Position numbers and translations under genes: made by a program
The notes under the pieces: model-generated
Told to the model about the DNA's origin: nothing
The model's input: the letters and a program-made list of their open reading frames with translations, nothing else
Databases searched by the model: none
Shown here: in pieces, positions 1-64,000 of the stretch
Layout of the letters: every line of letters begins with the position of its first letter
How positions within the stretch are numbered: position 1 is the first letter of the stretch
Source of the DNA: Candidatus Altimarinota bacterium
Lineage (GTDB): Bacteria > Patescibacteriota > Gracilibacteria > BD1-5 > UBA6164
DNA length: 64,000 bases
Direction of reading: 5' to 3'
Assembly (NCBI GenBank): GCA_041694155.1
Contig: JASMTS010000014.1
Location: forward strand, 20,583 to 84,582

Positions 1-548
1 TAAAAGATGAATGAGAAAAACTGGTAGCTAGTTGTAGAAGCCCAGAATACCACTCTATAATAGATACTCTTGATTGATATAAAGATTATTTTATAGCTTA
101 TGGAGGTCATAAGCAAGCAGCTTGATTTTCCATATCTAAGGATAAGTTTGCAGAATTTAAAACAAAAATAATAAATGAACTTAATTCTAAAGATTTTTCA
201 CATTACAAAAAAGAAATAAATATTGATAAGGTGGTTAAATTAGAGGAGTTATGATTTAATTTTTTAAGGGAAGTTAATAAATATAAACCTTTTGGTATAT
301 GAAATGAGAAACCGCTTTTTATGGTTGAAAATCTTGATTATGATAAGCTTGATTTTATAGGTAAATGAAGAGATCATCTTAGGTTTACTACTAAGCATTG
401 ATATAAAATATTTGCTTTTTATATGTGAGACTATTACGAGCAAATAAAAAGAAGTTCAACAAAACCTAGTTTGATTTTTGATATAAGTGAAGACTCTTGG
501 ATGTGAAAGAAAAATCTTATGCTAAAAGTTGTAGATATAATTTTATAA
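1..548 (+). CDS. recJ: single-stranded-DNA exonuclease RecJ, C-terminal part (5' end outside window)
   Basis: Open from nt 3 to TAA 546-548 with TGA=Gly. Translation contains FIAYGGHKQAAGFSISKDKF and KPFGIGNEKPLFMVENL, which are conserved RecJ C-terminal motifs. Confidence 0.7.
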
Positions 549-560
549 TAATATTTTTTT

Positions 561-1037
561 ATGGAAATATCTCAAAAAATAGTAGATTATGCTATATGGT
601 ACTATCTTAAATACTATCCATCTAAAAAAAAGCTATCAAAAAAGCTTATAGATAAATTTTGACCAAATAGTGAAAATGGTAAAAAATATTGAGGTATATG
701 AGGTGATGAAATATCTTATATTTTAGACAAAAAAATGTCTTCTATTATAGATGAGGAAGCAGTCATATTATCTAAAATAAGGTCATATAAGTCAAGATGA
801 AAATCAAAACTTTATATAAAGCAAAAGCTTTATGAAAGGCTTGAACCAAAAGAAATGATAGATGATTTTTTATATCAAGAATTTATAGATTGAGAAATGG
901 ATTCTTTAGAAAAAGAATATAATAAATTAAAATCAAAAATAAGAAATTATAAATCAGAAAATGAATACAAACAAAAGCTTATTCAAAAACTTATGATGAA
1001 ATGATTTAGTTATGATGATATAAAACAAATTATATAA
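561..1037 (+). CDS. recX: RecX-like regulatory protein
   Basis: 158 aa with TGA=Gly. Helical repeat protein ending KQKLIQKLMMKGFSYDDIKQII, resembling RecX three-helix repeats. Lies directly downstream of recJ. Confidence 0.5.
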
Positions 1038-1132
1038 AAGCTAGAATTTAGGTTCTAGTTTTTTTAATTTTGAAAAATAATCAAAAATATATAATATAAG
1101 ATATAGTTATTAACTTAAGATTATAAATACAT

Positions 1133-2392
1133 ATGTCTCAAACTATTATATGTCCTAATTGTTCTACAAAGATAGACTTAGATCAAGTAGCAAACCAAAA
1201 ATATAATGAACTTTTAAAAGAACAAGAGCAAAAACTTAGACAAGAACAAGCCAAACAAAAAGAAGAGTTTGATAAGGAGTTGGAAGAAAAGACCAAGGCA
1301 ATGAGAAAAAAAGCTCAAGAATATGCTGAAAAAAAAGCACTAGAAGCTAAAAAAGAAATGGAGTATGAGTTAAAAGATGTGCAAGAACAACTTCAAAAAG
1401 CACAAAAAGATAGGGAAGAAGCTAGGAAAAAGGAATTAGAATTTTTGAAAAAACAAAGAGATTTAGAGGATAAAGAAAAAAACTTTGAACTAGAGATGGA
1501 AAAAAAATTATACGAAGAAAGGAAAAACATTCAAAAAGAACTAGAATCAAAAATGGAAGAGTCATCAAAGAAACAAATGGATGAAAAACTTGAAAAAATA
1601 GCAGAAGATTATAGAAAAAAAGAGCTTGAAAATTACAAGCAACAAGAACAAATGAGAAAAACTATAGATGATTTAAAAAGAAAAGCAGAACAATGAAGTC
1701 AACAAATACAGTGAGATATTAGTGAGGATGATTTAAAAAATAGCTTATCACAATCTTTTCCTTATGATGAAGTTGAAGATGTTCCAACATGAATAAAATG
1801 AGCTGATTTAATTCAAACAATAAGAGATAATTTTTGACAAAAATCTTGAGTTATAGTTTGGGAGTCAAAAAATACCAAGTCATGGCAGGATGCTTGGGTT
1901 ATGAAATTGAAAGATGATAAATTAAAAGTAGGTTGAAATATAGCTATTTTGGTTACAAGTGTTTTACCAAAAGATATCAAACATTTTTGACTGGTAGATG
2001 ATATTATGGTTTGTTCTCCTGATTTTGCTATACATGTTGCCGGTATGCTTAGAGATAAACTTCTTTCTATATCTAAGGTAGAAAAATCTATGGAGTGAAA
2101 GGATGCCAAGATGGAAATGTTATATAAGTATTTATCGAGTGAAGAGTTTTCAAGTAAAATGAATATGATGATAGATGTTTTTTCTAATCTTAAGTCTTGA
2201 ATTGATGCAGAAAGAAGAGCTATGGAAAAAAATTGGAAAAAAAGAGAAAAAGATTTAGAAAGAGCTACTTTTGCTGTTAGCGGTATGTATTGAGAATTGG
2301 AAAGTCTTATGTGACAAAGTCTTCCTTGATCAAAAATGTTAGAATTAGATGAACCTGATTATGATGAAGATAAAACTGACTTAAAAAATTAA
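1133..2392 (+). CDS. DUF2130 family protein (N-terminal CxxC, long KE-rich coiled coil)
   Basis: Track ORF 1133-1696 continues in frame through TGAs to TAA 2390-2392 (419 aa). C-terminal region VWESKNTKSWQDAWVMKL...VTSVLPKD...MVCSP matches the DUF2130 pattern. Confidence 0.6.
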
Positions 2393-2402
2393 TAATTATA
2401 AA

Positions 2403-2816
2403 ATGTCTGAAAAAATGTCTTTTGATTTTGGTTCAAGAGAACCAACTTATAAGAGAAAAATATTAAAAAATATAATAGTAGATAGAAAAAGTAAGTATAG
2501 TGTTGTATGATGATTTGTATCTTCAAAGTCTGATGTAGATGATTTTATAAAAGACTTACTTAGTGATAAATACTTTAGAAAGTCTACTCATAATAGTTTT
2601 GCTTTTAGGGTGTGACTTGATAATTGATCAATATTAGAATCAAAAAATGATGACTGAGAAACATGAGCAGGTATGTGCATACTTAGAGAGCTTCAAAGAG
2701 AAAATATGATTAATGTAATAGTTGTAGTTACTAGATATTTTTGATGAATACATTTACAATCAGATAGATTTAAAAATGTTATTGATTGAACAAAATTAAT
2801 TTTAAAAGAAATTTAA
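2403..2816 (+). CDS. YigZ/IMPACT N-terminal domain family protein (UPF0029)
   Basis: 137 aa. Contains SKYSVVGGFV, HNSFAFRV, DDGETGAG and VVVTRYFGGIHL, all typical of the YigZ N-terminal domain. Confidence 0.7.
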
Positions 2817-2819
2817 AAT

Positions 2820-3476
2820 ATGAAAATAATAAAAAGTCTTGGTAAAAAAATAACTTTAAAAATTGATGAAACAGGTGAGCTTATAGTTAGGTCGCCTGCT
2901 TTTGTTAGTAAAAAAAAGGTACAAGAATTTATAGAAAAAAATAAAGAGTGGATAGCAGAAAAAAAAGATGAAGCTATAGAAAAGATAAAAGAATTTAGGG
3001 AGTGAGAAAAGTTTTATTTTTTCTGACAAGAGTATGAACTAGTCTTTGATGATGTTAGTGAAGATATTTATTATGATGGTATGAAGCTTTATTTACATAA
3101 AAGGCATAAAGTTGTAATTAAAGAAAAATTAATAGAATTTTATAAAAAAGAAGCAAAAAAATATATAGTTCCTAGAGTCAGAGAAATAGCATCCAAAAAT
3201 TGACTTGATTATAATATCGTAAAGATAACCAGTGCAAAATCTAGATGGGGAAGCTGTACAAACAAAAAAAATCTTAACTTTACATATAGGCTTATAATGG
3301 CTCCTACTAGATCTATAGACTATGTTATAATACATGAGTTGGCTCATCTTAAACATATGGATCATTCAAAAAAGTTTTGGGATTATGTTCAAGAGCTTAG
3401 TAGTTCTATGTATCCTTGAAGTTATAAAATAAATGAGCAATGGTTAAAGCAAAATGGTTCAAAGATAATGTATTAG
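2820..3476 (+). CDS. YgjP-like (DUF45, M48 family) metallopeptidase
   Basis: Track ORF 2820-3005 extends through TGAs to TAG 3474-3476 (218 aa). SRWGSC...IDYVIIHELAHLKHMDHSKKFW contains the HExxH zinc motif of DUF45 proteins. Confidence 0.75.
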
Positions 3477-3563
3477 TTTTTTACATTATTTTTACATTTT
3501 TTTAGTTTTTAACAATAAATGTTAAAAATAATTGTACACTATAATTTATAAATAATATATAAA

Positions 3564-4196
3564 ATGGAAATAAATAATTCTTTATTAAATGATTTTAAAA
3601 ATAAGGATTCTAAATTATTGGCAGTTACAAAGTATTTTGATAAAAATAAAACTAATGAATTATCTGATATATTGCTAAAAGATTATAATGATATTGTAAT
3701 ATGATTATGAGAAAATAGGGTTAATTCATTAAAAGAAAAAAATCTTGATAGAGAATCGACTCATTTTATATGAAATATTCAAACAAAAGAAATAAAGCAT
3801 ATAATAAAATATTGTATGTATATACATAGTGTAGATGATATAAAACAATTATATAAAATGGAAGAAATATGCTCTAAGTCATGAAATTGGATTCAGATTT
3901 TTCTTCAAATAAATATTGATGAGACAAAACCTGGTTGAATAGATATAAGTGATATACCAAAATATTTAGAAATAATATGAGACTTAGAAAATGTAAGCCT
4001 TATAGGATTTTCTTGAATAGGTAAAAGTGATTTTACTATCGAAGAAAAAAATAAAGAATTTCAATTATTAAAAGAACTTAGAAATAAATATTTACAAAAT
4101 TGACTTGTATCTGCTGGTACTTCTGTTGATTATAAAATAGCAATTGAAAATGAAATAGATATTGTAAGAATTGGTTCAAAATTATTTAATTTATAG
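3564..4196 (+). CDS. YggS-family pyridoxal-phosphate homeostasis protein
   Basis: 210 aa. LLAVTKY (PLP lysine), THFIGNIQTKE, IHSVD, SAGTSVDY and RIGSKLF follow the YggS/PLPBP pattern. Confidence 0.7.
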
Positions 4197-4200
4197 TTAT

Positions 4201-4836
4201 ATGAAAAAACAAATATTATTTATATGATGAGGAGAAGCTTTTGAAAATTTTTATAATAAAGACTTTATAAAAAACAAATTAGATTTTTATAAAAATGATT
4301 TTGATTTTAATCCATTTTTAGAGAAAACTACTAATTGGAAAGACTATTTATCTTTTGAATTGGAATCAAAATATGATTTTATAAAAATGTATAGACCTAT
4401 GTCAGATAGTGCTATTTATGATTTTTGGAAGATATCATTTGAAAAAACTCTGTATTTTTTGAATGAAAATCCTGTACTTATATGACATAGTCTTTGAGCT
4501 ATTTTCTTAATTAAGTATTTTTGTGAAAATCCTAAAGCTTTAAATAATATAAAAAAGATATTTTTTGTTTCTACACCTTTAAATGACTCTAAAGATGAAA
4601 TTTTATGAAGTTTTAATATTGATAAGACTCTTATAAATAATATATTACCATATCAAAGCAAATTTTCTTTCATTCATAGTTTAGATGATGAAATTGTTTC
4701 AAGTAATGATTTTTATGAACTAAAAAAATTGTTAAATAATTCAGAGTTTTATTCTTTTGATAATTATGGTCATTTTATTTTTAATGATGAATTCCCAGAG
4801 CTATTAGATTTGATAAAAAATATTGATTATGAATAA
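4201..4836 (+). CDS. alpha/beta hydrolase (YdeN/RBBP9-like serine hydrolase)
   Basis: 211 aa. Nucleophile elbow LIGHSLGA, later acidic residue SLDDEIV, and GHF near the C-terminus. Confidence 0.55.
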
Positions 4837-5275
4837 TATAATATGAAATAGTTTATGAACTTGTGACGATTGAATCAATAAAAACTTCGTTTATTATATA
4901 AATGAAATTTTTAATAAAATATGAGTTAAGAGAGTAAAAAATGATATTTTGTTGAAGAATCATAAAATAGTTGAATTATTATCAATAGTTGAACCTGATA
5001 TTACAAATGATGTTACGGATGAATTATATAGATTATGATTGACTTATATATGACATTTTTCTAGTGAAAATGATGAACTATCTAAATTTTTAGAGAACAA
5101 TAAATCTGATATAAAAACATGAAAAATTTTGTTTTGATTTTTTTATGAGGGCTTAAAAATATCTCACGTAGTATTTGTATCTCAATATGTAGATACAAAA
5201 TATATTGATAATATAATAAATGATACTAAAAAAGATATAAATAAATCATTGCCATCTATTAATATAAACATATAA
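4829..5275 (+). CDS. hypothetical protein
   Basis: 148 aa ORF with TGA=Gly. Its ATG overlaps the previous stop (ATGAATAA). No recognisable motif. Confidence 0.4.
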
Positions 5276-5302
5276 AAAACACTTTTTTTAAAAAGTGTTT
5301 TT
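5275..5302. terminator. bidirectional hairpin terminator between convergent genes
   Basis: AAAAACACTTTT / AAAAGTGTTTTT 12-bp stem with a 4-nt loop, flanked by A and T runs. Confidence 0.6.
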
Positions 5303-5874
5303 TATATGTTTTTTAGATTTTTAAGTTCTCATTTTCATTTTACTATCAAGTATATGTGATAGGGAGTTTGTATTATTCATTTTCATATATTATATAATCA
5401 CTCTAGTCAAGCTACTAAACTATTGCTAGTTCATAATGCAAAACCTAATATATGTTCGTGAGGCATGTTAGGATTTTTGGCTACTCTTATAAGTTTATCA
5501 GGAAGAAATGATTCTATATTATTTTCTATGTCTTCAATTTTAAAATTCTTTTCTATATCATCTTTTAGAGTCATTATTTCAAAGTGAGCATTTTGTTCAA
5601 TACTTTCTTGTGCTCATTTTAATATCAAAAAAAGTTTTTCCTGCTCTTTTGTTTTTAAGTTTTCAAAAGAGTTATTACCAGATTCTATTAGTTCTTTTTT
5701 TAGGTTGTCTATTCATTTAGAAGTATCAATTTTTATTAATTTTTCTGCACTTTGTTTTTCCAATCAATAATTTTTTGATATATCTTCAGATAATTTATTT
5801 AATAACTCTCTTTGATTATCAAAATTTTCTTCATTTTGCTCTATTGATTGATTACGATTTTGTTCTATTGTCAT
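5302..5874 (-). CDS. hypothetical protein
   Basis: 190 aa on the minus strand with TGA=Gly. Its start overlaps the end of the upstream TPR gene by 23 nt. No known motif. Confidence 0.45.
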
Positions 5875-7393
5875 TTTCTTCTTTATTATTATTAATATTT
5901 TTAATAGTTTTATCTATCCAGTAGTCAATAGTTTTTATATATTCTCTATTTTTATCTAATTCTTTAGCTTTTTTAAAACTTTTTAATGCTTCTTCATATT
6001 CTCATTTCTTTGTTTTATATATTCAGTCAACCATTTGCAACATAGGATTATCACTATTTATTTCTAAACCTTTATTTATATTATTGTCTATTATTCTTTC
6101 TTGAACTCTACTCAAATTTTCATTTTGAAGCATAATCCATGACTGATATCAATAAAATAATTCAGATTCTGGATATCTTTGTTTTGCTTCTTCACTTATT
6201 TTTTCTGCATTATCAAGGTCAGAATTTATTATGTGATAATATATAGCTAAGTTATAATCTCTTATATCAAGGTTTTCAGATTTAGAATCTATTAATTCTC
6301 TAAATGTTTTTAACATTTTTTCTCTATCATCTATTTCAAAATATATAAAAATAAGTCTTCTCTTTATATCTTCTACATCATTATATCATATATTTATAGC
6401 TTTACTGAAGTGTATTACACTTAAAACATATTCATTTAATTTTTCATAAACTCTTCAAGTAAAATAACTCATTTCAGGGTCTTTTGTTTCTATTTTATTG
6501 TATGCTATTAAAAAGTCTCTTGCTTCTATATAATTTCATAACTCATATGCACTTTTTGCAGCTATTTTTAATACTGGTTTGTATCACTTGTTTTCATCTA
6601 ATATGTTTTTACTTGTTTCTAATGCTATTTTATAAAATCAATTTTTATAATATGCTCAACTTATTAATGCTGCCTTATATGTAAGATCATCTATTTTGAA
6701 ATTATAATAATTTGTAAAAGCATCTTTTATTGTTTGCATATTTTTATTTAATTCTTTTTTGTCTTCTTTGTTTTCTATTTCTTTATTTTCTTCATCTATT
6801 TTATCGAAATAATCTTGATATTTTTGCCTACAAAGTGAAAAATCATTTACACATGTTATTGAGTTCTTGTAGTAAAAATTATTTTGATCATCAAATCAAA
6901 AACTATCTATTTCATTATTTACATCTTGAACACTTCAAGAATTTGTTAAATCAACTGAATTTATATAACTATAAAGAGCTTTTTGTTTATCTAATTTTGG
7001 ATAATCTTTTATATTAGAATAAAAGTCATATGCTCTAGAATAATTTCATAATCTGTAATATATATCTCATATTTTTAAGTTAACTTCTCTATCTCATGGT
7101 ACTTTTCTATATACTTGTAGGTATTGAGTTAGGGCAGTAGTATATTCTTTGTTAGAAAAATATAGGTCTCACCTTGTTATAAGTCATTTTAGTTCTATTT
7201 TTTTTCTAAGTTCTTCTAGTCTTTTTGATGCATTTGTAGGTTTATTTGCTTCTTTTATTTCTTTTTCTAAAGATTCCAAGTCTCAACTAAATGATAATTC
7301 TTCTTGCTTATTAATATTATTATCTGTACTACAGCTAGTAAAAACAAGTGATAATAATGTTAATAAAATAATTGATACTATTTTTTTGTTCAT
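5852..7393 (-). CDS. TPR-repeat lipoprotein
   Basis: 513 aa. N-terminus MNKKIVSIILLTLLSLVFTSC is a signal peptide plus lipobox Cys. Repeated A..Y...G.Y..A TPR-like units follow. The plus-strand track ORFs at 6484-7502 are antisense artefacts. Confidence 0.6.
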
Positions 7394-7530
7394 AATAAAA
7401 ATTAATATAAAAAATACTGCTTTTTATTTTATACTTTACTATGTTTTTGTAAAGTTTTTTGTTTTATTTGAGTTTACAAAGCAAAAAAATAAATTAAACT
7501 AAATTATAATATTTTTTTAATAATAATTAA

Positions 7531-9024
7531 GTGTACAAAAAAATTGCATCAAATACTATAGCTCAAATTTTATCAAAAGTTATAACAGCAATAATAGCTA
7601 TATTTCTAATTAGTGTTTTGACTAATTATTTATCTGTTGAAATGTATTGATTGTATACAAAAATATATAATTATATATGAATATTTGTTTTTTTAGCTGA
7701 TCTTTGACTTTATGCTATTTCTATAAGAGAAATAAGTAATAATAAAAAGGACTCTTCAAAAATTGTATGAAATGTAATGTCACTAAGGCTTATATTAGGT
7801 ATATTTATTTTGTTTTTATCGTTGTTTATAGCTTATTTTATACCTTGATACAATTCTATTTTAGCATTATTATCAATATTTATAGCTTCAATTTTTACAA
7901 TATTACAGCTTCTTAATTCATCTATACTTGCTTTGATGCAGGCTAATATGAAAGTTGAATTTTCTGCTATAAGTTTGATTTTCTGAAAAATTATTAATTT
8001 ATGATTGGTAGCATTTGTTGCTTATTTTTTATATCCAAAAGAGTTTATAGAGACTAGTAATTATTTCACACCATTTTTATATATAATGTGTGCATGAGTT
8101 GTAAGTGTTTTGTTAAATACTATAATGAATTATTTTTATGCAAGAAATATAGTTAAATTTTGATTTGAATTTGATTGGAATTATATAAAACATTTATTCA
8201 AAATTTCTTTGCCTTATGGTATAGCACTTTTTTTGTCCGTAGTATATTTCAAGATAGATATTATACTTTTATCAATTTTGGAATGACCTGAAAAATGAGA
8301 TGTTAGTATTGCTCTTTATAGTTTGCCTATGAAAATAGTAGAAGTTATAATGGTTTTAGGCTGATTTTATATGACTTCTATATTGCCTAGTCTTACTTCG
8401 TATTTTAAACAAAAAAATCATACAAGCTTAAAACAATTAATAGAGGTTTCTTTTAAAGTTCTTTTTGCATTTGCTAGTGTTGTATTTTTTATGTGAATAT
8501 TATTTAGGGAATATGTAATTATGATAATAGCAAATAAAGATTATCTTATTACTGAGTATATGTATAATTCTAGTGATGCCTTTTTGGTAGTAATGGGAGT
8601 TATATTGTTTTATTTTATTTCCCTTGTATTTATATATAGCTTAGTTGCCTCGGAAAATCAAAATAAATTATTAAAAATAAATATTTTTGTAACAATATTT
8701 AATATATTATGAAATATATTACTTATACCAAAGTATAGTTTTATATGAGCTTGAATTACAACTTTGTTATCTCAAATTTTATTATTTTTATTTTGATATT
8801 ACTATACTAAAAAAATAGTAGATTTTAATATTCCTTATTTATTTATTTTTAGAAGTTTTATCATTTGATTTATAATATTTATCTTTGGGTATTTATTGAT
8901 CAATAATTATTCAATGAATTTATATTTTGATTTTTTTGTGTTTGGTATTTTTATATTTTTATTATTTTCTTTTTATTATTATCTAGAGTTCAAATGATTA
9001 ATCAAAAAAAATTTGCATAAATAA
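7531..9024 (+). CDS. MOP-superfamily oligosaccharide/lipid flippase (Wzx/MurJ-like)
   Basis: 497 aa polytopic membrane protein. GTG start directly follows an in-frame TAA. N-terminus KIASNTIAQILSKVITAI and the many-TM layout are typical of polysaccharide flippases. Confidence 0.6.
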
Positions 9025-9074
9025 TATTTTTTTTTAGACTTTTAACCTATTTTATGTAAAACTCTTATAAAATT

Positions 9075-11207
9075 ATGGACGAAGTTAGCTTTCTTACACA
9101 AACTTTATCGGTTTTGTTTTTATTAGTAATTTGTTCTTTTTCTTATATTATCAGTAAAAAAATAAACTTTCCATATACAGTACTATTGGTATTGGTATGA
9201 ATTATTTTGGTACCTATTTCTCATATAGGTATTTTTTCTTTTATTGATGATTTCAAATTAACTCCTGATTTATTATTTTTTGTATTTTTACCAGTTTTAT
9301 TGTTTGAAGCTGCATATAATATAAATTATAGACAACTAATGACCAACTGGAAGGCTATAACCTGACTTGCGGTTTTTGGTCTTATTATTTCTGCTACAAT
9401 AGTTTCTACATCTCTTTATTTTTTATTTCCATTTTTTGGCCTTGAAATACCTTTTTTAGTATGTTTGCTTTTTTGAGTACTTATATCAGCAACTGATCCA
9501 GTAGCTGTATTATCAATATTTAAATCACTAGGTGCACCTAGAAGACTGACTATACTATTTGAATGAGAGAGTTTGTTCAATGACTGAACAGCAGTAGCAT
9601 TATTTTTTGTTATATTATGACTTATTCTTGAAGGTAGTGCCATAACATGAATGACTTATTTTGAGTGAACATTTATTTTTTTATCTATGGTAATATGATG
9701 AATACTGTTTTGATGATTTATGTGAATTCTTTTTAGTAAAGTTATATGATATATAAAAAATAATGAAGAAGTAGAAATAGTTCTTACAATGTTACTTGCT
9801 CATATTACTTTTATATTAGCTGAGTTAATTACTCATTATATACCATTTATACCTGTTTCAGCTGTTATATCTACTGTTGTCGCTTCTCTTATAATATGAA
9901 ACTATTGAAGGTATAAAATAACTCCTAGGGTAGAGGTTCATATGCAAAAATTTTGGGAGTTTTTTGCTTTTATATCTAACTCTATAGTTTTTATATTAAT
10001 GTGACTTATATTATCTAATATAAATGTAGATTTAAGTATTTTTATACTTCCAGTTTTAGTTAGTATATTAATTGTTGTTATAGCTAGAGTTATTTCTGTT
10101 TATATTCCATTAGGATTTCTTAATTGGACAAAATTAGAAGAAAAAATACCACATTCACGGATAGTGCTTTTATCTTGGGGAAGTCTTAGGTGAGCAATAG
10201 CTTTGGTTATGGTTTTATTGATACCTTGAGTTTGAGATCCTTCTTATGAAAAAGTATTAGCTTTTCAACAATCTGTAGGTTGGACATATGATTTTTCTAT
10301 AAAAGATTTCTTACTTGTCCTTACTATATGAAGTATAATGTTTACACTTTTTATAAAAGCTCCTACTATTCCTGCTATAATGAGAAAATATTGAGTTGAT
10401 AAGTTGCACAAATTGGAAGAATTTGAGTATGAAGAGTGAAAAATATTAGCCAATTTAAAAATATTACAAAAACTTAATACTTCATTTAAAAAAGCTTATT
10501 TAACACAGGTAGAATTTGACGAGTTACAAGAAAAATATAGTAAAAAACTAAGTTTGGCGGTATCAAATATGGAAAATATACTTAATGCAAAATGAGTAGA
10601 TTCTTATTCTCTTACAAAGAGAGCATTATCATTACATGCTTTGTGAATAGAAAAACAATATTTAAAGGAATTATTTTTTTATAATGAAATAGACGAAAAG
10701 AATTTTAAATATATATTTAGAAAAATAGAAAAACAAATAGAAAGATTAGAAAAATCAAATCAGCAATTAAGAAGTATATCTAAATTGAATAATGACTATG
10801 ATATTTTTTCAAGATTTGTTTTAGGTTTATACAAAAGAACTTCTACTGATTTAGATTCATATATTAGAAATAGAACAAGAGTAATAATAACAAGAAAAGT
10901 TATAAAAGAATTAAAAATATTATCTGATACAGAGCTTTGATTTGATAAAAAAATGTTTACAGAAATAATAGAGCTTTATTCTGGATTTAATAAACATGCT
11001 GATGAAAAGAGAATAAAAATATTTTCTTCTCACAAAGCTACTATAAATGCTGTTGAATCTAGACTTATAAATAAATCTCTTTTAAAATTAGAAGAAAAAA
11101 CTATCAAGGATTTGTATAATAAAGAAATAATTACTCCAAAATTATATATAAAATTTATGGAAGATATTGAAAAAGAAATGTATAGTGATGTAAAAAAGTT
11201 TGTTTAA
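9075..11207 (+). CDS. Na+/H+ antiporter, CPA1 (NhaP-type) with long cytoplasmic C-terminal domain
   Basis: 710 aa. Contains LFEAAYNI, ISATDPVAVLSIF and FEGESLFNDGTAVALF, which are signature CPA1 motifs. In frame with track ORF 10953-11207. Confidence 0.85.
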
Positions 11208-11240
11208 AAAAGATTTGTTTTATAAAACAAATCTTTTTTA
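11208..11240 (+). terminator. rho-independent terminator
   Basis: AAAAGATTTGTTT / AAACAAATCTTTT 13-bp stem, followed by a T run. Confidence 0.6.
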
Positions 11241-11301
11241 ATTGCAAAATATCTAAATATTATTAAATTTATATTTAGATATAATAATTAATTATAAAAA
11301 A

Positions 11302-11988
11302 ATGAAAATAGATAATTTAACTCTATCTTTTAGAAATAAGGTTATTTTAAAAGATATTGATATAGAGATAAAATCATGAGAATTTGTTTTTATAATAGGT
11401 CATTCAGGTAGTTGAAAAACATCACTTATAAGATCTTTGATATGAGATTTTGCACCTGAAAGATGAGATATAATACTAGATAGTAATCTAGCCTTGTATA
11501 AATGAATGACAAAAGATACTTTGTTGTCTTATAGGAGAGATATAGGAGTTATTTTTCAAGATTATAAATTATTAGAATCAAAAAAAGTATATGAAAATGT
11601 TGCTTTTGCTATGGAAGTTTGTTGATATAGTGATAATTTAATAAGAAAAAAAGTACCAGAGGCTCTTGAAAAAGTAGGTTTGCTTATCAAGAAAGATAAA
11701 TTTGTTTTTGAATTAAGTTGATGAGAAAAACAAAGAGTAGCTATAGCTAGAGCTTTGGTTCATGATCCAAAAATAGTTATAGGTGATGAACCTACTTGAA
11801 ACCTTGATCCAGAAACTGCCAAAGAAATAATGGATATTTTTCTTGACTTAAATGCAGAATGAAAAACTATTATAATGGCAACCCATGATTCGAATATTGT
11901 TAATAATATCAAGAAAAGAGTAATAACCTTCCACGATAGAAAAGTTATAAGTGATAATGTTAATTGATATTATAATTTGGAAATATAA
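11302..11988 (+). CDS. ftsE: cell-division ABC ATPase FtsE
   Basis: 228 aa. Walker A GHSGSGKTS (second Gly is TGA 11413-11415), signature [15 protein letters not shown], Walker [14 protein letters not shown]-loop ATHD. Confidence 0.85.
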
Positions 11989-12004
11989 AAAAGAAAACAA
12001 GTTT

Positions 12005-12640
12005 TTACTTGTTTTCTTTTTTATAATAATTGCACTTATCTCTAAATGGACAGCTTTCACATTTTGGTTTTCTTGCAGTGCAGTGATATCTACCAAATAG
12101 TACTAATGTATTATGTAACATTGCATGGTTTTTCTTTGTAAAATTTTTACTTATTTTTTTGTCTGTTTCTAGCGGAGTTTTTGTTTTAACTAATCATAAT
12201 CTATTTAATACTCTATGTACATGAGTATCAACTCATATATATGGAGCATCTTCTATTACTGCTAAAAATACTTTTGCTGTTTTTATTCATACACCAGGCA
12301 ATTTTGTTAATTCTTCTATATTTCTTGGTACTTTTGAGTCATATTTTTCATAAAGAATTTTAGAGCTTTCTTTTATATTTTTTGCTTTATTATTAAAAAA
12401 TGATATAGAATTTATAAATTCTTTTATATAATCTAAATCCATATTTACTCAATCTATAGGTTTTCTTAAAAAATTAAAGAAATTCCTATTAACTATATTT
12501 ACTTGTTTGTCTGTTGCTTGAGCGGACATAAGTATAGCTATCAATAGTTGAAACTCATTTGTATAGTGTAGTTCTGTTTTTGCATTTGGAAACATTTGGT
12601 TTAATTTTTCTGCAAATTCAGGTATATCTTTTTTAAACAT
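12005..12640 (-). CDS. nth: endonuclease III
   Basis: 211 aa. Track ORF 12449-12640 extends to TAA. Contains LLIAILMSAQATD, LPGVGIKTAKV (HhH), VDTHVHRV and the C-terminal 4Fe-4S cluster CTARKPKCESCPFRDKC. Confidence 0.85.
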
Positions 12641-12706
12641 TATAAAAACTAGATAAATTGTATATATTAAATATAATATAAAAAAAATATTAATTTAAAA
12701 GAAAAA

Positions 12707-13477
12707 ATGTTATATAAAGAATGATTTTTTTTAGAAAAACCAGTATGAAATAATGCTTTTAGCTATGAAAAAAGAAAAAGCAAAAAATTATATGTACCAA
12801 GTGTAGTAGATATAGATATAACTGATTTAGATAAAATACAATTACAAGATGATAAATCAAAAATAGCCTTTGAAGATTATGACTTTGATGATAAATTATC
12901 TACAAACTATGGGCTTAAAAATTTTTATAGAATAAATTGCTATTGAAAAGAAATAATACTTTTTGATAACCATAACCATGCTTTTTATTTTTGGTATGAA
13001 GCAAAAAGTAAGTGAATTATATGAGATAATAATCTACTTCTTCATATAGATGAGCATGCAGATACTAGAGATAACAATAAAATTTTACCTCAAGAAGATA
13101 GTTCTGACTTAAATAAAGTGTTTAATTTTACCAATAATGTATTGAATGTGGGAGATTATATAATACCTGCCGAAAAAGAGGGGATTATATGAAAAACTAT
13201 ACAAATTAGGAATACAAAAAACTTAAATGACTATATGTCTATATATTATTGAAATGAAAAACATGTGTTTAATGATTGAATTATATTAAATTTAGATCTT
13301 GATTTTTTTCAACCTGATCTAGATTTTATAGATTATGAATTAAAGAAAAAAGTTGTTTTAGATGCTTTTAAAAAAGCAGATTTTATAACTGTCTGTACTT
13401 CTCCTTTTTTTATAAATCAAGAGTTAGCCATAAATGTATTCAAAGACCTATTTTGAAAAATAAAACCTAACAAATAA
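12707..13477 (+). CDS. UPF0489 family protein (arginase/deacetylase-like fold)
   Basis: 256 aa. FDNHNHAFYFW and LLHIDEHADTRD resemble the UPF0489 (C5orf22-like) metal-site motifs. NLDLDFF occurs near the C-terminus. Confidence 0.5.
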
Positions 13478-13633
13478 TATAAATGTTTTGTTGATAAAAA
13501 AATAAAAATAGTTATTCTCTCTTAGTATTTTATTTATTTTGTATATTTATTTTGACATAATAACAAAAATAAATAGAATAATTCAAATGAGAATAATTCT
13601 CATTATATTCTTATATTATAATAAAATAAAGAT

Positions 13634-13945
13634 ATGACATTAGTATTAAATAATGAAAATTTTGCTGAAACTATAAAAGAAGGTGTTACTTTAGTAGATT
13701 TTTGGGCTGAATGGTGTGGTCCTTGTCAAATGATGTTACCAATTTTAGATGAATTTTCAGCATCTATGGAATGAAAAATGAAAGTTTGAAAAGTTAATGT
13801 TGATGAAAATTCAGATATAGCTGGTCAATATAGAGTTATGTCTATACCTACATTAATCGTTTTCAAAGACGGAGAACCAGTTGAACAATTAGTAGGTGTT
13901 CAACAAGCAGACAAATTGGAAGAAGTTTGTTCTAAATATTTATAA
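13634..13945 (+). CDS. trxA: thioredoxin
   Basis: 103 aa. Contains [12 protein letters not shown] (active site) and [12 protein letters not shown]. Confidence 0.9.
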
Positions 13946-13980
13946 AAAAATACTAGATTTTAAAATCTAGTATTTTTTTA
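13946..13980. terminator. bidirectional hairpin terminator
   Basis: AAAATACTAGATTT / AAATCTAGTATTTT palindrome between convergent trxA and pilC. Confidence 0.6.
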
Positions 13981-15096
13981 TATAACATTTACCATATTAA
14001 AGAATGGTAGCATTATAGCCATTATTAACACTCATACTATTCATCATACTATAACTATTACTAGTGGTTCTATAGCTGTTTGTATATTTTTTACTATATT
14101 GTCTATTTCTTTGTTATATTTTTGTCATATTTTTATTAAAAGTTTATCTAGTCTTCAAGTAGATTCTCATATTTTTACTATAGAGGCTAATTCTATAGGG
14201 AATAAAAAATTTTCTTTTCATGATTGTATTTCATGAACTCACATTAGTTTACTCAGTTCTACTCATTTACTAACTCTAGAATTTATATTTTTTAAATGTT
14301 TTTCATAGTAATCATTTTCTAGTGCTTTTGAGCTTATTTCTAATGACTTATTTATTATAACTCAGCTTTCTAGTAATATTCATAAACTATTAACAAATAA
14401 AGCAAGAGTTTTCTTTTTTATCAATGGTCAGAATATTGGTATCCTTAGTATAAAGTTATCCCAATATATTTTAGTAGTTTTACTTGTTTTAAATGCAATT
14501 ATTAAAATGATAAATATAAATATTCAAAGTATTATATAATATATGTTGTTTTGAATAAAGTTAGATGTGTCTATTACTCATTGAGTCAAAGATGGTAGAT
14601 TTACTTTTGAGTCTATATACATTTGTTCTATTTTTGGTATTACATATACCATAAAAACTCATATCATTATTATAGATAAACTTACAATAACGATAGGGTA
14701 GATTAAGGCTCATATTATTTTTCATTTTAATTCTTGTGATTTTTCTTCTTTTTGTTTTATAGTTTCTATTGAATCTCCCAACTTTCAAGTAACTTCTCAC
14801 ATTTCAACTATTGATACATCAAATACTCAAAAGCTTTTATTATTTTTTTGAAATATTTCACTAAGGCTATCTCATTTATTTATATTATCTACTATATTTT
14901 TTAGTAATATTTTTAATTTTTTTTCTTTTGTTTGATACATTATTATTTTAAATGCATTTATAAGAGGTATTCATGATTGTAATAAATTAGATAACTGCTC
15001 CAAAAGATTTATTTTTTCTTTTGAGCTTATTTTTATATTTTTTTTATGGTTTATTTGTGACTTTATTTTATCAAAAAAATCTTTTATTTTTAGCAT
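13978..15096 (-). CDS. pilC: type IV pilus / type II secretion platform protein (GspF/PilC family)
   Basis: 372 aa. Two GspF-like repeats (FDVSIVEMGEVTGKLGDS and FPIELASIVKIGESTGRLDK) and the TM segment GALIYPIVIVSLSIIMIGVFMVYVIPK. Track ORF 14561-14800 is an alternative-frame artefact. Confidence 0.8.
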
Positions 15097-15193
15097 TTAG
15101 TTCAAATTATAACTAATTATTATTATTTTATCATTTTTCTTGAATTTTTTCAAAAAATCTTATAATTTAAATTGTAGTTTTTAAAATAAAAAT

Positions 15194-15616
15194 ATGTTCA
15201 AATTTTTTAATGTTACTAAAAATAATGATTATAAAGAAATAGATCAAGAAGATCATATTGATTATGATGATTTCGAGCAAGAAGAGGTATGACAAGTAGC
15301 TATAGATATACTAGAAACAAAAAATGAAATGATACTATTATCACCTATTGCTTGAGTAGATTTGGATGATATAGATATTTCTTATAATGATCAAGTATTA
15401 AAAATATCTTGATACAGGAAAAAACCTGATATTTTTTCAAAAGATATATCTATAAAAAATAGTGAGTGTTTTTGGGGTGAATTTTCAAGAAATATAATAC
15501 TACCTGAAAATCTTGATTTTGATGATATAAGAGCAAACTTAGATAACAACTTATTAGTTATAACTATACCAAAAATAAGTTTTTCTAGTAAGCATATAAG
15601 AGTAGAAAAAATTTAA
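15194..15616 (+). CDS. Hsp20/alpha-crystallin small heat-shock protein
   Basis: 140 aa. VAIDILETKNEMILLSPIAGVDLDDIDISYNDQVLKISG ... GEFSRNIILPENLDFDDIRANLDNNLLVITIPK follows the ACD pattern. Confidence 0.8.
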
Positions 15617-15632
15617 AACTAATAATTAAACT

Positions 15633-15863
15633 GTGATTTTTAGAAAGAAGAATGTACATGCATGAGCCAAAAAATTTGATAAAATTATTACCTGAGTTAT
15701 AGTTTGAACTGCTGTTGCTTCTATGGTTTGATTATCAAAAACCAAAAAGTGAAAAAAACTTGGTTCAAAAATATCAAAAACAACCTGATGAGTAGCTAAA
15801 AAATCTTATGGTTTTTTAGGTAAATGTATGGTTTGAACTATTAATTTTTTTAAGAAAAAATAA
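15633..15863 (+). CDS. small Gly/Lys-rich membrane protein (hypothetical)
   Basis: 76 aa with a GTG start after an in-frame TAA. One hydrophobic helix (ITGVIVGTAVASMVG). Only open if TGA=Gly. Confidence 0.3.
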
Positions 15864-15864
15864 A

Positions 15865-16605
15865 ATGATAAAAAAAATATTATTTATATTCATATTTTTT
15901 TCTATTATTCCTATTTGATATTGATGTAAATATTCATCAGAAATAAGTCAGTGTAGCTCTGAAGTAGAAAAGTTTTTACCAAAAGATTGAAGTGGTTTTA
16001 TATGAATATGATCTTCTATAAAATGATTTGATGATTTTGTTTGTTTGCAAGCTCCACCTGAAATAAGAATAGCTCAAATAGCAATGGATATGAATTTTAG
16101 AGAAATTGATAAAGAGGTTGATGAATATCTTGCAGATCTTGAAAGTAATAAGGATATGTTTTTTTGAGAGAGTTCTCAACTTAACTATTATCAAGGAGTA
16201 GATTATATATATGATAAAGTTAATGAGTTTGAAGAAAAGTATAAATCTGCCTGTAAAACAAGTATAGAAGAGTCATGAGAGTGTACGAAAAATTTGCTTT
16301 ATGATGACTCTGATAAACAATCATCAATAGGTGTAAACGAAGCTATTAAGTATCTTTGAGATTGAAAATGATGATGATGATGAGAGTGTTATAAATTAGT
16401 TGATATAAAAACAGATATTTTATCAAGTGTTAGCTATAATATACTGCTTTTGAATCAACAATCTGTACAAAAAGATCAGCAAACTTTGTATGAACAAGAA
16501 ACAAGAACTAAATATAATAAAATTTTGGATATAATGATGATAAATTTAGGTTATATAGAGAGAATATGGCAAAAAACTCCTAGTTTTACAAAAAATCCAT
16601 TATAA
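15865..16605 (+). CDS. secreted/lipoprotein, Cys-containing, hypothetical
   Basis: 246 aa. Signal peptide MIKKILFIFIFFSIIPIGYGC. Five consecutive in-frame TGA codons at 16369-16383 give a Gly run. Confidence 0.5.
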
Positions 16606-16637
16606 AAAAACAAGAAGTAGTTTACTTCTTGTTTTTT
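16605..16637. terminator. bidirectional hairpin terminator
   Basis: AAAAAACAAGAAGTA / TACTTCTTGTTTTTT stem. Overlaps the stop of the minus-strand gene. Confidence 0.6.
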
Positions 16638-18166
16638 TGTTTTGCTCCACAGTAAGGACATATTTTCATATTTTTTTTGATTTTTTTATTACATTTTTGA
16701 CACTTTTTCTTAGTTAATTTATTTAGTATCAGCCATAATACCAATAAAAATATTAATATTATTCATGAGTATAAAAAGAAATATGGGTTTAGTCATACAT
16801 ATTTAACTTTATAGTCTACTTCAAACTCTTTTGCTGAATTAAATTGTATATTTTTACCTTCATAGTTTTCATATCACATTTCAATTATGGCATTTATATT
16901 TTTTTGTTCTAGTCTCTCGTTTATTCTTTGCCATGGAAATATAACTCATAAATCAGCTATGTTTTGTCTAGTATAATAATCTCATGGAGTCCAGTACTTT
17001 ATAACTTTTTGTCACTCTTCATTATAATCTTCATATGGAAATCATTTCCATTCACTTGTATATATTCTACTTGTGTTAGGTAATACATTACCTCATTGGT
17101 CATTTATAGGTAAATAATCAACTATTTCTTCTCATAGAATCATTCAGTTTTCATCTATTATTACTTTTTTTCATACTCAGTTTATTTGTTCTCAGTTTTC
17201 ATCTATCAGTGTTATTTTTCATTCAGGTTTTATGTGAGTATTACCCTTATTTTCAAAAGGTATACTTATTTCTATATTAAAATCTCTTTCTTCTTCATCA
17301 ACTTTATTTGTTAACAGTTCATTTTCTTTATTTTGTTGTTTTGTTTCTGTTGATTCTTGTTCATTTTCTTGATTTTTTGTTAATAATTCATTTGATCCTT
17401 TAGATTCTTGGTTGTTTATTGTTAATTGAGTACTTGAATTATAATTTTTATCTATTGTTATATTATCATCACTTTTTTCTCATCTATTTATAATTTTTTC
17501 TATAGTATCTTGAAATACTAATTTATCAAAACATTTACCATCTGTATCACTATTTGTAAAGTCACCAAATTTACAATTATCAGTAGCAGATACATCGTTA
17601 TCTCTGTCTTTTGTCCAGTCATATCATCCTCATCATGATGATGAACTAGAACTAGTAGAGTCAGGTTTGTTTATTATAGGATCTCATGTATTGGAATCAT
17701 CTATTATTTCTCAGTCTACATTAATTTTTAATTGTCATGTAGATGTTGAATTTTCATCTCATAGTGTTTTGAAAAATACTCATCAATAGTGTCATCCAGG
17801 TACAGCATCTGTAGGCACTTCTATGTCAAAATTTATTTCTTTTTCTCATAAAGGTCAAATACTAAAACTTGGAGTATCTATATTTATCCAACTAGCTAAT
17901 TCTTGGTTGGGGTTTACCAATTCACTTTTTCTAACAAATTTTGGTGTTCAGTAGTTATCTTTTGCTTCAAAATCTGAAACTCAAGTATAAATATTTATTG
18001 TATCATTGGATTTATTTATTATTTTTGCAGTTTTGGTTATGATTTCTCATTGCTGCAAAACAAATTCATATTTTATTGGAGTAACAACAAGGTCTAAGCT
18101 AGCATTTGAAATATTTATATTGAATATAAATAAAAAAATGAAAATAATATATATTAATTTTTTCAT
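16622..18166 (-). CDS. surface-anchored protein, DUF916-like N-domain, C-terminal TM helix and cytoplasmic zinc ribbon
   Basis: 514 aa. Signal peptide, then LDLVVTPIKYEFVLQQGEIITKTAKIINKSNDTINIYT ... FDIEVPTDAVPGGHYGGVFF (DUF916-like). An S/G/D-rich linker and a second beta domain follow, then the TM segment YFFLYSGIILIFLLVLWLIL and the tail CQKCNKKIKKNMKICPYCG. Confidence 0.55.
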
Positions 18167-18232
18167 TATAAAAATTGTTATTTAATATTGTTATATTAAT
18201 TTTAATAATATAAAAAATTATTTAAAAATCAA

Positions 18233-18260
18233 AAAAATACCTTATTTAAAAGGTATTTTT
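18233..18260 (-). terminator. rho-independent terminator of the upstream surface-protein gene
   Basis: AAAAATACCTT / AAGGTATTTTT stem with a T run on the minus strand. Confidence 0.55.
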
Positions 18261-18279
18261 TATTTTATTTGTTTTTTTA

Positions 18280-18942
18280 TTAGAAATTACCGGTAACAGT
18301 AAATGTTATTTGATCTTCATAATCACCAGCAGGAGTTTCAGTATCTACATCAGCTTCTACTGAAAATGTAACATCAGCATTTGTATTGTCATCTAATTCT
18401 GGTTTATTTGTTTCATATATAATATGTTCAGTAGTAGAGTTATTAACTTCTGTAGCAGTTAAATCACCAGTACTAGTAAAACCTGTAACTGTAGAGTCTA
18501 TAGCATTTGCAGACGAAGCAAATGTATAACTATCTCAATTTACATCGTTTATCATTATAGAACCTGAGTTAGTGTTAACCATACCACCATTACTAGATCT
18601 AGCAGTTATAGTAACACCATTTGCAGCATTTGTCCCTACCTCTATATCTATACTACCACTAGAAGGTGTTCCAGGAGTAATATTTCCTAATTCTATAACA
18701 GAATTTGATAATGTCATATTTAATGTAGGTAATATTTTAGCATTAACCTTTACTCAAGTAACACTACCAGTCGCAGTACCAGGTAAATTATCATCCCAAA
18801 CAATATTAGAATCAAATGTTGCATCATTATCTACACCAGCAGTACCTATATTAGTAGCCGCAAATACGTTGGCAAAATTTGTCATTGCAATAGCTGTAAT
18901 TCAAGCAACAGCAAGGGCTTTTTTTATTTTTGTTTTTATCAT
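18280..18942 (-). CDS. secreted T/N/G/S-rich beta protein (WxL/DUF4402-like surface protein, putative)
   Basis: 220 aa. Signal peptide MIKTKIKKALAVAGITAIAMTNFANVFA. Ends ETPAGDYEDQITFTVTGNF, typical of beta-sandwich surface or fibre subunits. The plus-strand track ORF 18572-18952 is the antisense artefact. Confidence 0.6.
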
Positions 18943-19171
18943 AGTAAGATAATATTATATATTATGTAAATAAAATTTTTATTTTAATATGTTAAGAAAT
19001 TTATTTTATTTCTTAATTACAGTTTAATTGTAGCACATTTATTTTTAATATGTCAAAAAAAAACAATTTTTTGTTTAAAATCATTAAATAAATACATTTT
19101 TATATAAAAATTGAAAAAAAAAGTTTTTTGTTTAAAATAATAAAAATTTTATTTATAAATATAATAAATTA

Positions 19172-19987
19172 GTGAGCATAGAAATATTAAACAAATATAA
19201 AATAAAGGCTAAGAAGTCACTAGGTCAAAATTTTTTGGTTAATGAAAATATTGTAGATGAAATATCAAAGATATCAGATATAAAATGAAAAAATATAGTT
19301 GAAGTATGATCATGATATGGAGCTTTAACACAAAAATTACTTAATAATAAACCAAAATCATTAAATCTAATTGAATTAGATAATGATATGATAGAAATAT
19401 TAAACCAAAGAATAAATAATTGAGATTTTTATTTAGATTGAATTGATTTCAATATAAATAACTTGGATGTATTAAAATATAATCCTCAAATGAGTGATTA
19501 TATAGTTATTGCAAATATACCATATTATATTACTTCACCTATAATTAGGCATTTTTTGTATGAAATACAAAATGAACCTAAATCAATGATTATATTAATG
19601 CAAAAAGATGTATGAGATAAGATACTTGGTAAGAATAAATGAAAGTCATCAGTTATAAGTCTTTTTGTAAACAAAAAATGTCATGTTAGTGAAAAATTAT
19701 TTGTGTGAAAACAAAATTTTATACCAGAACCAAAGGTAGAATCTAGTGTTTTGTTTTTTGAAACTCATGATAAATATAATTATATAGATGATAATAAATT
19801 TTTGGAATTTATAAAAAAGTGATTTAGTGAACCAAGAAAAAAACTTATAAAAAATTTATTAAAATTTTGATACGATAAAAAATTAATTTTACAATGTTTT
19901 AATGAATTATCAATAGAAGAGTGAGTCAGGTGAGAAGATTTGAATATCTCATTATGGTGCCAACTTTTTGAGAAAATTCACAAATAA
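19172..19987 (+). CDS. rsmA: 16S rRNA (adenine1518/1519-N6)-dimethyltransferase
   Basis: 271 aa with a GTG start. Contains KKSLGQNFLVNENI, VEVGSGYGALT (SAM motif) and IANIPYYITSPI. Confidence 0.85.
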
Positions 19988-20134
19988 TTAACAATTAAAA
20001 CTTGATGAAATACAATTTTTTTTTATAATCTGGTCTCCTGATAGAGATGTTTAAGATAAATATTTGTATTGTTTCTATGTTTTTTAGATACAAAATATAT
20101 TTATTCTTATTATTTATAATGTTAAACTAATTCC

Positions 20135-21481
20135 ATGGATAAAAAAGCTATAGTCCATATTATGACTAAGTCTAGGATGAAAAGTGATGTTTTTACCTCT
20201 GATATAGATGCAATAGAAGAAGTTTCCGAGAAGTATTGAGTAAAAAATGTAATATTTTATAAATGAGAACCTATAGAATATGCTGATTTGATAACAAAGT
20301 TAGAAAAATTTGGTATATTTGTATATAATTATCAAAATAAAGAAGATTTAAAAGAGCAGGTTTTAAATTTTTCTCAAGAATATGAAGTTATATTTGTAAC
20401 TACTGCTATAGAGCTACTTATTAATACTGTAAATGAAGTAAAAGAAGCTCTTTGAAGACCAATGTCAGAAAATCCTGATATTTTTAGGAATAAGTTTTTA
20501 CAAAGAGAGCTTATTCAAGATCATAATCCTGATTTATGAATCAAGTTTATGAAATGAACTCCAGAAGACTTGGATATAAAAGAGATAGAAAAACATGTAG
20601 GTTATCCTTTTATAATAAAACCAGTTGATTGAGTTCAAAGTTCATGAGTTGCCAAAATAAGAAACAAATCTGATTATAATAATTATATGAAAACTTATGA
20701 AGATTTTCATGATAGATTAAAATCAAGATGAGTTGATAATAAAGATTTGATAGTAGAAGAATTTATTGATGGTACTCTTTATTCTCTTGATTATTATGTA
20801 AATGATGAATGAGAAACAACAATATCAAAACCAGTTAAAGTAAGACTTTGAATAGATGTTAAAGTAAATGACTACTGTAATATAGCTAGAATATCTTCAG
20901 AAAAAACTGAATGAGAATTTAAATGAAAAAGATTAAAAACATTTGTTAATTCTACTATAAAAGCTACCTGAATAAAAAATACTTTTGTTCATCATGAGTT
21001 CAAAATTAATAGTAAATGAGAATTGAAAACAATAGAATTAAATGGTAGATTAGGATGATGAAGACTTGAGCTTATAAAAAGAGCATATGATTTTAATATG
21101 TATGAAATGATATGCAACCCTGATATAAAAATATGAAAACTAAAAGAAAGTAATATAGTTGTAAATATATATGCATCTAAAAGATGAATGTTTAGATCAT
21201 ATAATGAAGAATTATTAGAAAAAATAGAAAAAAGGGATTCTGTTTATAAAATAGAAAAATATGAATGATACTTAGGTAAAGAAATATGATTAACAAAAGA
21301 TTGATTTGTTAAAGTTTGAGCTATCAGAATGTCAAATAAAGACTATTCAGAATTAGCCAAAGATTTTAGATATATCAAAAATAAATATAAAGAATTACTT
21401 ATTATTGATGAATTTGATGAGAATCATCAAGTTAGAAAAAAATGAGTATTTTCAAAAATAAGAGAATATATAAATAGATAA
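20135..21481 (+). CDS. ATP-grasp domain protein
   Basis: 448 aa. Contains YPFIIKPVDGVQSSGVAKI, LIVEEFIDGTLYSLDYYV and HHEFKINSKGELKTIELNGRLGGG, typical of ATP-grasp ligases. Confidence 0.7.
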
Positions 21482-21483
21482 TA

Positions 21484-21517
21484 AAAAATAGTAAAACAAT
21501 TATGTTTTACTATTTTT
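21484..21517. terminator. bidirectional hairpin terminator
   Basis: AAAAATAGTAAAAC / GTTTTACTATTTTT stem between convergent genes. Confidence 0.6.
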
Positions 21518-23348
21518 TTAATAGTGCTTTTTTTCTTATTTTATTCAGTCAGTTTAGAGCACTTTCTATTTTTTCTTCATTATAACATATATTATCTCAT
21601 AATATATCTAAAACCTCTAGTCTAACTTTTTGTCTTTCTTCTTCTGTGTTGTGTGTATATATATTTTTTAATCATAGGTTTATTATACCATCAATACTTA
21701 TTCTTGTTTTATTAGAAACTAGTTTTGTTCAATATTCTCAAAAATCTATTATAGGGTATTTATTTTTTAAAAAATTTATCAACTCACTTTCATCTGCTTG
21801 TTTTCAATTCATTATTTGTTTTATTGCAAAAAATACTATGTCTGAATAAAACATTGGCTTAAGTATTTTTTTTGTTTTAGATTGTTGTTTTATTTCTATA
21901 AGTAAATTTATTTCTTTGAATCAAACTTTTCATAAAAATAAATTTTCAAACTTTATTCACTTTTTTCAATCTGATAATATGTATTTGTTTATTTGTTTTG
22001 CTGCTTCAAAAAGTCATCTAGTATAACTAGTATCTTTGTGTTGTACTCAATTTTTATTTGATCTTTTTAATCTAAAAAGTCTATCCTTTACAGATATTAT
22101 ATCTTTTTCTAGCTTGTTAGAAATTATCAAAAACTCTATTAGCTCATCATTATCAAGTATTTCTCAAAATAATATTTTTATAAAATTACTATTAAATTCT
22201 AGTTTTTGAATATCTATAATTTTTTTATTAGTTTTTTTATCTGTCTTGAATATTTGATTTCAATATTTTAACATATTTTCCATCAAAATAGCAGCTCATT
22301 CGTCTTTTGTTGTTGATCATTTTCATCTAATATTTCATATTAATAATTGAGAGTTATGTTCTGAAATATTATGAGTTTCATTTTCGTGAGCATTTAATGA
22401 TAAAAATCTAGGAAAATCAAAAAAATCAAAATTATGAGTGCTTGGTATTTGAAATCAATGTGGTCAATCAGATATACTTTTTGTAAAAGGATTTACTTCT
22501 ACATTAAATTCCATTTTTTTGAAAGCTTCTATAAACAAATTGAATCACAAAATATAGTCCCTTTGACTTATTTTGAATTTTGATAATTCTGATAATTGAT
22601 TATGTTTTGGGATAATGTTTACTTTTTTGTATCACTCTGGCAGATATTTTTCTAGTTTTTCAATAAAAAATATAAATCTTTCTTGTTCATTTTTTGTTAT
22701 TTTGTGTTTATTTCTTTCATAAATATCAGTTATTTTATTGTAGCATATTGATACTTCTCTAGGTGATTCGATTATTTGTCATCAAAATAATTCTTTATCT
22801 AATTCTTTTTGTTTTTTATCTATTTTTGTTTCTTCATCTTTTGTAATTTCTATATCTAATCAAGCCTTTTCTTCTTCATATATTAGTCAATTTATGCAGT
22901 ATTCTAAAAAGGCTATTTTTTCATCTAGTGAATTACTTAAAATCGTTATTTTGTTTTTGTTAGTAGTAGATAGTTTTTTTATATTTATTTTTTGTATTAG
23001 ATCTTTTGATATCTCTATTTCTTTTATTTTTCTTTTTATTTTTTTTCTTATTTTCTTCGATGCTTTTTTTATTTGTTCTATTTTTTCGCTATCAGATGAT
23101 TTTATAAATTCTTTTAAGTCAAGTTTTCATAAACTTACAAATAATGTAGTATTTAAGTTTACTTCTCTTCAATTTAATGTTATTTGTTCATTTGTTGATT
23201 CATCTATATTTGCATATGAATAAGTAACCTCTGCTATTTTCCACATTTCTTGTCATATCCAGATTTTTTCATCATAAACCAGAGAAGTTATATCATTTAT
23301 TAACTCCTCTAATCTATTATTAGAAAATTTTTCTAGATTTTTTTTCAT
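21510..23348 (-). CDS. DUF1704 (QEGLA-motif, MATCAP-like) putative metallocarboxypeptidase
   Basis: 612 aa. LSLNAHENETHNISEH (HExxxH-type site) followed by TKDEGAAILMEN (QEGLA-like). Confidence 0.55.
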
Positions 23349-23479
23349 ATTTTTTTGAAAAATATACTAAGCTCTCTATAAAATAACATATTTTGTCTAT
23401 TTTTTCAAAATCTTTACTTTTTGTTTTTTATTTATAGAATATTGCCAAAATTAATTTTAATAAGACTTATTATAAGTAT

Positions 23480-25363
23480 ATGGATTTAAAAAATATTAGA
23501 AATTTTTGTATTATTGCTCATATTGACCATTGAAAATCTACACTAGCTGATAGATTGTTAGAAATAACATGAACACTTGATAAAAGATGAATGAAGCATG
23601 GTCAAATGCTTGATACAATGGACTTGGAACAAGAAAGAGGTATAACCATAAAATTGCAACCTGTTAGAATGTATTGGAAATGATATGAACTTAATATTAT
23701 AGATACTCCGGGTCATGTAGACTTTCAATATGAAGTCTCAAGAAGTCTTGCTTCAGTTGAATGAGCATTATTGATGGTTGATGCTACTCAATGAATAGAA
23801 GCTCAAACTCTTAGTAATGTTTACATGGCTATAGAAAATGACTTAGACATAATACCTGTACTAAATAAAATAGATCTTCCAGCAGCTGATGTGGAAAAGG
23901 TAAGTGAAGAAATAATAAATTTACTTGGTTGTGATAAATCTGATATAATTCCTGTTTCTGCTAAAACATGAGAAAATGTAGAATTAGTATTAGATGCTGT
24001 TCTTGATAGAATCAGTGAACCTCAAGTATATGAATCAACTGGTAAAATAGAAAATGATGAATTAAAAGCTCTTGTTTTTGATAGTCAGTATGACCCTTAT
24101 AGATGAGTAGTAAGTTATGTAAAAGTTTTTAAGTGAGAAATCAAAAAATGAGATTCTCTAACTTTTTTACATACCAATAAAAAAATAGAAGCTCAGGATG
24201 TTTGATATTTTTCTCCAACTTATATAAGTGATAAAAAAATAGAAAATTGATCTGTTTGATATGTAGTAACTGGTCTAAAAAACCTGGAGAATGCAAAAGT
24301 TTGAGATACTTTATGGAAACCAGAAGATAGAGAATGACCAAAAGATAAAGCTGAGGAAGCAAAACCTATAGAGTGATTTAGTGAAGCAAAACCTTTTATA
24401 TATGCGGGTATTTATCCTATGGATAGTAGTGAATATCCTCAATTGAAGGATGCTATGGAAAAACTCTTATTAAATGATTCGGCTCTTAGTATAGAATCTA
24501 GTGTATCTCAAGCATTATGACATTGATATAGATGTTGATTTTTATGATTACTGCATTTAGATATAGTAAAAGAAAGGTTATTTAGAGAGTTTGATATGGA
24601 TGTTATAATGACATCTCCACAAGTTACTTATAAACTTAAGTTTTATTGAGATAAATCTTCTGAATATAATAGATTTAATCCTGAAGTATTTGATTTTGAA
24701 TGAAAAACATATACTTATATTTATGTTTCTAGTCCTGAAGATTTACCAGATAGGGAAAAATATTTAACAATAGAAGAGCCTATTGCAAAAGTAGAAATAA
24801 TAACTCCAAGTGAATATGTAGGTCCTCTTATGCAACTTTCTCAAGAAAGAAGATGAAAATTTTTGAATCAACAATTTATAGATACTTCTAGAGTAATGTT
24901 AGTTTATGAATTACCTATGAATGAGCTTATATGAGATTTTTATGATGAAATAAAATCTTTGTCTAGTTGATATGCATCTATGAATTATGAATTTTTGAAA
25001 TACAATGAGGATGATATGGTTAAACTAGATATATTAATAGCTGATGAAAAAGTTGAAGCTCTAGCTTTTATAACTCATGCAGATCAAGCTCATTATCTAT
25101 GATGAAAACTTTGTGCAAAATTAAAAGAAACTGTACCAAGAGCACTTTTTGCTATAAAGATACAAGCTGCCGTTTGATCAAAAGTAGTAGCTAGAGAAAC
25201 TCTTAGTGCACTTAGAAAAGATGTAACTGCAAAACTTTATGGTTGAGATATTACTAGAAAGAAAAAGCTTTTGGAAAAACAAAAAAAAGGTAAGAAAAAA
25301 ATGAAACAATTTGGTAATGTTAGTCTTCCTAGTGAAGCATTTGTGAATTTATTAAAAAAATAG
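23480..25363 (+). CDS. lepA: translation elongation factor 4 (LepA)
   Basis: 627 aa. Contains [22 protein letters not shown] (the Gly is TGA 23531-23533), [14 protein letters not shown] and a C-terminal LepA-specific domain. Confidence 0.95.
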
Positions 25364-25384
25364 TGGATTTTCCACTATTTTTTT
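25354..25384 (+). terminator. rho-independent terminator
   Basis: AAAATAGTGGA / TCCACTATTTT stem plus a T run. Confidence 0.6.
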
Positions 25385-25421
25385 TATTATGATTATATTA
25401 ATATAAATAATATTTTGCCAC

Positions 25422-26561
25422 ATGGATCTTTTTATTAAATTATTAAAAGAGGTATCAAAAAATAATATACAATTAATAAAACCTTTAAAAAAAAGTAATA
25501 TAACTCAAAATCCAGTTATATTTTGATATGGTAAAGTGCCAAACTTAAAAGAATATAGATATATTTATTTATGAAAACTTTATAATCAAAAATTAAAACT
25601 AGAAAAAATAAATAAAAGAATAAAAAAATTAAAAAATGAGCTCTGACCTCAAAAATATAAGATTTTGAAGTCAGAAATAAGTTATATATACAAAAAAATA
25701 GATTTTTTAAAAAATGTTTATGATTTTGAGGCCAATAAGATAGATCCAAAATACAAAATATCATATCCTGATATGGATTATGATTATTATAATAAAGCAT
25801 TCTTTTGAGTAAAAAAGCTTGATATATGCTTTGATGTTGTAATAGAACCTGATAATAATAATTATCAGTATATCAATAAAAATACTTTAAAGGAACTGTT
25901 GGATTATTCAAAACAAAAAGTTCCATGATTAAAGTATAAATTTTGATCTTATGCTTTTATGTCTCATTCATCTTGAACCCTTGTTATACCAAACAAAAAA
26001 GAATATTCTAGTAGGGAATTAGTTACTTTGTTTTTTCATGAAATGACACATTTTTTTAGAAGGTATAATAATATAAAAAATTATGGTACTACTCATTGAT
26101 TTTCTGACTATATGAAGTATGAAGAATGATTTGCTTTATATAATGAATACTATTACTGACAAAAAATAATACCATGAATAAGTTATAATCCTTTTTATGA
26201 TGCTTGTTATTGTGTGTTACTCAATAATAAATTAAACAAAAAACAAAAACAAGAAAAAATATATAAAATATTAAAAGTAAAGTGATTTAGTAGAGAAAAA
26301 GCTATGCATTATTATTATCGTTTTTATCGTTATAGTTCATTTAAATCTGATCAATTTTTCTTAAAAGACTTGATATATACAAAATGATACAAAAAGGTAA
26401 AAAGATTATTAAAGCAAAACAAAAAAAATTATGATTTACTTTTTTCATGAAGAATATGACCAAAAATATTTAAAACTGATTTGGTAGATGCTAGTAATAA
26501 TTTTGATACTAAATTATATTTTGATAGTATTTTGTTAGAAATAAATAAAAAACTAGATTAA
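25422..26561 (+). CDS. DUF1704 (QEGLA-motif) putative metallopeptidase, short paralogue
   Basis: 379 aa. LVTLFFHEMTHFFRR (HExxH) followed by YEEGFALYNEYY (QEGLA-like). Confidence 0.55.
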
Positions 26562-26639
26562 CTTTTACATATTTTATAATTAATAAATACATAAAATAAG
26601 AGTCAACTAGAAAAAAACAAAAAATACTACCAAAAAATA

Positions 26640-26673
26640 AAAAATACATACAATTAAATTTGTATGTATTTTT
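26640..26673 (+). terminator. hairpin (terminator of upstream gene, or 5' leader structure of the pilin genes)
   Basis: AAAATACATACA / TGTATGTATTTT stem ending about 20 nt before the pilin-1 reading frame. Confidence 0.45.
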
Positions 26674-26692
26674 ATTTAACCCCTTTTAAAAA

Positions 26693-27265
26693 ATAATAAA
26701 TACAAATAAAAAAGGTTTTACCTTAGTAGAACTAATAGTAGTAATAACAATATTAACAATACTATGAACCATCTGATTCATATCACTGCAATGATATAGT
26801 AGTGCTTCAAGAGATAGTAAAAGAATAACAGATTTATGACAAATAAGAACATGAATTCAATTATATCAAGCAAAAAATTGAATATTACCAGAACCAAGTG
26901 ACTCAATAACAGTATGAAGTGGTAGTACAATATATACAATACAATGATATGCTTGAACATGAACACTAAGAGATATCATAGTAAATGATGATGCAAAAGA
27001 TCCACTAGAAGAAAACTACTATACATATACAACAAACTGATCAAAAACAAAGTTTCAACTACTAACATTATTAGAAAATAATAATACAGCATATAACAAT
27101 GTAATTCCAAAAACATATGCAAACTATGAGACAAGGAAGCCATATGTAATATGAGATAAACTATGAACACTATTAGAACCAACAACAAATATACCAGTAC
27201 AAGAGTTATGAAATAATGTAGATTTAACAGTTGATACAAATGAGTATTTGCCAATATTTTCGAGA
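26693..27265 (+). repeat. shared pilin N-terminal module, copy 1
   Basis: Paralogous to 28109-28690. An identical 59-nt run at 27042-27100 equals 28461-28519. Confidence 0.8.
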
Positions 27266-28078
27266 AAAGATGATACTATATATTCATGATTATTATTAGC
27301 TCAAGAAATGGAAAAAACATCTTGATCAGTGATTTTAGAGTCAAGTAATTTTGATCCACTCAATTTGACATTAAAAGAAACTATTACTTTAAATAGCAAT
27401 TATGATGGCTCACGTGATGCTAATTTTTCTCCATGGGATATTGCTTGGTATGAACCTACAAATGAAATATTATATTCTTTACATTGATACGGTTGTAATA
27501 GTTCTATTTATAAATCTTCAAATAGATGAGTATGATATACTACACATAGTATAATGGCTAACCATTGTTCAGGGGTAGGTAGTGTTGGTTCTACAGTAGT
27601 AGCACAGCATTATAGCTCAAATACAAGTTGACAAGATGCTTCATACGGAACTATAGATAGTATAAATTCTCAATTTAATACTGGTTGAAGATTTTACTGA
27701 TGAACTCCAATAGCATGAGATATATCAACCGATTCTATTTGGCGGGCTAATACTGCTTGTTGAACTTATAATTGGAGTTGTAAAAATTCTATAAGCAGAT
27801 TTTCTAACTCTGGTTCATGACCTCTTGAAACTATATATTTAGATTGATTTAGTGGTGGTATTGATAGTTTTGCTATGTCAGATAAATATATACTTGTTGT
27901 TAAATGGTCTACTAGTGATTGAAAGATTCATATTTATAATAGAGATTGAACTTATAATTGAGAGGTTTATATATGAAGTCCCATTAATTTTAGATGAATA
28001 ACTTATAACCATATAGATAAAGAGGTTTATTTACTAGAAAAAAGAAACTCTTGATCTGTTTTATATGTTTTAGATTAA
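26693..28078 (+). CDS. type IV pilin-like protein 1 (prepilin N-terminus, novel Cys-containing C-terminal domain); no canonical start codon
   Basis: 461 codons open from just after TAA 26687-26689. N-terminus (I)INTNKKGFTLVELIVVITILTILG has the class III signal with Glu at +5. Codon ATA 26693 aligns with the ATG of the paralogue. Confidence 0.6.
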
Positions 28079-28108
28079 TAAATATTTTTATTTTCCCTTT
28101 AATAAACT

Positions 28109-28690
28109 ATGCTAAACATTAATAAAAAAGCTTTCACTTTAGTAGAATTAATAGTAGTAATAACAATACTAGCGATACTATGAACGATATGATTCATATC
28201 ACTACAATGATATAGTAGTGAAGCAAGAGATAGTAAAAGAGTAACAGACTTATGACAAATAAGAACAGGTATCCAAGTATACCAAGCCAAAGAATGAGTA
28301 GTACCAGAACCAGATGAAACAAAAACAATAATATGAAGCTGAACAACAAACCTAGTAATCCAATGATATGCTTGAACTTGAACACTAAGAAATATCAAAG
28401 TAAATACTGATGCCAAAGATCCACTAGAAGATAATTACTACACATACTCAACCAACTGAGCAAAAACAAAGTTTCAACTACTAACATTATTAGAAAATAA
28501 TAATACAGCATATAACAATATAATCCCAAAAACATATGCTAATTATGAAACAAGAGAACCATATGCAATATGAGATAAATTATGAATATTACTAGACTCT
28601 ACAACTAATACACCAATTCAAGAACTATGAGAAACAGATATAGACTTGAATACAAACACAACAGAATATAAAGCAATATTTTCAAAATCA
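28109..28690 (+). repeat. shared pilin N-terminal module, copy 2
   Basis: Paralogous to 26693-27265 (see copy 1). Confidence 0.8.
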
Positions 28691-29410
28691 GATATTCAAA
28701 CACTTAGCTGAACACCATTATATGAAGAAATAGTTACAAAAAGTAATAATGAATGAGTAGAAGAAGAAAATATAGTATATTCAAGCTGTAAAGAAATACT
28801 TGATAACTGAGCTAGTACATGAGATGGAACATACACAATAGACCCAGAAAACGACTGAGTATGATTTGAAGTATATTGTGATATGACTACTGATTGAGGA
28901 GGGTGGACTAGAATTACACAAGAACTTTCAAAAGATATATTAGGTGTTTCTTTTGAAACTCCTTATTGATGAAATGTTAGTTGGGATAATTATAAAATAA
29001 AGATGTGACATAGTTCAAATGTTTCAGTAGATTGAAGAGCTGTAATCAATATACTTTTTGGTTATCAAGAGTTTTTTCTTTCTAATTATAGCCGGAAAGA
29101 TGTTAGTCCTTGAAGTGATACCTGGGACACTAATGATAGTGATGTAAATAATATTTATTCTTCAAATTGATCTGATAGTACTGCTTGAGATATAACATTT
29201 TGAACTTACAGTAATAACTATCCAACTGTATCAATATATGAACAATGATGATGAGGTAGTTCTGCTGATGCTACATTTAATTTTCCTTCAAATGGTATTA
29301 TTTTTGATAACGGTATAATATCTAATGACTTTGTTATTCGTTGAACTGAAGATGGAGGTCAGGTAGAATATGCTTATGTTTGGAATACTGGTTATATTTG
29401 GGTTAGGTAA
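28109..29410 (+). CDS. type IV pilin-like protein 2 with C-terminal fibrinogen-like YCDxxxxGGGW domain
   Basis: 433 aa. Prepilin motif MLNINKKAFTLVELIVVITILAILG. Residues encoded at 28784-28915 read SCKEILDNGASTGDGTYTIDPENDGVGFEVYCDMTTDGGGWTRI. Confidence 0.8.
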
Positions 29411-29415
29411 AATAT

Positions 29416-29449
29416 AAAAAACTGAAGAATCTAGATTCTTCAGTTTTTT
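29416..29449. terminator. bidirectional hairpin terminator
   Basis: AAAAAACTGAAGAAT / ATTCTTCAGTTTTTT stem between pilin 2 and the convergent response regulator. Confidence 0.6.
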
Positions 29450-29927
29450 ATACATTTATATTTATACTTATTTCTATATCGGGAGCTTCTTCTCACATAG
29501 GGTTTTTCATTTTAAAAACATTTAATCCTGGTTTTATGTATATTGGTCATTCTTCCTCATTTGGCTTTTTTATAATATTTTTTATTCTTTCTACCATATC
29601 ACTAGGATTTGTATCAGATTTTATTACATAGTCATCTGCTCAATTTTCAATTGCTTCCTGTAGTTTTTCTTTATCAACAATATTTGTAAAAACAAGTATT
29701 TTAGAGTGACAAGACGTTTGTTTTTTAATTGATTTAAGAGTATCAAATCAGTTCATTACTGGCATCATAAGGTCTAGTAGTACTACATCTGGATCAAACT
29801 CAGATATTTTTGTTAATCAATTTAATCAATCTTCTGCTTCCATTACTTCAAAACCTGATTTTTTAAGCTTTATAGCATACATTTCACTTAAAACTTTATC
29901 ATCTTCTATTATTAATATTTTTTTCAT
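29448..29927 (-). CDS. response regulator, receiver domain with short C-terminal extension and no DNA-binding domain
   Basis: 159 aa. MKKILIIEDD, DVVLLDLMMPVMNG (phospho-Asp), LVFTN and ADDYVIKS, followed by about 35 extra residues. Confidence 0.8.
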
Positions 29928-29940
29928 AATTTATTTTTTA

Positions 29941-30642
29941 TTAAGTTAAATTTAATTCAAAGTAAAAATTACTTCATTCTCATAATTTTGATTTTACTTT
30001 TATTTCTGATCAAAAATCTTTTATAAAATTTTTACATAGGGCAAGTCATAATCATAATCAATTTGTATTCTGCCTTTGCATACTTGATTCTACCTGTGTA
30101 AATTTATTAAATAATAATTCTACTTTTTCTTCAGGAATTCATATTCAATTATCAATTATTTCAAAAAGTACTTTTTTATTGTTTTTACTTGCTTTTAAAA
30201 TTATTTTTCATCATTTTTCTGTAAATTTTATTGCATTATTCAATAGATTTATAAATACTTGTTTTATTCTATCTTCATCTATATTTATTTTTCTTTCCTT
30301 TAGGTTTTTATCTATATTTATCTCAAATTCTATTCATTTTGTTTCCATCTCTAAAAACATATCATTATATATCGATTTTAATAGTTCAGTTATGTAAATA
30401 TTTTTTTTGTAATATTCCATTCTTCATGATTCTATTTTTGATAATGCTAATACATCATTTACTAAATTTATAAGTCTTACAGAACTATCATAACAATGGT
30501 TTAATGCCTTTCTGGCTTCATCACTTATTTCTCACATATCTCATTCTAATATCATTGACATGTATCATCTAATAGACGTTAAGGGTGTCCTTAGCTCATG
30601 TCATACTATTGATATATATTCCTGATTTTTTTTATCACTCAT
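29941..30642 (-). CDS. histidine kinase core (HisKA + HATPase_c) without TM or sensor domain
   Basis: 233 aa. H-box VGHELRTPLTSIRGY, N-box FINLLNNAIKFT, G1 IDNGIGI, G2 GLGLGLALCK. Confidence 0.8.
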
Positions 30643-30728
30643 CTTTCAGACAAAGTTATTAATTATTTATCTATTTTAATAGTATCATATTTTTATATTA
30701 AATACCTAAAAAAAGTATTAATTTTGTT

Positions 30729-30756
30729 TTGACAAATGCTTGTTTTTTAATATAAT
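30729..30756 (+). promoter_or_regulatory. sigma70-like promoter upstream of tRNA-His
   Basis: TTGACA (30729-30734), a 16-nt spacer, then TATAAT (30751-30756), about 30 nt upstream of the tRNA. Confidence 0.4.
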
Positions 30757-30787
30757 CAGCCTGCTTTTTGTAAAAGTAACTATCTAT

Positions 30788-30865
30788 GGTGCCTGTAGTT
30801 TAGTTGGTTAGAACATCGGGTTGTGATTCCGAGGGTCGTGGGTTCGAGTCCCATCAGGCACCCCA
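30788..30865 (+). tRNA. tRNA-His (anticodon GTG) with encoded G-1 and CCA
   Basis: Cloverleaf: G-1, acceptor GTGCCTG/CAGGCAC, anticodon stem TCGGG/TCCGA with loop TTGTGAT, T arm GTGGG-TTCGAGT-CCCAT, discriminator C, then CCA. Confidence 0.9.
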
Positions 30866-31048
30866 TTTTTTTTGATTTATTTTTGTTTAAATTAAAAGTT
30901 TTCAAGTAGAAAGTTTTAAGTCCTAACTTGCTTTTTACTACATAGATTTTTAATTTTTATTTTATTGTTAAAGCCTTAAAAAACACAAAATAAAGATAAA
31001 AATTTTATTAAATTAAATTTATTTTATTACTTAACTTATATTTGCATT

Positions 31049-32197
31049 ATGGCAAAAAATGATTTAGCTCTGTTTGAAGAGTTGTTTGCTGCATCTCCTG
31101 AAATTAAATATCCTAAACAAGGAGAAGTTATTTCTGGTACTATAGTAAAAATAGAAAAGAAAAATATATTGGTAAATGTTAACAATCAATTTACTGGACT
31201 TGTTGTTTCAAAAGAAGTAGGTAACACTATTGATATAAATGAATTACAAGCTGGTCAAGCTATCGATGTTATGGTTTTGGGTGACTCTGTAGAAAGAGGT
31301 TTATTAATTCTTTCTCTTAAAAGAGCTAACCAAATCAAAAACTTATCAAATCTTACTAAATACAATGAAAACAGTGAAATTATTACTGTTAAACCAACTG
31401 AAGCTAATAAATGAGGTTTATTAGTAGATATTGATGGGTTAAAAGGTTTTATACCTGTTTCTCAATTAACTCCTATTCACTATCCAAGAGTAGAATGAGC
31501 TGATCCTGAAAAAATTCTTGCTCACTTAGACGGTCTTGTTGGTGAACCTTTCAAAGTAAGAGTTATAAATGTAGACGAAGCTGGTAAAAAAATTATATTC
31601 TCAGAAAAAGCTGCTATTGAAGAAAATAGAGAAAAAGCATTAAGCACTTTAAAAGAAGGTGATGTAGTTGAAGGTACTGTTTCAGGTATATTATCATATG
31701 GTTTATTCGTTACTTTTGATTGATTAGAAGGTTTAGTTCACGTTTCTGAAATAGATTGGGGGCATGTTACAGATCCTTCAAAATTTGCTAAAGTATGAAT
31801 GAAAGTAAAAGTAAAAGTTATAGGACTTGATAGCGAAAAAATTTCACTATCTATAAAGAGATTAAAAGAAAACCCTTGGGATACTCTTGCAAAAAAATAC
31901 AAATTGAATGACTCTATTACTGCTCCAATTTCAAGAATTTCAAAATTTGGTGCGTTTATGGATTTAGAAGGTGGTATACAAGGTCTTATTCACTTATCTG
32001 AAATATCTCACGGTGTTGTTAAAGATATAAGAGATCATGTAAAAGTAGGTGAAGAAGTTACTGCTAAAATAATCAATTTTGAACCAGAAAAGAAAAGAAT
32101 TGGTTTATCTTTAAAAGCTTTACAAGAAGCTCCTAAAGAAACAGAAGCAAAAGAAGAAACTAAAAAAGAAGAAAAAGAAGAAGAATCTTCTAAATAA
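31049..32197 (+). CDS. rpsA: 30S ribosomal protein S1 (short form, four S1 domains)
   Basis: Track ORFs 31049-31414 and 31799-32197 are one frame joined through TGAs (382 aa). Repeated S1 motifs are present (G.V..I...G..V, GLVHVSEI, GLIHLSEIS). Confidence 0.85.
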
Positions 32198-32218
32198 TTT
32201 TTAAAATTTAAAATAAAT

Positions 32219-32254
32219 AATAACTCTGGGAAGTTATAAAAACACAGAGTTATT
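32219..32254 (+). other. hairpin between rpsA and rpsB (terminator/attenuator or rpsB leader structure)
   Basis: AATAACTCTG / CAGAGTTATT 10-bp stem with a 16-nt loop and no clear T tract. Confidence 0.3.
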
Positions 32255-32320
32255 ATATTAAGGCTATCCTGTCTATATTTAGATATGCCTGCTTTATATA
32301 ATAATAAACTTAAGGAAAAT

Positions 32321-33121
32321 ATGAATAAAACAGTATTAAATAAAATGTTTGATAATTTATTACATATAGGTAATAAATCTAACTATTGGAATCCAAAAAT
32401 GAAATCTTATATATATGGATCAGTTAATGGTATCCATGTTATAGATTTAACTAAAACTGCTGAAAAATTAGAAGAAGTTAAATCAGAAATAAAAGAATTA
32501 CACGAATCAGGTAAAAAAATATTATTTGTTGCTACAAAGTTACAAGCAAGAGATTCTATAAGTAAATTAGCTAGTGATTCAGGTCACTACTATGTTGCCG
32601 AAAAATGGGTTCCTGGTTTGTTAACAAACTTCAAAACTATTAAAAAAAGAATTTCTACATATATCAAATTATCAAAAGATTTAGAAAATGGAGCTTTTGA
32701 TATGTTAACTAAAAAAGAAAAAGCAGCAAAAATGCTAGAACATGAAAAATTAGAAAAAGCATATGCTTGAGTAAAAGACATGAAAAAATTACCAGATGTT
32801 GTTTTTGTTGTTGATGGTGTATATGAAGATCAAGCTGTTAGAGAAGCTAACTCTCTAAATATCAAATCATTTGCTATACTTAATACAAATGGTGATGATA
32901 CTTTAGTAGATAATTGTATACCTTCTAACACAAATGCAGTTAAATCAATAGAATTTTTAGCTAATGAATTAGCTGGTTCTCTAAAAGGTACTGCAAAAAA
33001 AACTAATACTGCTAGAGTTAAAAAAGTAGATGATAAAAAAGTTAGTGGTGAGAAAAAAACTACTAGAAAACCTGCTGTAAAAAAAGCTCCAGCTAAAAAA
33101 GAAGAATCACAAGAAAAATAA
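32321..33121 (+). CDS. rpsB: 30S ribosomal protein S2
   Basis: 266 aa. Start taken at ATG 32321, preceded by AAGGA. LLHIGNKSNYWNPKM, GIHVIDL, ILFVATK and VFVVD...AVREA are typical of S2. The Lys-rich tail continues through a TGA into track ORF 32780-33121. Confidence 0.9.
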
Positions 33122-33184
33122 TATTGCAATTTTAGAGGAATAATTATTATATAGTTATTCCTTATTCTTTAAAGAAATAAAAAT

Positions 33185-33511
33185 ATGAATAATAGTGAAA
33201 GCCATAATGAAAGAGTAAAAAATGCTCTTTGTTACATACCTATCGTAGCTTTTGTTTTATTTTTTATAGAAGAAAATAAAACACCAGACTTAGATAGAAA
33301 TATCAAATACGGTATGATATTTTTCTGAGTGTATTTTATACTTACTCTTATAATATCATGGTTGTTTACTGGTTTATTATTTTTGATTTACATTTGAATT
33401 AGTATATATTTTGGTTACAAAGCATATAATGGTGAAGATGTAAAAGTAGAATTTATTGATAATTTATTAGAAAAAAATTCTAATAATTCAAATAAAGAAA
33501 AAAAAGACTAA
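33185..33511 (+). CDS. small membrane protein (two TM helices), hypothetical
   Basis: 108 aa. ALCYIPIVAFVLFFIE and a second hydrophobic segment. Lies between rpsB and tsf. Confidence 0.45.
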
Positions 33512-33538
33512 TTTTATAATTTAATACTAATTAAAATT

Positions 33539-34324
33539 ATGGCAATTACAGCTGCTCAAATAAAAGAATTAAGAGAAATTACAGGTATCGGTATGATGGA
33601 ATGTAAAAAAGCTCTTACTGAAACAGATGGTGATATGGAAAAAGCTATTGAAGAATTAAGAAAAAAAGGTTTAGCAAAAGCTGCTAAAAAATCTGATAGA
33701 GATACTTTTGAAGGTGGTATTAAAATACTTACTGAAGGTAATAAAGCTTATGTTGTATCTGTTTCTTGTGAAACTGATTTCTTAGCTAATTCTGATAAAT
33801 TTAAAGCTATGTTAGAAAAAGTAGCTGAATTTTTAAAAGAAAATGGTGCTGATTCAAAAGAAGCTGCTCAAGAATTCATCAATTCTAACTATGCATTAGA
33901 AATGGGTGAGAACTTACAAATATCTAACTACAAAATAGTAGAAGGTGATGTTGTAGCTGAATATGTTCACTCTAATGGTAAATTAGCTGCATTGGTAGTT
34001 GCTAAAGATGGAACTGATCAAGAAAAAGTTAGACAAGTTGCTATGCATGTAACTGCAAGTAATCCTGAATACTTATCTCCAGAAGAAATTTCTGATGAAG
34101 CATTAGAAAAAGAAAAATCTATTCAATTAGAAATGATGAAAAATGATCCAAAAATGGAAGGTAAACCAGAAGATGTATTGTTAAAAATCATCGAAGGTAA
34201 AATGGGTAAATTCAAATCTGAAATCTCATTAACTGAACAACCTTTTGTTATAGATCCAAATACTAAAGTAAAAGATTTTATCTGAGAAGGTAACTTACAA
34301 GCTTTTTATAGATTTTCTATATAA
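33539..34324 (+). CDS. tsf: translation elongation factor Ts
   Basis: 261 aa. Contains ITAAQIKELREITGIGMMECKKALTETDGDMEKAIEELRKKG (UBA-like N domain) and SCETDFLANSD. Extends one TGA past track ORF 33539-34285. Confidence 0.9.
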
Positions 34325-34363
34325 TAAAACACTCTCTCTTAATCAAACAAGAGAGAGAATTAT

Positions 34364-34438
34364 AGTCCCATAGTTAAACGGCTATAATTCAGGACTCCAA
34401 ATCCTGCGTTCTAGGTTCGATTCCTAGTGGGACTGCCA
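34364..34438 (+). tRNA. tRNA-Trp (anticodon CCA)
   Basis: Acceptor AGTCCCA/TGGGACT, anticodon stem CAGGA/TCCTG with loop CTCCAAA, T arm CTAGG-TTCGATT-CCTAG, discriminator G, encoded CCA. Confidence 0.9.
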
Positions 34439-34440
34439 TT
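34418..34440 (+). repeat. att-like direct repeat copy 1 (3' end of tRNA-Trp)
   Basis: CGATTCCTAGTGGGACTGCCATT, identical to 34593-34615. Confidence 0.85.
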
Positions 34441-34592
34441 TACAACAAAAAATACCCTAAGCGAAAGCGTGGGGTATTTTTAGTTGTAAAAGATAATTTG
34501 TACTAAGGAATCGAAAGGAGGGTATTTGCGAATGCAAATATTTAATTGCGATGAATAAGAGCAATTAAAACGGTGTCTGACCCGAAGGGCAA
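34441..34592 (+). other. GC-enriched structured spacer between the two tRNA 3'-end copies
   Basis: Long hairpin TTACAAC-AAAAAATACCC...GAAA tetraloop...GGGGTATTTTT-GTTGTAA. Three short hairpins follow (TATTTGC/GCAAATA, TTAATTGC/GCAATTAA, CCC-GAA-GGG), enclosed by GGAATCG/CGATTCC. No ORF. Confidence 0.3.
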
Positions 34593-34615
34593 CGATTCCT
34601 AGTGGGACTGCCATT
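34593..34615 (+). repeat. att-like direct repeat copy 2
   Basis: Exact 23-nt copy of the tRNA-Trp 3' end with no 5' tRNA half upstream. Confidence 0.85.
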
Positions 34616-34697
34616 AAAAAATAAAAAAATTTATTGCACTTTTAAATATTATTTTTATTACTTATAAATTACTATTATAGTTTTTTCATATTAATAA

Positions 34698-36488
34698 TTA
34701 ATCTAATTGTTCTTTTATTTTTTCATATATTTTATACATAGCTAAACTATCTTGCCCACAATATAGGAGTAAATTCTTAATTTGCTCTTCCTTTTGTTTT
34801 CATGTAATTTTTCATTCAAATATTTTATTTAATGTATTCATAGCAACAAGTCAATTTTTCACTCACATTCAATCATAACTCATTTCAGGCACCATAGCTG
34901 GTAAAACATATTTAATAGAATTAGCCCCTTTAAAATTTAATGAATAATAATATCATTTTGAGAATATATCCATTAAATCATAGGTGTTTTCATTAATCAT
35001 CTCAAATTTATCTCTCAAATTTTCAAATGTTTCAGCTATTTTTTTATTTCTTGTATTTTCAAAAGCTTTATACCAAACTATAAAAGTTTTATCAAAATCT
35101 TCTCAAATATCAGCTACAAATTCATCTAATAAATCTTTATAAGATCATGTTATAACCTTTTCACTTTCAAAATCTACTTTATTGCTATTATTTTCGATTT
35201 TAAGATGTTCTACATTTTTTTCTCAATCTCATACTAAAACTCATCAAAAGTGTTTTATATCTCAATTTTCATACACTTTATGAAGACTATATTGAACTAC
35301 TACTTGTTGATATGGCGAAGTATTATCTAAAAAAGGAATTGGGACACAAAGAGTTTCATAATCATAAAAACAAATCGGATATTTTATATCATCAAATTCA
35401 TTTATAATTGATTGAATATCAATTAGGTCTTTTCATTCTTTTTTTGCTTGTAAATAATTTATTATATATTGTCTTGCTTTTCAAATCACATTTCAAGCAT
35501 TATTAAATTTTTCATGTTCTTCAATACTCAAGTCATCTAATTTAGTTTTTCATTCATAATGTAATTCTTTGACTGCTTTGGGGGAACTTAATCATTTTCA
35601 ATAAATAGTTCAAAACTCTCTTTCTTCTCAAAAATATTCTAAATACTTACTTCATGAAAAATTATGTATTTTATTAAACTCTTCTTCATTCAAAATTAAT
35701 TCATTTCTTATTTGTTTTATAGTTTCTTTTATAACAAGAGAAGTTAATAAAAAATCTTTCCTAATAAATTCTTTGTCTGATTCTTCTCAAATTAATAAAA
35801 CTTTTGATTCTATATCTACTTGATCTAAAATAACTATTTTATATAAATCTATTTCTCAATTTTTTTTATAATTTCAATTCAGATAAGCATAATAAAAATT
35901 TTCTATTTCTCATAGTCAATTTTGAGCTAAAACTTTGTTTATGACATACTTTTGAAATGAAATATCTGATAAAAACTTATTTTCTAATTCTCATGAATTT
36001 TTATTTTTCACTTTTTGGTGAGCTTTTTCTTTTCTAACATGAGTTTTAGCTTTTACTTCTATTAAATCATAGTTTCAATTTCCATTTAGTTTTAAGTAAT
36101 CTCATCTTACAAAAAGATTATCTATTAAAAATCAAGGTTGGTAAATTAAAGCTTCTTTATTTTTAATAGCTTCTATTGTTCTTTTTAAATTATTATCTCT
36201 TTTTGTTTTATAATCATCAGCTATTAAAGTCATATCTTCATCTTCTTCATCAAGAGGATTTTTAGCTGTATTATCTTCAAAAACATCAAGTTTTTCAAAT
36301 CAATATTTTTTCAGAAAATAATCTCAAACTAAATCTTCAACTTTTTGTCAAAGCTCTATCAATTGTTCTCATTGTTCTTCATCTTCTAGTCCTCTTATTT
36401 TTTTATATACAGGCATATTATTTTGTTTCCACCAAGCAAGTTTTGGAAATTCTTTATAATCTACAAATAATGATTTTGTTATTAGCAT
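34698..36488 (-). CDS. DUF2779 domain protein (N-terminal RecB/Cas4-like PD-(D/E)xK region, C-terminal DnaQ-like region)
   Basis: 596 aa. GDYLKLNGNGNYDLIEVKAKT (D..ExK). Further on, ICFYDYETLCVPIPFLDNTSPYQQVVVQYSLH and C-terminal LLLYCGQDSLAMYKIY match the DUF2779 pattern. Confidence 0.65.
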
Positions 36489-36610
36489 AGTTTATAATAA
36501 AAAAAATATTAACATCACTATACACAAAATATATACAAAGTAAATTTTTATTTGGACTTTTAGTAGAAAATAAATATATTGGTATGTAAATATTTCCAAT
36601 TAAAAATTAT

Positions 36611-39600
36611 ATGGCTCAATTATTTAAGAAGAATATAGTAAAAGAAAAATTAAATACTTTTGAAATACCTAATTTAGAAGAAAAAATAGAAGTATTAAAA
36701 AAATGGGAAAAACTTCATAGAGAGGGGACATTAATAAGCAAAAAAGAAGAAGAGCTTGAATGACCTTTTTGAAGTGACTTTTTTGGTAAAATATTAGACT
36801 ATCATAGTTTTTGAGAAAATGAAATTTATAATAGGAAGTTTCAACCAAAAGTTCCAGAATGATGACAAAAAGCAGATATATGACTTTGATTTTTCTGAGA
36901 AAATATTGATATAATGAAAGTTGTAGTTGAATTAAAAGATGCTAAAACTTCACTTGATAAACCTCAACAAAGAGCCTGAAATCTTACACCTGTTCAACAA
37001 GCTTTTAAGTATAAGCCATATTTTAAAGATTGTGACTTTATTATTGTTTCAAATTTTAATGAAACAAGATTGTATATAGATAGTTATTATGACTACGAAG
37101 CTTGGACTTTATCAGATTTAATTAATCCATTTGATAATTATTTTAATTTTAGAAGATTTTATTATCTATTAAATAAACAAAATCTAATCATTAAAAAGTG
37201 AGAAAGTAATACAAAATCTTTGCTTTCTTATATAAGAATTCAAGAAAAAGAAATCACAAAACAATTCTATAAAGAATATACATTTTTAAGAAAAGAGCTT
37301 TTTAAAGATATAGTAACTAATAATCCTTGATTTAAAAAGACTGAACTTGATTTTTTATTAAATAAAACTCAAAAAATAATTGATAGAATTATTTTTATAC
37401 ATTTTTGTGAAGATTTATGACTTTTGCCACAAGATAAATTAAAAGAAGTTATTGAATATGGTGAAAAATCACTTGCCACTACTTGGGAAACATTATCTAA
37501 CTTTTTTAGAGCTGTTGATAAAGGTAGTGAAAAATTAGAAATTCCAGACTGATATAATTGAGGTCTTTTCCATGAAGATACAGAATTAAATAATCTAAAA
37601 GTTTGAGATAAAATCTGTAAGAAATTTATAGATATGTGAGAATATAACTTTGCTGATGATTTATCGGTAAATATTTTAGGTCATATTTTTGAACAATCTA
37701 TAAGTGATATAGAAGAATTAAAAGACAAAATCAATAAACAAGAAGATGCTACTTTATCAAAAAGAAAGAAAGATTGAGTTTTTTATACTCCTGAATATAT
37801 AGTTGATTATATAGTTAAAAATAGTGTTGGTAAAAAAATTGATGAATGGGAAGACGAATTGAAGCAAAAGCATAATCTAAAAGAAAATATTACAGACAAA
37901 AACTATAATAAAAGAGCTATTTTAGTATATGAAGAACTACAAAACAAAGTTCATAATATCAAAGTATTAGATCCTGCTTGTTGAAGTGGGGCTTTTCTGG
38001 TTAAAGTTTTTGATTTTTTACTTGATAAAAATAAGGAAATATCAAAAAAACTTGAAGATTTGTGAGTTAATCAAGGTTTATTTTCAAGTGAAAGTTATTT
38101 TAGAACAATACTTAAAAATAATATTTATTGAGTTGATTTAAATGAAGAAAGTGTTGAGATAACTAAACTATCTCTTTGGTTAAAAACAGCCCAAAAAGGT
38201 AAAAAATTGGCTAATCTTGATAGTAATATTAAGTGTGGTAATTCTCTTATTGATGATAAAGAAATTGCATGAGAAAAAGCTTTTTTTTGGGAAACTGAAT
38301 TCAAAGAAATTTTTGATAATGGTTGATTTGATGTAGTTGTAGGTAATCCTCCTTATGTTTCTACAAAACAAATTAATAAAATTGATAGAGATTTCTTTTG
38401 GAACACATATTGAGATATACTAATTTGAGAAATGGACTTATATCAAATTTTTATTTATATTTCATTAAATAAATTATTAAATAAATCATGAAATTTAGGT
38501 TTTATAACACCTAATTCTTATTATACTAATAAAAGTTTTAGTAAGTTTAGAGATTATATATTTAAAAATACCTCAATTTATCAAATTATAGATTTTCCAT
38601 ATAGATTTTTCCCATTTGATGAAGTTAATACTGAAACATCTATAATAACATTAAAGAATAGTTATAATTATAATAATTTTATTAATTTAGGAAAAATTGA
38701 TAAAGAAAAAATAAATTATTCAAGTAATTTAGATTTATCTACATATTTTAATAATTCATTTAAGCAAAATGATTTTTTCTCTATATATAAAGAAAAAATA
38801 GTAATTGATGCAAATAGTATTCTTGAAAAGTTAATTAATATAAAAGATGTTTTTTGAGGTCATTTAGACTTACATAAATGATGGATGAGTATTCCTAATT
38901 CAACTGAAATTTCATGAGAAAAATATGATAAATGAACTTTTTCTTATGAAGAAATTAATAATTCAGAAATATTAAAAAATAATACTATAAAATATTTAGA
39001 ATGAAGAGATATACATAGGTATTATATAGATAATACTTCTAAGTATGTAAATATATCAAATATTGATGAAAAAACAAAAAAATGGCATATTAGTGAAAAA
39101 ATTGCATTACAAAGAATTGTATGACAAAATAAAAGTAAAATATTTGCAACTTATGTATGAAGTGAATATATAATTTTTCCTAATGCAAATTTAGTTAATA
39201 TAAAAGATAATAAAAATAATATATATTATTTTTTATGAATTTTAAATTCTAAGCTAATAAATTATTTTTATTGAAAATACTATTGAGAAAGTAATACAAA
39301 TATAACAAAAGATGCATTTGAATTAATACCATTTGCATGATTTAAAAATGAAGAAGAAATTATAAACAATGTAATATCAATAATTGATAAAAACAAAAAA
39401 CTTCAGAAAAAAGTTAATAAATTTATCAAAAGATTAAAGAGTAGTTTTGAAATAGAAAAATTATCTAAAAAATTAGAAGCTTTTTATGATTTAGAGTTTA
39501 GTGATTTTGTAAAAGAATTGAAGAAAAAGAAAGTAGAATTGAGCCTTAAAGACCAAGATGAATGGGAAGAATATTTTGATAGTTATAAAAAAGAAATTTT

Positions 39601-39706
39601 AGAATTGAAAAGTGAAATTGATAATTGTGATAAAGAAATTGATGAAATGGTTTTTGAGTTGTATGGATTGAGTAAAGAAGAAAGGGGAGTTGTTTTAAAT
39701 AGTTAG
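36611..39706 (+). CDS. type IIL/IIG restriction-modification enzyme (MmeI-like nuclease, N6-adenine methyltransferase and specificity domain in one polypeptide)
   Basis: 1031 aa. N-terminal ADIGLGFF...VVVELKDAK...IIVSNFNETRLY (D-ExK, MmeI-like). SAM motif VLDPACGSGAFL and catalytic VVGNPPYV (NPPY at 38345-38356). Long C-terminal target-recognition region. In frame with track ORF 39518-39706. Confidence 0.8.
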
Positions 39707-39724
39707 ATTTTAAATTTTTAGATT

Positions 39725-40018
39725 ATGGAGAAAGTAAAAGAAGATATTTTATTTCATGAATCATGACTTAATAAATGATTTTATACAAACTTTAATCAAT
39801 ATACTTCAAATATAAATAATTTCAGATGAAGTTTAATTGTTTTTTCTTGATGATTAATTACTTTTTTAATTTTTTTCACAAAAGATATACAAAATCAGTG
39901 AATATTAGAATTTTGTATTATTTTTTCTCTTATTATTGTTTTTAATTTATCTGTATTAATTTGAGTTGTTTTTCCTATACTTCATTTGAAAATTAACTTA
40001 TATAGAAATTATTTATAG
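39725..40018 (+). CDS. small membrane protein, hypothetical
   Basis: 97 aa with two predicted TM helices. Starts 19 nt after the R-M gene. Confidence 0.35.
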
Positions 40019-40057
40019 ATTGATTTTATTTCTATAGTAAAAAAATGTAAAATCAAA

Positions 40058-40252
40058 ATGAACTTTAATCCTGAAAAATTTAATAAAATTGATATAGATA
40101 AATATAAAAAAGAAACATTAAATTTTCAATATAAAAATAATAATTTACCTTGGTACTTTAATGCCTTTATTATATTAGAGAATACTTTTATTATTATATT
40201 TATAGTATTTCTAATAATACTTTTAATTAGTTTATCAATTTATTATATATAA
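40058..40252 (+). CDS. small membrane protein, hypothetical
   Basis: Track ORF of 64 aa with a C-terminal TM helix FIIIFIVFLIILLISLSIYYI. Confidence 0.35.
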   Translation: MNFNPEKFNKIDIDKYKKETLNFQYKNNNLPWYFNAFIILENTFIIIFIVFLIILLISLSIYYI

Positions 40253-40361
40253 ATATATTTTAATAATATCAATATTAAATCAACTCAATCCAAGGGAATA
40301 AGCTTTTTTATAAATATAATAAGCGATGTAATAGATAATTTATAATTCACAAAATCAGATT

Positions 40362-40790
40362 ATGTTTAATTTTTTTACAAGTAAAAAAGATAATGAAAAA
40401 CAAAAAATAGAATATTTTGAAAATGTTAAAAGTGCTTCTTTATTTTTGGATAAATCTATTTTAACTATATCAAGTGCTTTTCTATGATTTTTATTATCTC
40501 AGTTTGAAAATTTATATGAAATAAAATCACAATTGTTAAACATTATATATTTACATATATCAATTATATCAATTTGATTTACAATATTTTTTGTCTTAAT
40601 TTCATATATTTTAAGCATAAAGCAAGCGAAAATATGATATGATATTTTAGAAAAAAATATTCCTTATGATAAATGAATCATTACTTTTAACAATTATGAT
40701 TTATTTATCGACTTATTTAGAATAATTTATTTTGTTACTTTTATTATTCCTATAATTCTAACAGTTTTATTTTACATTAGTAATTTTTAA
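40362..40790 (+). CDS. membrane protein, hypothetical
   Basis: 142 aa with three hydrophobic segments. Codon-by-codon reading with TGA=Gly ends at TAA 40788-40790. Confidence 0.4.
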
Positions 40791-40949
40791 TATAAATGTC
40801 TGAACAAAAAAAAGAAAAAATTGATAAATCATCAAATAATAGACCTCCTAAAAAATAAAAAAGAACCTAAAGATAAATAATTACCTATAAATAACTATAT
40901 GATAGAGCTTGTTTTATAGTATGACATATTAGTAAATAACTTTAAAATA

Positions 40950-41747
40950 ATGGAATGACTTATCTCACCTAAATATTTAGTAAAACTTATCGATGAAATT
41001 AATGATGTAATTTGGAAAGAAATTTGATGATATAAAAAAGTATTGTTTTATATAAAAAGATGGCATGAAACTAATGAAGAATATAATATGAATTATTGGG
41101 AAAATTTCCCAATAAAATATCAAAATGATACAAATAATATTGACCTATTAGCTACTATAAATGAAATGCCTAATAATATTATATTGAAAATAGCCATTGA
41201 TTTATGAATTGAAACACCAGATTTTATACCATTAATACCTACTTTTAGGAATAATTTAAAAGATAGTTATAAAACATCTTTTCAATCATTTGAAAAAGCA
41301 TTTAAAGAAGTAGAAGATAATCCTGATATGGCTGTATGATTAGCTAATTCAACATTAGAAAGTATAATAAAACATATATTAAAAGATGAAAAAATATCTG
41401 CTAATTTAGATAAAAATAAAACATTATATAAATTAACTGAAGATATATTAAGAGAATTTTCAATGTTTCCTTCAAAAGAAGCTATGAATGAAATAAAAAC
41501 AATTTGAAGTTCTTTATTAAATGCTTCAAAACATATTGAAGAATTAAGAAGTAATAAAACTCTATCTCATTGAAAAATATTAGAAGATTATATAGTTAAT
41601 GATTCTTTATATGCTTATTTTATTATAAATGCTGTTTCGACTATATGAATATTTTTAATTAGTTTTTATAATAAAAAATACAAAAAAATAGAAAATAGTG
41701 ATAATAAAGAATTTGAAGAAATTTCAGTTGAAGACATACCTTTTTAA
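40950..41747 (+). CDS. abortive-infection C-terminal (Abi_C-like) domain protein with C-terminal TM helix
   Basis: 265 aa. NPDMAVGLANSTLESIIKHIL ... KHIEELRSNKTLSHGK resembles the Abi_C helical domain ending in the R-N-x-x-x-HG motif. The helix AYFIINAVSTIGIFLISFY follows. Confidence 0.45.
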
Positions 41748-41756
41748 TATAATTTT

Positions 41757-42422
41757 ATGATAGAAGAAAAAACATTTAGTGATATTAGAAGAAATTATAT
41801 ACTATCATCTGTGATATTTATTTTATTTCTTATTTATTGATGAAGAATAGAAATAAATAAAATTCTATTTTTTGATTTAAGTTGAGAATGGTATTATTTT
41901 TCTCCTTTTATAGATATATTTATATTGCTTTTAATTTTCTTTTTATATACATTTATTAGATATATAATTTATGCTAAATATGAAATTAAAGAGAAATGAT
42001 ATTATTTTAATAGACTATATAGATGAATAAAAAATACTAATATTGATGATTATTCTAAAAAAATATATATTAATGAAAATAAAAAAGAAATTATATTAAA
42101 TTGAATATCTATTAATAAACGGAGTGGTAAAAATGAATTAGAATTACAATTATCCTATAAAGATTGAAATATAAGTTGAACTAACATTAGTATAAAAAAA
42201 ATAAAACAATATTCTTTTAATAAAAATGAAATAACTTTTGAGTTCTTATGAAGTAAAGTTATTTTAAGAACAAAAGAATGAAAAAATAATTATTTTAAAA
42301 CAGACTATTCAAAGTTTGTCTTTGATTTGGATTATTCAAATTTTATTTGGCCATTATCATTAATTTTTATAATATATTTTATATTAATTGTTAAACTTAC
42401 ATACTTCCTATTTTATAACTAA
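41757..42422 (+). CDS. membrane protein, hypothetical
   Basis: 221 aa with N- and C-terminal TM helices flanking a soluble region of about 110 aa. Confidence 0.4.
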
Positions 42423-42556
42423 AAAGAAATCATTATTTAATAAACAATTTCTAATTAATTTGTGTATTTTATTAATAATTTAACTTTTCTTATATTGTAG
42501 CTAAAAAACTAACTGTATTTTTATTTAATACATTTAAAAGTTCTATGTTATTACCA

Positions 42557-42576
42557 GCAGTGCTGCCATTAAAAAA
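42557..42576 (+). repeat. degenerate third copy of the tRNA-Trp 3'-end att repeat
   Basis: CAGTGCTGCCATTAAAAAA compared with TAGTGGGACTGCCATTAAAAAA at 34599-34621. There is a 14-nt exact core CTGCCATTAAAAAA. Confidence 0.45.
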
Positions 42577-42579
42577 AAT

Positions 42580-42606
42580 ATCCCCCTATCATATAGATAG
42601 GGGGAT
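42580..42606 (-). terminator. GC-rich rho-independent terminator
   Basis: ATCCCCCTATC / GATAGGGGGAT 11-bp stem followed on the minus strand by a T run. Confidence 0.7.
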
Positions 42607-42609
42607 TTA

Positions 42610-42975
42610 TTAGTCAGTCAGCTCTAGGTAAGCTTTGAATTGCTTTCTGAGGACTGTTAGTTTGAAGGGCTTATCAACTACTATAGTTCTAACTATAGCA
42701 GTAAAGCCTACTTCATCATTTTTTGTGTCTTCTGTCTGGCCTTTTATTATTTCAAATGAGCCAAACCTTACCAAAAATTCAGTTATAGAGTCAAAAAGAC
42801 TCCCACTAAAATACAAGCGAAGGAGAACTGGTTTTTCTCCTTTGTCTATATAGTTATGCTTACTCTTTTTTTCTACTCTTTTTTTGAAGTTTTGGTAAAT
42901 CTTTTCTTTTTCTTCCTGGCTTAGTTCTTTTTTTGTACATAGCTGAGGAAGAGCCATATGAAGATGTTTTTTCAT
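42610..42975 (-). CDS. hypothetical protein, compositionally foreign
   Basis: Track ORF of 121 aa. No TGA codon (Gly codons are GGA, GGG and GGC x3). Uses C/G-ending codons that are rare elsewhere in the window. AGGAG lies 7 nt upstream of the ATG. Confidence 0.5.
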   Translation of the reverse strand: MKKHLHMALPQLCTKKELSQEEKEKIYQNFKKRVEKKSKHNYIDKGEKPVLLRLYFSGSLFDSITEFLVRFGSFEIIKGQTEDTKNDEVGFTAIVRTIVVDKPFKLTVLRKQFKAYLELTD

Positions 42976-43106
42976 TTTTTTACTCCTTTTTTGTCAAAAA
43001 ATGTTCTTACATAATAAAATAAAAATTATTTTAGTCAATTTTAGTTTGCATATAATCATTTTTTATCTAATATAATAAAAAGAAATATTATATTTTTAAT
43101 CATCAT

Positions 43107-43886
43107 ATGATGAACTCAAGTAACCAGAGTCTTGATATAACAAAGTTTGAGGAGTTTTTGTCTATAAATAGTATAGAAACACCTAATGAACTACAAGAAG
43201 TACAACAAATAATAAAAGTAGAGATACAAAATATACTGTGAACTAATGCTCTTTCTGAATTGTTGATAAAATCAAAAGAGTATTGAATTATCACTATAAG
43301 TGAAAATCTTATAAACAAGTTTGAACAAGAAAAAGAACTAAAAATACTTTGAGTTGATAAACAAAAGCTTATAGATGATTTGATTACTAGAGCATGAGCA
43401 GAGCCTGTTTTTGACTGAGTTATAAAAGATATTTATTATGACTTTTATAATGATCAAATAGAAAATACAAAGTGAAAAACTAGCTTTAGAGTTAGAGAAA
43501 AAATAGATAGCGAAGGTAATTCCAAATTTTATTATACTATAAAAAGAAAAGAAAAAAAAGATAAAGATTCTGCTGTTATGAGAGTTTGTTATGAAAAAGA
43601 ATTCAAAATAAATAATATAATGTTATTTATAGAATTGCTTAATTATTTGTGATTCAAAAAAACTAGAGCTAAGTCAAAAAACAGGCAAGCTTTTGAATTA
43701 TGAAAAATAAAATTTGATATAGATGATTATTCTGGTATTCCAACATTATTGGAAATAGAGGCTGAAACATCAGAAATAGCAGACTTTTATATAAATGCAT
43801 TATGACTCGATAATCATGAAAAAAATAATGGTTGATCTAGATCATTATTTGAAAGATATGGAGTTGAGTATAAAACATTTGATTAA
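43107..43886 (+). CDS. CYTH-domain protein (CyaB class IV adenylate cyclase / triphosphatase-like) with N-terminal extension
   Basis: 259 aa. FRVREKIDSEG...YYTIKRK...FKKTRAKSKNRQAFELGKIKFDIDDYSGIPTLLEIEAE follows the CYTH beta-barrel pattern. Confidence 0.6.
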
Positions 43887-43922
43887 AAAAATAACATAAG
43901 TTAAATCTTATGTTATTTTTTT
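43885..43922. terminator. bidirectional hairpin terminator
   Basis: AAAAAATAACATAAG / CTTATGTTATTTTTT stem. Confidence 0.6.
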
Positions 43923-45670
43923 GTATAGCATTTTTTTTCAGATTTTTTCAGATTTTTTGTTATTTGCTTTGTATTTTATTAATGGTTTTAGATCAATATC
44001 TTTTTTATCATATTTTTTATCTAGCATTTGTATAACATCTTGAAGTTTTTCAAATACTTTGTCTTTTCATATATTTTCTATAAATCACACACTATGCAAT
44101 TTATTTACAACTTTTACTCTAAGATTTGTATAGTATACTTTTATTCATTGTTTTCTAAGCTTGTAATCAAGATCTCTTAGTACTACATAACTAGATGAAT
44201 CAATATTTCACATCCACTCAAAATCAAAAATCACTATTTTTAAATCTGGCTTTTCTGATATGTAATCAAGTACTTTGTTTTCAAAATGTCATACATTTGC
44301 AAAAAATAAGTTACCATCTACTCTAAAAACAGAAATATATTTTGATTTTTTTATCTTGAAAAAATTCGCATCTCTAAATACTCAATTTTTGTACATTGAT
44401 ATTTCTATTACTTTTGGTTTCATTGACCTGTATATATGAAAAGCTAGGGATAATATTACTCAAGTAGCTATTCATACTTCTACATTTGGGCTACTTATCA
44501 TTGTAATTATAAAAGTTATTATAGCTACATAGGCATCTTTTTTTTGTACTTTCCATGCTTCTACTATAGGTTCTATTTTTATGAGGTCAGCTACAGCTAT
44601 TATAATAATAGCAGCTAATGTTGCTATCGGTAAGTGGTATAATAGGGAGTAAGATATATAAGAGTTATTGCTACTATTATTCATGTAACTATAGATGACA
44701 TAGATGACTTGGCTCATGCTCTAAGGTTTACTGCTGTTCTAGAAAAACTTCATGCTACTCAATATCAACCAAATAATGATGATCATATATTTGCCGTTGC
44801 TTGTCATAATAATTCTTTATTAGCTGATACCTTTTGTTTTGTTCTTATTGCTACTCATTTAGCTACAGCAATAGATTCTGTGAATCATATTAGTCATATT
44901 ATAAAAGAAAAAATTATTATTTTATAAGTGTGTTCTCAAAATAATATTTCTTTTGAAAAGCTCAAGTCTAATGATGGTAATCAGCTTGGTATAACTCATA
45001 CAACACTTCATCAATATTGAGACTCAAATCATATATTATATGATATAATAATCGATATTACCAATAATATAAGTACTCTTGGTAATTTTTGTAAGTATTT
45101 TTTTAATAATATTAAAATTATTATTCATACAAATCAAAACAAAAATGTTATCAAGTGCATCTCATCAAGTGACTTTACTATTATTTGCCATATTTGTTCA
45201 AAAATACTTATTCATTTTGATATTGAAAATCAAAATATTTTTTCTGCTTGTGATATTATTGTTATAAGTGCTATAGCATTTGTAAAACCTACTATTACAG
45301 GGTGTGATAAAAATTCTACTATTATTCAGAGTCTAAAAATTGATAATAAAAGATATGTTATTCACATAAAAAATGCCATCATCGAAGCATAAATTATGTA
45401 TTCTTGGGTACTTTGAAGTCATAGTGTTCATAAAGTTGCAGCAGTCATTATTGATACTATTGTTACCGGTCATGTAGACATTTGCTTGCTAGATCATATT
45501 AGTCATCATATTATAACTCATATAAAAGCAGTATAAAGTCATACATATATAGGCAATCATGCTAATCAAGCATATGCCATAGATTGAGGTATCATAACTA
45601 GAGCTACAGTTATCCCAGCTAGTAGATCAGCTCTAAAGAATGTTTTTATTTTGTTTTTTAATTTTGTCAT
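43908..45670 (-). pseudogene. SulP-family anion transporter with C-terminal STAS domain, interrupted by a frameshift near 44640-44650
   Basis: The N-terminal frame (start 45670; LLAGITVALVMIPQSMAYA ... RTAVNLRAGAKSS ... LTP) stops at TAG 44624-44626. The rest (HLPIATLAAIIIIAVADLI ... STAS domain) is in another frame, which is the frame of track ORF 44472-44717. The total span is not a multiple of 3. Confidence 0.65.
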
Positions 45671-45976
45671 TTTTCTTGATATGACTATATATTATTCTTA
45701 TTTTATCATATGTATTTTAAAAAATAAAATAATAAAACCTTTTATATTTGCTTTTTGTTTATTTATACATATACTCTTGCTTGATAAAATCAGAAACCTC
45801 CTTTTAAGGACTCAATATAATGGGATATAATTAATTTGGGTCAGATAGGGAATATGGCGTATAATTATATATCTTATATTGATTTTTTTAATGGGAGTTT
45901 TTCATTTCTAAAAATGAAGAACTTGCTTTATATGCTTGTTCTTTTTTTATTATTTTTAAAAAATAATTTATACTAA

Positions 45977-47686
<1,710 letters not shown>

Positions 47687-47687
47687 T

Positions 47688-47716
47688 AAAAAATCCCTTT
47701 TTAAAAGGGATTTTTT
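47688..47716. terminator. bidirectional hairpin terminator
   Basis: AAAAATCCCTTT / AAAGGGATTTTT stem. Confidence 0.6.
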
Positions 47717-47717
47717 A

Positions 47718-49325
47718 TTATCTTTTTATTTGAAAAACAATATTATCTTTTATTTTTGATATTTTGTTTACAAAAAATGGTCTTATATCTATATTAACAT
47801 CACTTACTTTTCAAGTATTTATTATTATTTTTTCTGCTTCATCTCTATCCAATCATACTACAAGACTTTTTAGTTTGTCTACATAGTTGTTATTTTCAGA
47901 TATAAAGTTATGTATAAAAAATGCTTCTACCAGTGCAGTTGCTTTTACAGAATATGGTGATTTTGTAGTTTCTAATGGAGGTGATACTATTCTAAGTGAT
48001 CATTCATTTATTTCTTGTATTTCTTCAATATTTTCTAGTACTCATGTTCTCACTGTTTCTCTCAATTTTGTTAATAACATTTCTTTGTTATATGAATATG
48101 TTGTTATTTTTATAGATCATCATAACTTGAAGTTATCTATTTGTTTTCATAATTCCAACTCTTCTTCTCATACTACATTAAAATCTGAATACTGTGTTAT
48201 TCAGTCTATTGGAAATAATTCATATTCTACATTATTCCTTTCATTACTATCCTTTATATCTTGTTTTACTTGTTCATATGATTGATCTTCTAGTTTTCAT
48301 CTAAGTATAGTTTTTGCATTTTCTATATCTTGTTTTGTAAGTACTTTTTTGTAATTATCATTTCATCATTTAAATTCACTAACAGTTTCAGCATATACTT
48401 TGTCTTTTTCTTCTTCTAATCATGGTAAAAATAATCCTATACCTTTATCTATATTTCAGTTTGATCATATTATATTTCAATCATTGTCTCTCAATCTAGA
48501 GCTAGCATATGCTTCTATGCTTCATGGTATTATATTTCATGTTCAGCTAACGCTGCTTCAAGGTATAGTTATTGAACCTTCTAATAAATAAACTATTCAT
48601 GTTTCTGTTTGTAGTCTAGTATTTTCTATTAGGTCTATTTCATCTTTGAATTCATTGTATAATCTTACTTTTCATCTAGATGTAGATACACTTTCTTCTG
48701 ATACTCCTGATGTTCAAAAGTTTGAATCTATAAATATCTCTTTTGTTATTTTCTTTAGTCTTATAGTTCTATCATCTAATATTAAGCTATCATTTTGTGA
48801 TTCTACAAAGTTAAAATTTTTTCATTTTGTTTTTACTTCTATTTTTGGTGTTATTTCTATGTATGTTTTATTTACTGCAAAATAAAAAACAAACATAAGT
48901 AAAAATAATGCTATAAATAAAAAGCTTATAAAATATCATATTTTAGATTTTCAGTATCTCTCTTTATATCTTGATATTATAGTATCATTATTTTTTTGTA
49001 AAAATATATCTTTTATTTCTCTAAAATATCACTTAAAAGTATATAAAAAGTATTCAAAAAAACTATAATTATATTCTATCAAATCAGGATTATCTGTTAT
49101 AGAATACTTTATTCATAGCTTTTTTCATATTTTTTTTGCAGTTTTATCATTAGTAATTATTACTAAATCTTTTTTTCAAGCTTTTGTTTTTAGTATTCTA
49201 AGAGATGTGTAATTATGTAGTACTGGATGTCAAAAAGGGAACTCCAGTATTATTTCCTTATCCCTAGAGTTTTTTATTTTTATAATTATATCTACTATAG
49301 AGTCATTTTTGTGAATTTTTATCAT
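47718..49325 (-). CDS. single-pass membrane protein, hypothetical (large extracytoplasmic domain)
   Basis: 535 aa on the minus strand with TGA=Gly. The TM segment ISFLFIALFLLMFVFYFAV follows a cytoplasmic N-domain of about 130 aa. The plus-strand track ORFs at 47887-48885 are antisense artefacts. Confidence 0.5.
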
Positions 49326-49465
49326 TTTTTTTGTAATTTTTTATAATTATTTTTCTTGTTTTTAAGAATATCTATTTAATCTTTTTTTTCAAGTTAAATA
49401 TTACTTTACAAAAAGCTTATTTTAACTAAAATTTTTATAACTTATATATTTTAATTTTTTCAATT

Positions 49466-50860
49466 TTGCAAGAAATATTAGATGTCATAGAATTAATTGA
49501 TAGATCAATAAAATTTAACCCAGAAAATTCTATAACAGCATGAGAAATTATAGCTGATTGATATGACGAACAGGTAGATAAATATAGAGAAGCTATAAAT
49601 TATTCTCAAGAGTGGTTAATTGACTATCAAAATAAAATCTCTGTCGAAACAGATATATCAAATCTAAAAATAAAATATACAAATGCTTCTTGATATTTTA
49701 TAGAAGTACCAAAATCCCAAACATCAAAAATACCGGACTCTTTTATACATAAGCAAACTTTAGTAAATGCTTCTAGGTATATAACTGTTGAGTTAAAAGA
49801 ATTAGAACAAAAAATAATAGAAGCTCAAACTAATAAATCTTCTAGAGAATATGAAATATTTCTGGATATAAGAGAAAAAATATTAGATAAATATGTTTAT
49901 ATAAAAAATGCAAGTGATATTTGTTCTAATATAGATTTTATATCAAGTCTTTCTCATGTTGCTTATAATAATAATTATATAAAACCAGATATAAGTGATA
50001 ATTATAATCTAGATATAATTTGATGAAGGCATCCTATTATTGAAAAAAGTGTTACTGACTTTATTAGTAATGACTTAAACATGTCAAAGAAAAGCTTTGT
50101 TCATATTATAACATGACCTAATATGTGAGGTAAATCTACTTTTTTGAGGCAAAATGCACTAATTATACTGATGTCACATATATGATCTTTTGTACCAGCT
50201 AAGCAAGCAAAAATACCTCTGACTGATAGTATTTTTTCTAGAATAGGAGCCAATGATAATTTGTTTTTGGGGCAATCTACATTTATGGTAGAAATGCAGG
50301 AAGTCGCTAATATATTAAATAATTCAACAAAAAATAGTTTTGTTATAATTGATGAAGTAGGTAGATGAACAAGTACTTATGATGGGATGAGTCTAGCTTG
50401 GGCTATATTGAAACAAAATCATGATAAAATAAATGCAAAAACTTTATTTGCTACTCATTATCATGAACTTATAGATGAATCTAATAAATTGAAGTGAGTA
50501 AAAAACTTTTCAGTAGCAGTTTGAGAAAATGAGGAAAATCTAGTTTTTTTGAGAAAAGTAGTAGAGTGATGAATAAAAAAATCATTTTGATTAGAGGTAG
50601 CTAGAATAGCATGACTTGGTGATGATATAATAAATGAAGCAAAAAATATGTTAGATTTTTTGGAATCAGAACACTCAAATACTAAGCAACAACAACTCGA
50701 TATAACTAGTCTAGAAAAGAATAATTATAAAGAAAAAATAGTATATCGTGATAATGAAGTATTACAAAAAGTTAAAAAAATGGATATAAATAATATGACT
50801 CCTATAGATGCTTTTAATGAATTATATAAAATTAAAAATCAATTAGATGAAAAAAAATAA
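49466..50860 (+). CDS. mutS: MutS-like ATPase lacking the N-terminal mismatch-binding and connector domains
   Basis: 464 aa from TTG 49466 (the frame opens only at 49430). Covers the core/clamp region and the ATPase domain: [41 protein letters not shown]. In frame with track ORF 50648-50860. Confidence 0.75.
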
Positions 50861-50870
50861 AATAATAATA

Positions 50871-51941
50871 ATGCACGATACCTTTTTATATAAATGATGA
50901 GGTGAAAGATTGATATTGATGATGGCAAAAGTGCTAAAATCTGATTTGGCTTCAGGGTTTTTTAGTAAATGAAGTTTTGATTTAAGAAGAGAATGATTTG
51001 AATGAAAGATGATTAGTGTATCTAGTGAAGTTTTTAAAAAATGATTTAGGCATATAAAATTGAAATGGGCATTTTTGTTTAATACAAAATTTCTGTCTAA
51101 TTATGATACTGTTATTTTTTCAGGGGATAGTATTAGTGCAGTTAGAAACTGTAATACAAATACTAAAAAAATCTATTATTGTCATACTCCACCTAGATAT
51201 ATTTATGATTTACATGATATATATCTTAAAAAAGTTCCTCTACTTTTAAGACCTATTTTTAAAATTTTTACATTTATTTTCAAAAAGATGTATGAAAGAG
51301 ATGTGAAAAAAATGGATTTAATTCTTACTAACTCAAAAAATACTCAAAAAAGAATAAAAAAGTTTTTAGATTTAGATTCTCATGTACTTTATCCTCCTGT
51401 AGATTTGAGAGAATTCAAGTTTATTAGTCAGTGAGATTACTATTTATCTTTTGCAAGATTATCTGATGCAAAAAGGGTTGATAGAATTATACAAGCTTTC
51501 AAAAAAATGCCAGATAAAAAAATAGTAGTTATATATTGAGAAAATGATCCTCAAAAAAATTACATATTTGATATATCTAAGTGATACAAAAATATAGTTT
51601 TTAAAACTTTACCATATAATGAGTGATTTTCAGAATATATATGAAACTGTATTGCTACTATATATATACCTATTGATGAAGATTTTTGAATGAGTCCTGT
51701 TGAAAGTATGTCTGCTGGAAAACCAGTAATATGAGTTAGTGATTGATGATTGAAGGAATCTATTATAGATTGAGAAACTTGAGTACTTATTTCAAAAGAA
51801 GCAAATATTGATGATATAGTATCAAGTGTAAAATTATTAGATAAACAAAAAGCACTTTCTATGAAAAGTGCTTGTGAGGAGAGAGCTAAATTTTTTAGTA
51901 TAGACAATTTTGAGTGAAAACTTAAAAAATATATTAAATAA
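50871..51941 (+). CDS. GT4-family (GT-B) glycosyltransferase
   Basis: 356 aa. FARLSDAKRVDRII, DEDFGMSPVESMSAGKPVIG and GETG follow the EX7E-type GT4 pattern. In frame with track ORF 51060-51434. Confidence 0.75.
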
Positions 51942-51943
51942 AA

Positions 51944-51974
51944 AAATAATTCTCTTATTACAAGAGAATTATTT
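51944..51974. terminator. bidirectional hairpin terminator
   Basis: AAATAATTCTCTT / AAGAGAATTATTT stem. Overlaps the stop of the minus-strand STAS gene. Confidence 0.6.
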
Positions 51975-52319
51975 CATTTCTTCAACTGCTTCTTCTTCAG
52001 TATCTACAGTTGGTACTATAGTAGTGATACCTACTAGTTCTAATATATCTTTTACTCATTCAGAACAATTAGATATATGCATTTGTCATTCATTATCTTC
52101 TATATTTGAAAATACATCTGCAATATATCAAATAGATTTAGAGTTTAAGTATTTTAATCCATTCATATTGAATATGATTTTTTTGTTATCAAAGCTTCAT
52201 ATTTCATCATAAATTGTTTTGAATGTTTTATCTGCATTAGTTTCATCTAATTCTCCAGAAAATTCAAAAATTAAAATACCATCTTGTTCTTTTTTATTTA
52301 CTTCTATTAATGTTTCCAT
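51969..52319 (-). CDS. STAS-domain protein (SpoIIAA-like anti-sigma-factor antagonist)
   Basis: 116 aa. ILIFEFSGELDETNADKTF...IIFNMNGLKYLNSKSIGYI...NCSEGVKDILELVGI follows the STAS pattern. Confidence 0.6.
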
Positions 52320-52408
52320 AAAATATTAAAAGTTATTATTAAATTTCATATATTCATTATATAATAATTATATTTTTAAAGCAAATTTTAACACTATTTT
52401 TTCTTGAT

Positions 52409-52804
52409 ATGATAAAAAAATATACCATAGATAATATAAATAAGTTGGATTTACCTATAAATAAGCCAAGTTTAATATTTTTAAAGGGTGATTTGTGAGC
52501 ATGAAAAACTACTCTAAGTAAACATATTTTTAATAATTTATTAGGTATAAAAGAAGAAATAATATCACCTACTTATACTTATTATAATAAATACCTTGAT
52601 AATTATCACTTTGATCTATATAGGTTATGAAGTTATGACGAGTTTTTTGCTATTTGATGAGAGGATGTGTTAGATAATAATACATGAGTAATACTTGTAG
52701 AATGGCCTGATTATATAGAAGATTATTATTCACCAGATTTAGTTATAAATATAAATAAGACAGATAATGATAACGAGAGGGAACTAGAAATAATAGAAAA
52801 ATAA
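52409..52804 (+). CDS. tsaE: tRNA t6A37 biosynthesis ATPase TsaE
   Basis: 131 aa. Contains LKGDLGAGKTTL (two TGA glycines), ISPTYTY, HFDLYRL and ILVEWPD. Confidence 0.8.
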
Positions 52805-52830
52805 AAAAGCAATAATTTTATTGCTTTTTT
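52803..52830. terminator. bidirectional hairpin terminator
   Basis: AAAAAAGCAATA / TATTGCTTTTTT stem. Confidence 0.6.
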
Positions 52831-54301
52831 ATTTTCTTGAAAATATTACATTAAAAGTTTTTAATATTATTTTTAGATCTAGTAGCATATTCCAATTTTC
52901 AATATAGAAGATATCTAGTTCTGCTTCCTTTTTGAATTCATTGTTTTCTCTACCATTTACTTGTGCCATTCATGTTATCCCTGGTTTTATTGTTAATAAT
53001 CTTTTTTGATCTATAGAATATTTTTCTACCTCTCTAGGTTGATGAGGTCTTGGTCATACTAGACTCATATTACCTATTATAAGATTAAAAAATTGAGGTA
53101 ATTCATCTATAGAGTATTTTTCTATAAAATTTCATACTTTTGTTTTTCTAGGGTCATTTTTGATTTTATATAATGGTCAGTTTCTAGTAGAATTTTTTTC
53201 TATTAATTTTTTTTCAAACTCAAGTGCTTTATCTTTTTTTGGATCTATGTTATAAGCATCTTTGATACAATATTTCCATTTCATGTATCTAAATTTGTAT
53301 AGATTAAACTCTTTTGAGTTTTGTCATATTCTTTTGTTTTTATATATAATTGGTCATTTTGGGTCTTCTAATTTTATCAAAATAGCTGTTATTATAAATA
53401 TAGGAGAAAATATTATAACTCAAATTATTCATGAAATTAGATCAAAGATTCTTTTGAATACTTTTCACCAGCTATCAAGAGATGTATTATTTATTTCGAT
53501 TACTGGTATTTTATTAACTAGTGATAATGTAGTATTTGTTTTTGTTACATCAAATGAATTAGTTATATATCTATATCTTATTCAAAATATTCTTGTATAT
53601 TCCCATAGTTTGTGAAGTTGTTTTTTTGAATAATCACTATCTATATATAAGACTTCATCACATTTTTTATTTTCAAAAACACTTTTAACTTTTTCTATGT
53701 CTCATTTATAACTCATTCTTAATCATTCTATTTTTTCGCTATTAGAATATCATATTATTTGGTATATTTTTGCATCTTTTATATCTTTTATTATATTTTC
53801 TATTTTACTTTTTTTTCTATTGTTTATAAGTAATATTTTTCTTTTTGATAATACTCATTTTTTTAATAAAAAATATTCAAACTTATTTAAAAATATTCTT
53901 TCTAGTATTATGGCTAATGTACCAATTATGAAAGTAAATAATATTATTAACCTTGGTATTTCTATTTCATAAATTATTCATTTTCATAAATATACAAAAA
54001 ATGAATAAAAAATTAGCCAATAAAAAGAGTACCTTATAATTTGTAAAAACTCTCTTATCTTAGAGGATGTGATTTTAATGAAATATAAACCATGTATAGC
54101 AAATATAAATATATATAGTATTGCTCAATAAAGCGCAAAGAAAAACAAACTAATATCATCAATAGTTTGTATTGGAAGTTCTACTCATGGTACAAAATCA
54201 TTAATTTGTCTTATTTCTTTTGATATGTAAAAAAGACAAAATATAATGATAAAATCAAGTGGAAGCTTTGCAGCTGCAAATACTATATCTTGTTTCTTCA
54301 T
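52829..54301 (-). CDS. polyprenyl glycosylphosphotransferase (bacterial sugar transferase, WbaP/EpsL-like)
   Basis: 490 aa. N-terminal TM helices. C-terminal KRIFDLISGIIGVIIFSPIFIITAILIKLEDPKGPIIYKNKRIG...FNLYKFRYM...DELPQFFNLIIGNMSLVGPRP...KPGITGMAQVNGR. Confidence 0.85.
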
Positions 54302-54417
54302 ATTTGTTTAATTTTTTTATATTAATTATATTTTATATTTTTGTTTTTATTTTGCAAATTCAATCTTATTTATTAAAATAAAACTAGAAATATTAAATCT
54401 TTAATTATATTGATTAA

Positions 54418-55443
54418 ATGAAACAAATCATAAAAAATATATTTTTTGATATAGTTTTTTTATATAAAAACTTTATACATTGGAATTTCTCCAAAATAAT
54501 TATATACATATATTCATGATTAATATCTTTGGCTTTTGTATTGCCTATATTATTTATATATTTTTTGATTTCAGTTATTAATTGAGATTCATTTACTTTG
54601 TTTTTATCTTGATTAGTTGGTTGAACTTTTGTTCCTTGATGGGGCTTGATTTTTCAATTTTTTACTGTTGTTGTTTTTACTTATTTATTTGTTTTGGTAA
54701 ATAATTTTTTACTAACAAATCTTTATTTAAACTATATTAATGGTAATAAATTAGAATATAAAAAAAATAAATATTTTGATTATAAAAAGTTTTTAAGTTA
54801 TTTAGGATATAGTTTTGTATTTCTTTTTATACTTATAATACCTACTATATTACTTTTAATTGTTTTATCTGTATTACTTATATCATTTTGATGAGTTGAT
54901 CAAGTTCTTTATATGGTTAGCTCTTGACCAATAAATACATTTTCAATATTGGCTTTGATATTTTTTATTATAGATGTTTTGATAACTTTTTATTTATTTT
55001 ATAGGTTTGTATTTTGATTTGTATATATATTAGAATTAGAAGAAAAATCTAGTGTTATTGACTCATTGAAATATAGTTTTAATAAAACAAAATCATTTAT
55101 AAAGTTATCAAAAGTAGTTTTTGTGTTTTTGTTATTTGGACTTATTTATATGCCTTTTAACTATATGAGTTTGGCAACTACATGAACATATAACGAAATA
55201 AACAATTATGTTACTTATAAAAATTCTAGTGAAGAAGAAAAAGTTGCCTTAAAATCTAGTAATAGTTATTATTATGAAACATTAAATATAAATTATTGAT
55301 CTCTTGATAATAATCAATTGGAAGTATTACAAAATAGGTATTATTATATTAGTTTTGTTTATCAAATAATAGAGTTTTTATTGATTCAATGATTTATGCT
55401 TATGCTGCTAACTTCAATTTATTTTAGAATTATAAAAAAATAA
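54418..55443 (+). CDS. polytopic membrane protein, hypothetical
   Basis: 341 aa with at least 6 hydrophobic segments. In frame with track ORF 54646-54891. Confidence 0.45.
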
Positions 55444-55452
55444 AAAATTAAA

Positions 55453-56250
55453 ATGAAAATACTTATTTTTTGAGATATTTATGGTAGAATATGAAGGAAA
55501 TGATTAAAAAAAGAATTACCTTGATTGATATCAAAATATAATCCAGATTTTATAATATCAAATGTAGATAATATAACATCTTGAAGATGAGCTATAGAAA
55601 AACATATTTTAGAAATGAATAAAATATGAGTTGATATAATGACTTGATGAGATCATATAGTAGATAATTATTCCAAGATAAAAGATTATCTATCTGATGA
55701 TAACTCCAACTTACTTAGATTTGCCAATTTTTATGATTGAACTATAGCATGAAAATGAGATAAAATTTTTGAAAAAAATGGTAAACGTCTTCTTGTTATT
55801 CATATGCAATGAGAAGTATTTATGAATCATAAAGTAATTAACCCATTCTTAAAAATTGATGAAATATTATCTAAATATAATGATAGTGATTATGATTGAG
55901 TTGTTATCGATTTCCATAAAGAGGCAACTGCAGAGTGATACTGACTTGCTAATTATGTAGATTGAAGAGTTAGTTTTATGTATGGTACCCATACTCATGT
56001 ACAAACTAATGATGATATTATAATGGATGGATGACTAGGTTATATAAATGATGTTGGTATGAATTGACCACTAAAATCAATAATATGAGCAGACTTTATG
56101 AGTGTAAAGCCTAGGTTTTTATCATGAATAGCTAAATGAAAAATAGAACAATCACTAGATGATAATTATCTAGTTTCAGGTGTATTTGTAGAAATATGAA
56201 AAGATAAAAAAACTACAAATATTGAAAAAATAAATATAAAGTGAAAATAG
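55453..56250 (+). CDS. YmdB-family metallophosphoesterase (2',3'-cyclic-nucleotide phosphodiesterase-like)
   Basis: 265 aa. Contains MKILIFGDIYGRIGRK, NVDNITSGRG, MTGGDH, IDFHKEATAE and GTHTHVQTND. Confidence 0.8.
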
Positions 56251-56280
56251 AAAAGTAAAAAATTTTCTTTTCTATTTTTT
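56244..56280 (+). terminator. rho-independent terminator
   Basis: AAATAGAAAAG / CTTTTCTATTT stem plus a T run. Confidence 0.55.
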
Positions 56281-56294
56281 TTGTTTATAGTATC

Positions 56295-56312
56295 AACTAA
56301 CAACCGTTAGTT
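56295..56312 (+). promoter_or_regulatory. perfect inverted repeat, candidate TetR operator
   Basis: AACTAAC-aacc-GTTAGTT lies 18 nt upstream of the TetR start codon and abuts TATATAAG. Confidence 0.45.
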
Positions 56313-56329
56313 ATATAAGATTTAACAAA

Positions 56330-56860
56330 ATGAAAAAGACAGATATATTAATGAAGATAGAGCCACTTTTTTATGAAAAAAGTTATAAAGAAGTTTCTTT
56401 GCAAAATGTTGCTGATATTTTTGATATTAAAAAATCAAGTCTATATTATTACTTTGATTCTAAAGAGGATATGTTTCTAGACTTGCTAGAGTATTCTTTT
56501 AATAAATATCTAAACTTTATTAAGATGCTTATTGAAAGATGGAATGATAATAATTTTCAAGAGTTATTAGTAGAATTTATAAATTATTGAGATAGAGAAA
56601 AAAATATATTTTTTAGATTAAATCAAAGCTGATATTCAGAATCTACAAAATTTTTGGAGCTTATACAATTTAAACAAAAAATTATTTTTGATGAAATACA
56701 TGGTGCTTTTTATGAAAAAGCATGATTTACTAAAGAAAAAACATACCTGTTTTTGATATTAATAAATCAAACTTTTAATAATAATTGAGTATATTGAAAA
56801 TGTGAACTAGATAATAATAAAATCCCTTCTGAAATAGAAAAAATATTTTTTAACAAATAA
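56330..56860 (+). CDS. TetR/AcrR-family transcriptional regulator
   Basis: 176 aa. The N-terminal HTH region is YKEVSLQNVADIFDIKKSSLYYYFDSKEDMF. Track ORF 56330-56590 extends through TGAs. Confidence 0.75.
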
Positions 56861-56865
56861 TAATT

Positions 56866-58794
56866 ATGAAAAAAATTTTGATAACTTTATTTATCACATT
56901 ACTAATATCTTCTTGTTGAGAAGAAAATGTAGATAATACAAAGTATTATGAAACTTCAAATGTTATTACTTGAAGTTTGGATAATACTACTAGTTATGTA
57001 TGATATATAAAATGAGTAAATGATGTAGCTCTTTCTTTTAAGTCTCCATGAAAAGTTGATAATATTTATTATGATGTTTGAGATGTTGTTGAAGAAGGTC
57101 AATTATTGGCTGAATTGGATTGATCTGAAGCAAAAACTTGATATAGTTCTAGCTCTAATATAATAAATAGTCTTACAAATCTAAGAGAGTCTACTAGCTT
57201 GTCTTATGATAAACAAATAGAATCTGTAGAAGCACAAATACAACAATTGGAAAAATCTTTAGAGCTATCTCAAATATCAATTGATTGAGCACAAAGCTGA
57301 GTAAATGATACTAATAATATTACTAGTAGCCAAATAAACACAGTCAAAAATCAAATATCACAAGCTGAGTTATGATTAGAAACATCAGAACTTAATTATC
57401 AAAATACAAAACAAACATTAGAACAAAAAGAAGAAGATATTTATACTAATTCTAAAAATTCTATAACTAGTGCTAATACTTTATGAAATAGTATGTTTGA
57501 CTATTTAGATAATATATTTTGAGTTACAGATGAAAATAAAAATAAAAATGATTCATATGAGATTTATTTAGGAGCAAAAAATTCATCACAAAAAAGTAAA
57601 ACTGAAAACCTTATTGAGTCCTGAATATTAAAATTTAAATGACTTAATGATTCTTATTCCAACCTTACAACAAGAGATGAAATAAAAATAGCACTAAATG
57701 AATACTATGACTTTTTTAATAATGATGTAAAAGATATATTATCTAGCTCTTATAAAACATTGGAAAATTCAATAAATTCAAATACTTTGACTCAAGAACA
57801 AATAAATGAGTTCAAAAGAACAATAAGTGACTTTCAATCTAAAAATGAAAGTGTTATATTGACTGTTAGTTGAAATTATATGATTTGATTGAAATGAAGC
57901 TTGGATAGTATTGAGTCTATAGCAAAAGAAAAAAAGTCTACTCTTGATATGTTGCAAAAACAAATAGAGAATAATAAAAAACAGATAGAAATATTAAATC
58001 AAACTTTAGAAACCTATGAATCTCAGTCAAGTTGATCTATAAATGAAGCTCAAACTTGATTAAAGCAAGCACAAAAACAAAAAGAAATAGTGCAAAGTCA
58101 AATATTAGAGGCAAAATCTTGATTGGAAGCATTGATTCAAAAGAAAAATTCTTCTATAAATGAAATAAATACCCAAATATCTCAAGCTAGGGCATCTCAA
58201 AATGATGCATGAGTTATGATTCAAAATACCAAAATATATGCACCTTTTTCTGGAGTTATTAGTAATAAAGTTGCTATAGAATGACAAGTTGTATGAGCTT
58301 GAACTCCTATCCTATACTTAAGTGATAGTAGTGATGTAAAAGCAGTTGTTAATGTTTGAGAAAATATTATTGATAGTTTAAGTTTATGAGATTCAGTAAA
58401 TGTAAAAGTTGATTGATTATCAGATATATTTACTTTTGAAGTAAGTAAAATATACCCAACAAAAGATGAGATAACAAAGAAAACAAGTGTTGAGGTATCA
58501 TATAATAATGATTTAAAGGATATAAAAGTATGAAGCTATTCTAAAGTATATTTTGATGTATCCAATAAAGATAAGCAATGACTATTAATACCAAATGAAT
58601 CTATAGTATCTAAGTATATGTTACCTTGAGTATATTTACTTGATTCTGATTGAGTTGCTAGGTTTAAAAAAATAGAAATATTAAATCAAAATGATGATTT
58701 TTCTCAAATAACATGATTATCACTTTGAGATACTGTTATAACTTATTGAAAATCAAATGTATATGATTGAGAAATTTTAATAAATAAAAAATAA
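56866..58794 (+). CDS. efflux periplasmic adaptor (HlyD/MFP-like) lipoprotein with very long coiled-coil hairpin
   Basis: 642 aa. Lipobox LLISSCG. Lipoyl-like halves VGDVVEEGQLLAELD and IYAPFSGVISNKVAIEGQVV flank about 350 aa of coiled coil. A C-terminal beta-barrel region follows. Confidence 0.7.
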
Positions 58795-58799
58795 TAATA

Positions 58800-61700
58800 A
58801 TGTTTAAAAATTTAGCATATTTTTTCATAAAAAATTCAAAATTAACAATTGTACTTATTCTTGTTAGTATTTTTGTTTGAATAGCAAGTTATTTTTCTCT
58901 ACCAAAACAATATAACCCTACTATAGTAGTTCCTGCTTTTGAAATACAAATACCTGCTAACTGACTTAGTGCAGAAGAAGTTAGTACTAAGGTAGTTTCT
59001 CCTATAGAAAATTTGTTATATGAACTTGAGGGTATAGATGAAGTATACTGATATTCTTATGATAACTTTGCCTGATTAATGGCAAAATTTGAGGTTTGAG
59101 TTGATAGTGAAAATGCAAAAATAAGACTTATCCAAAAAATTAACGATAATATTTTGGATAAACCAAAAGAATTAGGTGATCCTATTATAAAGTCTATTGA
59201 CCCAGAGGATTTGTCTCAAATAACTTACTCTATAAATTATATATGAGATGATAATCTAAGTAATGAAGAAAAACAAATATATCTTAAACAAATAGCAAAC
59301 CTAATAAAACAAGAAGTAAAAAAATTATCTAATATAACTACAATAGAAATAGTATGATGATATTCTAAAAATATAGTCATAGATCTTGATTTAGATAAAT
59401 TACAAGCAAGGAATGTAGATATATTACAGATATATAATGTACTAGAAAAATATAACTTTAATATGCCTAGTGGTAATATTATAAGTAATAATGAAAAGAT
59501 TTTTGTTTGAATTGACTCAAGAGTTAATAAAATAGAAGATATAAAAAAAATTATTGTTTTTAATAATAATTGAAAAAAGGTATATCTAGAAGATATATCA
59601 GATATAAGGTATTGAGTTAGTAGAGTTGATAGCTATACTAAGTATTCTAATTATGAATATAGTTCTAACTCAGTTCTGATTTGATTTGGTAAAAAAAGAT
59701 GAACTAATGCAGTTGTTGTAACAAACAATGTAAAGGATAAAGTTTTGGAGTTATCTGAAACTTTGCCAAAAGATATAGAGATAAAAATGATTCAAAATGA
59801 ATGAAAAACAGCATCTGATGCAACAACAATGCTGTTAACAAATTTATTTCAATCTTTTTTGATAGTATTTGTTATTTTGGCATTTTATTTGTGAGTAAAA
59901 AATGCATTTAACACAGCCGCATCTATACCTTTGACTCTTGCTCTGGTTTTTTTCTTGGCATTGTTAGTATGAGATAATATAAACAAAATAACTCTTTTTG
60001 CTCTTATATTAGTTTTGTGAATGATTGTAGATAATTCTACCGTTGTTGTAGAAAATATTTCTAGGCATTTGGATGAAAGAGTTCATACATGAAAAACAAA
60101 ACTAGAAGCTGTTTTAGAATGAGTACAAGAAGTAGGTTTTTGAGTTATAATGGCAACTATTACAAGGTTATTAGCTTTTGGTAGTATGTTTGCTGTTACT
60201 GGTATGATGTGAGAGTATATGTGACCGATACCAAAATATGCAATCTTTGCATTATTGATATCACTTTTGATTTCATTAACTTTGAATCCTTGGATAAGTT
60301 ATGTATGAGCAAAAGAAGTTACAGAGTCAGATAGGGAAGAGCATGAAAAAAAATCATGATTTGACCCAAGGAAGTATTATCTTTCTTTTATGAAAATATT
60401 TATAAATAATGATAAAAAATGATTTAAAAATAGAAAAATATTTAAAATTGTTTTTTGGATAACATTATTTTCAGTAATTATAGCTCCTATATATTTAAGT
60501 ATATTTAAGGCTAGAATGTTACCTAAATCTGATCAAGATCAAATTTATATATGGGTTGATGCACCAAGAAGTTATAGTGCTTCAAAAATGTATGATATTG
60601 AACAATATATGTCTGATTTTTTCTTTGATAATGAAAAATTACCAGAAAATCTTGATATAGCTTCTGAACTTACAACAACAATATGAAATTCTTTTGTCTG
60701 AGATTTTGCTAATTTATTTAGAGGTTGATCTCAAAGATTTTGAGAAAATCAAATAAGTTCTAGATTAAATTTATTAACAAATACTGATATAGATGATAGA
60801 GTAACCTCAGAATATTATACTATAAATATAAGAGACATTTTTAAGGATTATATGTTAACAAAATATCCTGAATTGGAAATAAGGCTTCAAGAAGATCCGC
60901 CAGGTCCTCCAGTAATGTCTACTTTTAGAATAAATATAAAATGAACTGCAAGTCAAGAAAATTTGGATAATTTTATGTTGAAGACTCAATCTTCAATTTT
61001 ACAAATAAAAGATAAATATTCTTTAGTAGACTTGGGTAATTCTAATAATACAACATATAGAAAATTAAATTTAAAAGTAGATCATGTATCAGCATCAAAT
61101 GCTTGAATAACTACTTCTCAAATATCATCAACTTTAGGTGTTATATTTTCAGATGCTCAAATAGGTCTTATAAAAAACAATGATAGTTTTGATTATAACT
61201 TTTTAGTTTTAGCAGTAGATAATAAACAAAAAGATACTACTCAAGTATTAAAAAATATTTACCTTACAAATATTCAATGAAAAAAAATACCTCTTGATAG
61301 TTTAGTAAATATTGAATATAGCTTTGTATCAGATCAAATAAATACAAAAGATAAACAAGAAATAAAAACTATATATGCAGAGATGTGAGATGATTCTTTG
61401 GTTTATCCTGTGATTAAGTTATTTAAAATATTCTTAAGTGATGATTTTGTTTGAAAAGATTATGAATTATTATCATGGAGTCCATATGAAATAAACTATA
61501 AATGATTAAGTGATTGAAAAATTTATACTATAGAATGGTGATGAGAATGGGAATTAACTGTTGATACTTTTAGAGATTTGTGAATAGCTATGATGCTTTC
61601 TTTATTAGCTATATACTTCTTATTAGTTTGACAATTTTCTAGTTTTAAAATAGCTTGAATAATAATGACTACTTTCTTGCTTAGTTTTTTCTGAGTTTTC

Positions 61701-62093
61701 CCTTGATTTACAGCATTATATTTGTTTAATAATGAATATTTCTCAGCTACTAGTATGATTTGAATAATTGCACTATGATGAATAGTCGTTTGAAATGCCA
61801 TAATTCTTATAGATTATTTGAATATATTAAAGAAAAATGGTCTTACTATGGCTGATGCTTTATTAAAAGCTTGATATGCAAGGTTTGCTCCTATTATACT
61901 TACTAGTCTTACCACTGTTTTTTGAGCAGCAACTATTATATGAGATCCTGTATGGTCTGGTCTTGCTCGGACTGTTATATGGTGACTTTTATTTAGTAGT
62001 ATTCTTACTTTGATAGTTATACCTATATTTTATTATGATAGTCAAAAATCAGAATGGGAAAAATGTGCATGAATAGATGAAAAGAAGTGTTAA
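58800..62093 (+). CDS. RND-family efflux permease (AcrB-like)
   Basis: 1097 aa. Contains PKQYNPTIVVPAFEIQ, LGMIVDNSTVVVENISRHL and ATITRLLAFGSMF. Twelve-TM two-repeat layout. Confidence 0.85.
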
Positions 62094-62097
62094 AAAC

Positions 62098-62127
62098 AAA
62101 AAAACCTAATTTTTATTAGGTTTTTTT
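62098..62127. terminator. bidirectional hairpin terminator
   Basis: AAAAAAACCTAAT / ATTAGGTTTTTTT stem. Confidence 0.6.
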
Positions 62128-63232
62128 AATTGTTTTCCTTATATATTTCTATAGCTCTTTTAATTTCTTCTTTTGTTTTTCATTTTGCTTTTAATTCTTT
62201 TTTTAATGCTTTTATCTGTCTTTGCAACTTTTTTGATTTTTTTTGTTGTAACCTCAATTCTTCTTCTAATCAGATTGATTTTTTTACTGTATTGTTTTTT
62301 TCTGTTTCAGATTTTATTAACTCTTGTTTAAGTCTTTCTATTTCTTTATTGGCTTTATCTATATCACTTTCTTGTTCTAATTCAACTAATTCAAAAGTTT
62401 CCATTCTTACTGAATCTATGTCTCATGATTTTATTATATTTACTGATTTTCTTTCTTCTTTTTGTTCTTCATTTTTTCTTGGTCTAATTATTTTTTCATT
62501 TTTTAATAAACTTTCTATATTAGAATTTATTTTATATCATCATCAATTAACTTTTAATATGATTCATTTATTTATTAAGTAGCTTATTAATATTCTCATT
62601 GTTTCATATCATTGTCATAGTTTCTCAACTTTTTCAACTAAAATATCATCAGTTATTTTTTCATCAGGAAATCTTATATTCAAAATTTTTGATATTTCTC
62701 AAAAATTGATAAATTTATTTACTACATCTTCTAGTTTTAAATTTTTTCAATCAATTCAGTTTTGTAATAATATTTCTACTATTTGCTCTAATTTTTCTTC
62801 ATAATATTCAGATTCACTTTTTGCATTTTCTATTTCTCTTTTGTCATCTATTCTATAATTTAATAATTCTCATATTCTTTGTTTGTAGTAATCTATTGCC
62901 TCTAATGCTTCATTATTAATTATTTCATTTTGTATTTTAGTTTTACTCAAGTTATGGCTTAAAATCAGAGATAATGCTTGATAAAATAATAATTCATTTT
63001 TTATAGCTTCTTTGGAGTTATTAGTTGTAGCAATTCTATTTATTTCTTGATTCAAAAAATCTAAAAAGTGTTCATTTGCTATTAAATCAATAGATTTTTC
63101 AACTTCTGAAGCTAAAAATCTCATTTTTAATTCATTATCACTTTTATAGTTAGATAAAAAAGCTTCTCTTAGTTCATTTATGATATTTTTATATCATTCG
63201 TATATGTTGTATTGATCAAAATTATTAATCAT
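62126..63232 (-). CDS. coiled-coil protein, hypothetical
   Basis: 368 aa on the minus strand. Includes track ORF 62870-63124. The C-terminal third is KE-rich coiled coil. The plus-strand track ORF 62130-62582 is the antisense artefact. Confidence 0.45.
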
Positions 63233-63382
63233 GATAATTATTTTATTTTATATATATTATCTATAATAACACTTTATTTTGTTTTGAACAAAAAAATAAT
63301 ATTTATTTTTATAAATTAACTTTAAAAAATACTAAAAATAAATACAATAACTAGCAAAAAGTTATTTTTTAATTTAATTTTA

Positions 63383-63757
63383 ATGAAAAAGAGATTTCTC
63401 CTATTTCTTATATTTATCATTTTTTTGTTATCATCTACTACATTATTTTTGATATTAAATTATTTAGATCCTTATGAGTATAAAATTCTTTCAATAACTT
63501 TTATTATTATTAGTTTTTTATTGACTACTACATCGTTTTTTACTCTTTTGTTATATATTATAAAAAAAATATATTTTAGAGGTAATATTTATATTTATCA
63601 TGTCTTATCTAGTTTTAGACAGTCATTTTTTATTAGTATATTTTTTATCAGTTTAATATATTTTAATTATTTTTGAGCTCCAATTGCTATAACATGATTT
63701 TTTTCTTTTTTATTACTATTTTTTTTAGAATTATTTATTAAAAATCAAGAAAGCTAA
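63383..63757 (+). CDS. membrane protein, hypothetical
   Basis: 124 aa. Track ORF 63383-63676 extends through two TGAs to TAA. Four hydrophobic segments. Confidence 0.4.
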
Positions 63758-63888
63758 AATGTCAATTGCTATTCTTTGAAAAAATATAAAAAATAGCTTA
63801 AAATATAACTGTTAACTTAATTTTCTAATAAAAATATTTTGCACAAAATATATATATCATTTTTGATTGTTTTCTGATTTATAATTCA

Positions 63889-64000
63889 TTATTGATTTGT
63901 ACATGCTCTTACAAATTCGGATAAATGAGCAATATTAGAAAGATTTCAACAACAACAATATGAATTATTATTTGAATCTGAATTATCTGAGTATAATTGA
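63889..64000 (-). CDS. C-terminal fragment of a gene entering from the right edge (hypothetical)
   Basis: The minus-strand frame is open from the window edge to TAA (complement of 63889-63891). It ends ...NNNSYCCCGNLSNIAHLSEFVRACTNQ. Confidence 0.25.

Follow-up and report, generated by a model that had tools for sequence, protein, structure and literature searches.

UGA as a glycine codon and CGG as a probable tryptophan codon in a Gracilibacteria (BD1-5) genome

Described code variants and the genome under study

Rinke and colleagues are reportedly the source, in 2013, for the SR1/Gracilibacteria code, in which UGA is read as glycine. Proteomic proof of this reading in BD1-5 bacteria has since been provided (Hanke et al. 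2014, PMC4032931), and BD1-5 genomes without release factor 2 (RF2) have been described (bioRxiv 10.1101/595074). In the Absconditabacteria CGA and CGG have moved to tryptophan, and the same change at CGG alone was predicted with Codetta for some Gracilibacteria (Shulgina and Eddy 2021, PMC8629427). The genome considered here (1.06 Mb, 24% G+C, a 94.7% complete assembly of 16 contigs) agrees with the SR1/Gracilibacteria code in the reading of UGA as glycine, in the identity set of its tRNA-Gly(UCA), in the presence of RF1 without RF2 and in the use of UAA and UAG as stops, as well as in being a small, low-G+C CPR genome whose nearest relatives are Gracilibacteria. We find no qualitative difference; the quantitative one is that TGA provides the majority of glycine codons (75%), which fits the G+C trend among the relatives. 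Glycine at UGA is established biology. Table 4, as used by Mycoplasmatales, Entomoplasmatales and insect endosymbionts, shares with this genome the loss of RF2, low G+C and the capture of UGA by a tRNA with a UCA anticodon, but assigns UGA to tryptophan, whereas here it is glycine and TGG and TGA are not synonymous.

Placement of the source organism agrees with the code that it uses. The nine nearest LepA loci are 71-77% identical and all contain in-frame TGA; six bear the title Candidatus Gracilibacteria, and the titles of the remaining three are generic (Patescibacteria or 'uncultured bacterium'). The first-pass annotation had placed the DNA in the Gracilibacteria/Absconditabacteria group, and the nearest relatives, metagenome-assembled genomes (MAGs) of Candidatus Gracilibacteria, uphold this. 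Judged from sequence, the source genome is in all likelihood that of a Gracilibacteria (BD1-5) bacterium with the SR1/Gracilibacteria code.

Glycine at UGA in the window and across the genome

With TGA read as sense, the window (the whole 64-kb stretch of DNA that was analysed) contains 58 open reading frames (ORFs) of at least 150 aa, against 4 under table 11, and genome-wide coding density in ORFs of at least 100 aa rises from 7.9% to 90%, a gain that the first-pass annotation had expected from such a comparison of codes. In-frame TGA occurs 826 times across 57 called window genes, and its frequency is 40-77 per 1000 codons on all 16 contigs. Among the 882 called genes of the genome, TAA is the stop of 790 and TAG of 87; in 108 genes whose alignment reaches the C-terminal end of a homologue with the standard code, the TAA or TAG stop falls a median of 1 codon later, with a median of 8 in-frame TGA codons upstream of it. 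This pattern of TGA placement and ORF opening is far beyond chance. If UGA instead ended genes in the usual way, and the fragmentation of the ORFs came from pseudogenisation or from assembly or sequencing error, for which the sole support is that table 11 is the default for bacteria, coding density would remain at 8%, and 18 stops would lie inside the sole release-factor gene and 29 inside lepA, each on a conserved glycine. Independent MAGs of other studies show this pattern too, and we reject this explanation on all three grounds, its probability being effectively nil.

The meaning of TGA as a sense codon was assessed by alignment to E. coli genes and 54 standard-code loci. Glycine accounts for 59-60% of the residues aligned to TGA in standard-code homologues, a share equal to those of GGA and GGT, and it is the residue in 203 of the 250 conserved columns that hold TGA; tryptophan is absent among the residues listed for these 250 columns. 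In a leave-one-codon-out likelihood comparison with the relatives, glycine exceeds the next residue at TGA by 5708 lnL units. Table 4, under which Mycoplasma and several insect endosymbionts read UGA as tryptophan, would open the same ORFs as table 25, and this genome resembles those of other table-4 users in its small size and very high A+T content. Against it, tryptophan makes up 0.3% of TGA-aligned residues, the same as for GGA, and TGA is found in just 2 of 54 tryptophan-conserved columns. HMM scores for both LepA and the RND permease are highest with TGA as glycine: LepA (TIGR01393, cut-off 534) scores 838 bits as glycine, 771 as alanine and 748 as tryptophan, and the RND permease 363 bits as glycine and 285 as tryptophan, while the FtsE gene translated with tryptophan matches no family at E<=1e-60 in an HMM search. 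The alignment tallies refute table 4, to which we give a negligible probability, and the TGA columns correspond to glycine rather than to tryptophan or random residues, as the first-pass annotation had predicted.

Individual codons in the window illustrate this assignment. Translation with TGA as glycine places an in-frame TGA at the glycine that is invariant in the FtsE Walker A motif (GHSGS-G-KT; 11413-11415, + strand) and at the G1-motif glycine of LepA (AHIDH-G-KST; 23531-23533, + strand). Pairs of TGA codons encode Walker A glycines in a protein with MutS domain V (T-G-PNM-G-GKST; 50114-50116 and 50126-50128, + strand) and the P-loop glycines of TsaE (GDL-G-A-G-KTT; 52496-52498 and 52502-52504, + strand), and a codon scan identifies five consecutive in-frame TGA codons (GGGGG) at 16369-16383 (+ strand), the single run of five in a genome that has 633 runs of two. 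The first-pass annotation had located all of these codons correctly. MutS domain V, TsaE, the RND permease and the RND/HlyD-type adaptor are all detected with TGA translated as glycine, and the earlier family calls for FtsE, LepA, TsaE, RND and HlyD-type genes hold, with the proviso that FtsE (TIGR02673), the best family match for its gene at 240 bits, lies below the equivalog cut-off of 265. The claim that glycine at TGA joins fragments into full-length genes stands as regards long ORFs and their TAA or TAG ends and fails for MutS, whose ORF (49466-50860, 464 aa) is limited to domains III-V. A fibrinogen-domain gene adds a further unrelated family with a conserved glycine encoded by TGA, in this case the first G of the motif CDMTTD-GGG-W (codons TGA GGA GGG TGG; TGA at 28895-28897, + strand).

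The decoding apparatus was also covered. A tRNA-Gly(UCA), which the first-pass annotation had proposed to search for, is present on another contig, outside the window (C5:9375-9453), and carries G1-C72, C2-G71, G3-C70 and U73, the bacterial GlyRS identity set; the genome's own tRNA-Trp has A1-U72 and G73, a difference that again argues against tryptophan at UGA. This tRNA was found in 39 of 41 relatives with its identity positions invariant, as they also are across 15 distinct sequences from 30 genomes. The tRNA-Trp(CCA) at 34364-34438 (+ strand), with a normal 5-bp anticodon stem, reads TGG, and TGG stands opposite tryptophan in 35-42% of aligned residues, confirming both this tRNA and the continued use of TGG for tryptophan. 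The genome has one class-I release factor locus, of RF1 type with PET and GGQ motifs, which scores 490 and 482 bits against RF1 models, over their cut-offs, and 290 bits against the RF2 model, under its cut-off of 370. That model is passed by 10 control bacterial genomes and by 0 of 21 genomes here (this one, 94.7% complete, and 20 relatives), in agreement with the anticipated absence of RF2 (prfB), and the combination of tRNA(UCA) with a lone RF1 is the same in the 20 relatives.

We consider it very unlikely that UGA has a dual meaning, mostly glycine and sometimes stop or tryptophan by near-cognate reading. Candidates for such reading would be tRNA-Trp(CCA) at UGA or tRNA-Gly(UCA) at UGG through U-G wobble, a U34 tRNA being able in principle to wobble onto UGG (PMC8629427); in BD1-5 proteomics, glycine at UGA was supported by 40-97 peptides and Trp, Ala, Asp or Lys by single ones (PMC4032931), and avoidance of TGA in highly expressed genes could reflect a cost of reading. 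However, without RF2 there is no factor to release the chain at UGA, and gene ends agree with those of homologues at TAA and TAG. Replacement of TGG by TGA is no commoner than its replacement by other codons in real genes, an apparent excess being due to antisense ORFs, and the stem of tRNA-Trp(CCA) is not of the 4-bp form that reads UGA in Blastocrithidia (PMC13092985). The sequence data point to UGA as, almost certainly, encoding glycine throughout the genome, with no substantive evidence to the contrary, and for the window the same claim of the first-pass annotation is borne out by the alignments, the tRNA(UCA), the absence of RF2 and the gain in ORFs.

TGA makes up 75% of glycine codons overall and about 39% in translation and transcription core genes. 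At 31049-34324 (+ strand) the genes for ribosomal proteins S1 and S2 and EF-Ts, together with a 108-aa ORF (33185-33511; 2 TGA, 4 GGN), are largely TGA-avoiding, with TGA/GGN counts of 4/27 in S1, 1/12 in S2 and 1/16 in EF-Ts, and it is because of this avoidance that the region contains two of the four ORFs that are long under table 11. Across the relatives the TGA share extends from 26% at 35% G+C to 77% at 22% G+C. We propose that the loss of RF2 would have left UGA without a competitor, that GlyRS would charge tRNA(UCA) despite A36, and that AT-biased mutation would have driven GGN to TGA, which would be the reason why TGA supplies three quarters of glycine codons, with GGU perhaps kept by selection in the most highly expressed genes.

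CGG as a second reassigned codon

The described CGG-to-tryptophan system (PMC8629427) has in common with this genome low G+C, very rare CGG, interchange of CGG and TGG, a tRNA-Arg(GCG) that replaces ACG, and a distinct tRNA(CCG) that carries G73. In-frame CGG occurs in the window in the Na+/H+ exchanger gene (10158-10160, + strand), at a site that is TGG in the closest large relative (G001) and that we read as tryptophan, in the RND permease gene (61968-61970, + strand), where that relative also has CGG, and at 27743-27745, 29093-29095 and 42120-42122. In real genes the partners of CGG in relatives are CGG (15), TGG (12) and TAT (2), with just 12 sites having an unambiguous relative codon.

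Under plain table 25, CGG would still be arginine, and its interchange with TGG would be the result of the frequent C/T transition. Consistent with this, tRNA(CCG) has C35 and G36, which are ArgRS identity elements, and its unusual D-loop AAUUAGAA has A at the place of A20, the main such element, so that it would fail the simple Trp-identity rule of PMC8629427; a few CGG sites also lie opposite arginine in distant homologues. Comparison with distant standard-code homologues yields 18 aligned residues, mixed and with no clear tryptophan signal, some of them from antisense ORFs, and swapping tryptophan for arginine at CGG shifts HMM scores by just 0.1-0.7 bits. Arginine at CGG is, however, difficult to reconcile with the relatives: at none of the 24 sites compared in real genes does CGG face an arginine codon, while the control codon CGT, among 88 partners, pairs with CGT 35 times and with AGA 22 times. 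AGG-TGG pairing is too rare to enter the nine most frequent partners of AGG (671 alignments), and tryptophan leads arginine at CGG by 93.8 lnL units. The codon counts in the genome (CGG 59, CGA 9, CGC 14) are in the wrong order for synonymous arginine codons at 24% G+C. Furthermore, tRNA(CCG), with 13 covarying pairs, retains an invariant A1-U72 and G73 across 20 genomes of its family (19 distinct sequences), while other acceptor-stem pairs covary. We therefore hold arginine at CGG to be improbable.

CGG very probably encodes tryptophan, to go by codon exchange and tRNA sequence, and would be read by tRNA(CCG); as an arginine codon CGG is near-extinct. The Absconditabacteria reassigned CGA as well as CGG, whereas here CGG alone is assignable: CGA amounts to 9 codons in the genome, with zero aligned in real genes, and no tRNA(UCG) was found in the 94.7% complete assembly. 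In relatives of higher G+C, CGA aligns with AGA.

Anticodon arms of the two tRNAs and the working code

Among the 29 tRNAs found by ARAGORN, only tRNA-Gly(UCA) and tRNA(CCG) have a 19-nt anticodon arm, the other 27 having 17 nt. The arm of tRNA-Gly(UCA) forms a clean 6-bp stem and 7-nt loop, as predicted by an unaided MFE fold; all 15 distinct sequences, drawn from three families of the order, keep the stem fully paired, and its extra pair shows one compensatory change from C-G to U-A. In tRNA(CCG) covariation is strong at five pairs; at the sixth, nearest the loop, 12 of 19 sequences have A.C and the remaining 7 have U.G, C-G or A-U.

Among natural tRNAs, 6-bp anticodon stems have been described for tRNA-Sec, tRNA-Pyl and mt-tRNA-Ser(UCN) (PMC7609411), and we found no description of one in code-25 tRNAs in the searchable literature, which did not extend to Campbell et al. 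2013. The tRNA-Gly(UCA) resembles tRNA-Sec and tRNA-Pyl in having such a stem and in reading a former stop codon, but its cloverleaf is otherwise of the ordinary 7/5 type, the variable loop having 4 nt and the T-loop being normal, and it lacks both a long variable arm and an 8-bp acceptor stem; this is one shared feature and not membership, and no SelB- or PylRS-type partner is implied. A shorter stem loosens decoding in the Blastocrithidia tRNA-Trp(CCA) (PMC13092985). It is possible, though we advance it only tentatively, that the longer stem has an adaptive function, making decoding stricter and keeping tRNA-Gly(UCA) off UGG and tRNA(CCG) off CGA, and that it helped codon capture.

As the working code for this organism we propose, with high confidence, table 25 with CGG as tryptophan. 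Table 25, the code named in the first-pass annotation, is retained as the right base code and gives way at CGG, which is apparently tryptophan. Such a change would alter 5 residues in the window and 59 in the genome and, if CGG is indeed tryptophan, even translation by the official table 25 is wrong at a few positions.

UGA as a glycine codon

The first-pass annotation read UGA as glycine throughout this window, and we find that reading supported by alignments, HMM scores, a tRNA(UCA) and the absence of RF2. With TGA as a sense codon the 64-kb window, which occupies C14:20583-84582, holds 58 ORFs of at least 150 aa, as against 4 under the standard bacterial code (table 11). If ORFs of 100 aa or longer are taken without overlap, they cover 7.9% of the assembly (1.06 Mb, 16 contigs, 22-26% G+C per contig, 94.7% completeness, 1% contamination) under table 11, and 90% once TGA is dropped and TAA and TAG are the only stops kept. 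All 16 contigs share a similar density of in-frame TGA (40-77 per 1000 codons), which rules out a contaminant island. Called genes of the genome end in TAA (790 of 882) or TAG (87 of 882). In 108 genes the alignment to a standard-code homologue runs to the end of the homologue; these genes meet TAA or TAG a median of 1 codon beyond that point and have a median of 8 in-frame TGA upstream, showing that TGA is not a stop.

The amino acid encoded by TGA was addressed by a Codetta-like tally, in which the frames of the genome were translated with TGA as X and compared by BLASTP with ORFs from approximately 200 kb of E. coli K-12; a second round added the ORFs of 54 standard-code loci from the surroundings of lepA. 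Glycine stands opposite TGA at 60% of 1279 residues with E. coli alone and at 59% of 8620 with all references, a share equal to that opposite GGA and GGT, and tryptophan stands opposite TGA at 0.3%, equal to GGA. In conserved columns, for which we required 75% agreement or better among four or more references, TGA falls on glycine in 203 of 250, with tryptophan not among the residues listed, and GGT does so in 101 of 125. TGA columns thus hold glycine rather than tryptophan or random residues, as had been predicted, and the remaining sense codons with enough data all take their standard meaning. Profile HMMs agree, with LepA (TIGR01393) scoring 838 bits for glycine, 771 for alanine and 748 for tryptophan, the RND permease scoring 363 bits for glycine and 285 for tryptophan, and FtsE scoring 240 bits for glycine, with no family match at E<=1e-60 for the tryptophan translation.

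The glycines that the annotation had singled out proved exact in position: TGA encodes the Walker A glycine of FtsE (11413-11415), the G1 glycine of LepA (23531-23533), both Walker A glycines of a MutS domain V protein (50114-50116 and 50126-50128) and both P-loop glycines of TsaE (52496-52498 and 52502-52504). The five in-frame TGA codons at 16369-16383 and the tRNA-Trp(CCA) at 34364-34438 are likewise exactly placed. The assignments to LepA, MutS_V, TsaE, RND permease and RND/HlyD-type adaptor hold with TGA as glycine, and FtsE is the best family match for its gene, yet falls below its equivalog cut-off. A further unrelated family is provided by the fibrinogen-domain motif CDMTTD-GGG-W of a pilin-like gene, encoded by TGA GGA GGG TGG with the TGA at 28895-28897. 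The protein itself (28109-29410) combines an N-terminal methylation motif with a fibrinogen C-terminal-type domain bearing CDMTTDGGGW, and aligns to FIBCD1 and intelectin structures with E-values of 1e-8 to 1e-7.

One correction to the annotation concerns the MutS-like gene (49466-50860, 464 aa), which is not a full-length MutS and comprises only part of domain III together with domains IV and V. Upstream of it, where the neighbouring gene is on the opposite strand, neither the mismatch-binding domain I nor the connector domain II is present. A +1 split of MutS at 50847-50860 was considered and rejected, as two genes merely overlap there by 14 nt (ATGAAAAAAAATAA) with no frameshift.

The machinery for this reading lies outside the window. 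A tRNA-Gly with a UCA anticodon had been proposed as something to look for, and a tRNA(UCA) is present at 9375-9453 of contig C5 by both ARAGORN and Rfam. It shares G1-C72, C2-G71, G3-C70 and U73 with the tRNA-Gly(UCC) of the genome and differs from the genome's tRNA-Trp, which has A1-U72 and G73; the gene is found in 39 of 41 relatives, including 36 of 36 high-quality ones, with these four features invariant. The predicted absence of prfB, encoding RF2, is likewise borne out in this 94.7% complete assembly and in 20 relatives. BLAST queries with the two E. coli factors, RF1 and RF2, recover a single release-factor locus (contig C12:5253-6332), which is nearer to RF1. Its product has PET and GGQ motifs; it clears the cut-offs of both RF1 models of NCBIfam, at 490 and 482 bits, and with 290 bits stays under the RF2 cut-off of 370. 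The RF2 model exceeds its cut-off in none of the 21 genomes and does so in 10 bacterial control genomes. The RF1 gene itself carries 18 in-frame TGA.

The nine closest LepA loci (71-77% identity) all contain in-frame TGA, and six are titled as Candidatus Gracilibacteria MAGs, in agreement with the proposed placement, the other three having generic titles (Patescibacteria or 'uncultured bacterium'). UGA as glycine in Gracilibacteria and SR1 is NCBI translation table 25. Proteomic data from a BD1-5 enrichment have proven it (PMC4032931), and loss of RF2 has been reported for BD1-5 genomes (bioRxiv 10.1101/595074). This prior knowledge supports the interpretation, and also means that the system described here is already known and is no new kind of system. 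In practice, an annotation of the window under table 11 is worthless, and table 4, in which UGA is tryptophan, would place tryptophan instead of glycine at the 826 in-frame TGA positions of the window.

CGG as a probable tryptophan codon

Comparison with related genomes makes it highly likely that CGG encodes tryptophan. Among 313,458 codons the genome contains CGT 175, CGG 59, CGC 14 and CGA 9 times, with AGA at 7521; at a G+C of 24%, CGG would not be expected to outnumber CGA if both encoded arginine. Orthologues were aligned against a 971-kb contig of the closest large relative (G001), whose LepA is 75% identical, and against part of a second relative. A first tally over all ORFs of at least 50 codons was discarded as it included antisense ORFs, which fake a CGG/TGG interchange because synonymous CCG/CCA proline codons of the sense strand are read so on the other strand; TCA/CCA mimics TGA/TGG in the same way. 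An apparent CGG site at 23708-23710 (minus strand) was rejected as antisense to lepA. Repeating the tally on non-overlapping genes sharpened the CGG signal and removed the apparent excess of TGG/TGA. In this set CGG lies opposite CGG 15, TGG 12, TAT 2 and arginine codons 0 times, and CGG of the relatives lies opposite TGG 20, CGG 15 and AGA 3 times. As controls, CGT lies opposite CGT 35 and AGA 22 times, and AGG opposite AGA in 424 of 671 alignments. A leave-one-codon-out likelihood test, in which each site counted once and ambiguous codons of the relative were set aside, gave tryptophan at 10 and tyrosine at 2 of 12 CGG sites, favouring tryptophan over arginine by 93.8 lnL units; CGT, CGC, AGG and AGA were all assigned to arginine, and TGA to glycine.

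A candidate decoder, tRNA(CCG), is encoded at 254596-254672 of contig C6. Its conservation extends over 20 genomes in the family, with compensatory changes in 13 of 22 pairs. Its A1-U72 and G73 are invariant and are tryptophan-type acceptor features, as in the tRNA-Trp of this genome. Against the tryptophan reading, its odd D-loop retains an A at the place of A20. Distant homologues gave no clear tryptophan signal at the few CGG sites covered, HMM scoring of five window genes with CGG as tryptophan against CGG as arginine did not discriminate between the two (differences of +0.1 to +0.7 bits, or no family hit), and the CGG site of the fibrinogen-like pilin falls outside the aligned core in a structure-database alignment. 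Codetta has assigned CGA and CGG to tryptophan in Absconditabacteria and CGG to tryptophan in some Gracilibacteria (PMC8629427).

The tRNA(CCG) of this genome can equally be drawn with a 9-nt loop, and this loop in the genus suggested a quadruplet or frameshift reading. It was rejected, since every in-frame CGG keeps frame on both sides of the alignment with relatives, and the few frame changes between orthologues include none with CGG at the junction. Only 30 tRNA genes were found in the whole assembly, with none for Val, Arg(UCU) or Gly(GCC) despite 7521 AGA and 3691 GGT codons, and a truncated tRNA stands at the end of contig C2 (52262-52313). The missing tRNAs probably lie in assembly gaps, and thus the absence of a tRNA(UCG) is weak evidence.

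The working code of the genome is very probably table 25 with CGG as tryptophan. Table 25 alone would then very probably place arginine where tryptophan belongs at 59 positions of the genome and 5 of the window (codons starting at 10158, 27743, 29093, 42120 and 61968), and other findings on the window are best read with the amended table. A 4284-aa protein (C12:135007-147861) has four CGG codons, all of which are also CGG in G001.

A lengthened anticodon arm in both decoders

Only two of 29 ARAGORN tRNAs, tRNA(UCA) and tRNA(CCG), have a 19-nt anticodon arm; in both the D-stem is one position farther from the anticodon and the anticodon stem has an extra C-G pair. The 6-bp anticodon stem of tRNA(UCA) is given by an unaided MFE fold. 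All 15 distinct sequences pair along its whole length, and the added pair switches once from C-G to U-A. The 79-nt form of this tRNA is present in all three families of the order, and a covariance-model search across the class found it only there, with matches outside the order being mostly tRNA-Gly(UCC). In a genome of another order, locus L203 encodes a 77-nt tRNA(UCA) with the glycine acceptor set; its anticodon stem has 5 bp with an A.A mismatch next to them, its D and anticodon stems are two nucleotides apart, and this different build suggests that the UGA decoder varies between orders. In tRNA(CCG) five pairs of the anticodon stem covary heavily, and the sixth, next to the loop, is A.C in 12 of 19 sequences; the remaining 7 have a standard pair there. 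This tRNA also has a UGCAAUU T-loop, with G at position 55, and a AAUUAGAA D-loop that has no GG and lacks the G18-G19 pair. Neither loop feature varies among the 19 distinct sequences.

Position 33 of the tRNA anticodon loop is near-universally U. The tRNA-Arg(GCG) just upstream of the window (C14:18401-18478) has the anticodon loop CCGCGAA, with C at this position, and that of G001 has an identical loop.

Natural 6-bp anticodon stems are limited in a review to tRNA-Sec, tRNA-Pyl and mt-tRNA-Ser(UCN) (PMC7609411), and a 2026 survey of 4-bp stems covers code-25 genomes and leaves longer stems unmentioned (PMC13092985). The lengthened arm common to both new decoders is a candidate determinant of decoding stringency, and we speculate that a long anticodon stem may tighten decoding.

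Glycine codon usage after stop-codon capture

TGA accounts for 15,111 of 20,157 glycine codons in the genome (75%). Among recoded relatives its share climbs with falling G+C, from 26% at 35% G+C to 77% at 22% G+C, a trend that fits AT mutation pressure. The share is 39% in translation and transcription core genes, defined as those matched by E. coli ribosomal proteins, EF-Tu, EF-G, RNA polymerase subunits, NusG and SecY, versus 72% in other conserved genes (Fisher p = 6e-46). Several genes that we call highly expressed use GGT and largely avoid TGA: in counts of TGA against GGN, S1 has 4 and 27, S2 1 and 12, and EF-Ts 1 and 16 (window 31049-34324), EF-Tu 3 and 36 (C12:29748-30938), EF-G 8 and 53 (C12:97244-99391), and two S-layer-like proteins of more than 1100 aa 4 and 69, and 5 and 74 (C12:50617-53973 and C12:55575-59273). 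This avoidance in S1, S2 and EF-Ts is why two of the four long table 11 ORFs of the window lie at 31049-34324. We infer that GGU is still translationally preferred and that TGA accumulates by drift. A small ORF at 42610-43059 (minus strand) is also nearly without TGA, and its composition is foreign, with a GC3 of 0.28 versus approximately 0.12 in its neighbours; it has no matching Pfam family.

The interest of these results lies in the practical correction of the code, together with what was noted along the way about codon usage and the build of the tRNAs, and the genome as a whole gives a clear picture of the aftermath of stop-codon capture.

Follow-up and report, generated by a model that had tools for sequence, protein, structure and literature searches.

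Organization of the tRNA-Trp locus

The stretch of DNA analysed here, referred to as the window, comprises 64,000 nt, and all coordinates count from its first letter; L-numbers (L005, L020, etc.) designate the related loci and contigs with which it was compared. The tRNA-Trp gene follows tsf, an order that is kept in about 60 Gracilibacteria loci, and is succeeded by a terminator-like linker, a small structured module, an island of about 7.9 kb and a conserved gene for a 121-aa protein (Table 1). Further to the right, the flank continues with CYTH, SulP and DEAD helicase genes and a gene at 47718-49325.

Table 1. Features of the tRNA-Trp locus in the window, with the evidence for each.
Feature	Position	Strand	Evidence
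tRNA-Trp, anticodon CCA, CCA encoded	34364..34438	+	ARAGORN; Rfam tRNA 61.3 bits
23-mer copy 1 (tRNA positions 56-76 plus TT)	34418..34440	+	exact repeat, 0 expected by chance
Linker between tRNA and module, terminator-like hairpin and U-run	34439..34490	+	fold; spacer alignment
Core of tRNA-linked four-way-junction module	34506..34602	+	covariance model R1: 100.1 bits, E 7e-22
P1 5′ strand of module	ends 34513; pairing here extends 5′ to ~34498	+
Hairpin 1 of module	34523-34540	+
Hairpin 2 of module, invariant loop GAUGAAUAAGA	34542-34568	+
Hairpin 3 of module	34578-34591	+
P1 3′ strand of module	starts 34593	+
23-mer copy 2 (P1 3′ strand and single-stranded module tail; tRNA positions 56-76 plus TT)	34593..34615	+
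Lineage-specific island, ~7.9 kb, GC 0.202	34616..42562	.	no homology to L005, L017, L010, L011 between 34452 and 42568-42571
DUF2779 protein, 596 aa, 35 in-frame TGA	34698..36488	-	Pfam PF11074, E 1e-27
Type IIG (MmeI/Eco57I-like) restriction-modification enzyme, 1031 aa	36611..39706	+	Pfam Eco57I, MmeI_Mtase, N6_Mtase, TaqI_C; PADLOC REase_MTase_IIG E 7e-113
Three small predicted membrane proteins, GC 0.13-0.17	39725-40018, 40058-40252, 40362-40790	+	code 25 ORFs
Abi_C / AbiJ-like C-terminal domain protein, 265 aa	40950..41747	+	Pfam PF14355 E 1e-8; PADLOC AbiJ E 2e-7
Predicted membrane protein, 221 aa	41757..42422	+	ORF
Third copy, candidate attR, 21/27 match to copy 2 plus flank	42550..42576	+	resembles attR of L020 element
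Terminator hairpin of convergent gene; first right-side feature conserved with relatives	42580..42607	.	alignment with L005, L010, L011
Conserved 121-aa protein, first syntenic gene of right flank	42610..42975	-

The 23-mer CGATTCCTAGTGGGACTGCCATT, which begins in the T-loop of the tRNA, occurs exactly twice in the window, and shuffled sequences are expected to contain it not even once when three mismatches are allowed. The exact repeat of the tRNA-Trp 3′ end described in the first-pass annotation is real, and ARAGORN and Rfam agree with its observation that no tRNA 5′ half lies upstream of copy 2. Duplicated tRNA 3′ ends are usually read as scars of integration, and the T-loop represents the classic crossover position for tRNA-integrating elements. 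The linker that separates the tRNA from the module has homologues in the corresponding linkers of L011, L013, L021 and L028, where a module likewise follows tRNA-Trp, and in the L005 trailer. The flank 3′ of copy 2, for its part, is similar to the tRNA-Trp trailers of L005 and L017, which represent the ancestral form, and the ancestral trailer sequence CTGCCATTAAAAAA is retained at copy 2 and absent at the real tRNA end. Ancestral trailer may continue beyond copy 2 to its right, which would shift the left boundary of the island.

A structured element at the second copy of the repeat

The second copy of the repeat is the 3′ end of an intact member of a conserved family of structured elements (core at 34506-34602), and not of a decayed island. 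The whole module of the window spans approximately 34498-34615 in the same orientation as the tRNA, with a core of about 100 nt. It folds into a cloverleaf-like four-way junction, in which a 5′ segment of 7-11 nt pairs with the nucleotides corresponding to tRNA positions 56-62(65) in the module's own 3′ end, leaving a tail of 14 nt that repeats the acceptor 3′ strand and CCA. In the window, CTAAGGAATCG pairs with CGATTCCTAG, the 3′ end is identical to positions 56-76 of the upstream tRNA at 21 of 21 positions, and the match to the covariance model begins 67 nt past the tRNA end. The fold of this copy has a z-score of -6.9. As model R1 was built from 12 sequences including the window's own, the 100.1 bits scored here are partly the result of construction; independent members (L056, L008, L010 and L046) score 92-100 bits, and full-length matches were obtained in the window and at more than 30 places elsewhere. 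In a hand-made alignment, 96% of the cells are paired and 12 of the 24 pairs are compensatory, and in a wider alignment these values are 95.5% and 23 of 24, while a slid structure leaves only 32-52% paired.

Searches of Rfam 15 returned no relevant match at E values up to 10 for 34200-34800, at the gathering thresholds for the whole window, or at E values up to 1 for four other module loci, and ARAGORN makes no tRNA or tmRNA call in the module stretch. Likewise, no matching description was found in the open-access literature, including a search for the loop sequence, or in the 224-motif paper. With no family in Rfam 15 and no matching literature, this compact structured element behind the tRNA genes of many candidate-phyla-radiation (CPR) bacteria appears to be previously undescribed. 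A search for the 15-mer GCGATGAATAAGAGC in viral contigs gave 29 matches, all in unrelated sequence lacking the hairpin stem, which are attributed to chance.

Association of the module with tRNA genes

In Gracilibacteria and other CPR contigs, the module core follows tRNA genes with at least 12 different specificities, which comprise, besides Trp, tRNA-His, Tyr, Ser, Ala, Gly, Gln, Arg, Val, Lys, Met and Leu. A typical member lies 51-69 nt downstream of the tRNA; its first segment is complementary to positions 56-62 of this tRNA and its last one repeats positions 56-76, so that both tRNA-matching segments track whichever tRNA precedes them. The P1 5′ strand varies with the T-loop (GGAATCG, GGATTCG, GGAGTCG, GGACTTG, GGAGAGTCG and GGGGGATTTG), and many tRNAs have CGAAUCC in common at positions 56-62. 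The 3′ 21-mer copy is also present downstream of tRNA-Trp in L011, L013, L021, L028, L033, L046 and L050, and at these seven loci it fits the tRNA of its own species despite differing acceptor stems. In L130 and L135, where the tRNA genes lack CCA, the module copies lack it as well, indicating that the copy mirrors the gene and not the mature tRNA. In the youngest-looking copies, the duplication spans from C56 to just beyond the tRNA terminator, reaching 76 bp in L114, about 62 bp in L028 and 40 bp in L046.

The distribution of the module is patchy, as it is present at about 10 of 61 Trp loci and about 10 of 61 His loci, and most of the closest relatives are devoid of it; of L010 and L013, one has the unit and the other precisely lacks it. 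Tandem copies exist in L048, shortened ones in L190 and L033, and decayed ones in L011 and L020. Modules also sit within tRNA and rRNA operons and in some cargo-free tRNA arrays, and some are squeezed between two tRNA genes. At the loci examined, their neighbours are housekeeping genes or other tRNAs, with no TnpB, Cas12, IscB, nuclease or transposase gene.

These observations bear directly on the proposal that two successive integrase-mediated events struck the tRNA-Trp 3′ end, giving the order attL, 150-bp remnant, att, 8-kb island and attR. The proposal accounts for an exact 23-nt repeat that begins in the T-loop, and recombinase elements do use tRNA-Trp in relatives. However, the 152 bp between the two copies, which the first-pass annotation had taken for a remnant of an earlier integration, hold a full-length, high-scoring member of a family that recurs in many genomes behind all these tRNA types, and independent decay events would not repeatedly end in one and the same covarying core of 100 nt. 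Moreover, in L020 the module lies outside a bona fide recombinase-bearing element, beyond its attR. Two such integrations are, in our assessment, highly improbable.

Content and right junction of the island

The island contains accessory and defence genes, as initially annotated and now established with Pfam and PADLOC, together with four predicted membrane proteins (the three small ones and that of 221 aa) for which neither database yields a family match. Its GC content is 0.202, falling to 0.173 in the distal part, versus 0.274 and 0.266 in the flanks. TGA is found in frame throughout the island genes, with the exception of a 64-codon gene, which fits a donor with the same genetic code. The reported lack of a recombinase also holds and extends to fragments of one, both by Pfam analysis of all island ORFs and by tblastn of the L020 serine recombinase against the window (best E 0.07).

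At the right end of the island a degenerate third copy of the repeat had been proposed, a claim that survives in part. The exact 14-mer CTGCCATTAAAAAA at 34608 recurs at 42563-42576 and, with the flank included, the similarity to copy 2 amounts to an ungapped match of 21/27; the best value among 600 simulated 10-kb sequences was 19, the significance being computed with fixed reference words. In addition, the 8-mer CTGCCATT has only three occurrences in the 64-kb window, all of them within the three copies. The tRNA copy proper, on the other hand, does not exceed chance, since the match to the tRNA end alone is 13/21 (P = 0.375). Taken alone, the 8-mer has P = 0.037 per 10 kb, and the A-rich flank gives chance 14-mers with P = 0.18; the A-run, which makes up half of the 14-mer, also serves as the U-tract of the terminator of the convergent 121-aa gene. 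The window junction (...CAGTGCTGCCATTAAAAAA) has the same form as the attR of the L020 element (...GGTAGCCTGCCATTAAAAAC).

Comparison with related loci and origin of the island

Synteny with the relatives breaks and resumes at the limits given in Table 1. L005, L017, L010 and L011 do not carry the 8 kb and have other cargo between tRNA-Trp and the same 121-aa gene, which in L010 consists of a VanZ gene alone. That the closest relatives lack the island and have the site differently filled supports the reading of inserted DNA. The opposite notion of ancestral genes at this place nevertheless has some basis, as homologous DUF2779 and restriction-modification genes occupy the same locus in L065, L013 and L025. 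In L065, the DUF2779 homologue is 72% identical and adjoins a restriction-modification gene; the restriction-modification DNA of L013 and L065 is about 76-78% identical to that of the window, similar to tsf; and the restriction-modification protein is 73% identical to that of L065, versus 67% for ribosomal protein S2, a difference that hints at a later exchange. Exact-protein look-ups for strain variants retrieved solely contigs that have the same island or end at the tRNA. Of 61 related loci, 9 have a large serine recombinase, whole or as a fragment, directly at the 3′ end of tRNA-Trp; in 8 of the 9 the match ends at the same position inside the tRNA, and L020 provides the one complete recombinase-bearing element seen.

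In our judgement, the locus probably combines two things side by side, a structured tRNA-linked module and a defence-gene island that entered at the tRNA-like end of this module. The 7.9 kb constitute a defence-gene island in a hotspot between tRNA-Trp and the conserved 121-aa gene. As large-serine-recombinase elements are found at the same tRNA end in relatives, one of them resembling it in the right junction, the island probably represents a remnant that has no recombinase and whose point of entry was the tRNA-like end of the module. Entry could plausibly have taken place by site-specific recombination into copy 2, with an enzyme that would probably have been a large serine recombinase of the family using this tRNA end in relatives, and whose gene would have been lost later. 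As a separate observation, the homologous DUF2779 and restriction-modification genes of L065 and L013 diverge from those of the window about as much as housekeeping genes do, which counts against this reading of the island.

An alternative that we regard as rather unlikely is that no site-specific insertion occurred, the locus being an old variable interval shaped by gene loss and homologous replacement between conserved flanks, with the third copy as a chance 8-mer beside a terminator A-run. The different genes found in every relative, the coincidence of the right breakpoint with the end of the last conserved transcription unit, the tsf-like identity of the restriction-modification DNA, the weak P values of the tRNA match and the 8-mer, and the lack of a recombinase in the window are all in line with this possibility. 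It is opposed by the 27-mer match including the flank, by the fact that CTGCCATT is otherwise missing from the 64 kb, by a junction shaped like the proven attR at the same locus in L020, and by a restriction-modification protein closer to that of L065 than S2 is.

The island is close to a well-known class of elements. Genomic islands and prophages at tRNA 3′ ends carry direct repeats at attL and attR, and recombinase-less remnants and cis-mobilisable elements are included among them. The island resembles them in its position directly after a tRNA, the repeat starting in the T-loop, the accessory and defence cargo, the lower GC content, its absence in relatives and the use of the same tRNA end by large serine recombinases in related genomes. 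It differs in that the window has no recombinase, that the right repeat is just 14 bp long and that the left "att" is the tail of a separate structured element.

Possible nature and propagation of the module

The module is presumably an RNA rather than single-stranded DNA, judging by its GNRA-like loops, tandem G-A pairs, co-orientation with the tRNA and operon position only; a strand test gave 15 G-U pairs versus 9 A-C pairs and was not decisive. It would be transcribed together with the tRNA and, instead of being an integration scar, would act as an RNA element that is non-autonomous, guided by the tRNA and either mobile or retained. New copies would form when pairing between its 5′ segment and the conserved T-loop brings the core to C56; joined there, the core would capture the 3′ part of the tRNA, although the mechanism of this capture is speculative. 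On the other hand, the Trp-linked modules of different species look orthologous, so that long vertical retention, with loss by recombination between the repeats, seems at least as favoured as mobility.

In the strongest version of mobility, which we consider improbable, the module would be a protein-less self-propagating RNA. Its 5′ segment would pair with the T-loop of the pre-tRNA, with the core 3′ end abutting C56; the 3′ part of the tRNA would be joined by trans-esterification or ligation, and the chimera would be copied into DNA behind the tRNA gene. The shared CGAAUCC would then let the element hop between tRNA genes, gaining a matching tail automatically, and as a side effect it would provide spare tRNA-like attachment sites, where recombinase-borne defence islands could insert and leave the tRNA unbroken.

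A different explanation, which we regard as rather unlikely, is that the module is a host non-coding RNA gene tied to its tRNA, either as a processing or quality-control partner or as a decoy for tRNA-3′-end enzymes or recombinases, being inherited vertically with the identity of the repeat under selection. The orthology of Trp- and His-linked modules across species, the 3′ copies that track tRNA substitutions (L013 vs L028 and L046), the location in tRNA operons and, if the island entered at copy 2, the sparing of the real tRNA would agree with such a role. The patchy spread, the tandem, shortened and decayed copies and the fresh 76-bp duplication in L114 speak against it, and for these same reasons a selfish or dispensable element fits better.

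Several known systems share features with the module. On one hand, guide RNAs in which a scaffold precedes a 3′ segment matching the target include TnpB omega-RNA, Cas12 crRNA and the homing crRNAs by which type V-K CRISPR-associated transposons find tRNA genes. The module may be likened to them, as its structured scaffold precedes a stretch of about 21 nt that is identical to a DNA target at a near-fixed distance, the target in the tRNA gene being preceded by GTT; however, no effector gene exists at the loci examined, the first 7-11 nt of the "guide" are paired to the scaffold, and modules stand alone between tRNA genes. On the other hand, tRNA-like RNAs (the tRNA-like domain of tmRNA, YrlA and mascRNA) have in common with it the cloverleaf, a 7-bp closing stem, three hairpins, the probable co-transcription with tRNAs and an end made of acceptor strand and CCA. 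Unlike them, the module is recognized by neither ARAGORN nor Rfam, builds its closing stem from T-loop and T-stem nucleotides and leaves the acceptor strand unpaired. In addition, the module resembles MITEs and RNA-guided insertion of the group I/II intron type in its small size, non-coding nature, short inverted repeat ends (P1) and flanking direct duplication, as well as in presence-absence polymorphism, tandem copies and the proposed choice of target by base pairing. It departs from these in a duplication of 23-76 bp that has its left end fixed at C56 and closes on the right where the tRNA transcription unit stops, in an inverted repeat that consists of the target sequence and varies with the tRNA, and in matching no ribozyme family.

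Other candidates were discarded. A tmRNA, a split or permuted tRNA or a T-loop intron does not fit, since no T-arm 5′ strand precedes copy 2, ARAGORN makes no call and copy 1 already belongs to a complete tRNA. Copying of a mature tRNA end by reverse transcription, following a primer-binding-site logic, is contradicted by the missing CCA where the gene lacks it and by a duplication that reaches into the trailer. Core motifs of hammerhead or other small ribozymes were not found by eye, nor was there an Rfam match, and a Tn7-like end would require TGT...ACA termini and a transposase, both of which are lacking.

Implications

At this locus a duplicated tRNA 3′ end is part of an intact, covarying structured element, contrary to the routine reading as a scar, and these modules will be mislabelled by island finders based on partial tRNA repeats. 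Further outcomes of the analysis are a family of recombinases directed at tRNA-Trp in Gracilibacteria and a hotspot of defence genes in which the cargo is written in the altered code. An RNA-guided or self-inserting module would represent a new way to target the best-conserved sequence of tRNA genes; a module that acts as a cellular RNA would be a new tRNA partner in organisms with minimal genomes.

Repeats of the tRNA-Trp 3′ End

The duplication of the tRNA-Trp 3′ end is solid. As the first-pass annotation had noticed, the 23-mer CGATTCCTAGTGGGACTGCCATT is present exactly in copies 1 and 2 (see table), and no other site of the window matches it even when 3 mismatches are allowed; at the second copy neither ARAGORN nor Rfam calls a tRNA or a tRNA half. 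The degenerate third copy postulated at the far end of the island is upheld only in part. Together with its flank it aligns to copy 2 without gaps at 21 of 27 positions, a level reached in none of 600 simulated 10-kb sequences, and its exact portion, CTGCCATTAAAAAA, is a 14-bp repeat. Compared with the tRNA 21-mer alone, its best match is an ordinary 13/21 (P = 0.375), and its A-run belongs to the terminator of the convergent 121-aa gene; the third copy is therefore a short junction repeat and not a tRNA copy. CTGCCATT occurs three times in the 64 kb, each time within one of the three copies (P = 0.037 by simulation when taken alone).

Features of the tRNA-Trp locus and of the loci compared with it
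Feature	Sequence	Position	Strand	Remarks
tRNA-His	window	30789-30865		without module
tRNA-Trp	window	34364-34438		anticodon CCA
Copy 1	window	34418-34440
Module core	window	34506-34602	as tRNA-Trp	R1 match
Copy 2	window	34593-34615
Island	window	34616-42562
DUF2779/type IIG pair	window	34698-39706	divergent
Third copy	window	42550-42576
121-aa gene	window	42610-42975	minus
SulP, both ORFs	window	43908-45670	minus
SulP, transporter part	window	44624-45670	minus
SulP, STAS part	window	43908-44717	minus
DUF2779/type IIG pair	L065	14556-18330
98-aa MazG-like gene	L005	10799-11095
98-aa MazG-like gene	L065	10800-11096
Tandem modules	L048	6289-6601
Hairpin-2 motif	L123	5608 and 9656
Interval tRNA-Trp to flank	L005			three small ORFs, DEAD-like paralogue
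Interval tRNA-Trp to flank	L010			VanZ
Interval tRNA-Trp to flank	L017			DUF285 protein
Interval tRNA-Trp to flank	L065			GmrSD, 184-aa protein, DUF2779, restriction-modification enzyme
Interval tRNA-Trp to flank	L013			restriction-modification enzyme, four other genes

A Structured Module Behind tRNA Genes

The 152-bp spacer between copies 1 and 2 had been taken for the remnant of an integration event. This reading was abandoned, as the stretch holds a full match (100.1 bits) to R1, the covariance model of a module whose architecture recurs behind many tRNAs without any cargo. The spacer folds far better than its shuffles (z = -6.9), forming a terminator-like hairpin and then a multi-branched structure whose closing pairs join CTAAGGAATCG to the beginning of copy 2. 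Among 61 Gracilibacteria loci fetched around tsf for comparison (L numbers denote such loci and metagenome contigs), five have an exact repeat of the species' own tRNA-Trp 3′ 21-mer 140-190 bp downstream (L013, L021, L028, L046 and L050) and two carry slightly decayed copies (L011 and L033); acceptor stems vary among species, yet the copies follow each species' own tRNA-Trp. The spacers of these Trp-linked modules are homologous in alignment. The part of them that is best conserved is a hairpin whose loop reads GAUGAAUAAGA; it is also found in other loci behind tRNA-His, where the element terminates in a repeat of that tRNA's 3′ end. Scanning metagenomes with this hairpin revealed the same layout behind tRNA-Met, Tyr, Ala, Ser, Leu, Gly, Gln, Arg, Val and Lys, on CPR contigs mostly of low GC.

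A hand-curated alignment of 12 members, from which R1 was built, defines a four-way junction consisting of the closing stem P1 and hairpins 1, 2 and 3, with 96.5% of cells paired and compensatory pairs at 12/24. R1 matches ten Trp-linked loci, window included, nine His-linked ones (L008, L010, L011, L013, L014, L021, L046, L056 and L059) and roughly 25 strong members on metagenome contigs; it found no second module in the window. Across 30 distinct matches, in an alignment that was itself fitted to the model, the share of paired cells is 95.5% and compensatory change is seen at 23 of the 24 pairs; pairing falls to 32-52% when the structure is slid along this alignment. Hairpin 2 combines a stem, tandem G-A pairs, one covarying Watson-Crick pair (U-A or C-G) and a GAAUA pentaloop, an architecture that is sensible only on the tRNA strand; the strand test gave only a small excess of G-U over A-C pairs (15 versus 9). 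Covariance-model searches at the window locus and at four other module loci matched no Rfam family, and no published description of the module was found in the open-access literature searched.

Some further occurrences deserve mention. The tRNA-His of the window lacks a module, and about ten related species have a His-linked one upstream of the S1 gene, at the orthologous site. In L048, R1 finds two modules in tandem with a period of 171 bp, each terminating in CAAGTCCCTTCGAGCACCCCA; upstream of them is a degenerate tRNA-like 3′ end, with no intact tRNA called in the vicinity by ARAGORN. The hairpin-2 motif (stem, tandem G-A pairs and a GAAUA-type loop) is wider than the tRNA-linked module, since it also occurs, up to three in series, upstream of MobV-type relaxase genes (L123, L128, L167, L170 and L174). 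These contigs are small and resemble rolling-circle plasmids, and the motif adjoins a TAGCGA single-strand-origin-like hairpin. Where contig GC is 44-57%, this hairpin and its CGACGAATAGGAG variants form dispersed repeats on both strands, without tRNA linkage (L151, L159, L163, L171, L177 and L189; L115, L119, L129 and L173).

The Defence Island and Its Possible Entry

The window has a GC content of 23.6%, and its EF-Ts relatives come exclusively from Gracilibacteria or Patescibacteria MAGs. ORFs of at least 100 aa comprise 27,302 codons when TGA is sense versus 4,257 under the standard bacterial code; TGA is thus read as sense, as long ORFs appear only under that reading, and code 25 was used for all gene calls. 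The island genes contain many in-frame TGA codons, bearing out their use of the altered code. The accessory and defence cargo is likewise confirmed: DUF2779, a type IIG restriction-modification enzyme, an AbiJ-like protein, and three small and one further membrane protein. The island has a GC fraction of 0.202 versus 0.27 in each flank, and is present on near-identical contigs of two other assemblies.

Homology with L005 (EF-Ts 92% identical) stops at 34452 and restarts at 42571, continuing for 5.4 kb at 81% identity; with L010 and L011 it restarts at 42568, the terminator start of the 121-aa gene. Relatives share the gene order of the right flank, which runs from the 121-aa gene through CYTH, SulP and the DEAD helicase to the gene that follows. 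Comparison of related tRNA-Trp loci for an empty site gave a mixed answer: the island is lacking and the interval is differently filled, but DUF2779 and restriction-modification genes also occur in L065, and a restriction-modification enzyme in L013. The divergent DUF2779/type IIG pair is kept as a unit in L065, at 72-73% protein identity and in a different neighbourhood, and in L013 and L025 the restriction-modification gene occurs without its DUF2779 partner. L005 and L065 have a MazG-like gene between tsf and tRNA-Trp that is absent from the window. The split of SulP into two overlapping ORFs is probably not an assembly error, since L001 and L005 share it. Many related assemblies have contigs that stop at or just past tRNA-Trp (L008, L027, L040, L051, L053 and L204-L207), suggesting strain heterogeneity or repeats at a hotspot.

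Site-specific recombinases do occupy this site in relatives. L020 encodes a 559-aa large serine recombinase (Resolvase and Recombinase domains) overlapping the tRNA-Trp 3′ end, in an element of about 9 kb that terminates in ...GGTAGCCTGCCATTAAAAAC and is followed by the old trailer and then a Trp-linked module; the latter, lying beyond both, is older than the element and outside it. The family lies against the tRNA-Trp 3′ end on the minus strand, at about 10.8-12.6 kb in each locus, in 9 of the 61 Gracilibacteria loci: full-length homologues in L009, L020, L030, L059 and L062 (the last interrupted), and fragments in L012, L018, L036 (N-terminal only) and L043. The match ends at an identical position inside the tRNA in 8/9 loci, with C-terminal codons overlapping the tRNA, and tRNA-Trp trailers beginning TTTAAG, which match the reverse complement of these codons, occur in 15/61. 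In agreement with the earlier description of the island as recombinase-less, tblastn detected no trace of this recombinase in the window.

The right junction of the window, ...CAGTGCTGCCATTAAAAAA, matches the attR of L020 in form. CTGCCATTAAAAAA is present at copy 2, where the flanking sequence is similar to the ancestral trailer seen in L005 and L017, and is missing from the real tRNA-Trp end, whose present trailer is TTTACAAC. In the favoured reading, which has about an even chance, a recombinase-borne element would have inserted at the tRNA-like end of the module and would have lost its recombinase gene afterwards. This reading competes chiefly with the view that the interval is an old variable region, altered through loss and homologous replacement, and that the 8-mer beside the terminator is there by chance. 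The island is of an ordinary kind, a tRNA-linked defence island, here recombinase-less and with weak ends.

Relationship of the Module to Its tRNA

The unusual part of the locus is the module. The 5′ strand of P1 is complementary to tRNA positions 56-62, or to a longer stretch, and varies with the tRNA. Of 33 cases with an upstream tRNA called, all but two have an R1 match that starts 51-69 nt past it; the 3′ 21-mer is identical to that tRNA in 17 cases and has 1-3 differences in 8 more, and where the tRNA gene lacks an encoded CCA the module copy lacks it too. In the least diverged modules the direct duplication greatly exceeds 21 nt: L114 has 76 bp, L028 about 62 bp and L046 40 bp. Its first base is C56 in every case, and for L114 and L028 it stops just beyond the tRNA terminator. 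L013 differs from its relative L010 by the precise presence of the module unit, bounded by a 23-bp repeat; L005, the closest relative, retains only a remnant (linker and P1 5′ strand), and the module is absent from L017 and L205. Some modules are wedged between two tRNA genes at distances of 23-50 nt, and others belong to a tRNA array that precedes a 16S gene; such modules are free of cargo and almost certainly transcribed.

The module shares with classical attachment sites a repeat that begins in the T-loop, with guide RNAs the layout of a scaffold plus a 3′ match, and with tRNA-like RNAs a cloverleaf topology, but the tests for each of the three classes went against it. In the proposed mechanism, the core would insert together with a duplication that begins at C56 and extends as far as the tRNA transcription unit does, and the 5′ segment of the module would recognise the T-loop through base pairing. 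Such a mode of insertion suggests that the module may be a tRNA-guided, non-autonomous element.

Follow-up and report, generated by a model that had tools for sequence, protein, structure and literature searches.

A tRNA-Trp defence island holding a predicted type IIG restriction-modification enzyme and a DUF2779 protein, a family recurrently found beside DNA-cutting immune modules

In E. coli, RecBCD carries out the clean-up after restriction. Among restriction-modification (R-M) systems the closest described relatives of the locus reported here are the type IIG and IIL enzymes such as MmeI (5hr4), DrdV (7lo5) and BpuSI (3s1s), represented in Pfam by Eco57I (PF07669) with TaqI_C (PF12950); our R-M enzyme shares their whole domain order, and its gene likewise appears to be solitary, without a separate methylase nearby. 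Cas4-like nucleases have previously been reported beside R-M genes, as UvrD-Cas4 fusions by type III Mod/Res and as solo-Cas4 in DPANN archaea (PMC5704561). Like these nucleases, DUF2779 proteins recur in small-genome organisms next to R-M genes, type III Mod-Res in particular, and a defence role is predicted for both. They differ in family, DUF2779 being PF11074 and the others PF12705 or PF01930, and in build, as DUF2779 is fused to a DEDDy exonuclease and has no Fe-S cluster, whereas the counterpart is fused to a helicase. The fusion of Cas4-like and DEDD domains in DUF2779 has already been described (PMC3985635, PMC13621843), and published relatives are MMSYN1_0389 of JCVI-syn3.0 (PMC13621843) and the RNase H-like family F.17 (PMC3985635). 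A link between DUF2779 and R-M was not found in the searchable literature; it extends a known theme, since Cas4-like nucleases of other families were noted beside R-M genes in 2017 (PMC5704561).

The 64,000-nt stretch of DNA analysed here (the window) carries a DUF2779 gene next to a type IIG gene, exactly where an earlier note had placed them when the sequence is read with translation table 25 (Table 1). Both ORFs exist at these coordinates only with TGA as glycine, with 35 in-frame TGA codons in the DUF2779 gene and 36 in the R-M gene, whereas table 11 yields none of at least 80 aa within 34.4-42.6 kb. The two large nucleic-acid enzymes are adjacent as claimed and share an intergenic region of 122 nt (about 120 nt had been estimated), but they are oriented head to head (divergently) and so not strictly back to back. 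This region contains TTGGAC and TATATT separated by a 17-nt spacer and facing the R-M gene, a weak promoter assignment because the scan scored no better than shuffles, as well as AAAAGTCCAA, which is conserved in the DUF2779 locus L004.

Table 1. Features of the tRNA-Trp island, in window coordinates
Feature	Position	Strand	Basis
tRNA-Trp (CCA), left border of the island	34364..34438	+	ARAGORN
att-like scar, repeating 23 nt of the tRNA-Trp 3' end exactly	34593..34615	+	repeat search, families D1 and D7
DUF2779 dual nuclease (predicted), 596 aa	34698..36488	-	ORF, Pfam, alignment, AF2, Foldseek
Shared divergent intergenic region, 122 nt	36489..36610	.	sequence and promoter scan
Single-chain type IIG R-M enzyme, 1031 aa	36611..39706	+	ORF, Pfam, PADLOC, homologue alignment, AF2 model
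Variable cargo, two small lineage-specific ORFs of 97 and 142 aa	39725..40790	+	without family match
AbiJ / Abi_C-like protein, 265 aa	40950..41747	+	Pfam Abi_C 1.2e-8; PADLOC AbiJ 2.1e-7
ORF of 221 aa	41757..42422	+	without family match
Possible right border, a third and degenerate copy of the 3' end of tRNA-Trp	42550..42576	+	repeat search

The pair lies in an integrase-less defence island (34.6-42.6 kb) inserted where tRNA-Trp ends. The final 23 nt of this tRNA (34418-34440) recur exactly at 34593-34615, and the third copy matches at 78% over 27 nt with its last 14 nt identical, though as a right border it is weak because the match is partly A/T-rich. The GC content is 0.17-0.24 inside the island versus 0.26-0.29 outside. 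These repeats and the drop in GC bear out the claim that the two genes sit at the tRNA-proximal end of an island.

The main system of the island looks, as far as its sequence tells, like an intact and self-contained predicted type IIG R-M enzyme of an ordinary kind. The polypeptide begins with a PD-(D/E)XK nuclease, continues through a helical spacer into a gamma-class N6-adenine methyltransferase and then a TaqI_C target-recognition domain, and ends in a coiled tail. The nuclease residues D89, E107 and K109 and the methylase motifs DPACGSGAF (residues 454-462) and NPPY (residues 579-582, nt 38345-38356) do not vary among 35 homologues that are 43-66% identical, and all the motifs quoted earlier (VVVELKDAK, IIVSNFNETRLY, VLDPACGSGAFL and NPPY) are present. 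Pfam returned Eco57I (E 5.6e-45), MmeI_Mtase (69.5 bits), N6_Mtase (2.5e-16) and TaqI_C (1.9e-14, residues 794-899). In the PADLOC check proposed by the earlier note, run with table 25 proteins, the R-M enzyme matched REase_MTase_IIG (PDLC03609) at E 7e-113 over residues 41-812 of the single ORF, while the DUF2779 protein matched none of the families of PADLOC-DB v2 at E <=0.01. The AF2 model of the R-M enzyme (pLDDT 85) superposes on CamA, PglX/BrxX, MmeI 5hr4 (TM by target 0.63), BpuSI and DrdV, and the match to CamA and MmeI takes in the target-recognition domain. Pfam, PADLOC, homologue conservation and structural match thus bear out the domain reading given earlier. There is no other methylase gene in 34.4-43.9 kb; the window's genome has four Eco57I-family matches elsewhere.

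The architecture of the enzyme resembles MmeI and PglX. The description "MmeI-like" is apt for the architecture but not for the sequence family, where the best matches are Eco57I and TaqI_C. MmeI itself is distant (profile E 3.8e-10, methylase and target-recognition part only), and this half of the protein is nearer to CamA and BseCI than to MmeI. As a close MmeI relative of type IIL the enzyme was rejected, since MmeI_N (PF20464) and MmeI_hel (PF20465) reach 17.1 and 20.7 bits, both below the Pfam threshold of 27; homologues at 43-52% identity carry both domains. The best full-length superposition was on BREX PglX/BrxX (8c45, 9ewz; TM by query 0.52, about 1000 columns), with which the enzyme has the Eco57I-type methylase core in common. 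Unlike PglX/BrxX it has a conserved N-terminal D...ExK triad, and it was not accepted as PglX, scoring 150.7 bits against the NF033452 cut-off of 500 with no Brx gene among the neighbours.

The DUF2779 protein matches PF11074 with 97.4 bits (cut-off 23.3), residues 373-524 covering the model in full (1-126). Like the Eco57I and REase_MTase_IIG matches of the R-M enzyme, this score is well outside what chance would give. We assign D130, E144, K146 and Q179 to an N-terminal Cas4-like PD-(D/E)XK domain, and D376, E378, D504, Y576 and D580 to a C-terminal DEDDy 3'-5' exonuclease domain; these catalytic residues are all invariant in 35 homologues. In the AF2 model (pLDDT 91) Foldseek aligned the N-terminal half with Cas4 SSO0001, EXO5 and AdnAB, and the C-terminal half with the exonuclease domains of family-B polymerases. 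The RecB/Cas4-like and DnaQ-like reading of the earlier note is therefore borne out by PF11074, the conserved residues and Foldseek, and its motifs were found at residues 139-149 (NYDLIEVKAKT), 374-379 (FYDYET), 399-403 (QYSLH) and 576-585 (YCGQDSLAMY). The two-domain build and the conserved D, ExK and DEDD-Y residues are common to published PF11074 members. Compared with members of the JCVI-syn3.0 type, the subfamily of the window is longer at the N-terminus by about 110 residues, and its nuclease domain is without cysteines (zero in residues 1-372). Two other assignments were rejected: the related UU173 family (NF045869), whose cut-off of 225 bits is far above the 79.2 bits reached by the protein, and Cas4 proper, as the four-cysteine Fe-S cluster is missing and the gene is not near cas genes.

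To what extent DUF2779 keeps company with R-M genes was counted in 50 carrier genomes. Within 10 kb of DUF2779 (<=10 kb) we found 12 of 57 Eco57I-family matches against 1.13 expected (P 3e-9) and 25 of 83 N6_N4 methylase matches against 1.65 expected (P 4e-21), together in 25 of the 50 genomes; the enrichment that the earlier note had named as its test is thus present. The counts ignore phylogeny, though the positive genomes nonetheless come from many GTDB families. An R-M gene cluster occurs in 32 of 62 DUF2779 loci, in 12 of these at most two genes away from DUF2779. Two gene plans recur, one with a IIG gene, zero to four swappable genes and DUF2779, the other type III Mod-Res-DUF2779. The IIG/DUF2779 pair is divergent in the window, L002 and L004, and on the same strand with 1-4 variable genes in between in L008, L009, L010, L011 and L012; L034 has genes for Mod, Res, DUF2779 and a GIY-YIG protein in succession, separated by 2, 44 and 2 nt. 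The linkage of DUF2779 to defence genes that cut DNA, R-M genes among them, is statistically strong and phylogenetically broad. The pairing proposed earlier stands, but the partnership is not confined to IIG/IIL enzymes, as DUF2779 also comes after GmrSD genes and type III Mod-Res. On plasmids from other phyla it follows unrelated defence-like operons; in Campylobacterota, Cyanobacteriota and Negativicutes the plasmid gene comes late or last in such operons, together with OLD-type, PD-(D/E)XK, WYL, helicase, PLD and NERD genes. Since DUF2779 lies beside restriction systems far above chance, it probably serves DNA-cutting immunity as an accessory, and the idea of a cooperating or second-line nuclease is supported at the level of association.

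Proximity alone is no proof of cooperation, since defence genes cluster in islands anyway, and DUF2779 could be an autonomous single-gene defence nuclease that shares islands with R-M genes and needs no partner. Its many unrelated neighbours (IIG, type III, GmrSD, OLD, Shedu SduA_C, NERD/AAA, PLD) would fit this, as would an existing AbiEii-DUF2779 fusion and the fact that at about half of the DUF2779 loci no R-M gene was in view within the stretch retrieved. We consider it rather unlikely, as DUF2779 is often found in operons, 2-44 nt after Res, methylase or DUF4357, typically as the last nuclease gene, and an unregulated dual exonuclease without a sensing domain would have no obvious means of self/non-self discrimination. 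DUF2779 also co-diverges with its IIG partner (Mantel r 0.91, p 0.004 between DUF2779 and IIG N-terminal identities). However, the window and L004 are 72% identical in DUF2779, 75% in IIG and 62-89% in housekeeping neighbours, so the co-divergence could be plain vertical descent.

That DUF2779 diverges at about the pace of its housekeeping neighbours would also suit a repair or recombination nuclease of small genomes, which merely happened to lie at a tRNA-adjacent hot spot for defence genes and had no functional link to R-M. Housekeeping genes (UvrC, MgsA and ABC transporters) are indeed some of the neighbours at loci with no R-M gene in the stretch retrieved. In JCVI-syn3.0 the DUF2779 gene is quasi-essential (PMC13621843), and in M. 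bovis a transposon insertion in the DUF2779 gene is among the mutants listed for a cell-culture screen (PMC7373297), which points to a housekeeping role in DNA metabolism in some lineages. For the locus at hand we find this explanation unlikely. DUF2779 is an accessory gene, present in only 54 of 301 genomes of the class (18%) and, within the window's own family, in just 2 (G000 and G243) of the 21 genomes listed, the other 19 lacking it, unlike a core repair gene. MMSYN1_0389 is a quasi-essential chromosomal gene, whereas the window protein is an island-borne accessory beside an R-M enzyme, inside the island's att-like repeats. DUF2779 and the IIG gene also move together between chromosomal positions: the window and L004 have them next to tsf, L012 next to rplD-rplW-rplB, and L002 at another place. 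DUF2779 is plasmid-borne as well.

The plasmids might instead suggest a nuclease for recombination or end processing, serving the replication, integration or anti-defence of islands, prophages or plasmids themselves. DUF2779 is found on 26 plasmids, in non-recoded relatives it lies by blocks of TerL, TerS-like, ParB-methylase and serine-recombinase genes (L040, L042, L049, L057, L059 and L066), and recombinases flank the gene in L007 and L009. This possibility appears remote to us, as a tblastn search of 50,697 phage genomes gave no match to DUF2779, 22 of the 26 plasmids are non-mobilizable, and neither a single-strand annealing protein nor an integrase accompanies DUF2779 in the window.

We return to the reading that we favour with moderate confidence, in which the tRNA-Trp defence island combines a type IIG R-M enzyme with an accessory DUF2779 nuclease that would degrade the cut ends. 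Both within the class and outside it, the DUF2779 gene recurs next to immune modules that cut DNA, or as their final gene (type IIG, type III Mod-Res, GmrSD, OLD). By this inferred mechanism DUF2779 probably chews the DNA ends left by partner nucleases. Unmethylated incoming DNA would be cut by the R-M enzyme, DUF2779 would load onto the fresh ends, and both strands would be degraded, 5'-3' by the Cas4/EXO5-like domain and 3'-5' by the DEDDy domain of polymerase-B type, so that neither ligation nor recombination could reverse the cleavage. By analogy with RecBCD/AddAB, DUF2779 would destroy restriction fragments exonucleolytically, starting at the ends, but unlike these it has neither a helicase or ATPase domain nor Chi-type control. 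The genome also encodes an AddA-like helicase-nuclease and therefore does not obviously lack a RecBCD-type function.

Cas4-like and DEDD nucleases are the two nuclease types of prespacer processing in CRISPR adaptation. As DUF2779 combines both domains and the window's genome has a Cas1 (contig C6), the protein might stand in for Cas4 and DnaQ and trim restriction fragments into prespacers for a CRISPR-Cas system encoded elsewhere. We regard this as highly improbable: genomes with DUF2779 have Cas1 no more often (5 of 50; 45 are without it) than non-carriers (34 of 251), which largely refutes the idea, and DUF2779 lacks the Fe-S cysteines of Cas4 and has no cas genes near it.

PF11074 is a widespread family whose function has, as the earlier note correctly said, not been assigned, despite a quasi-essential member in the minimal cell JCVI-syn3.0, and its strong and broad linkage to DNA-cutting defence genes gives it a concrete, testable role. 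The practical value of the R-M enzyme is that it adds another natural type IIG specificity, from a lineage with TGA as glycine. Should the proposed role of DUF2779 hold, it would add a layer of "post-cleavage exonuclease" to R-M biology in very small genomes. More tentatively, we speculate that DUF2779 may be a portable, partner-agnostic and helicase-less finishing exonuclease, recruited in cis by unrelated DNA-cutting systems (type IIG, type III R-M, GmrSD and OLD-type nucleases) and erasing both strands. R-M systems would then commonly be two-step "cut then erase" machines, and this would matter most in small-genome bacteria, e.g. Patescibacteria and Mollicutes.

Translation of the region with table 11 gave no ORF of 80 aa or more, and with table 25, in which TGA is read as glycine, we obtained the DUF2779 protein (P0001) and the type IIG R-M enzyme (P0002) as two divergent ORFs separated by 122 nt. 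The motifs quoted for both proteins in the earlier note were all recovered at their places, including the NPPY of the methylase. The window corresponds to G000:C14:20583-84582 of a genome of 1.06 Mb in 16 contigs, where 75% of all glycine codons are TGA (per-gene median 81%). In rpsA, rpsB and tsf this codon is scarce, and we ascribe this to high expression and not to foreign origin. A few long genes on contig C12 of the same genome likewise avoid TGA, and it appears that the recoded codon is counterselected where speed or accuracy of translation counts.

Positions and properties of the features; coordinates are those of the window unless a contig or locus is named
Feature	Position	Strand	Remarks
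rpsA, rpsB, tsf	31049-34324		TGA 6-13% of glycine codons
Segment from tRNA-Trp 3' end to exact repeat	34441-34592		152 nt
Exact repeat of last 23 nt of tRNA-Trp 3' end	34593-34615		175 nt downstream
DUF2779 ORF (P0001)	34698-36488	-	596 aa, 35 TGA codons, table 25
IIG R-M ORF (P0002)	36611-39706	+	1031 aa, 36 TGA codons, table 25
NPPY of P0002	38345-38356		residues 579-582
Degenerate repeat of tRNA-Trp 3' end	42550-42576		
ORF at right edge of island	42610-43059	-	single TGA
SulP/STAS sulfate permease, two overlapping ORFs	43908-44717 and 44624-45670	-	
Cas1, same genome	C6:31197-31976		
PDDEXK_1 protein, same genome	C6:265606-268686		1026 aa
Other Eco57I-family matches, same genome	C3:49285, C11:9354, C13:4863, C14:98835		
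AbiEii-DUF2779 fusion, locus L072	8001-10520		839 aa, continuous ORF
Two-piece IIG gene, locus L009	3156-6299		298 aa and 716 aa

P0001 matches the whole PF11074 model with 97 bits, and neither the PADLOC models nor a sequence search of solved structures gave a match to it. Within the RNase H-like proteins DUF2779 has been assigned to the 3'-5' exonuclease clade, with a PD-(D/E)XK (DUF83-like) domain noted (PMC3985635), and in 2026 its JCVI-syn3.0 member MMSYN1_0389 was described as quasi-essential and as a Cas4-like domain fused to a DEDD(y) nuclease (PMC13621843). Our results agree with both reports, and the fold assignment is already published. With the AF2 model (pLDDT 91) Foldseek retrieved Cas4 SSO0001, human EXO5 and AdnAB for the N-terminal half, and the proofreading exonuclease domains of family-B polymerases for the C-terminal half. 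Residues D130, E144, K146 and Q179 along with D376, E378, D504, Y576 and D580 are invariant across 35 homologues. The N-terminal domain is devoid of cysteine and hence of an Fe-S cluster, unlike Cas4, EXO5 and AddB, which have one. In locus L072 the AbiEii nucleotidyltransferase toxin domain (PF08843) is fused to a DUF2779 nuclease sharing 66% identity with P0001, with ResIII and KilA-N genes adjoining; P0019 is another such fusion.

The Pfam matches of P0002 are Eco57I (5.6e-45), MmeI_Mtase (3.4e-19), TaqI_C (1.9e-14) and N6_Mtase. Its top PADLOC match is REase_MTase_IIG (E 7e-113, residues 41-812), with PglX and DrmMI far behind. The nuclease triad D89, E107, K109 and the methylase motifs I (DPACGSGAF) and IV (NPPY) are invariant when P0002 is aligned with 34 homologues (43-66% identity); it should be noted that homologue identities taken from the database translations, which read TGA as W, are up to 6 points too low, and that P0003 and P0123 are the window's own proteins so translated. 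A profile search of solved structures returned CamA, BseCI, PglX/BrxX, TaqI, BpuSI, MmeI (3.8e-10) and DrdV, in each case by way of the methylase and target-recognition half. CamA gave the best local superposition on the AF2 model (pLDDT 85), and over the full length PglX/BrxX reached a TM of 0.52 by query and MmeI 0.63 by target. P0002 is, judged from its sequence, an ordinary type IIG enzyme that looks intact and has MmeI/PglX-type architecture. The description of it as MmeI-like thus stands for the architecture and not for kinship, as MmeI_N and MmeI_hel fall under the Pfam cut-offs and P0002 is not a close relative of MmeI. A PglX/BREX identity was ruled out by score (the NCBIfam PglX models remain far under their cut-offs), by the neighbours and by the conserved nuclease triad. 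We found no second methylase among the island genes, which would fit a self-contained, type IIL-like working of P0002. Related IIG enzymes are 57-61% identical in the target-recognition half versus 74-75% in the N-terminal half, as expected when specificities change. P0002 is a newly described member within an established enzyme type. Four close relatives of its methylase half (P0151, P0180, P0181 and P0234, aligned over 55-59% of the query at 57-74% identity) bear in addition a Y1 transposase domain (PF01797, RayT-like). With four further Eco57I-family matches, five in all, the genome carries a heavy R-M load for 1.06 Mb, and only one of the five adjoins DUF2779.

The genes to the left of the pair (tRNA-His, rpsA, rpsB, a small ORF, tsf and tRNA-Trp) are housekeeping genes outside any island, and an island on that side of tRNA-Trp was ruled out by the presence of rpsA, rpsB and tsf. 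To the right, an exact and a degenerate repeat of the tRNA-Trp 3' end enclose DUF2779, the IIG gene, two small orphan ORFs, an AbiJ/Abi_C-like gene and a 221-aa orphan. The GC content between the repeats is 0.17-0.24, compared with 0.26-0.29 outside. The proposed position of the pair at the tRNA-side end of an island is thus borne out by repeats and low GC, the island being about 8 kb long and integrase-less. Its genes use TGA for glycine to the same extent as the rest of the genome, so that it is either long resident or derived from a donor that shares this code. Beyond the repeats follow a 149-aa ORF, a CYTH protein, a split SulP gene, DbpA and MutS. The segment between the tRNA-Trp 3' end and the exact repeat is less AT-rich than its flanks, has visible hairpins and could be a small RNA or what is left of a previous insertion. 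The ORF at the right edge has no family match and a codon use unlike its neighbours, and a frameshift, a sequencing error or pseudogene formation may account for the split of the SulP gene.

PF11074 was detected in 54 of the 301 genomes sampled from across the class. In the family of the window it is carried by G000 and one other genome (G243), and 19 other listed family genomes gave no match (2/21). DUF2779 is therefore an accessory gene, and we rejected the candidate that islands assemble around it as a core gene. A housekeeping repair nuclease sitting at a hot spot is a rival reading. In the loci lacking the recurrent R-M clusters the neighbours still comprise C5 methylases, Mrr, MTES_1575, EcoEI_R_C, GmrSD and Fic, and housekeeping genes as well.

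The comparative check of the proposed pairing with R-M genes was made on the 50 carriers with solid DUF2779 matches, using a 10-kb radius and an expectation from genome size. Twelve of 57 Eco57I-family matches lay within this distance versus 1.13 expected (Poisson 3e-9), and 25 of 83 N6_N4 methylases versus 1.65 (4e-21); the statistics treat placement as uniform and take no account of shared ancestry, and the positive genomes span many GTDB families. The expected enrichment was thus clearly detected, and half of the carriers (25/50) have a methylase of either kind within 10 kb despite many short DUF2779 contigs. We then considered the loci themselves, 56 around DUF2779 matches, 10 from exact look-up of homologues and the window, with genes from our own greedy ORF calls that were clustered. 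A recurrent R-M cluster was found in 32 of 62 DUF2779 loci, in 12 of these at most two genes from DUF2779. The recurrent neighbours are IIG enzymes resembling P0002 (14 loci), N6_N4 methylases (21 loci; among them type III Mod bearing the EcoP15I C-terminal domain), type III Res (ResIII and RE_endonuc), GmrSD, OLD-type nucleases, GIY-YIG/DUF4357, Bro-N and serine recombinases. In three other phyla DUF2779 is found on plasmids, where it stands late or last in operons that resemble defence operons.

A mobile-element function is another rival. Blocks of TerL, TerS-like and ParB-methylase genes recur beside DUF2779 in non-recoded relatives, and a phage origin of DUF2779 was rejected as tblastn gave no match in 50,697 phage genomes. 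In six such loci (L040, L042, L049, L057, L059 and L066) DUF2779 adjoins TerL, a TerS-like HTH gene, N6_N4 methylases (ParB-fused and plain) and a serine recombinase, and such blocks have the look of prophages or of elements derived from phages.

Three layouts recur. The divergent IIG/DUF2779 pair is found in the window, L002 (from G243) and L004, where the gene truncated at the contig end is an IIG N-terminus (E 7e-281). In L008/L028, L010, L011 and L012 the IIG gene is followed on the same strand by one to four variable genes, among them Shedu SduA_C, OLD, NYN and KTSC, and then by DUF2779. A tight operon Mod-Res-DUF2779(-GIY-YIG) is seen in L030, L033 and L034, with gaps of 2, 44 and 2 nt in the last. 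In L009 the IIG gene beside DUF2779 is in two pieces, a nuclease and a methylase/target-recognition protein, either through decay or as a natural two-piece form. When the three divergent intergenic regions were aligned, a short AAAAGTCCAA was kept in two of three, probably as a -35 element, and no clear shared operator emerged; a promoter and terminator scan of the locus was uninformative at 22% GC (54 sites, 49 expected).

For the eight loci with both proteins, pairwise DUF2779 identities correlate with those of the N-terminal half of IIG (Mantel r 0.91, p 0.004). The window and L004 have the tsf-rpsB-rpsA neighbourhood in common, and between them DUF2779 is 72%, IIG 75% and the housekeeping neighbours 62-89% identical. 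The pair thus diverges about as much as its neighbours and is old in the lineage and inherited together. The other chromosomal sites in L002 and L012 indicate that it has moved as a unit or been assembled repeatedly. This co-divergence is compatible with functional coupling without proving it.

Two intact enzymes, with their folds and catalytic residues, an accessory DUF2779 and its strong linkage to DNA-cutting immune genes are the firm ground of this study. Further, we infer that DUF2779 probably works on DNA ends left by partner nucleases, where the Cas4/EXO5-like domain would degrade 5'-3' and the DEDDy domain 3'-5', so that both strands are lost and restriction becomes irreversible. In E. 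coli, RecBCD has a post-restriction role of this type, and the role proposed for DUF2779 would be analogous. DUF2779 might also be an autonomous single-gene defence. It has no sensor, helicase or specificity domain, which fits an enzyme relying on the cut of another. A role as CRISPR adaptation helper was rejected as largely removed, since Cas1 shows no co-occurrence with DUF2779 (5/50 carriers against 34/251 non-carriers). That DUF2779 replaces a missing RecBCD/AddAB is unsupported, as PDDEXK_1 matches occur in carriers and non-carriers alike. G000 itself encodes Cas1 and a 1026-aa protein with a C-terminal PDDEXK_1 nuclease domain and a UvrD-type helicase part (the latter read by eye), which is hence AddA-like, and DUF2779 does not simply fill a RecBCD gap.

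The nearest published parallel is that of UvrD-Cas4 fusions beside type III Mod/Res and solo-Cas4 beside R-M genes in DPANN archaea (PMC5704561), and a placement of DUF2779 beside R-M or DNA-cutting defence genes was not found in the literature searched. The whole is a variation on a known theme, with the mechanism as a proposal. What adds to this theme is the recurrent and statistically strong placement of DUF2779 by DNA-cutting defence genes.

Follow-up and report, generated by a model that had tools for sequence, protein, structure and literature searches.

A predicted AbiJ/Abi_C-type HEPN ribonuclease gene in a probable mosaic defence island at a tRNA-Trp gene of a Gracilibacteria genome

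Examples of the coupling of HEPN proteins to restriction-modification (R-M) systems include PrrC-EcoprrI and the solo AbiJ, DUF4145 and Ymh HEPN genes that lie inside R-M operons. The Abi_C domain is the HEPN domain of AbiJ; solo AbiJ-HEPN genes are often located within R-M operons, and HEPN-R-M combinations have been proposed to represent a two-layer defence arrangement (PMC3710099). Lactococcal AbiJ gives phage defence by a mechanism that is still unknown, and AbiJ escape mutants fall in phage ssDNA-annealing or ssDNA-binding genes (PMC13064643). The Staphylococcus aureus Abi_C protein SadR is an RNase in which both RNA cleavage and defence against phages and plasmids depend on the R-N-x5-H residues (PMC13590631), and DARNA (PD-T7-3) is a HEPN tRNase that is activated by phage SSB-bound ssDNA (bioRxiv 10.64898/2026.02.22.705581). 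SSB proteins themselves carry a C-terminal hexapeptide, DDDIPF (PMC5872125), and SSAPs depend on the C-terminal tails of SSB (PMC12054835).

Here, a 265-aa relative of AbiJ and SadR was examined in a 64,000-nucleotide stretch of DNA from a Candidatus Altimarinota bacterium (Gracilibacteria), referred to throughout as the window. An initial annotation had placed the gene in a five-gene block, together with four small membrane-protein ORFs, and had proposed the block as an undescribed abortive-infection module. The features of the locus are as follows.

34364-34438, plus strand: tRNA-Trp (CCA), integration target at the left island end (ARAGORN; 3' end repeated downstream)
34595-34621, plus strand: att-like left boundary, a direct copy of the tRNA-Trp 3' end with 89% identity to 34420-34446 in the tRNA (repeat and pattern searches)
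34698-36488, minus strand: DUF2779 protein, 596 aa, island cargo (Pfam PF11074, E=1e-27)
36611-39706, plus strand: predicted type IIG R-M enzyme, 1031 aa, with MmeI-like N-terminus, Eco57I/N6 methylase and TaqI_C specificity domain (Pfam)
39725-40252, plus strand: gene AB, predicted 175-aa three-TM protein, split by TAG into A (39725-40018) and B (40058-40252) (comparison with L001 and L024)
40362-40790, plus strand: gene C, predicted 142-aa three-TM protein of a tiny Gracilibacteria-type family (homologues, dN/dS)
40950-41747, plus strand: gene D, predicted 265-aa AbiJ/Abi_C-type HEPN protein (Pfam, PADLOC, homologues, AF2 model)
41757-42422, plus strand: gene E, predicted 221-aa three-TM protein (E family, D-E pairing in L007)
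42550-42576, plus strand: degenerate third repeat of the tRNA-Trp 3' end, att-like, right boundary (repeat search)
42580-42606, no strand assigned: bidirectional terminator-like hairpin between E and a convergent 149-aa ORF, just outside the island (terminator scan)

Translation with table 11 yielded the region in fragments only, and code 25 was adopted for ORF calling. Once TGA is recoded, five ORFs are present on the plus strand at 39725-40018 (97 aa), 40058-40252 (64 aa), 40362-40790 (142 aa), 40950-41747 (265 aa) and 41757-42422 (221 aa), exactly where the initial annotation had put them. The reading of TGA as glycine is evident within gene D, since four of its TGA codons (86, 130, 208 and 233) fall on nearly invariant glycine columns of the family. 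The five ORFs do not, however, equate to five genes. ORFs A and B share one frame, the sole interruption being the TAG at 40016-40018; in strain L001, which is 98% identical, TAT replaces the TAG to give a single 175-aa ORF, and the only other AB relative (L024) is an uninterrupted 176-aa ORF, 51% identical, with a conserved tyrosine, Tyr98, at the TAG position. Since A and B are in frame and two relatives encode tyrosine at this position, the real count is four genes, AB, C, D and E, one of which is split. Taken alone, neither A nor B is longer than chance permits, with ~4 stop-free runs as long as A and ~58 as long as B expected per 64 kb, whereas the lengths of AB, C, D and E are beyond chance (≤0.1 such runs expected). 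That the small ORFs are genuine genes was borne out by purifying selection on all four, with dN/dS values of 0.43 for AB, 0.30-0.36 for C, 0.19 for D and 0.18 for the N-terminal 72 codons of E. The gaps between R-M and A, A and B, B and C, C and D, and D and E are 18, 39, 109, 159 and 9 nt, respectively, such that the description of the block as tightly spaced applies to R-M-A and D-E but not to the remainder.

The placement of the block in a tRNA-linked island, directly downstream of an R-M gene of the same orientation, proved accurate. An island of ~8 kb is present at the tRNA-Trp gene, with the 3' end of the tRNA directly repeated at either boundary (34595-34621 and 42550-42576); the 14-mer CTGCCATTAAAAAA that these repeats share occurs exactly twice, at 34608 and 42563, against an expectation of 0.00. 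Over the stretch that the L001 contig covers, the sequence from the R-M 3' end through E (39466-42572) is nearly identical in that strain, with ~5% divergence in the flank; the first difference lies at 42573, such that near-identity ends at the right repeat. No integrase or recombinase domain was found in the ORFs between the repeats (DUF2779, R-M, AB, C, D and E). The hairpin beyond the right repeat has an 11-bp stem with six GC pairs, and five such sites occur in the region versus 0.5 expected; promoter-like sites in the region were no commoner than in shuffled sequences. The 1031-aa protein matches the Pfam families Eco57I (E=6e-45), MmeI_Mtase, N6_Mtase and TaqI_C, with weak matches to MmeI_N and MmeI_hel, and its translation contains the motifs DPACGSGAF and GNPPY, by which it is classed as a type IIG R-M enzyme of the Eco57I/MmeI-like kind, in which a nuclease-type N-terminal region, gamma-class N6-adenine methylase motifs and a C-terminal specificity domain are joined in one polypeptide. 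Its orthologue in L016 has 74.5% identity to it up to residue ~610, and the specificity half has diverged.

Gene D encodes a conserved N-terminal alpha/beta region (residues 1 to ~120), a predicted four-helix HEPN domain (125-244), a probably disordered linker and the tip VEDIPF. The similarity of the 265-aa protein to Abi_C that the initial annotation had reported, along with the peptides it quoted (LANSTLESIIKHIL and IEELRSNKTLSHGK), was confirmed: residues 161-237 match positions 2-82 of the 83 in Pfam Abi_C (PF14355) with 35.3 bits (cut-off 24; E=1.2e-8). The accompanying statement that nothing in the block matches a characterised defence system cannot stand, because D matches both PADLOC AbiJ (E=2e-7, across model positions 167-280 of 281 only) and the Abi_C/AbiJ HEPN family. 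Homologues of D number 1,375, are full length with 50-60% identity, and occur in Bacteroidota, Patescibacteria and Gracilibacteria; PF14355 is present in all 120 of those listed. The catalytic-type motif R200-S-N-K-T-L-S-H207 has R200, S201, T204 and H207 invariant in alignments of 41 and 56 sequences, and RSxKTxxHGK is kept in 117 of the 120 listed homologues. An AF2 model of D, for which the query was the database copy reading TGA as tryptophan (eight G>W substitutions) with 55 homologues, had a pLDDT of 81 and helices at 125-144, 159-169, 176-202 and 219-244. When this model was searched with Foldseek, the top PDB entries were HEPN proteins (1o3u, probability 0.90, TM 0.55; 1ufb, TM 0.62; and Csm6), albeit with weak E-values of 0.2-1.5; a D-family profile search of PDB sequences gave no significant match, and neither did Foldseek against viral models give an informative one. 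The family is found on only five viral contigs. Judged by its alignment to these homologues, D belongs over its full length to a widespread AbiJ/Abi_C HEPN subfamily of ~260 aa and, by homology, is most likely a single-protein abortive-infection RNase.

Compared with AbiJ, the C-terminal ~115 residues of D align with the whole Abi_C profile and with the C-terminal portion of the PADLOC AbiJ model, with R-x6-H kept. The N-terminal ~120 residues, in contrast, match none of the Pfam AbiJ N-terminal domains (NTD1-5) at E≤1 and form a conserved region of D's own, such that D appears not to have the canonical full-length AbiJ architecture of an AbiJ NTD fused to HEPN. The D subfamily also seems to have added a linker and a DD[L/I]PF tail, since the PADLOC AbiJ model stops at D's last helix. 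SadR shares with D an Abi_C domain with R-polar-x5-H at equal spacing (RNEYGDAH in SadR, RSNKTLSH in D), and is likewise a single gene in mobile or defence regions; by domain and motif, the level at which the two were compared, they are alike, but SadR differs in host phylum and genetic code, and an SSB-like tail is not reported for it. DARNA is, for the D family, a functional analogy only: it too is a single-protein HEPN abortive-infection system, triggered via the phage ssDNA-binding machinery, but it has an N-terminal HEPN domain with Rx4H and a large C-terminal domain, comprises 456 aa and forms a dodecamer, and no sequence relationship to D was found.

The initial annotation had additionally given D a transmembrane helix of its own behind the Abi_C region. 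The hydrophobic helix concerned (219-240) is instead helix 4 of the predicted HEPN domain; it falls inside the region aligned to Abi_C and is shared by the whole family, as opposed to being an extra segment. It is quite unlikely that this helix is nonetheless a true TM segment, with D a tail-anchored protein holding its HEPN domain at the membrane. Over the 19 residues 219-237 the Kyte-Doolittle mean is 1.83, which exceeds the customary threshold of 1.6, and no charged residue is present there; D's neighbours, too, are membrane proteins. Set against this, the helix is encompassed by both the Abi_C match (to 82 of 83) and the PADLOC AbiJ match (to 280 of 281), is kept throughout the family, including in Bacteroidota genes without membrane partners, and includes an invariant N227 and near-invariant T231 and G233. 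It also forms the fourth helix of the predicted bundle, the structural matches of which are soluble HEPN proteins. Basic residues follow it, such that with a TM topology one of the two, RNase domain or conserved tail, would be expected to lie outside the cell.

Genomic neighbourhoods were inspected for about five or six independent D contexts and for five or six contexts per small family. Homologues of D follow a type IIG/ISP R-M gene (L003/4), lie between type III mod and res (L009/10 and L012/13), follow a Shedu SduA_C gene (L007) or stand solo (L006). D thus resembles the described solo AbiJ-HEPN genes (PMC3710099) in its single-gene architecture and its place beside R-M genes, and the finding of D and its relatives within type IIG, ISP and type III R-M operons, or directly behind them, agrees with HEPN-R-M coupling; the arrangement departs from such coupling in that two membrane-protein genes separate R-M from D in the window, and in the solo occurrence of D in L006. 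In the five independent contexts examined, AB and C were absent from all five and E from four (L003, L006, L009 and L012). AB, C and E are not required by the D family at large.

The remaining genes were characterised as small membrane proteins by the initial annotation, little more than TM helices, which is appropriate in so far as AB, C and E have three hydrophobic segments each; E, however, also has a beta-rich central domain of ~115 aa. The E protein comprises a highly conserved N-terminal TM hairpin (DIRRNY...YGGRxEI...RYxIY), the central domain (~41970-42300) and a conserved C-terminal TM segment; the structure model was of low confidence (pLDDT 60, centre <50) and too poor for a fold search. 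When A, B, AB, C and E were compared with the profiles of Pfam, PADLOC, NCBIfam and PHROGs, only sub-threshold noise was returned (MgtE, DUF3784 and PycTM among others). Among known membrane effectors (PycTM and SLATT-type 2TM), the best match was PycTM for C (E=0.19), with none for AB or E and none when family members were scanned singly. The E family consists of 8-11 proteins among the 5.8e9 and 1.84e9 searched, and an exhaustive HMM search with it recovered its own 11 members only, and no remote relatives. For C, four non-self homologues with 50-62% identity were found, in four loci without AB, D or E. A search for AB in species-representative genomes found none and a metagenome scan found one locus (L024), in which the gene stands alone among housekeeping genes. 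C and E had no match on viral contigs. Hidden paralogy of AB, C and E, which have a common TM hairpin-loop-TM layout, was considered and rejected (hhalign probability <1%). From these comparisons, AB, C and E are assigned to mutually unrelated, lineage-specific families of predicted three-TM proteins, limited to Gracilibacteria.

These distributions bear directly on whether the block is a single system. The notion that all five ORFs, in reality four genes, constitute one undescribed abortive-infection system with membrane-depolarising effectors accommodates the contiguity of four genes on the same strand of one island, the near-identity of the segment from the R-M 3' end through E in a second strain, the three predicted TM segments of three of the four proteins, and the recurrence of C and E homologues in defence islands. 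It is, however, highly improbable. The block is kept as a unit only in the 98%-identical strain L001, with AB, C, D and E each occurring elsewhere without the others, and this missing co-conservation largely refutes the proposal. Moreover, a stop codon breaks AB in the window, the B/C and C/D gaps amount to 109 and 159 nt, and AB, C and E are related neither to one another nor to membrane effectors already described, given that PycTM reaches only E=0.19 with C and that neither SLATT nor any other Pfam family is matched. The block is probably, instead, the right-hand part of a mosaic defence island of independently distributed genes, equipped with a known kind of abortive-infection RNase, and not a new five-gene system.

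The recurrence of C and E in similar surroundings raises the question of what the membrane proteins contribute. In L019, L023 and L021, homologues of C have R-M or other defence genes upstream of them; R-M or specificity genes directly precede them, HEPN genes (PD-T7-4/DUF4145 and Hypoth_Ymh) surround them or PDC-S04 adjoins them, and the E homologue in L016 directly follows the orthologous type IIG R-M gene. AB, C and E could feasibly each act alone in defence or exclusion, for instance as membrane-acting Abi or superinfection exclusion proteins, the genes of which gather beside R-M genes in defence islands. These neighbourhoods would be in keeping with such a role, as would purifying selection on all three genes and the central domain of E, which appears to be swapped or hypervariable, as expected of conflict genes. 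On the other hand, AB's only homologue and two of the six E contexts have housekeeping surroundings, C and E are absent from viral contigs, none of the three has a PADLOC or PHROG family, and the sample is very small, which together leave the proposal possible but somewhat doubtful. The occurrence of C and E beside R-M and HEPN genes, beyond expectation for random membrane proteins, hints at a functional link that the mosaic reading does not explain.

E has a further association, with D. The D-E pair recurs once, in L007, with E starting 9-10 nt after D both there and in the window, although the upstream gene in L007 is Shedu SduA_C and not C. Between the window and L007, dS is 0.47 for D and 0.45 for the N-terminal 72 codons of E; D and E were thus co-inherited, having the same dS and similarly low dN/dS (0.19 and 0.18). 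Nucleotide identity across the pair falls abruptly only in the central domain of E. These data are consistent with D and E being a two-gene module, in which E would act as a membrane sensor, antitoxin or co-effector of the D RNase and its hypervariable domain would set specificity. Additionally, the E homologue in L017 adjoins an unrelated protein with an Rx4HxY HEPN-type motif and a weak match to PADLOC RTasHEPN (E=1.4e-3). Such a module is nevertheless unlikely, given that the E family has only 8-11 proteins versus >1,300 relatives of D, that D homologues in L003, L006, L009 and L012 are without E, and that E is without D in four of six contexts, including among housekeeping genes (L014/15), after an R-M gene (L016) and beside polA (L025). 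E may instead be an optional accessory of D, co-inherited with it as a pair in one other lineage.

If the island is a mosaic, as seems probable, its functional core for defence would be the type IIG R-M enzyme and gene D. By homology, dimerisation of D's HEPN domains would create an RNase site out of the invariant R200 and H207, which the conserved N-terminal region would keep inactive until infection; RNA cleavage would then halt growth, backing up the R-M enzyme. AB (inactivated or split here), C and E recurrently fill slots downstream of R-M or defence genes in Gracilibacteria, but each also occurs alone.

The trigger for D may be indicated by its C-terminus. D ends in VEDIPF, 108 of the 120 listed family members end in PF, with DDLPF commonest, and 90 of the 120 fit the pattern [DE][DEN]?[LIVMF]PF$. 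Residues 247-265 have a pLDDT of <50 in the AF2 model, and the tail is of the SSB-Ct type in sequence pattern, a flexible linker leading to a terminal acidic-[L/I]-P-F. The D-family end, acidic-acidic-[L/I]-P-F-COOH after a low-confidence (disordered) linker, resembles the SSB tip, but D has no OB fold and is no SSB, and its linker is only ~13-25 residues. The tail probably docks onto or senses SSB-tail-binding proteins, such as phage recombination or replication proteins. A more specific proposal, rather unlikely as it stands, is that the D subfamily uses an SSB-tip mimic as a bait or docking peptide for phage ssDNA-annealing or replication proteins, which would switch on the HEPN RNase, and that some Gracilibacteria add the three-TM partner E with its cassette-like hypervariable domain. 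Literature searches found no link of SSB-Ct to Abi_C or HEPN proteins and, as far as these searches show, the D subfamily, itself conserved across phyla, ends in a DD[L/I]PF peptide that is apparently undescribed.

The locus thus points to a familiar design in a candidate-phylum bacterium, a small mobile island that carries an R-M enzyme and, as its probable backup, a HEPN RNase of the AbiJ/Abi_C type, as opposed to a new multi-gene membrane-acting system. Its correct annotation is of use for a code-25 genome, in that standard pipelines fragment such genes, and the three Gracilibacteria-only three-TM families are candidate lineage-specific defence accessories in a group in which phage defence is almost unstudied. 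Were the proposed SSB-tip mimicry true, it would explain AbiJ-type escape via mutations in phage SSAP or ssDNA-binding genes. The tail, taken together with the published AbiJ escape mutations, provides a directly testable hypothesis on how infection may be sensed by a very common, mechanistically obscure Abi family.

The G+C content of the window is ~23%, and translation with the standard bacterial code splits the region into short ORFs. Reading TGA as sense gives long ORFs across the whole window, among which the five of the initial annotation (A to E) were reproduced at exactly its coordinates, downstream of a restriction-modification (R-M) gene:

36611-39706, + strand, R-M gene, 1031 aa
39725-40018, + strand, ORF A, 97 aa
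40058-40252, + strand, ORF B, 64 aa
40362-40790, + strand, ORF C, 142 aa
40950-41747, + strand, ORF D, 265 aa
41757-42422, + strand, ORF E, 221 aa

TGA encodes Gly in the window, since it fills the RGG repeats of a DEAD-box helicase tail and the DPACGSGAF and GNPPY methylase motifs; TGA codons 86, 130, 208 and 233 of D also align to nearly invariant Gly columns of the D family. The R-M gene encodes a type IIG enzyme, with Pfam matches to Eco57I (E=6e-45), MmeI_Mtase, N6_Mtase and TaqI_C. In random sequence of local composition, stop-free runs of at least 142 codons are expected at most 0.1 times per 64 kb, those of at least 97 codons ~4 times and those of at least 64 codons ~58 times; length alone does not confer significance on A or B. 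A 20-codon ORF (MSEQKKEKIDKSSNNRPPKK, 40797-40859) in the 159 nt that separate C from D shows no sign of being a gene.

Residues 161-237 of D match positions 2-82 of the 83 in Pfam Abi_C at 35.3 bits (curated cut-off 24), bearing out the Abi_C pattern previously ascribed to the 265-aa protein, and the C-terminal part matches PADLOC AbiJ (E=2e-7, model positions 167-280 of 281). Homologues numbered 1,375 among 5.8 billion proteins; the best 120, each ~255-270 aa long and with PF14355, show 50-60% identity over their full length, and those that are named derive from Arcicella, Butyricimonas, Spirosomataceae, Patescibacteria and Gracilibacteria, with the annotation 'abortive infection family protein'. 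Alignments of 41 and 56 members revealed conservation along the full length of the family, R200, S201, T204 and H207 of the RSxKTxxHGK motif being invariant, as is the GLANSxLES segment quoted in the initial annotation. Among HEPN domains, Abi_C is the AbiJ group, and R-M operons frequently contain 'solo' AbiJ-HEPN genes (PMC3710099). SadR, an Abi_C protein, depends on its R-N-x5-H residues both to degrade RNA and to block phages and plasmids (PMC13590631); the spacing of these residues equals that of R-S-x5-H in D. Given the Abi_C and AbiJ matches and the SadR spacing, the claim that none of the five proteins resembles a characterised defence system does not hold for D: by its sequence D is a further AbiJ/Abi_C HEPN protein, a putative RNase coupled to R-M, set amid uncharacterised lineage-specific membrane-protein genes.

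The AlphaFold model of D (mean pLDDT 81), made from a copy with TGA read as Trp (eight Gly to Trp changes) and 55 homologues, comprises an N-terminal alpha/beta region followed by four long helices (125-144, 159-169, 176-202 and 219-244); its top PDB matches, with weak E-values, are HEPN proteins (TM0613, probability 0.90; TT1696; Csm6). Helix 219-240 had been taken for a TM helix of D's own. It lies inside both the Abi_C and the PADLOC AbiJ matches, is kept in every family member, includes Asn227, which is invariant, and makes up the fourth helix of the predicted bundle, and is accordingly read as a core HEPN helix as opposed to a membrane anchor, with a hydropathy of 1.83 leaving a small doubt.

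Beyond the directly observed gene content, family memberships, motifs, contexts and island structure, a mode of action can be envisaged along the lines proposed for AbiJ-HEPN genes linked to R-M (PMC3710099) and partly demonstrated for SadR (PMC13590631). The R-M enzyme would provide the first line of defence and D the second, as a single-protein abortive-infection RNase whose R200/H207 site would be formed by dimerisation of the HEPN domains. Until infection the RNase would be held off by the conserved N-terminal region, after which cleavage of RNA by D would arrest the cell.

The C-terminus of the D family is a nearly invariant acidic-[L/I]-P-F sequence, preceded by a low-confidence (disordered) linker of 13-25 residues. 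The tail in the window reads VEDIPF, within the last 25 residues (41673-41747); across the best 120 of the 1,375 homologues DDLPF is commonest and PF stands at the end in 108. As a motif likeness only, this resembles the C-terminal tip of SSB, DDDIPF, the peptide by which SSB recruits partners (PMC5872125). The tail seems specific to the subfamily of D, since the PADLOC AbiJ model stops at the last helix, and no description of an SSB-tip-like tail in the D family was found in literature searches. Phage ssDNA-annealing proteins need the C-terminal tails of SSB (PMC12054835), lactococcal AbiJ is escaped through mutations in phage ssDNA-annealing or ssDNA-binding genes (PMC13064643), and DARNA, another HEPN defence protein, is triggered via phage SSB (bioRxiv 10.64898/2026.02.22.705581). 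Together with the likeness to the SSB tip, these reports prompt the testable hypothesis that the tail of D acts as a bait or dock.

A and B share one frame. L001, a 5-kb contig of a near-identical second strain from another sample, is 98% identical to window 39466-44543 and differs at two positions only over 39466-42572; one of these, 40018 G>T, changes the terminal TAG of A to TAT and gives a single 175-aa ORF (AB). The only other AB relative found in any search, on a 46-kb metagenome contig (L024), is also a single ORF (176 aa), 51% identical across the A/B junction, with Tyr at the position of the TAG (40016-40018). Since both ORFs are unbroken, with Tyr at the site and a dN/dS of 0.43 between them, AB is a real lineage-specific gene whose copy in the window carries a derived nonsense codon (a pseudogene or split gene), so the block comprises four genes as opposed to the five initially counted. 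Two contigs of the protein collection have B annotated as an ORF of its own, which suggests that the TAG is a real allele and not a sequencing error of one assembly. In the window, AB is probably non-functional, or at best expressed as two fragments.

The AB, C and E families have a common layout of short N-terminus, TM hairpin, loop and C-terminal TM, without any mutual sequence relationship (hhalign probability <1%) or family match in Pfam, PADLOC, NCBIfam or PHROG. dN/dS is 0.30-0.36 for C and 0.16-0.18 for the TM regions of E; since all three are under purifying selection they are genuine genes, and each has a separate distribution.

The D homologue of another Gracilibacteria genome (L003/L004) lies 12 nt after a 1057-aa type IIG/ISP R-M gene. 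Others lie between type III mod and res, at loci that also hold an NYN (L009/10) or OLD-family (L012/13) nuclease, or behind a Shedu SduA_C gene (L007), while that of Arcicella (L006) stands alone with housekeeping neighbours. AB and C are absent from all of these D-homologue loci. C has four non-self homologues (50-62% identity), found between an R-M gene of 829 aa and a Bro-N/Fic pair with a PADLOC PDC-S04 match of 6e-69 (L019/20), 3' of the specificity subunit in an R-M operon (L023), and 3' of a gene whose product shows a weak match of TIR type (L021/22); AB, D and E are absent from these loci. The L023 operon (141-6907, Gracilibacteria-type) is HEPN-rich, with a 186-aa Rx4H protein and PD-T7-4/DUF4145 and Hypoth_Ymh HEPN genes; it also encodes a 247-aa multi-TM protein.

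E gave 8 matches among 5.8 billion proteins; when 1.84 billion representatives were searched exhaustively with a profile, 11 were found. It lies directly 3' of D in the window and L007. In L016 it is directly 3' of an R-M gene whose product is 74.5% identical to that of the window over the first ~610 residues, so that, relative to L016, AB, C and D stand inserted between R-M and E in the window. Identity is only ~34% in the C-terminal specificity half of the R-M protein (L016 245-3922 versus window 36611-39706), a divergence that would fit target-recognition-domain swapping; the L016 protein also has precomputed Y1_Tnp Pfam matches in its middle. The E homologue of L017 adjoins an unrelated protein with IELRNNIAHGY, the HEPN Rx4HxY pattern. 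This 205-aa protein (L017 2083-2700) matches PADLOC RTasHEPN only weakly (E=1.4e-3), has no Pfam match and may represent an undescribed HEPN family. Elsewhere, E homologues have housekeeping neighbours (L014/15) or lie just 5' of polA (L025). Repeated placement beside R-M or HEPN genes suggests that C and E serve lineage-specific accessory or independent defence functions, though housekeeping contexts also occur.

Since AB, C, D and E are each found without the others, the new five-gene membrane-targeting system envisaged in the initial annotation is unsupported by the refuting condition set there; its components, with their separate distributions, were not together as a unit in any other genome examined, the near-identical strain of L001 aside. 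Nucleotide identity between the window and L007 is 80-95% across the whole of D and for ~210 nt into E, with similar dS for D (0.47) and the E N-terminus (0.45). Such sustained identity and equal dS argue that the D-E pair was inherited together while the upstream gene changed. This co-inheritance would favour a two-gene module of D and E, but hundreds of D relatives lack E and E genes without D occur, making such a module unlikely. Identity drops to ~45% only in the central beta-rich domain of E (41970-42300) and recovers in the C-terminal TM, so this domain has either been exchanged or diverged very fast. Other E homologues have a different, longer central domain in common, and cassette-like replacement or diversifying evolution would fit.

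Besides the 3' end of tRNA-Trp itself (34420-34446), copies of that sequence lie at 34595-34621 and, in degenerate form, at 42550-42576. The latter two repeats share the 14-mer CTGCCATTAAAAAA, which occurs exactly twice in 64 kb (0.00 expected), and flank an ~8-kb island of DUF2779, R-M, AB, C, D and E, of which the A-E block is the right-hand part; the earlier placement of the Abi protein in a tRNA-linked island beside R-M thus stands. The 175 nt that separate the first copy from the second may have been left by a previous insertion. No recombinase was found among the ORFs between the repeats. Near-identity with L001 ends at the right repeat, with 2 differences in the ~3.1 kb to its left as against ~5% divergence, mostly synonymous, in the flank to its right (42573-44543; CYTH, dN/dS 0.06, and STAS/SulP genes), which points to recent exchange between strains, by transfer or recombination, of at least the R-M-to-E part. 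Beyond the right repeat, just outside the island, lie:

42580-42606, bidirectional terminator-like hairpin
42610-43059, - strand, 149-aa ORF, no family match
43107-43886, + strand, 259-aa CYTH-domain protein (E=8e-8)

Further on, two overlapping ORFs in differing frames (43908-45670, - strand; one of 348 aa with a SulP-like membrane domain, the other of 269 aa with a STAS-like C-terminus), judged by eye from their translations, look like one sulfate-permease-family gene, frameshifted, or an assembly error.
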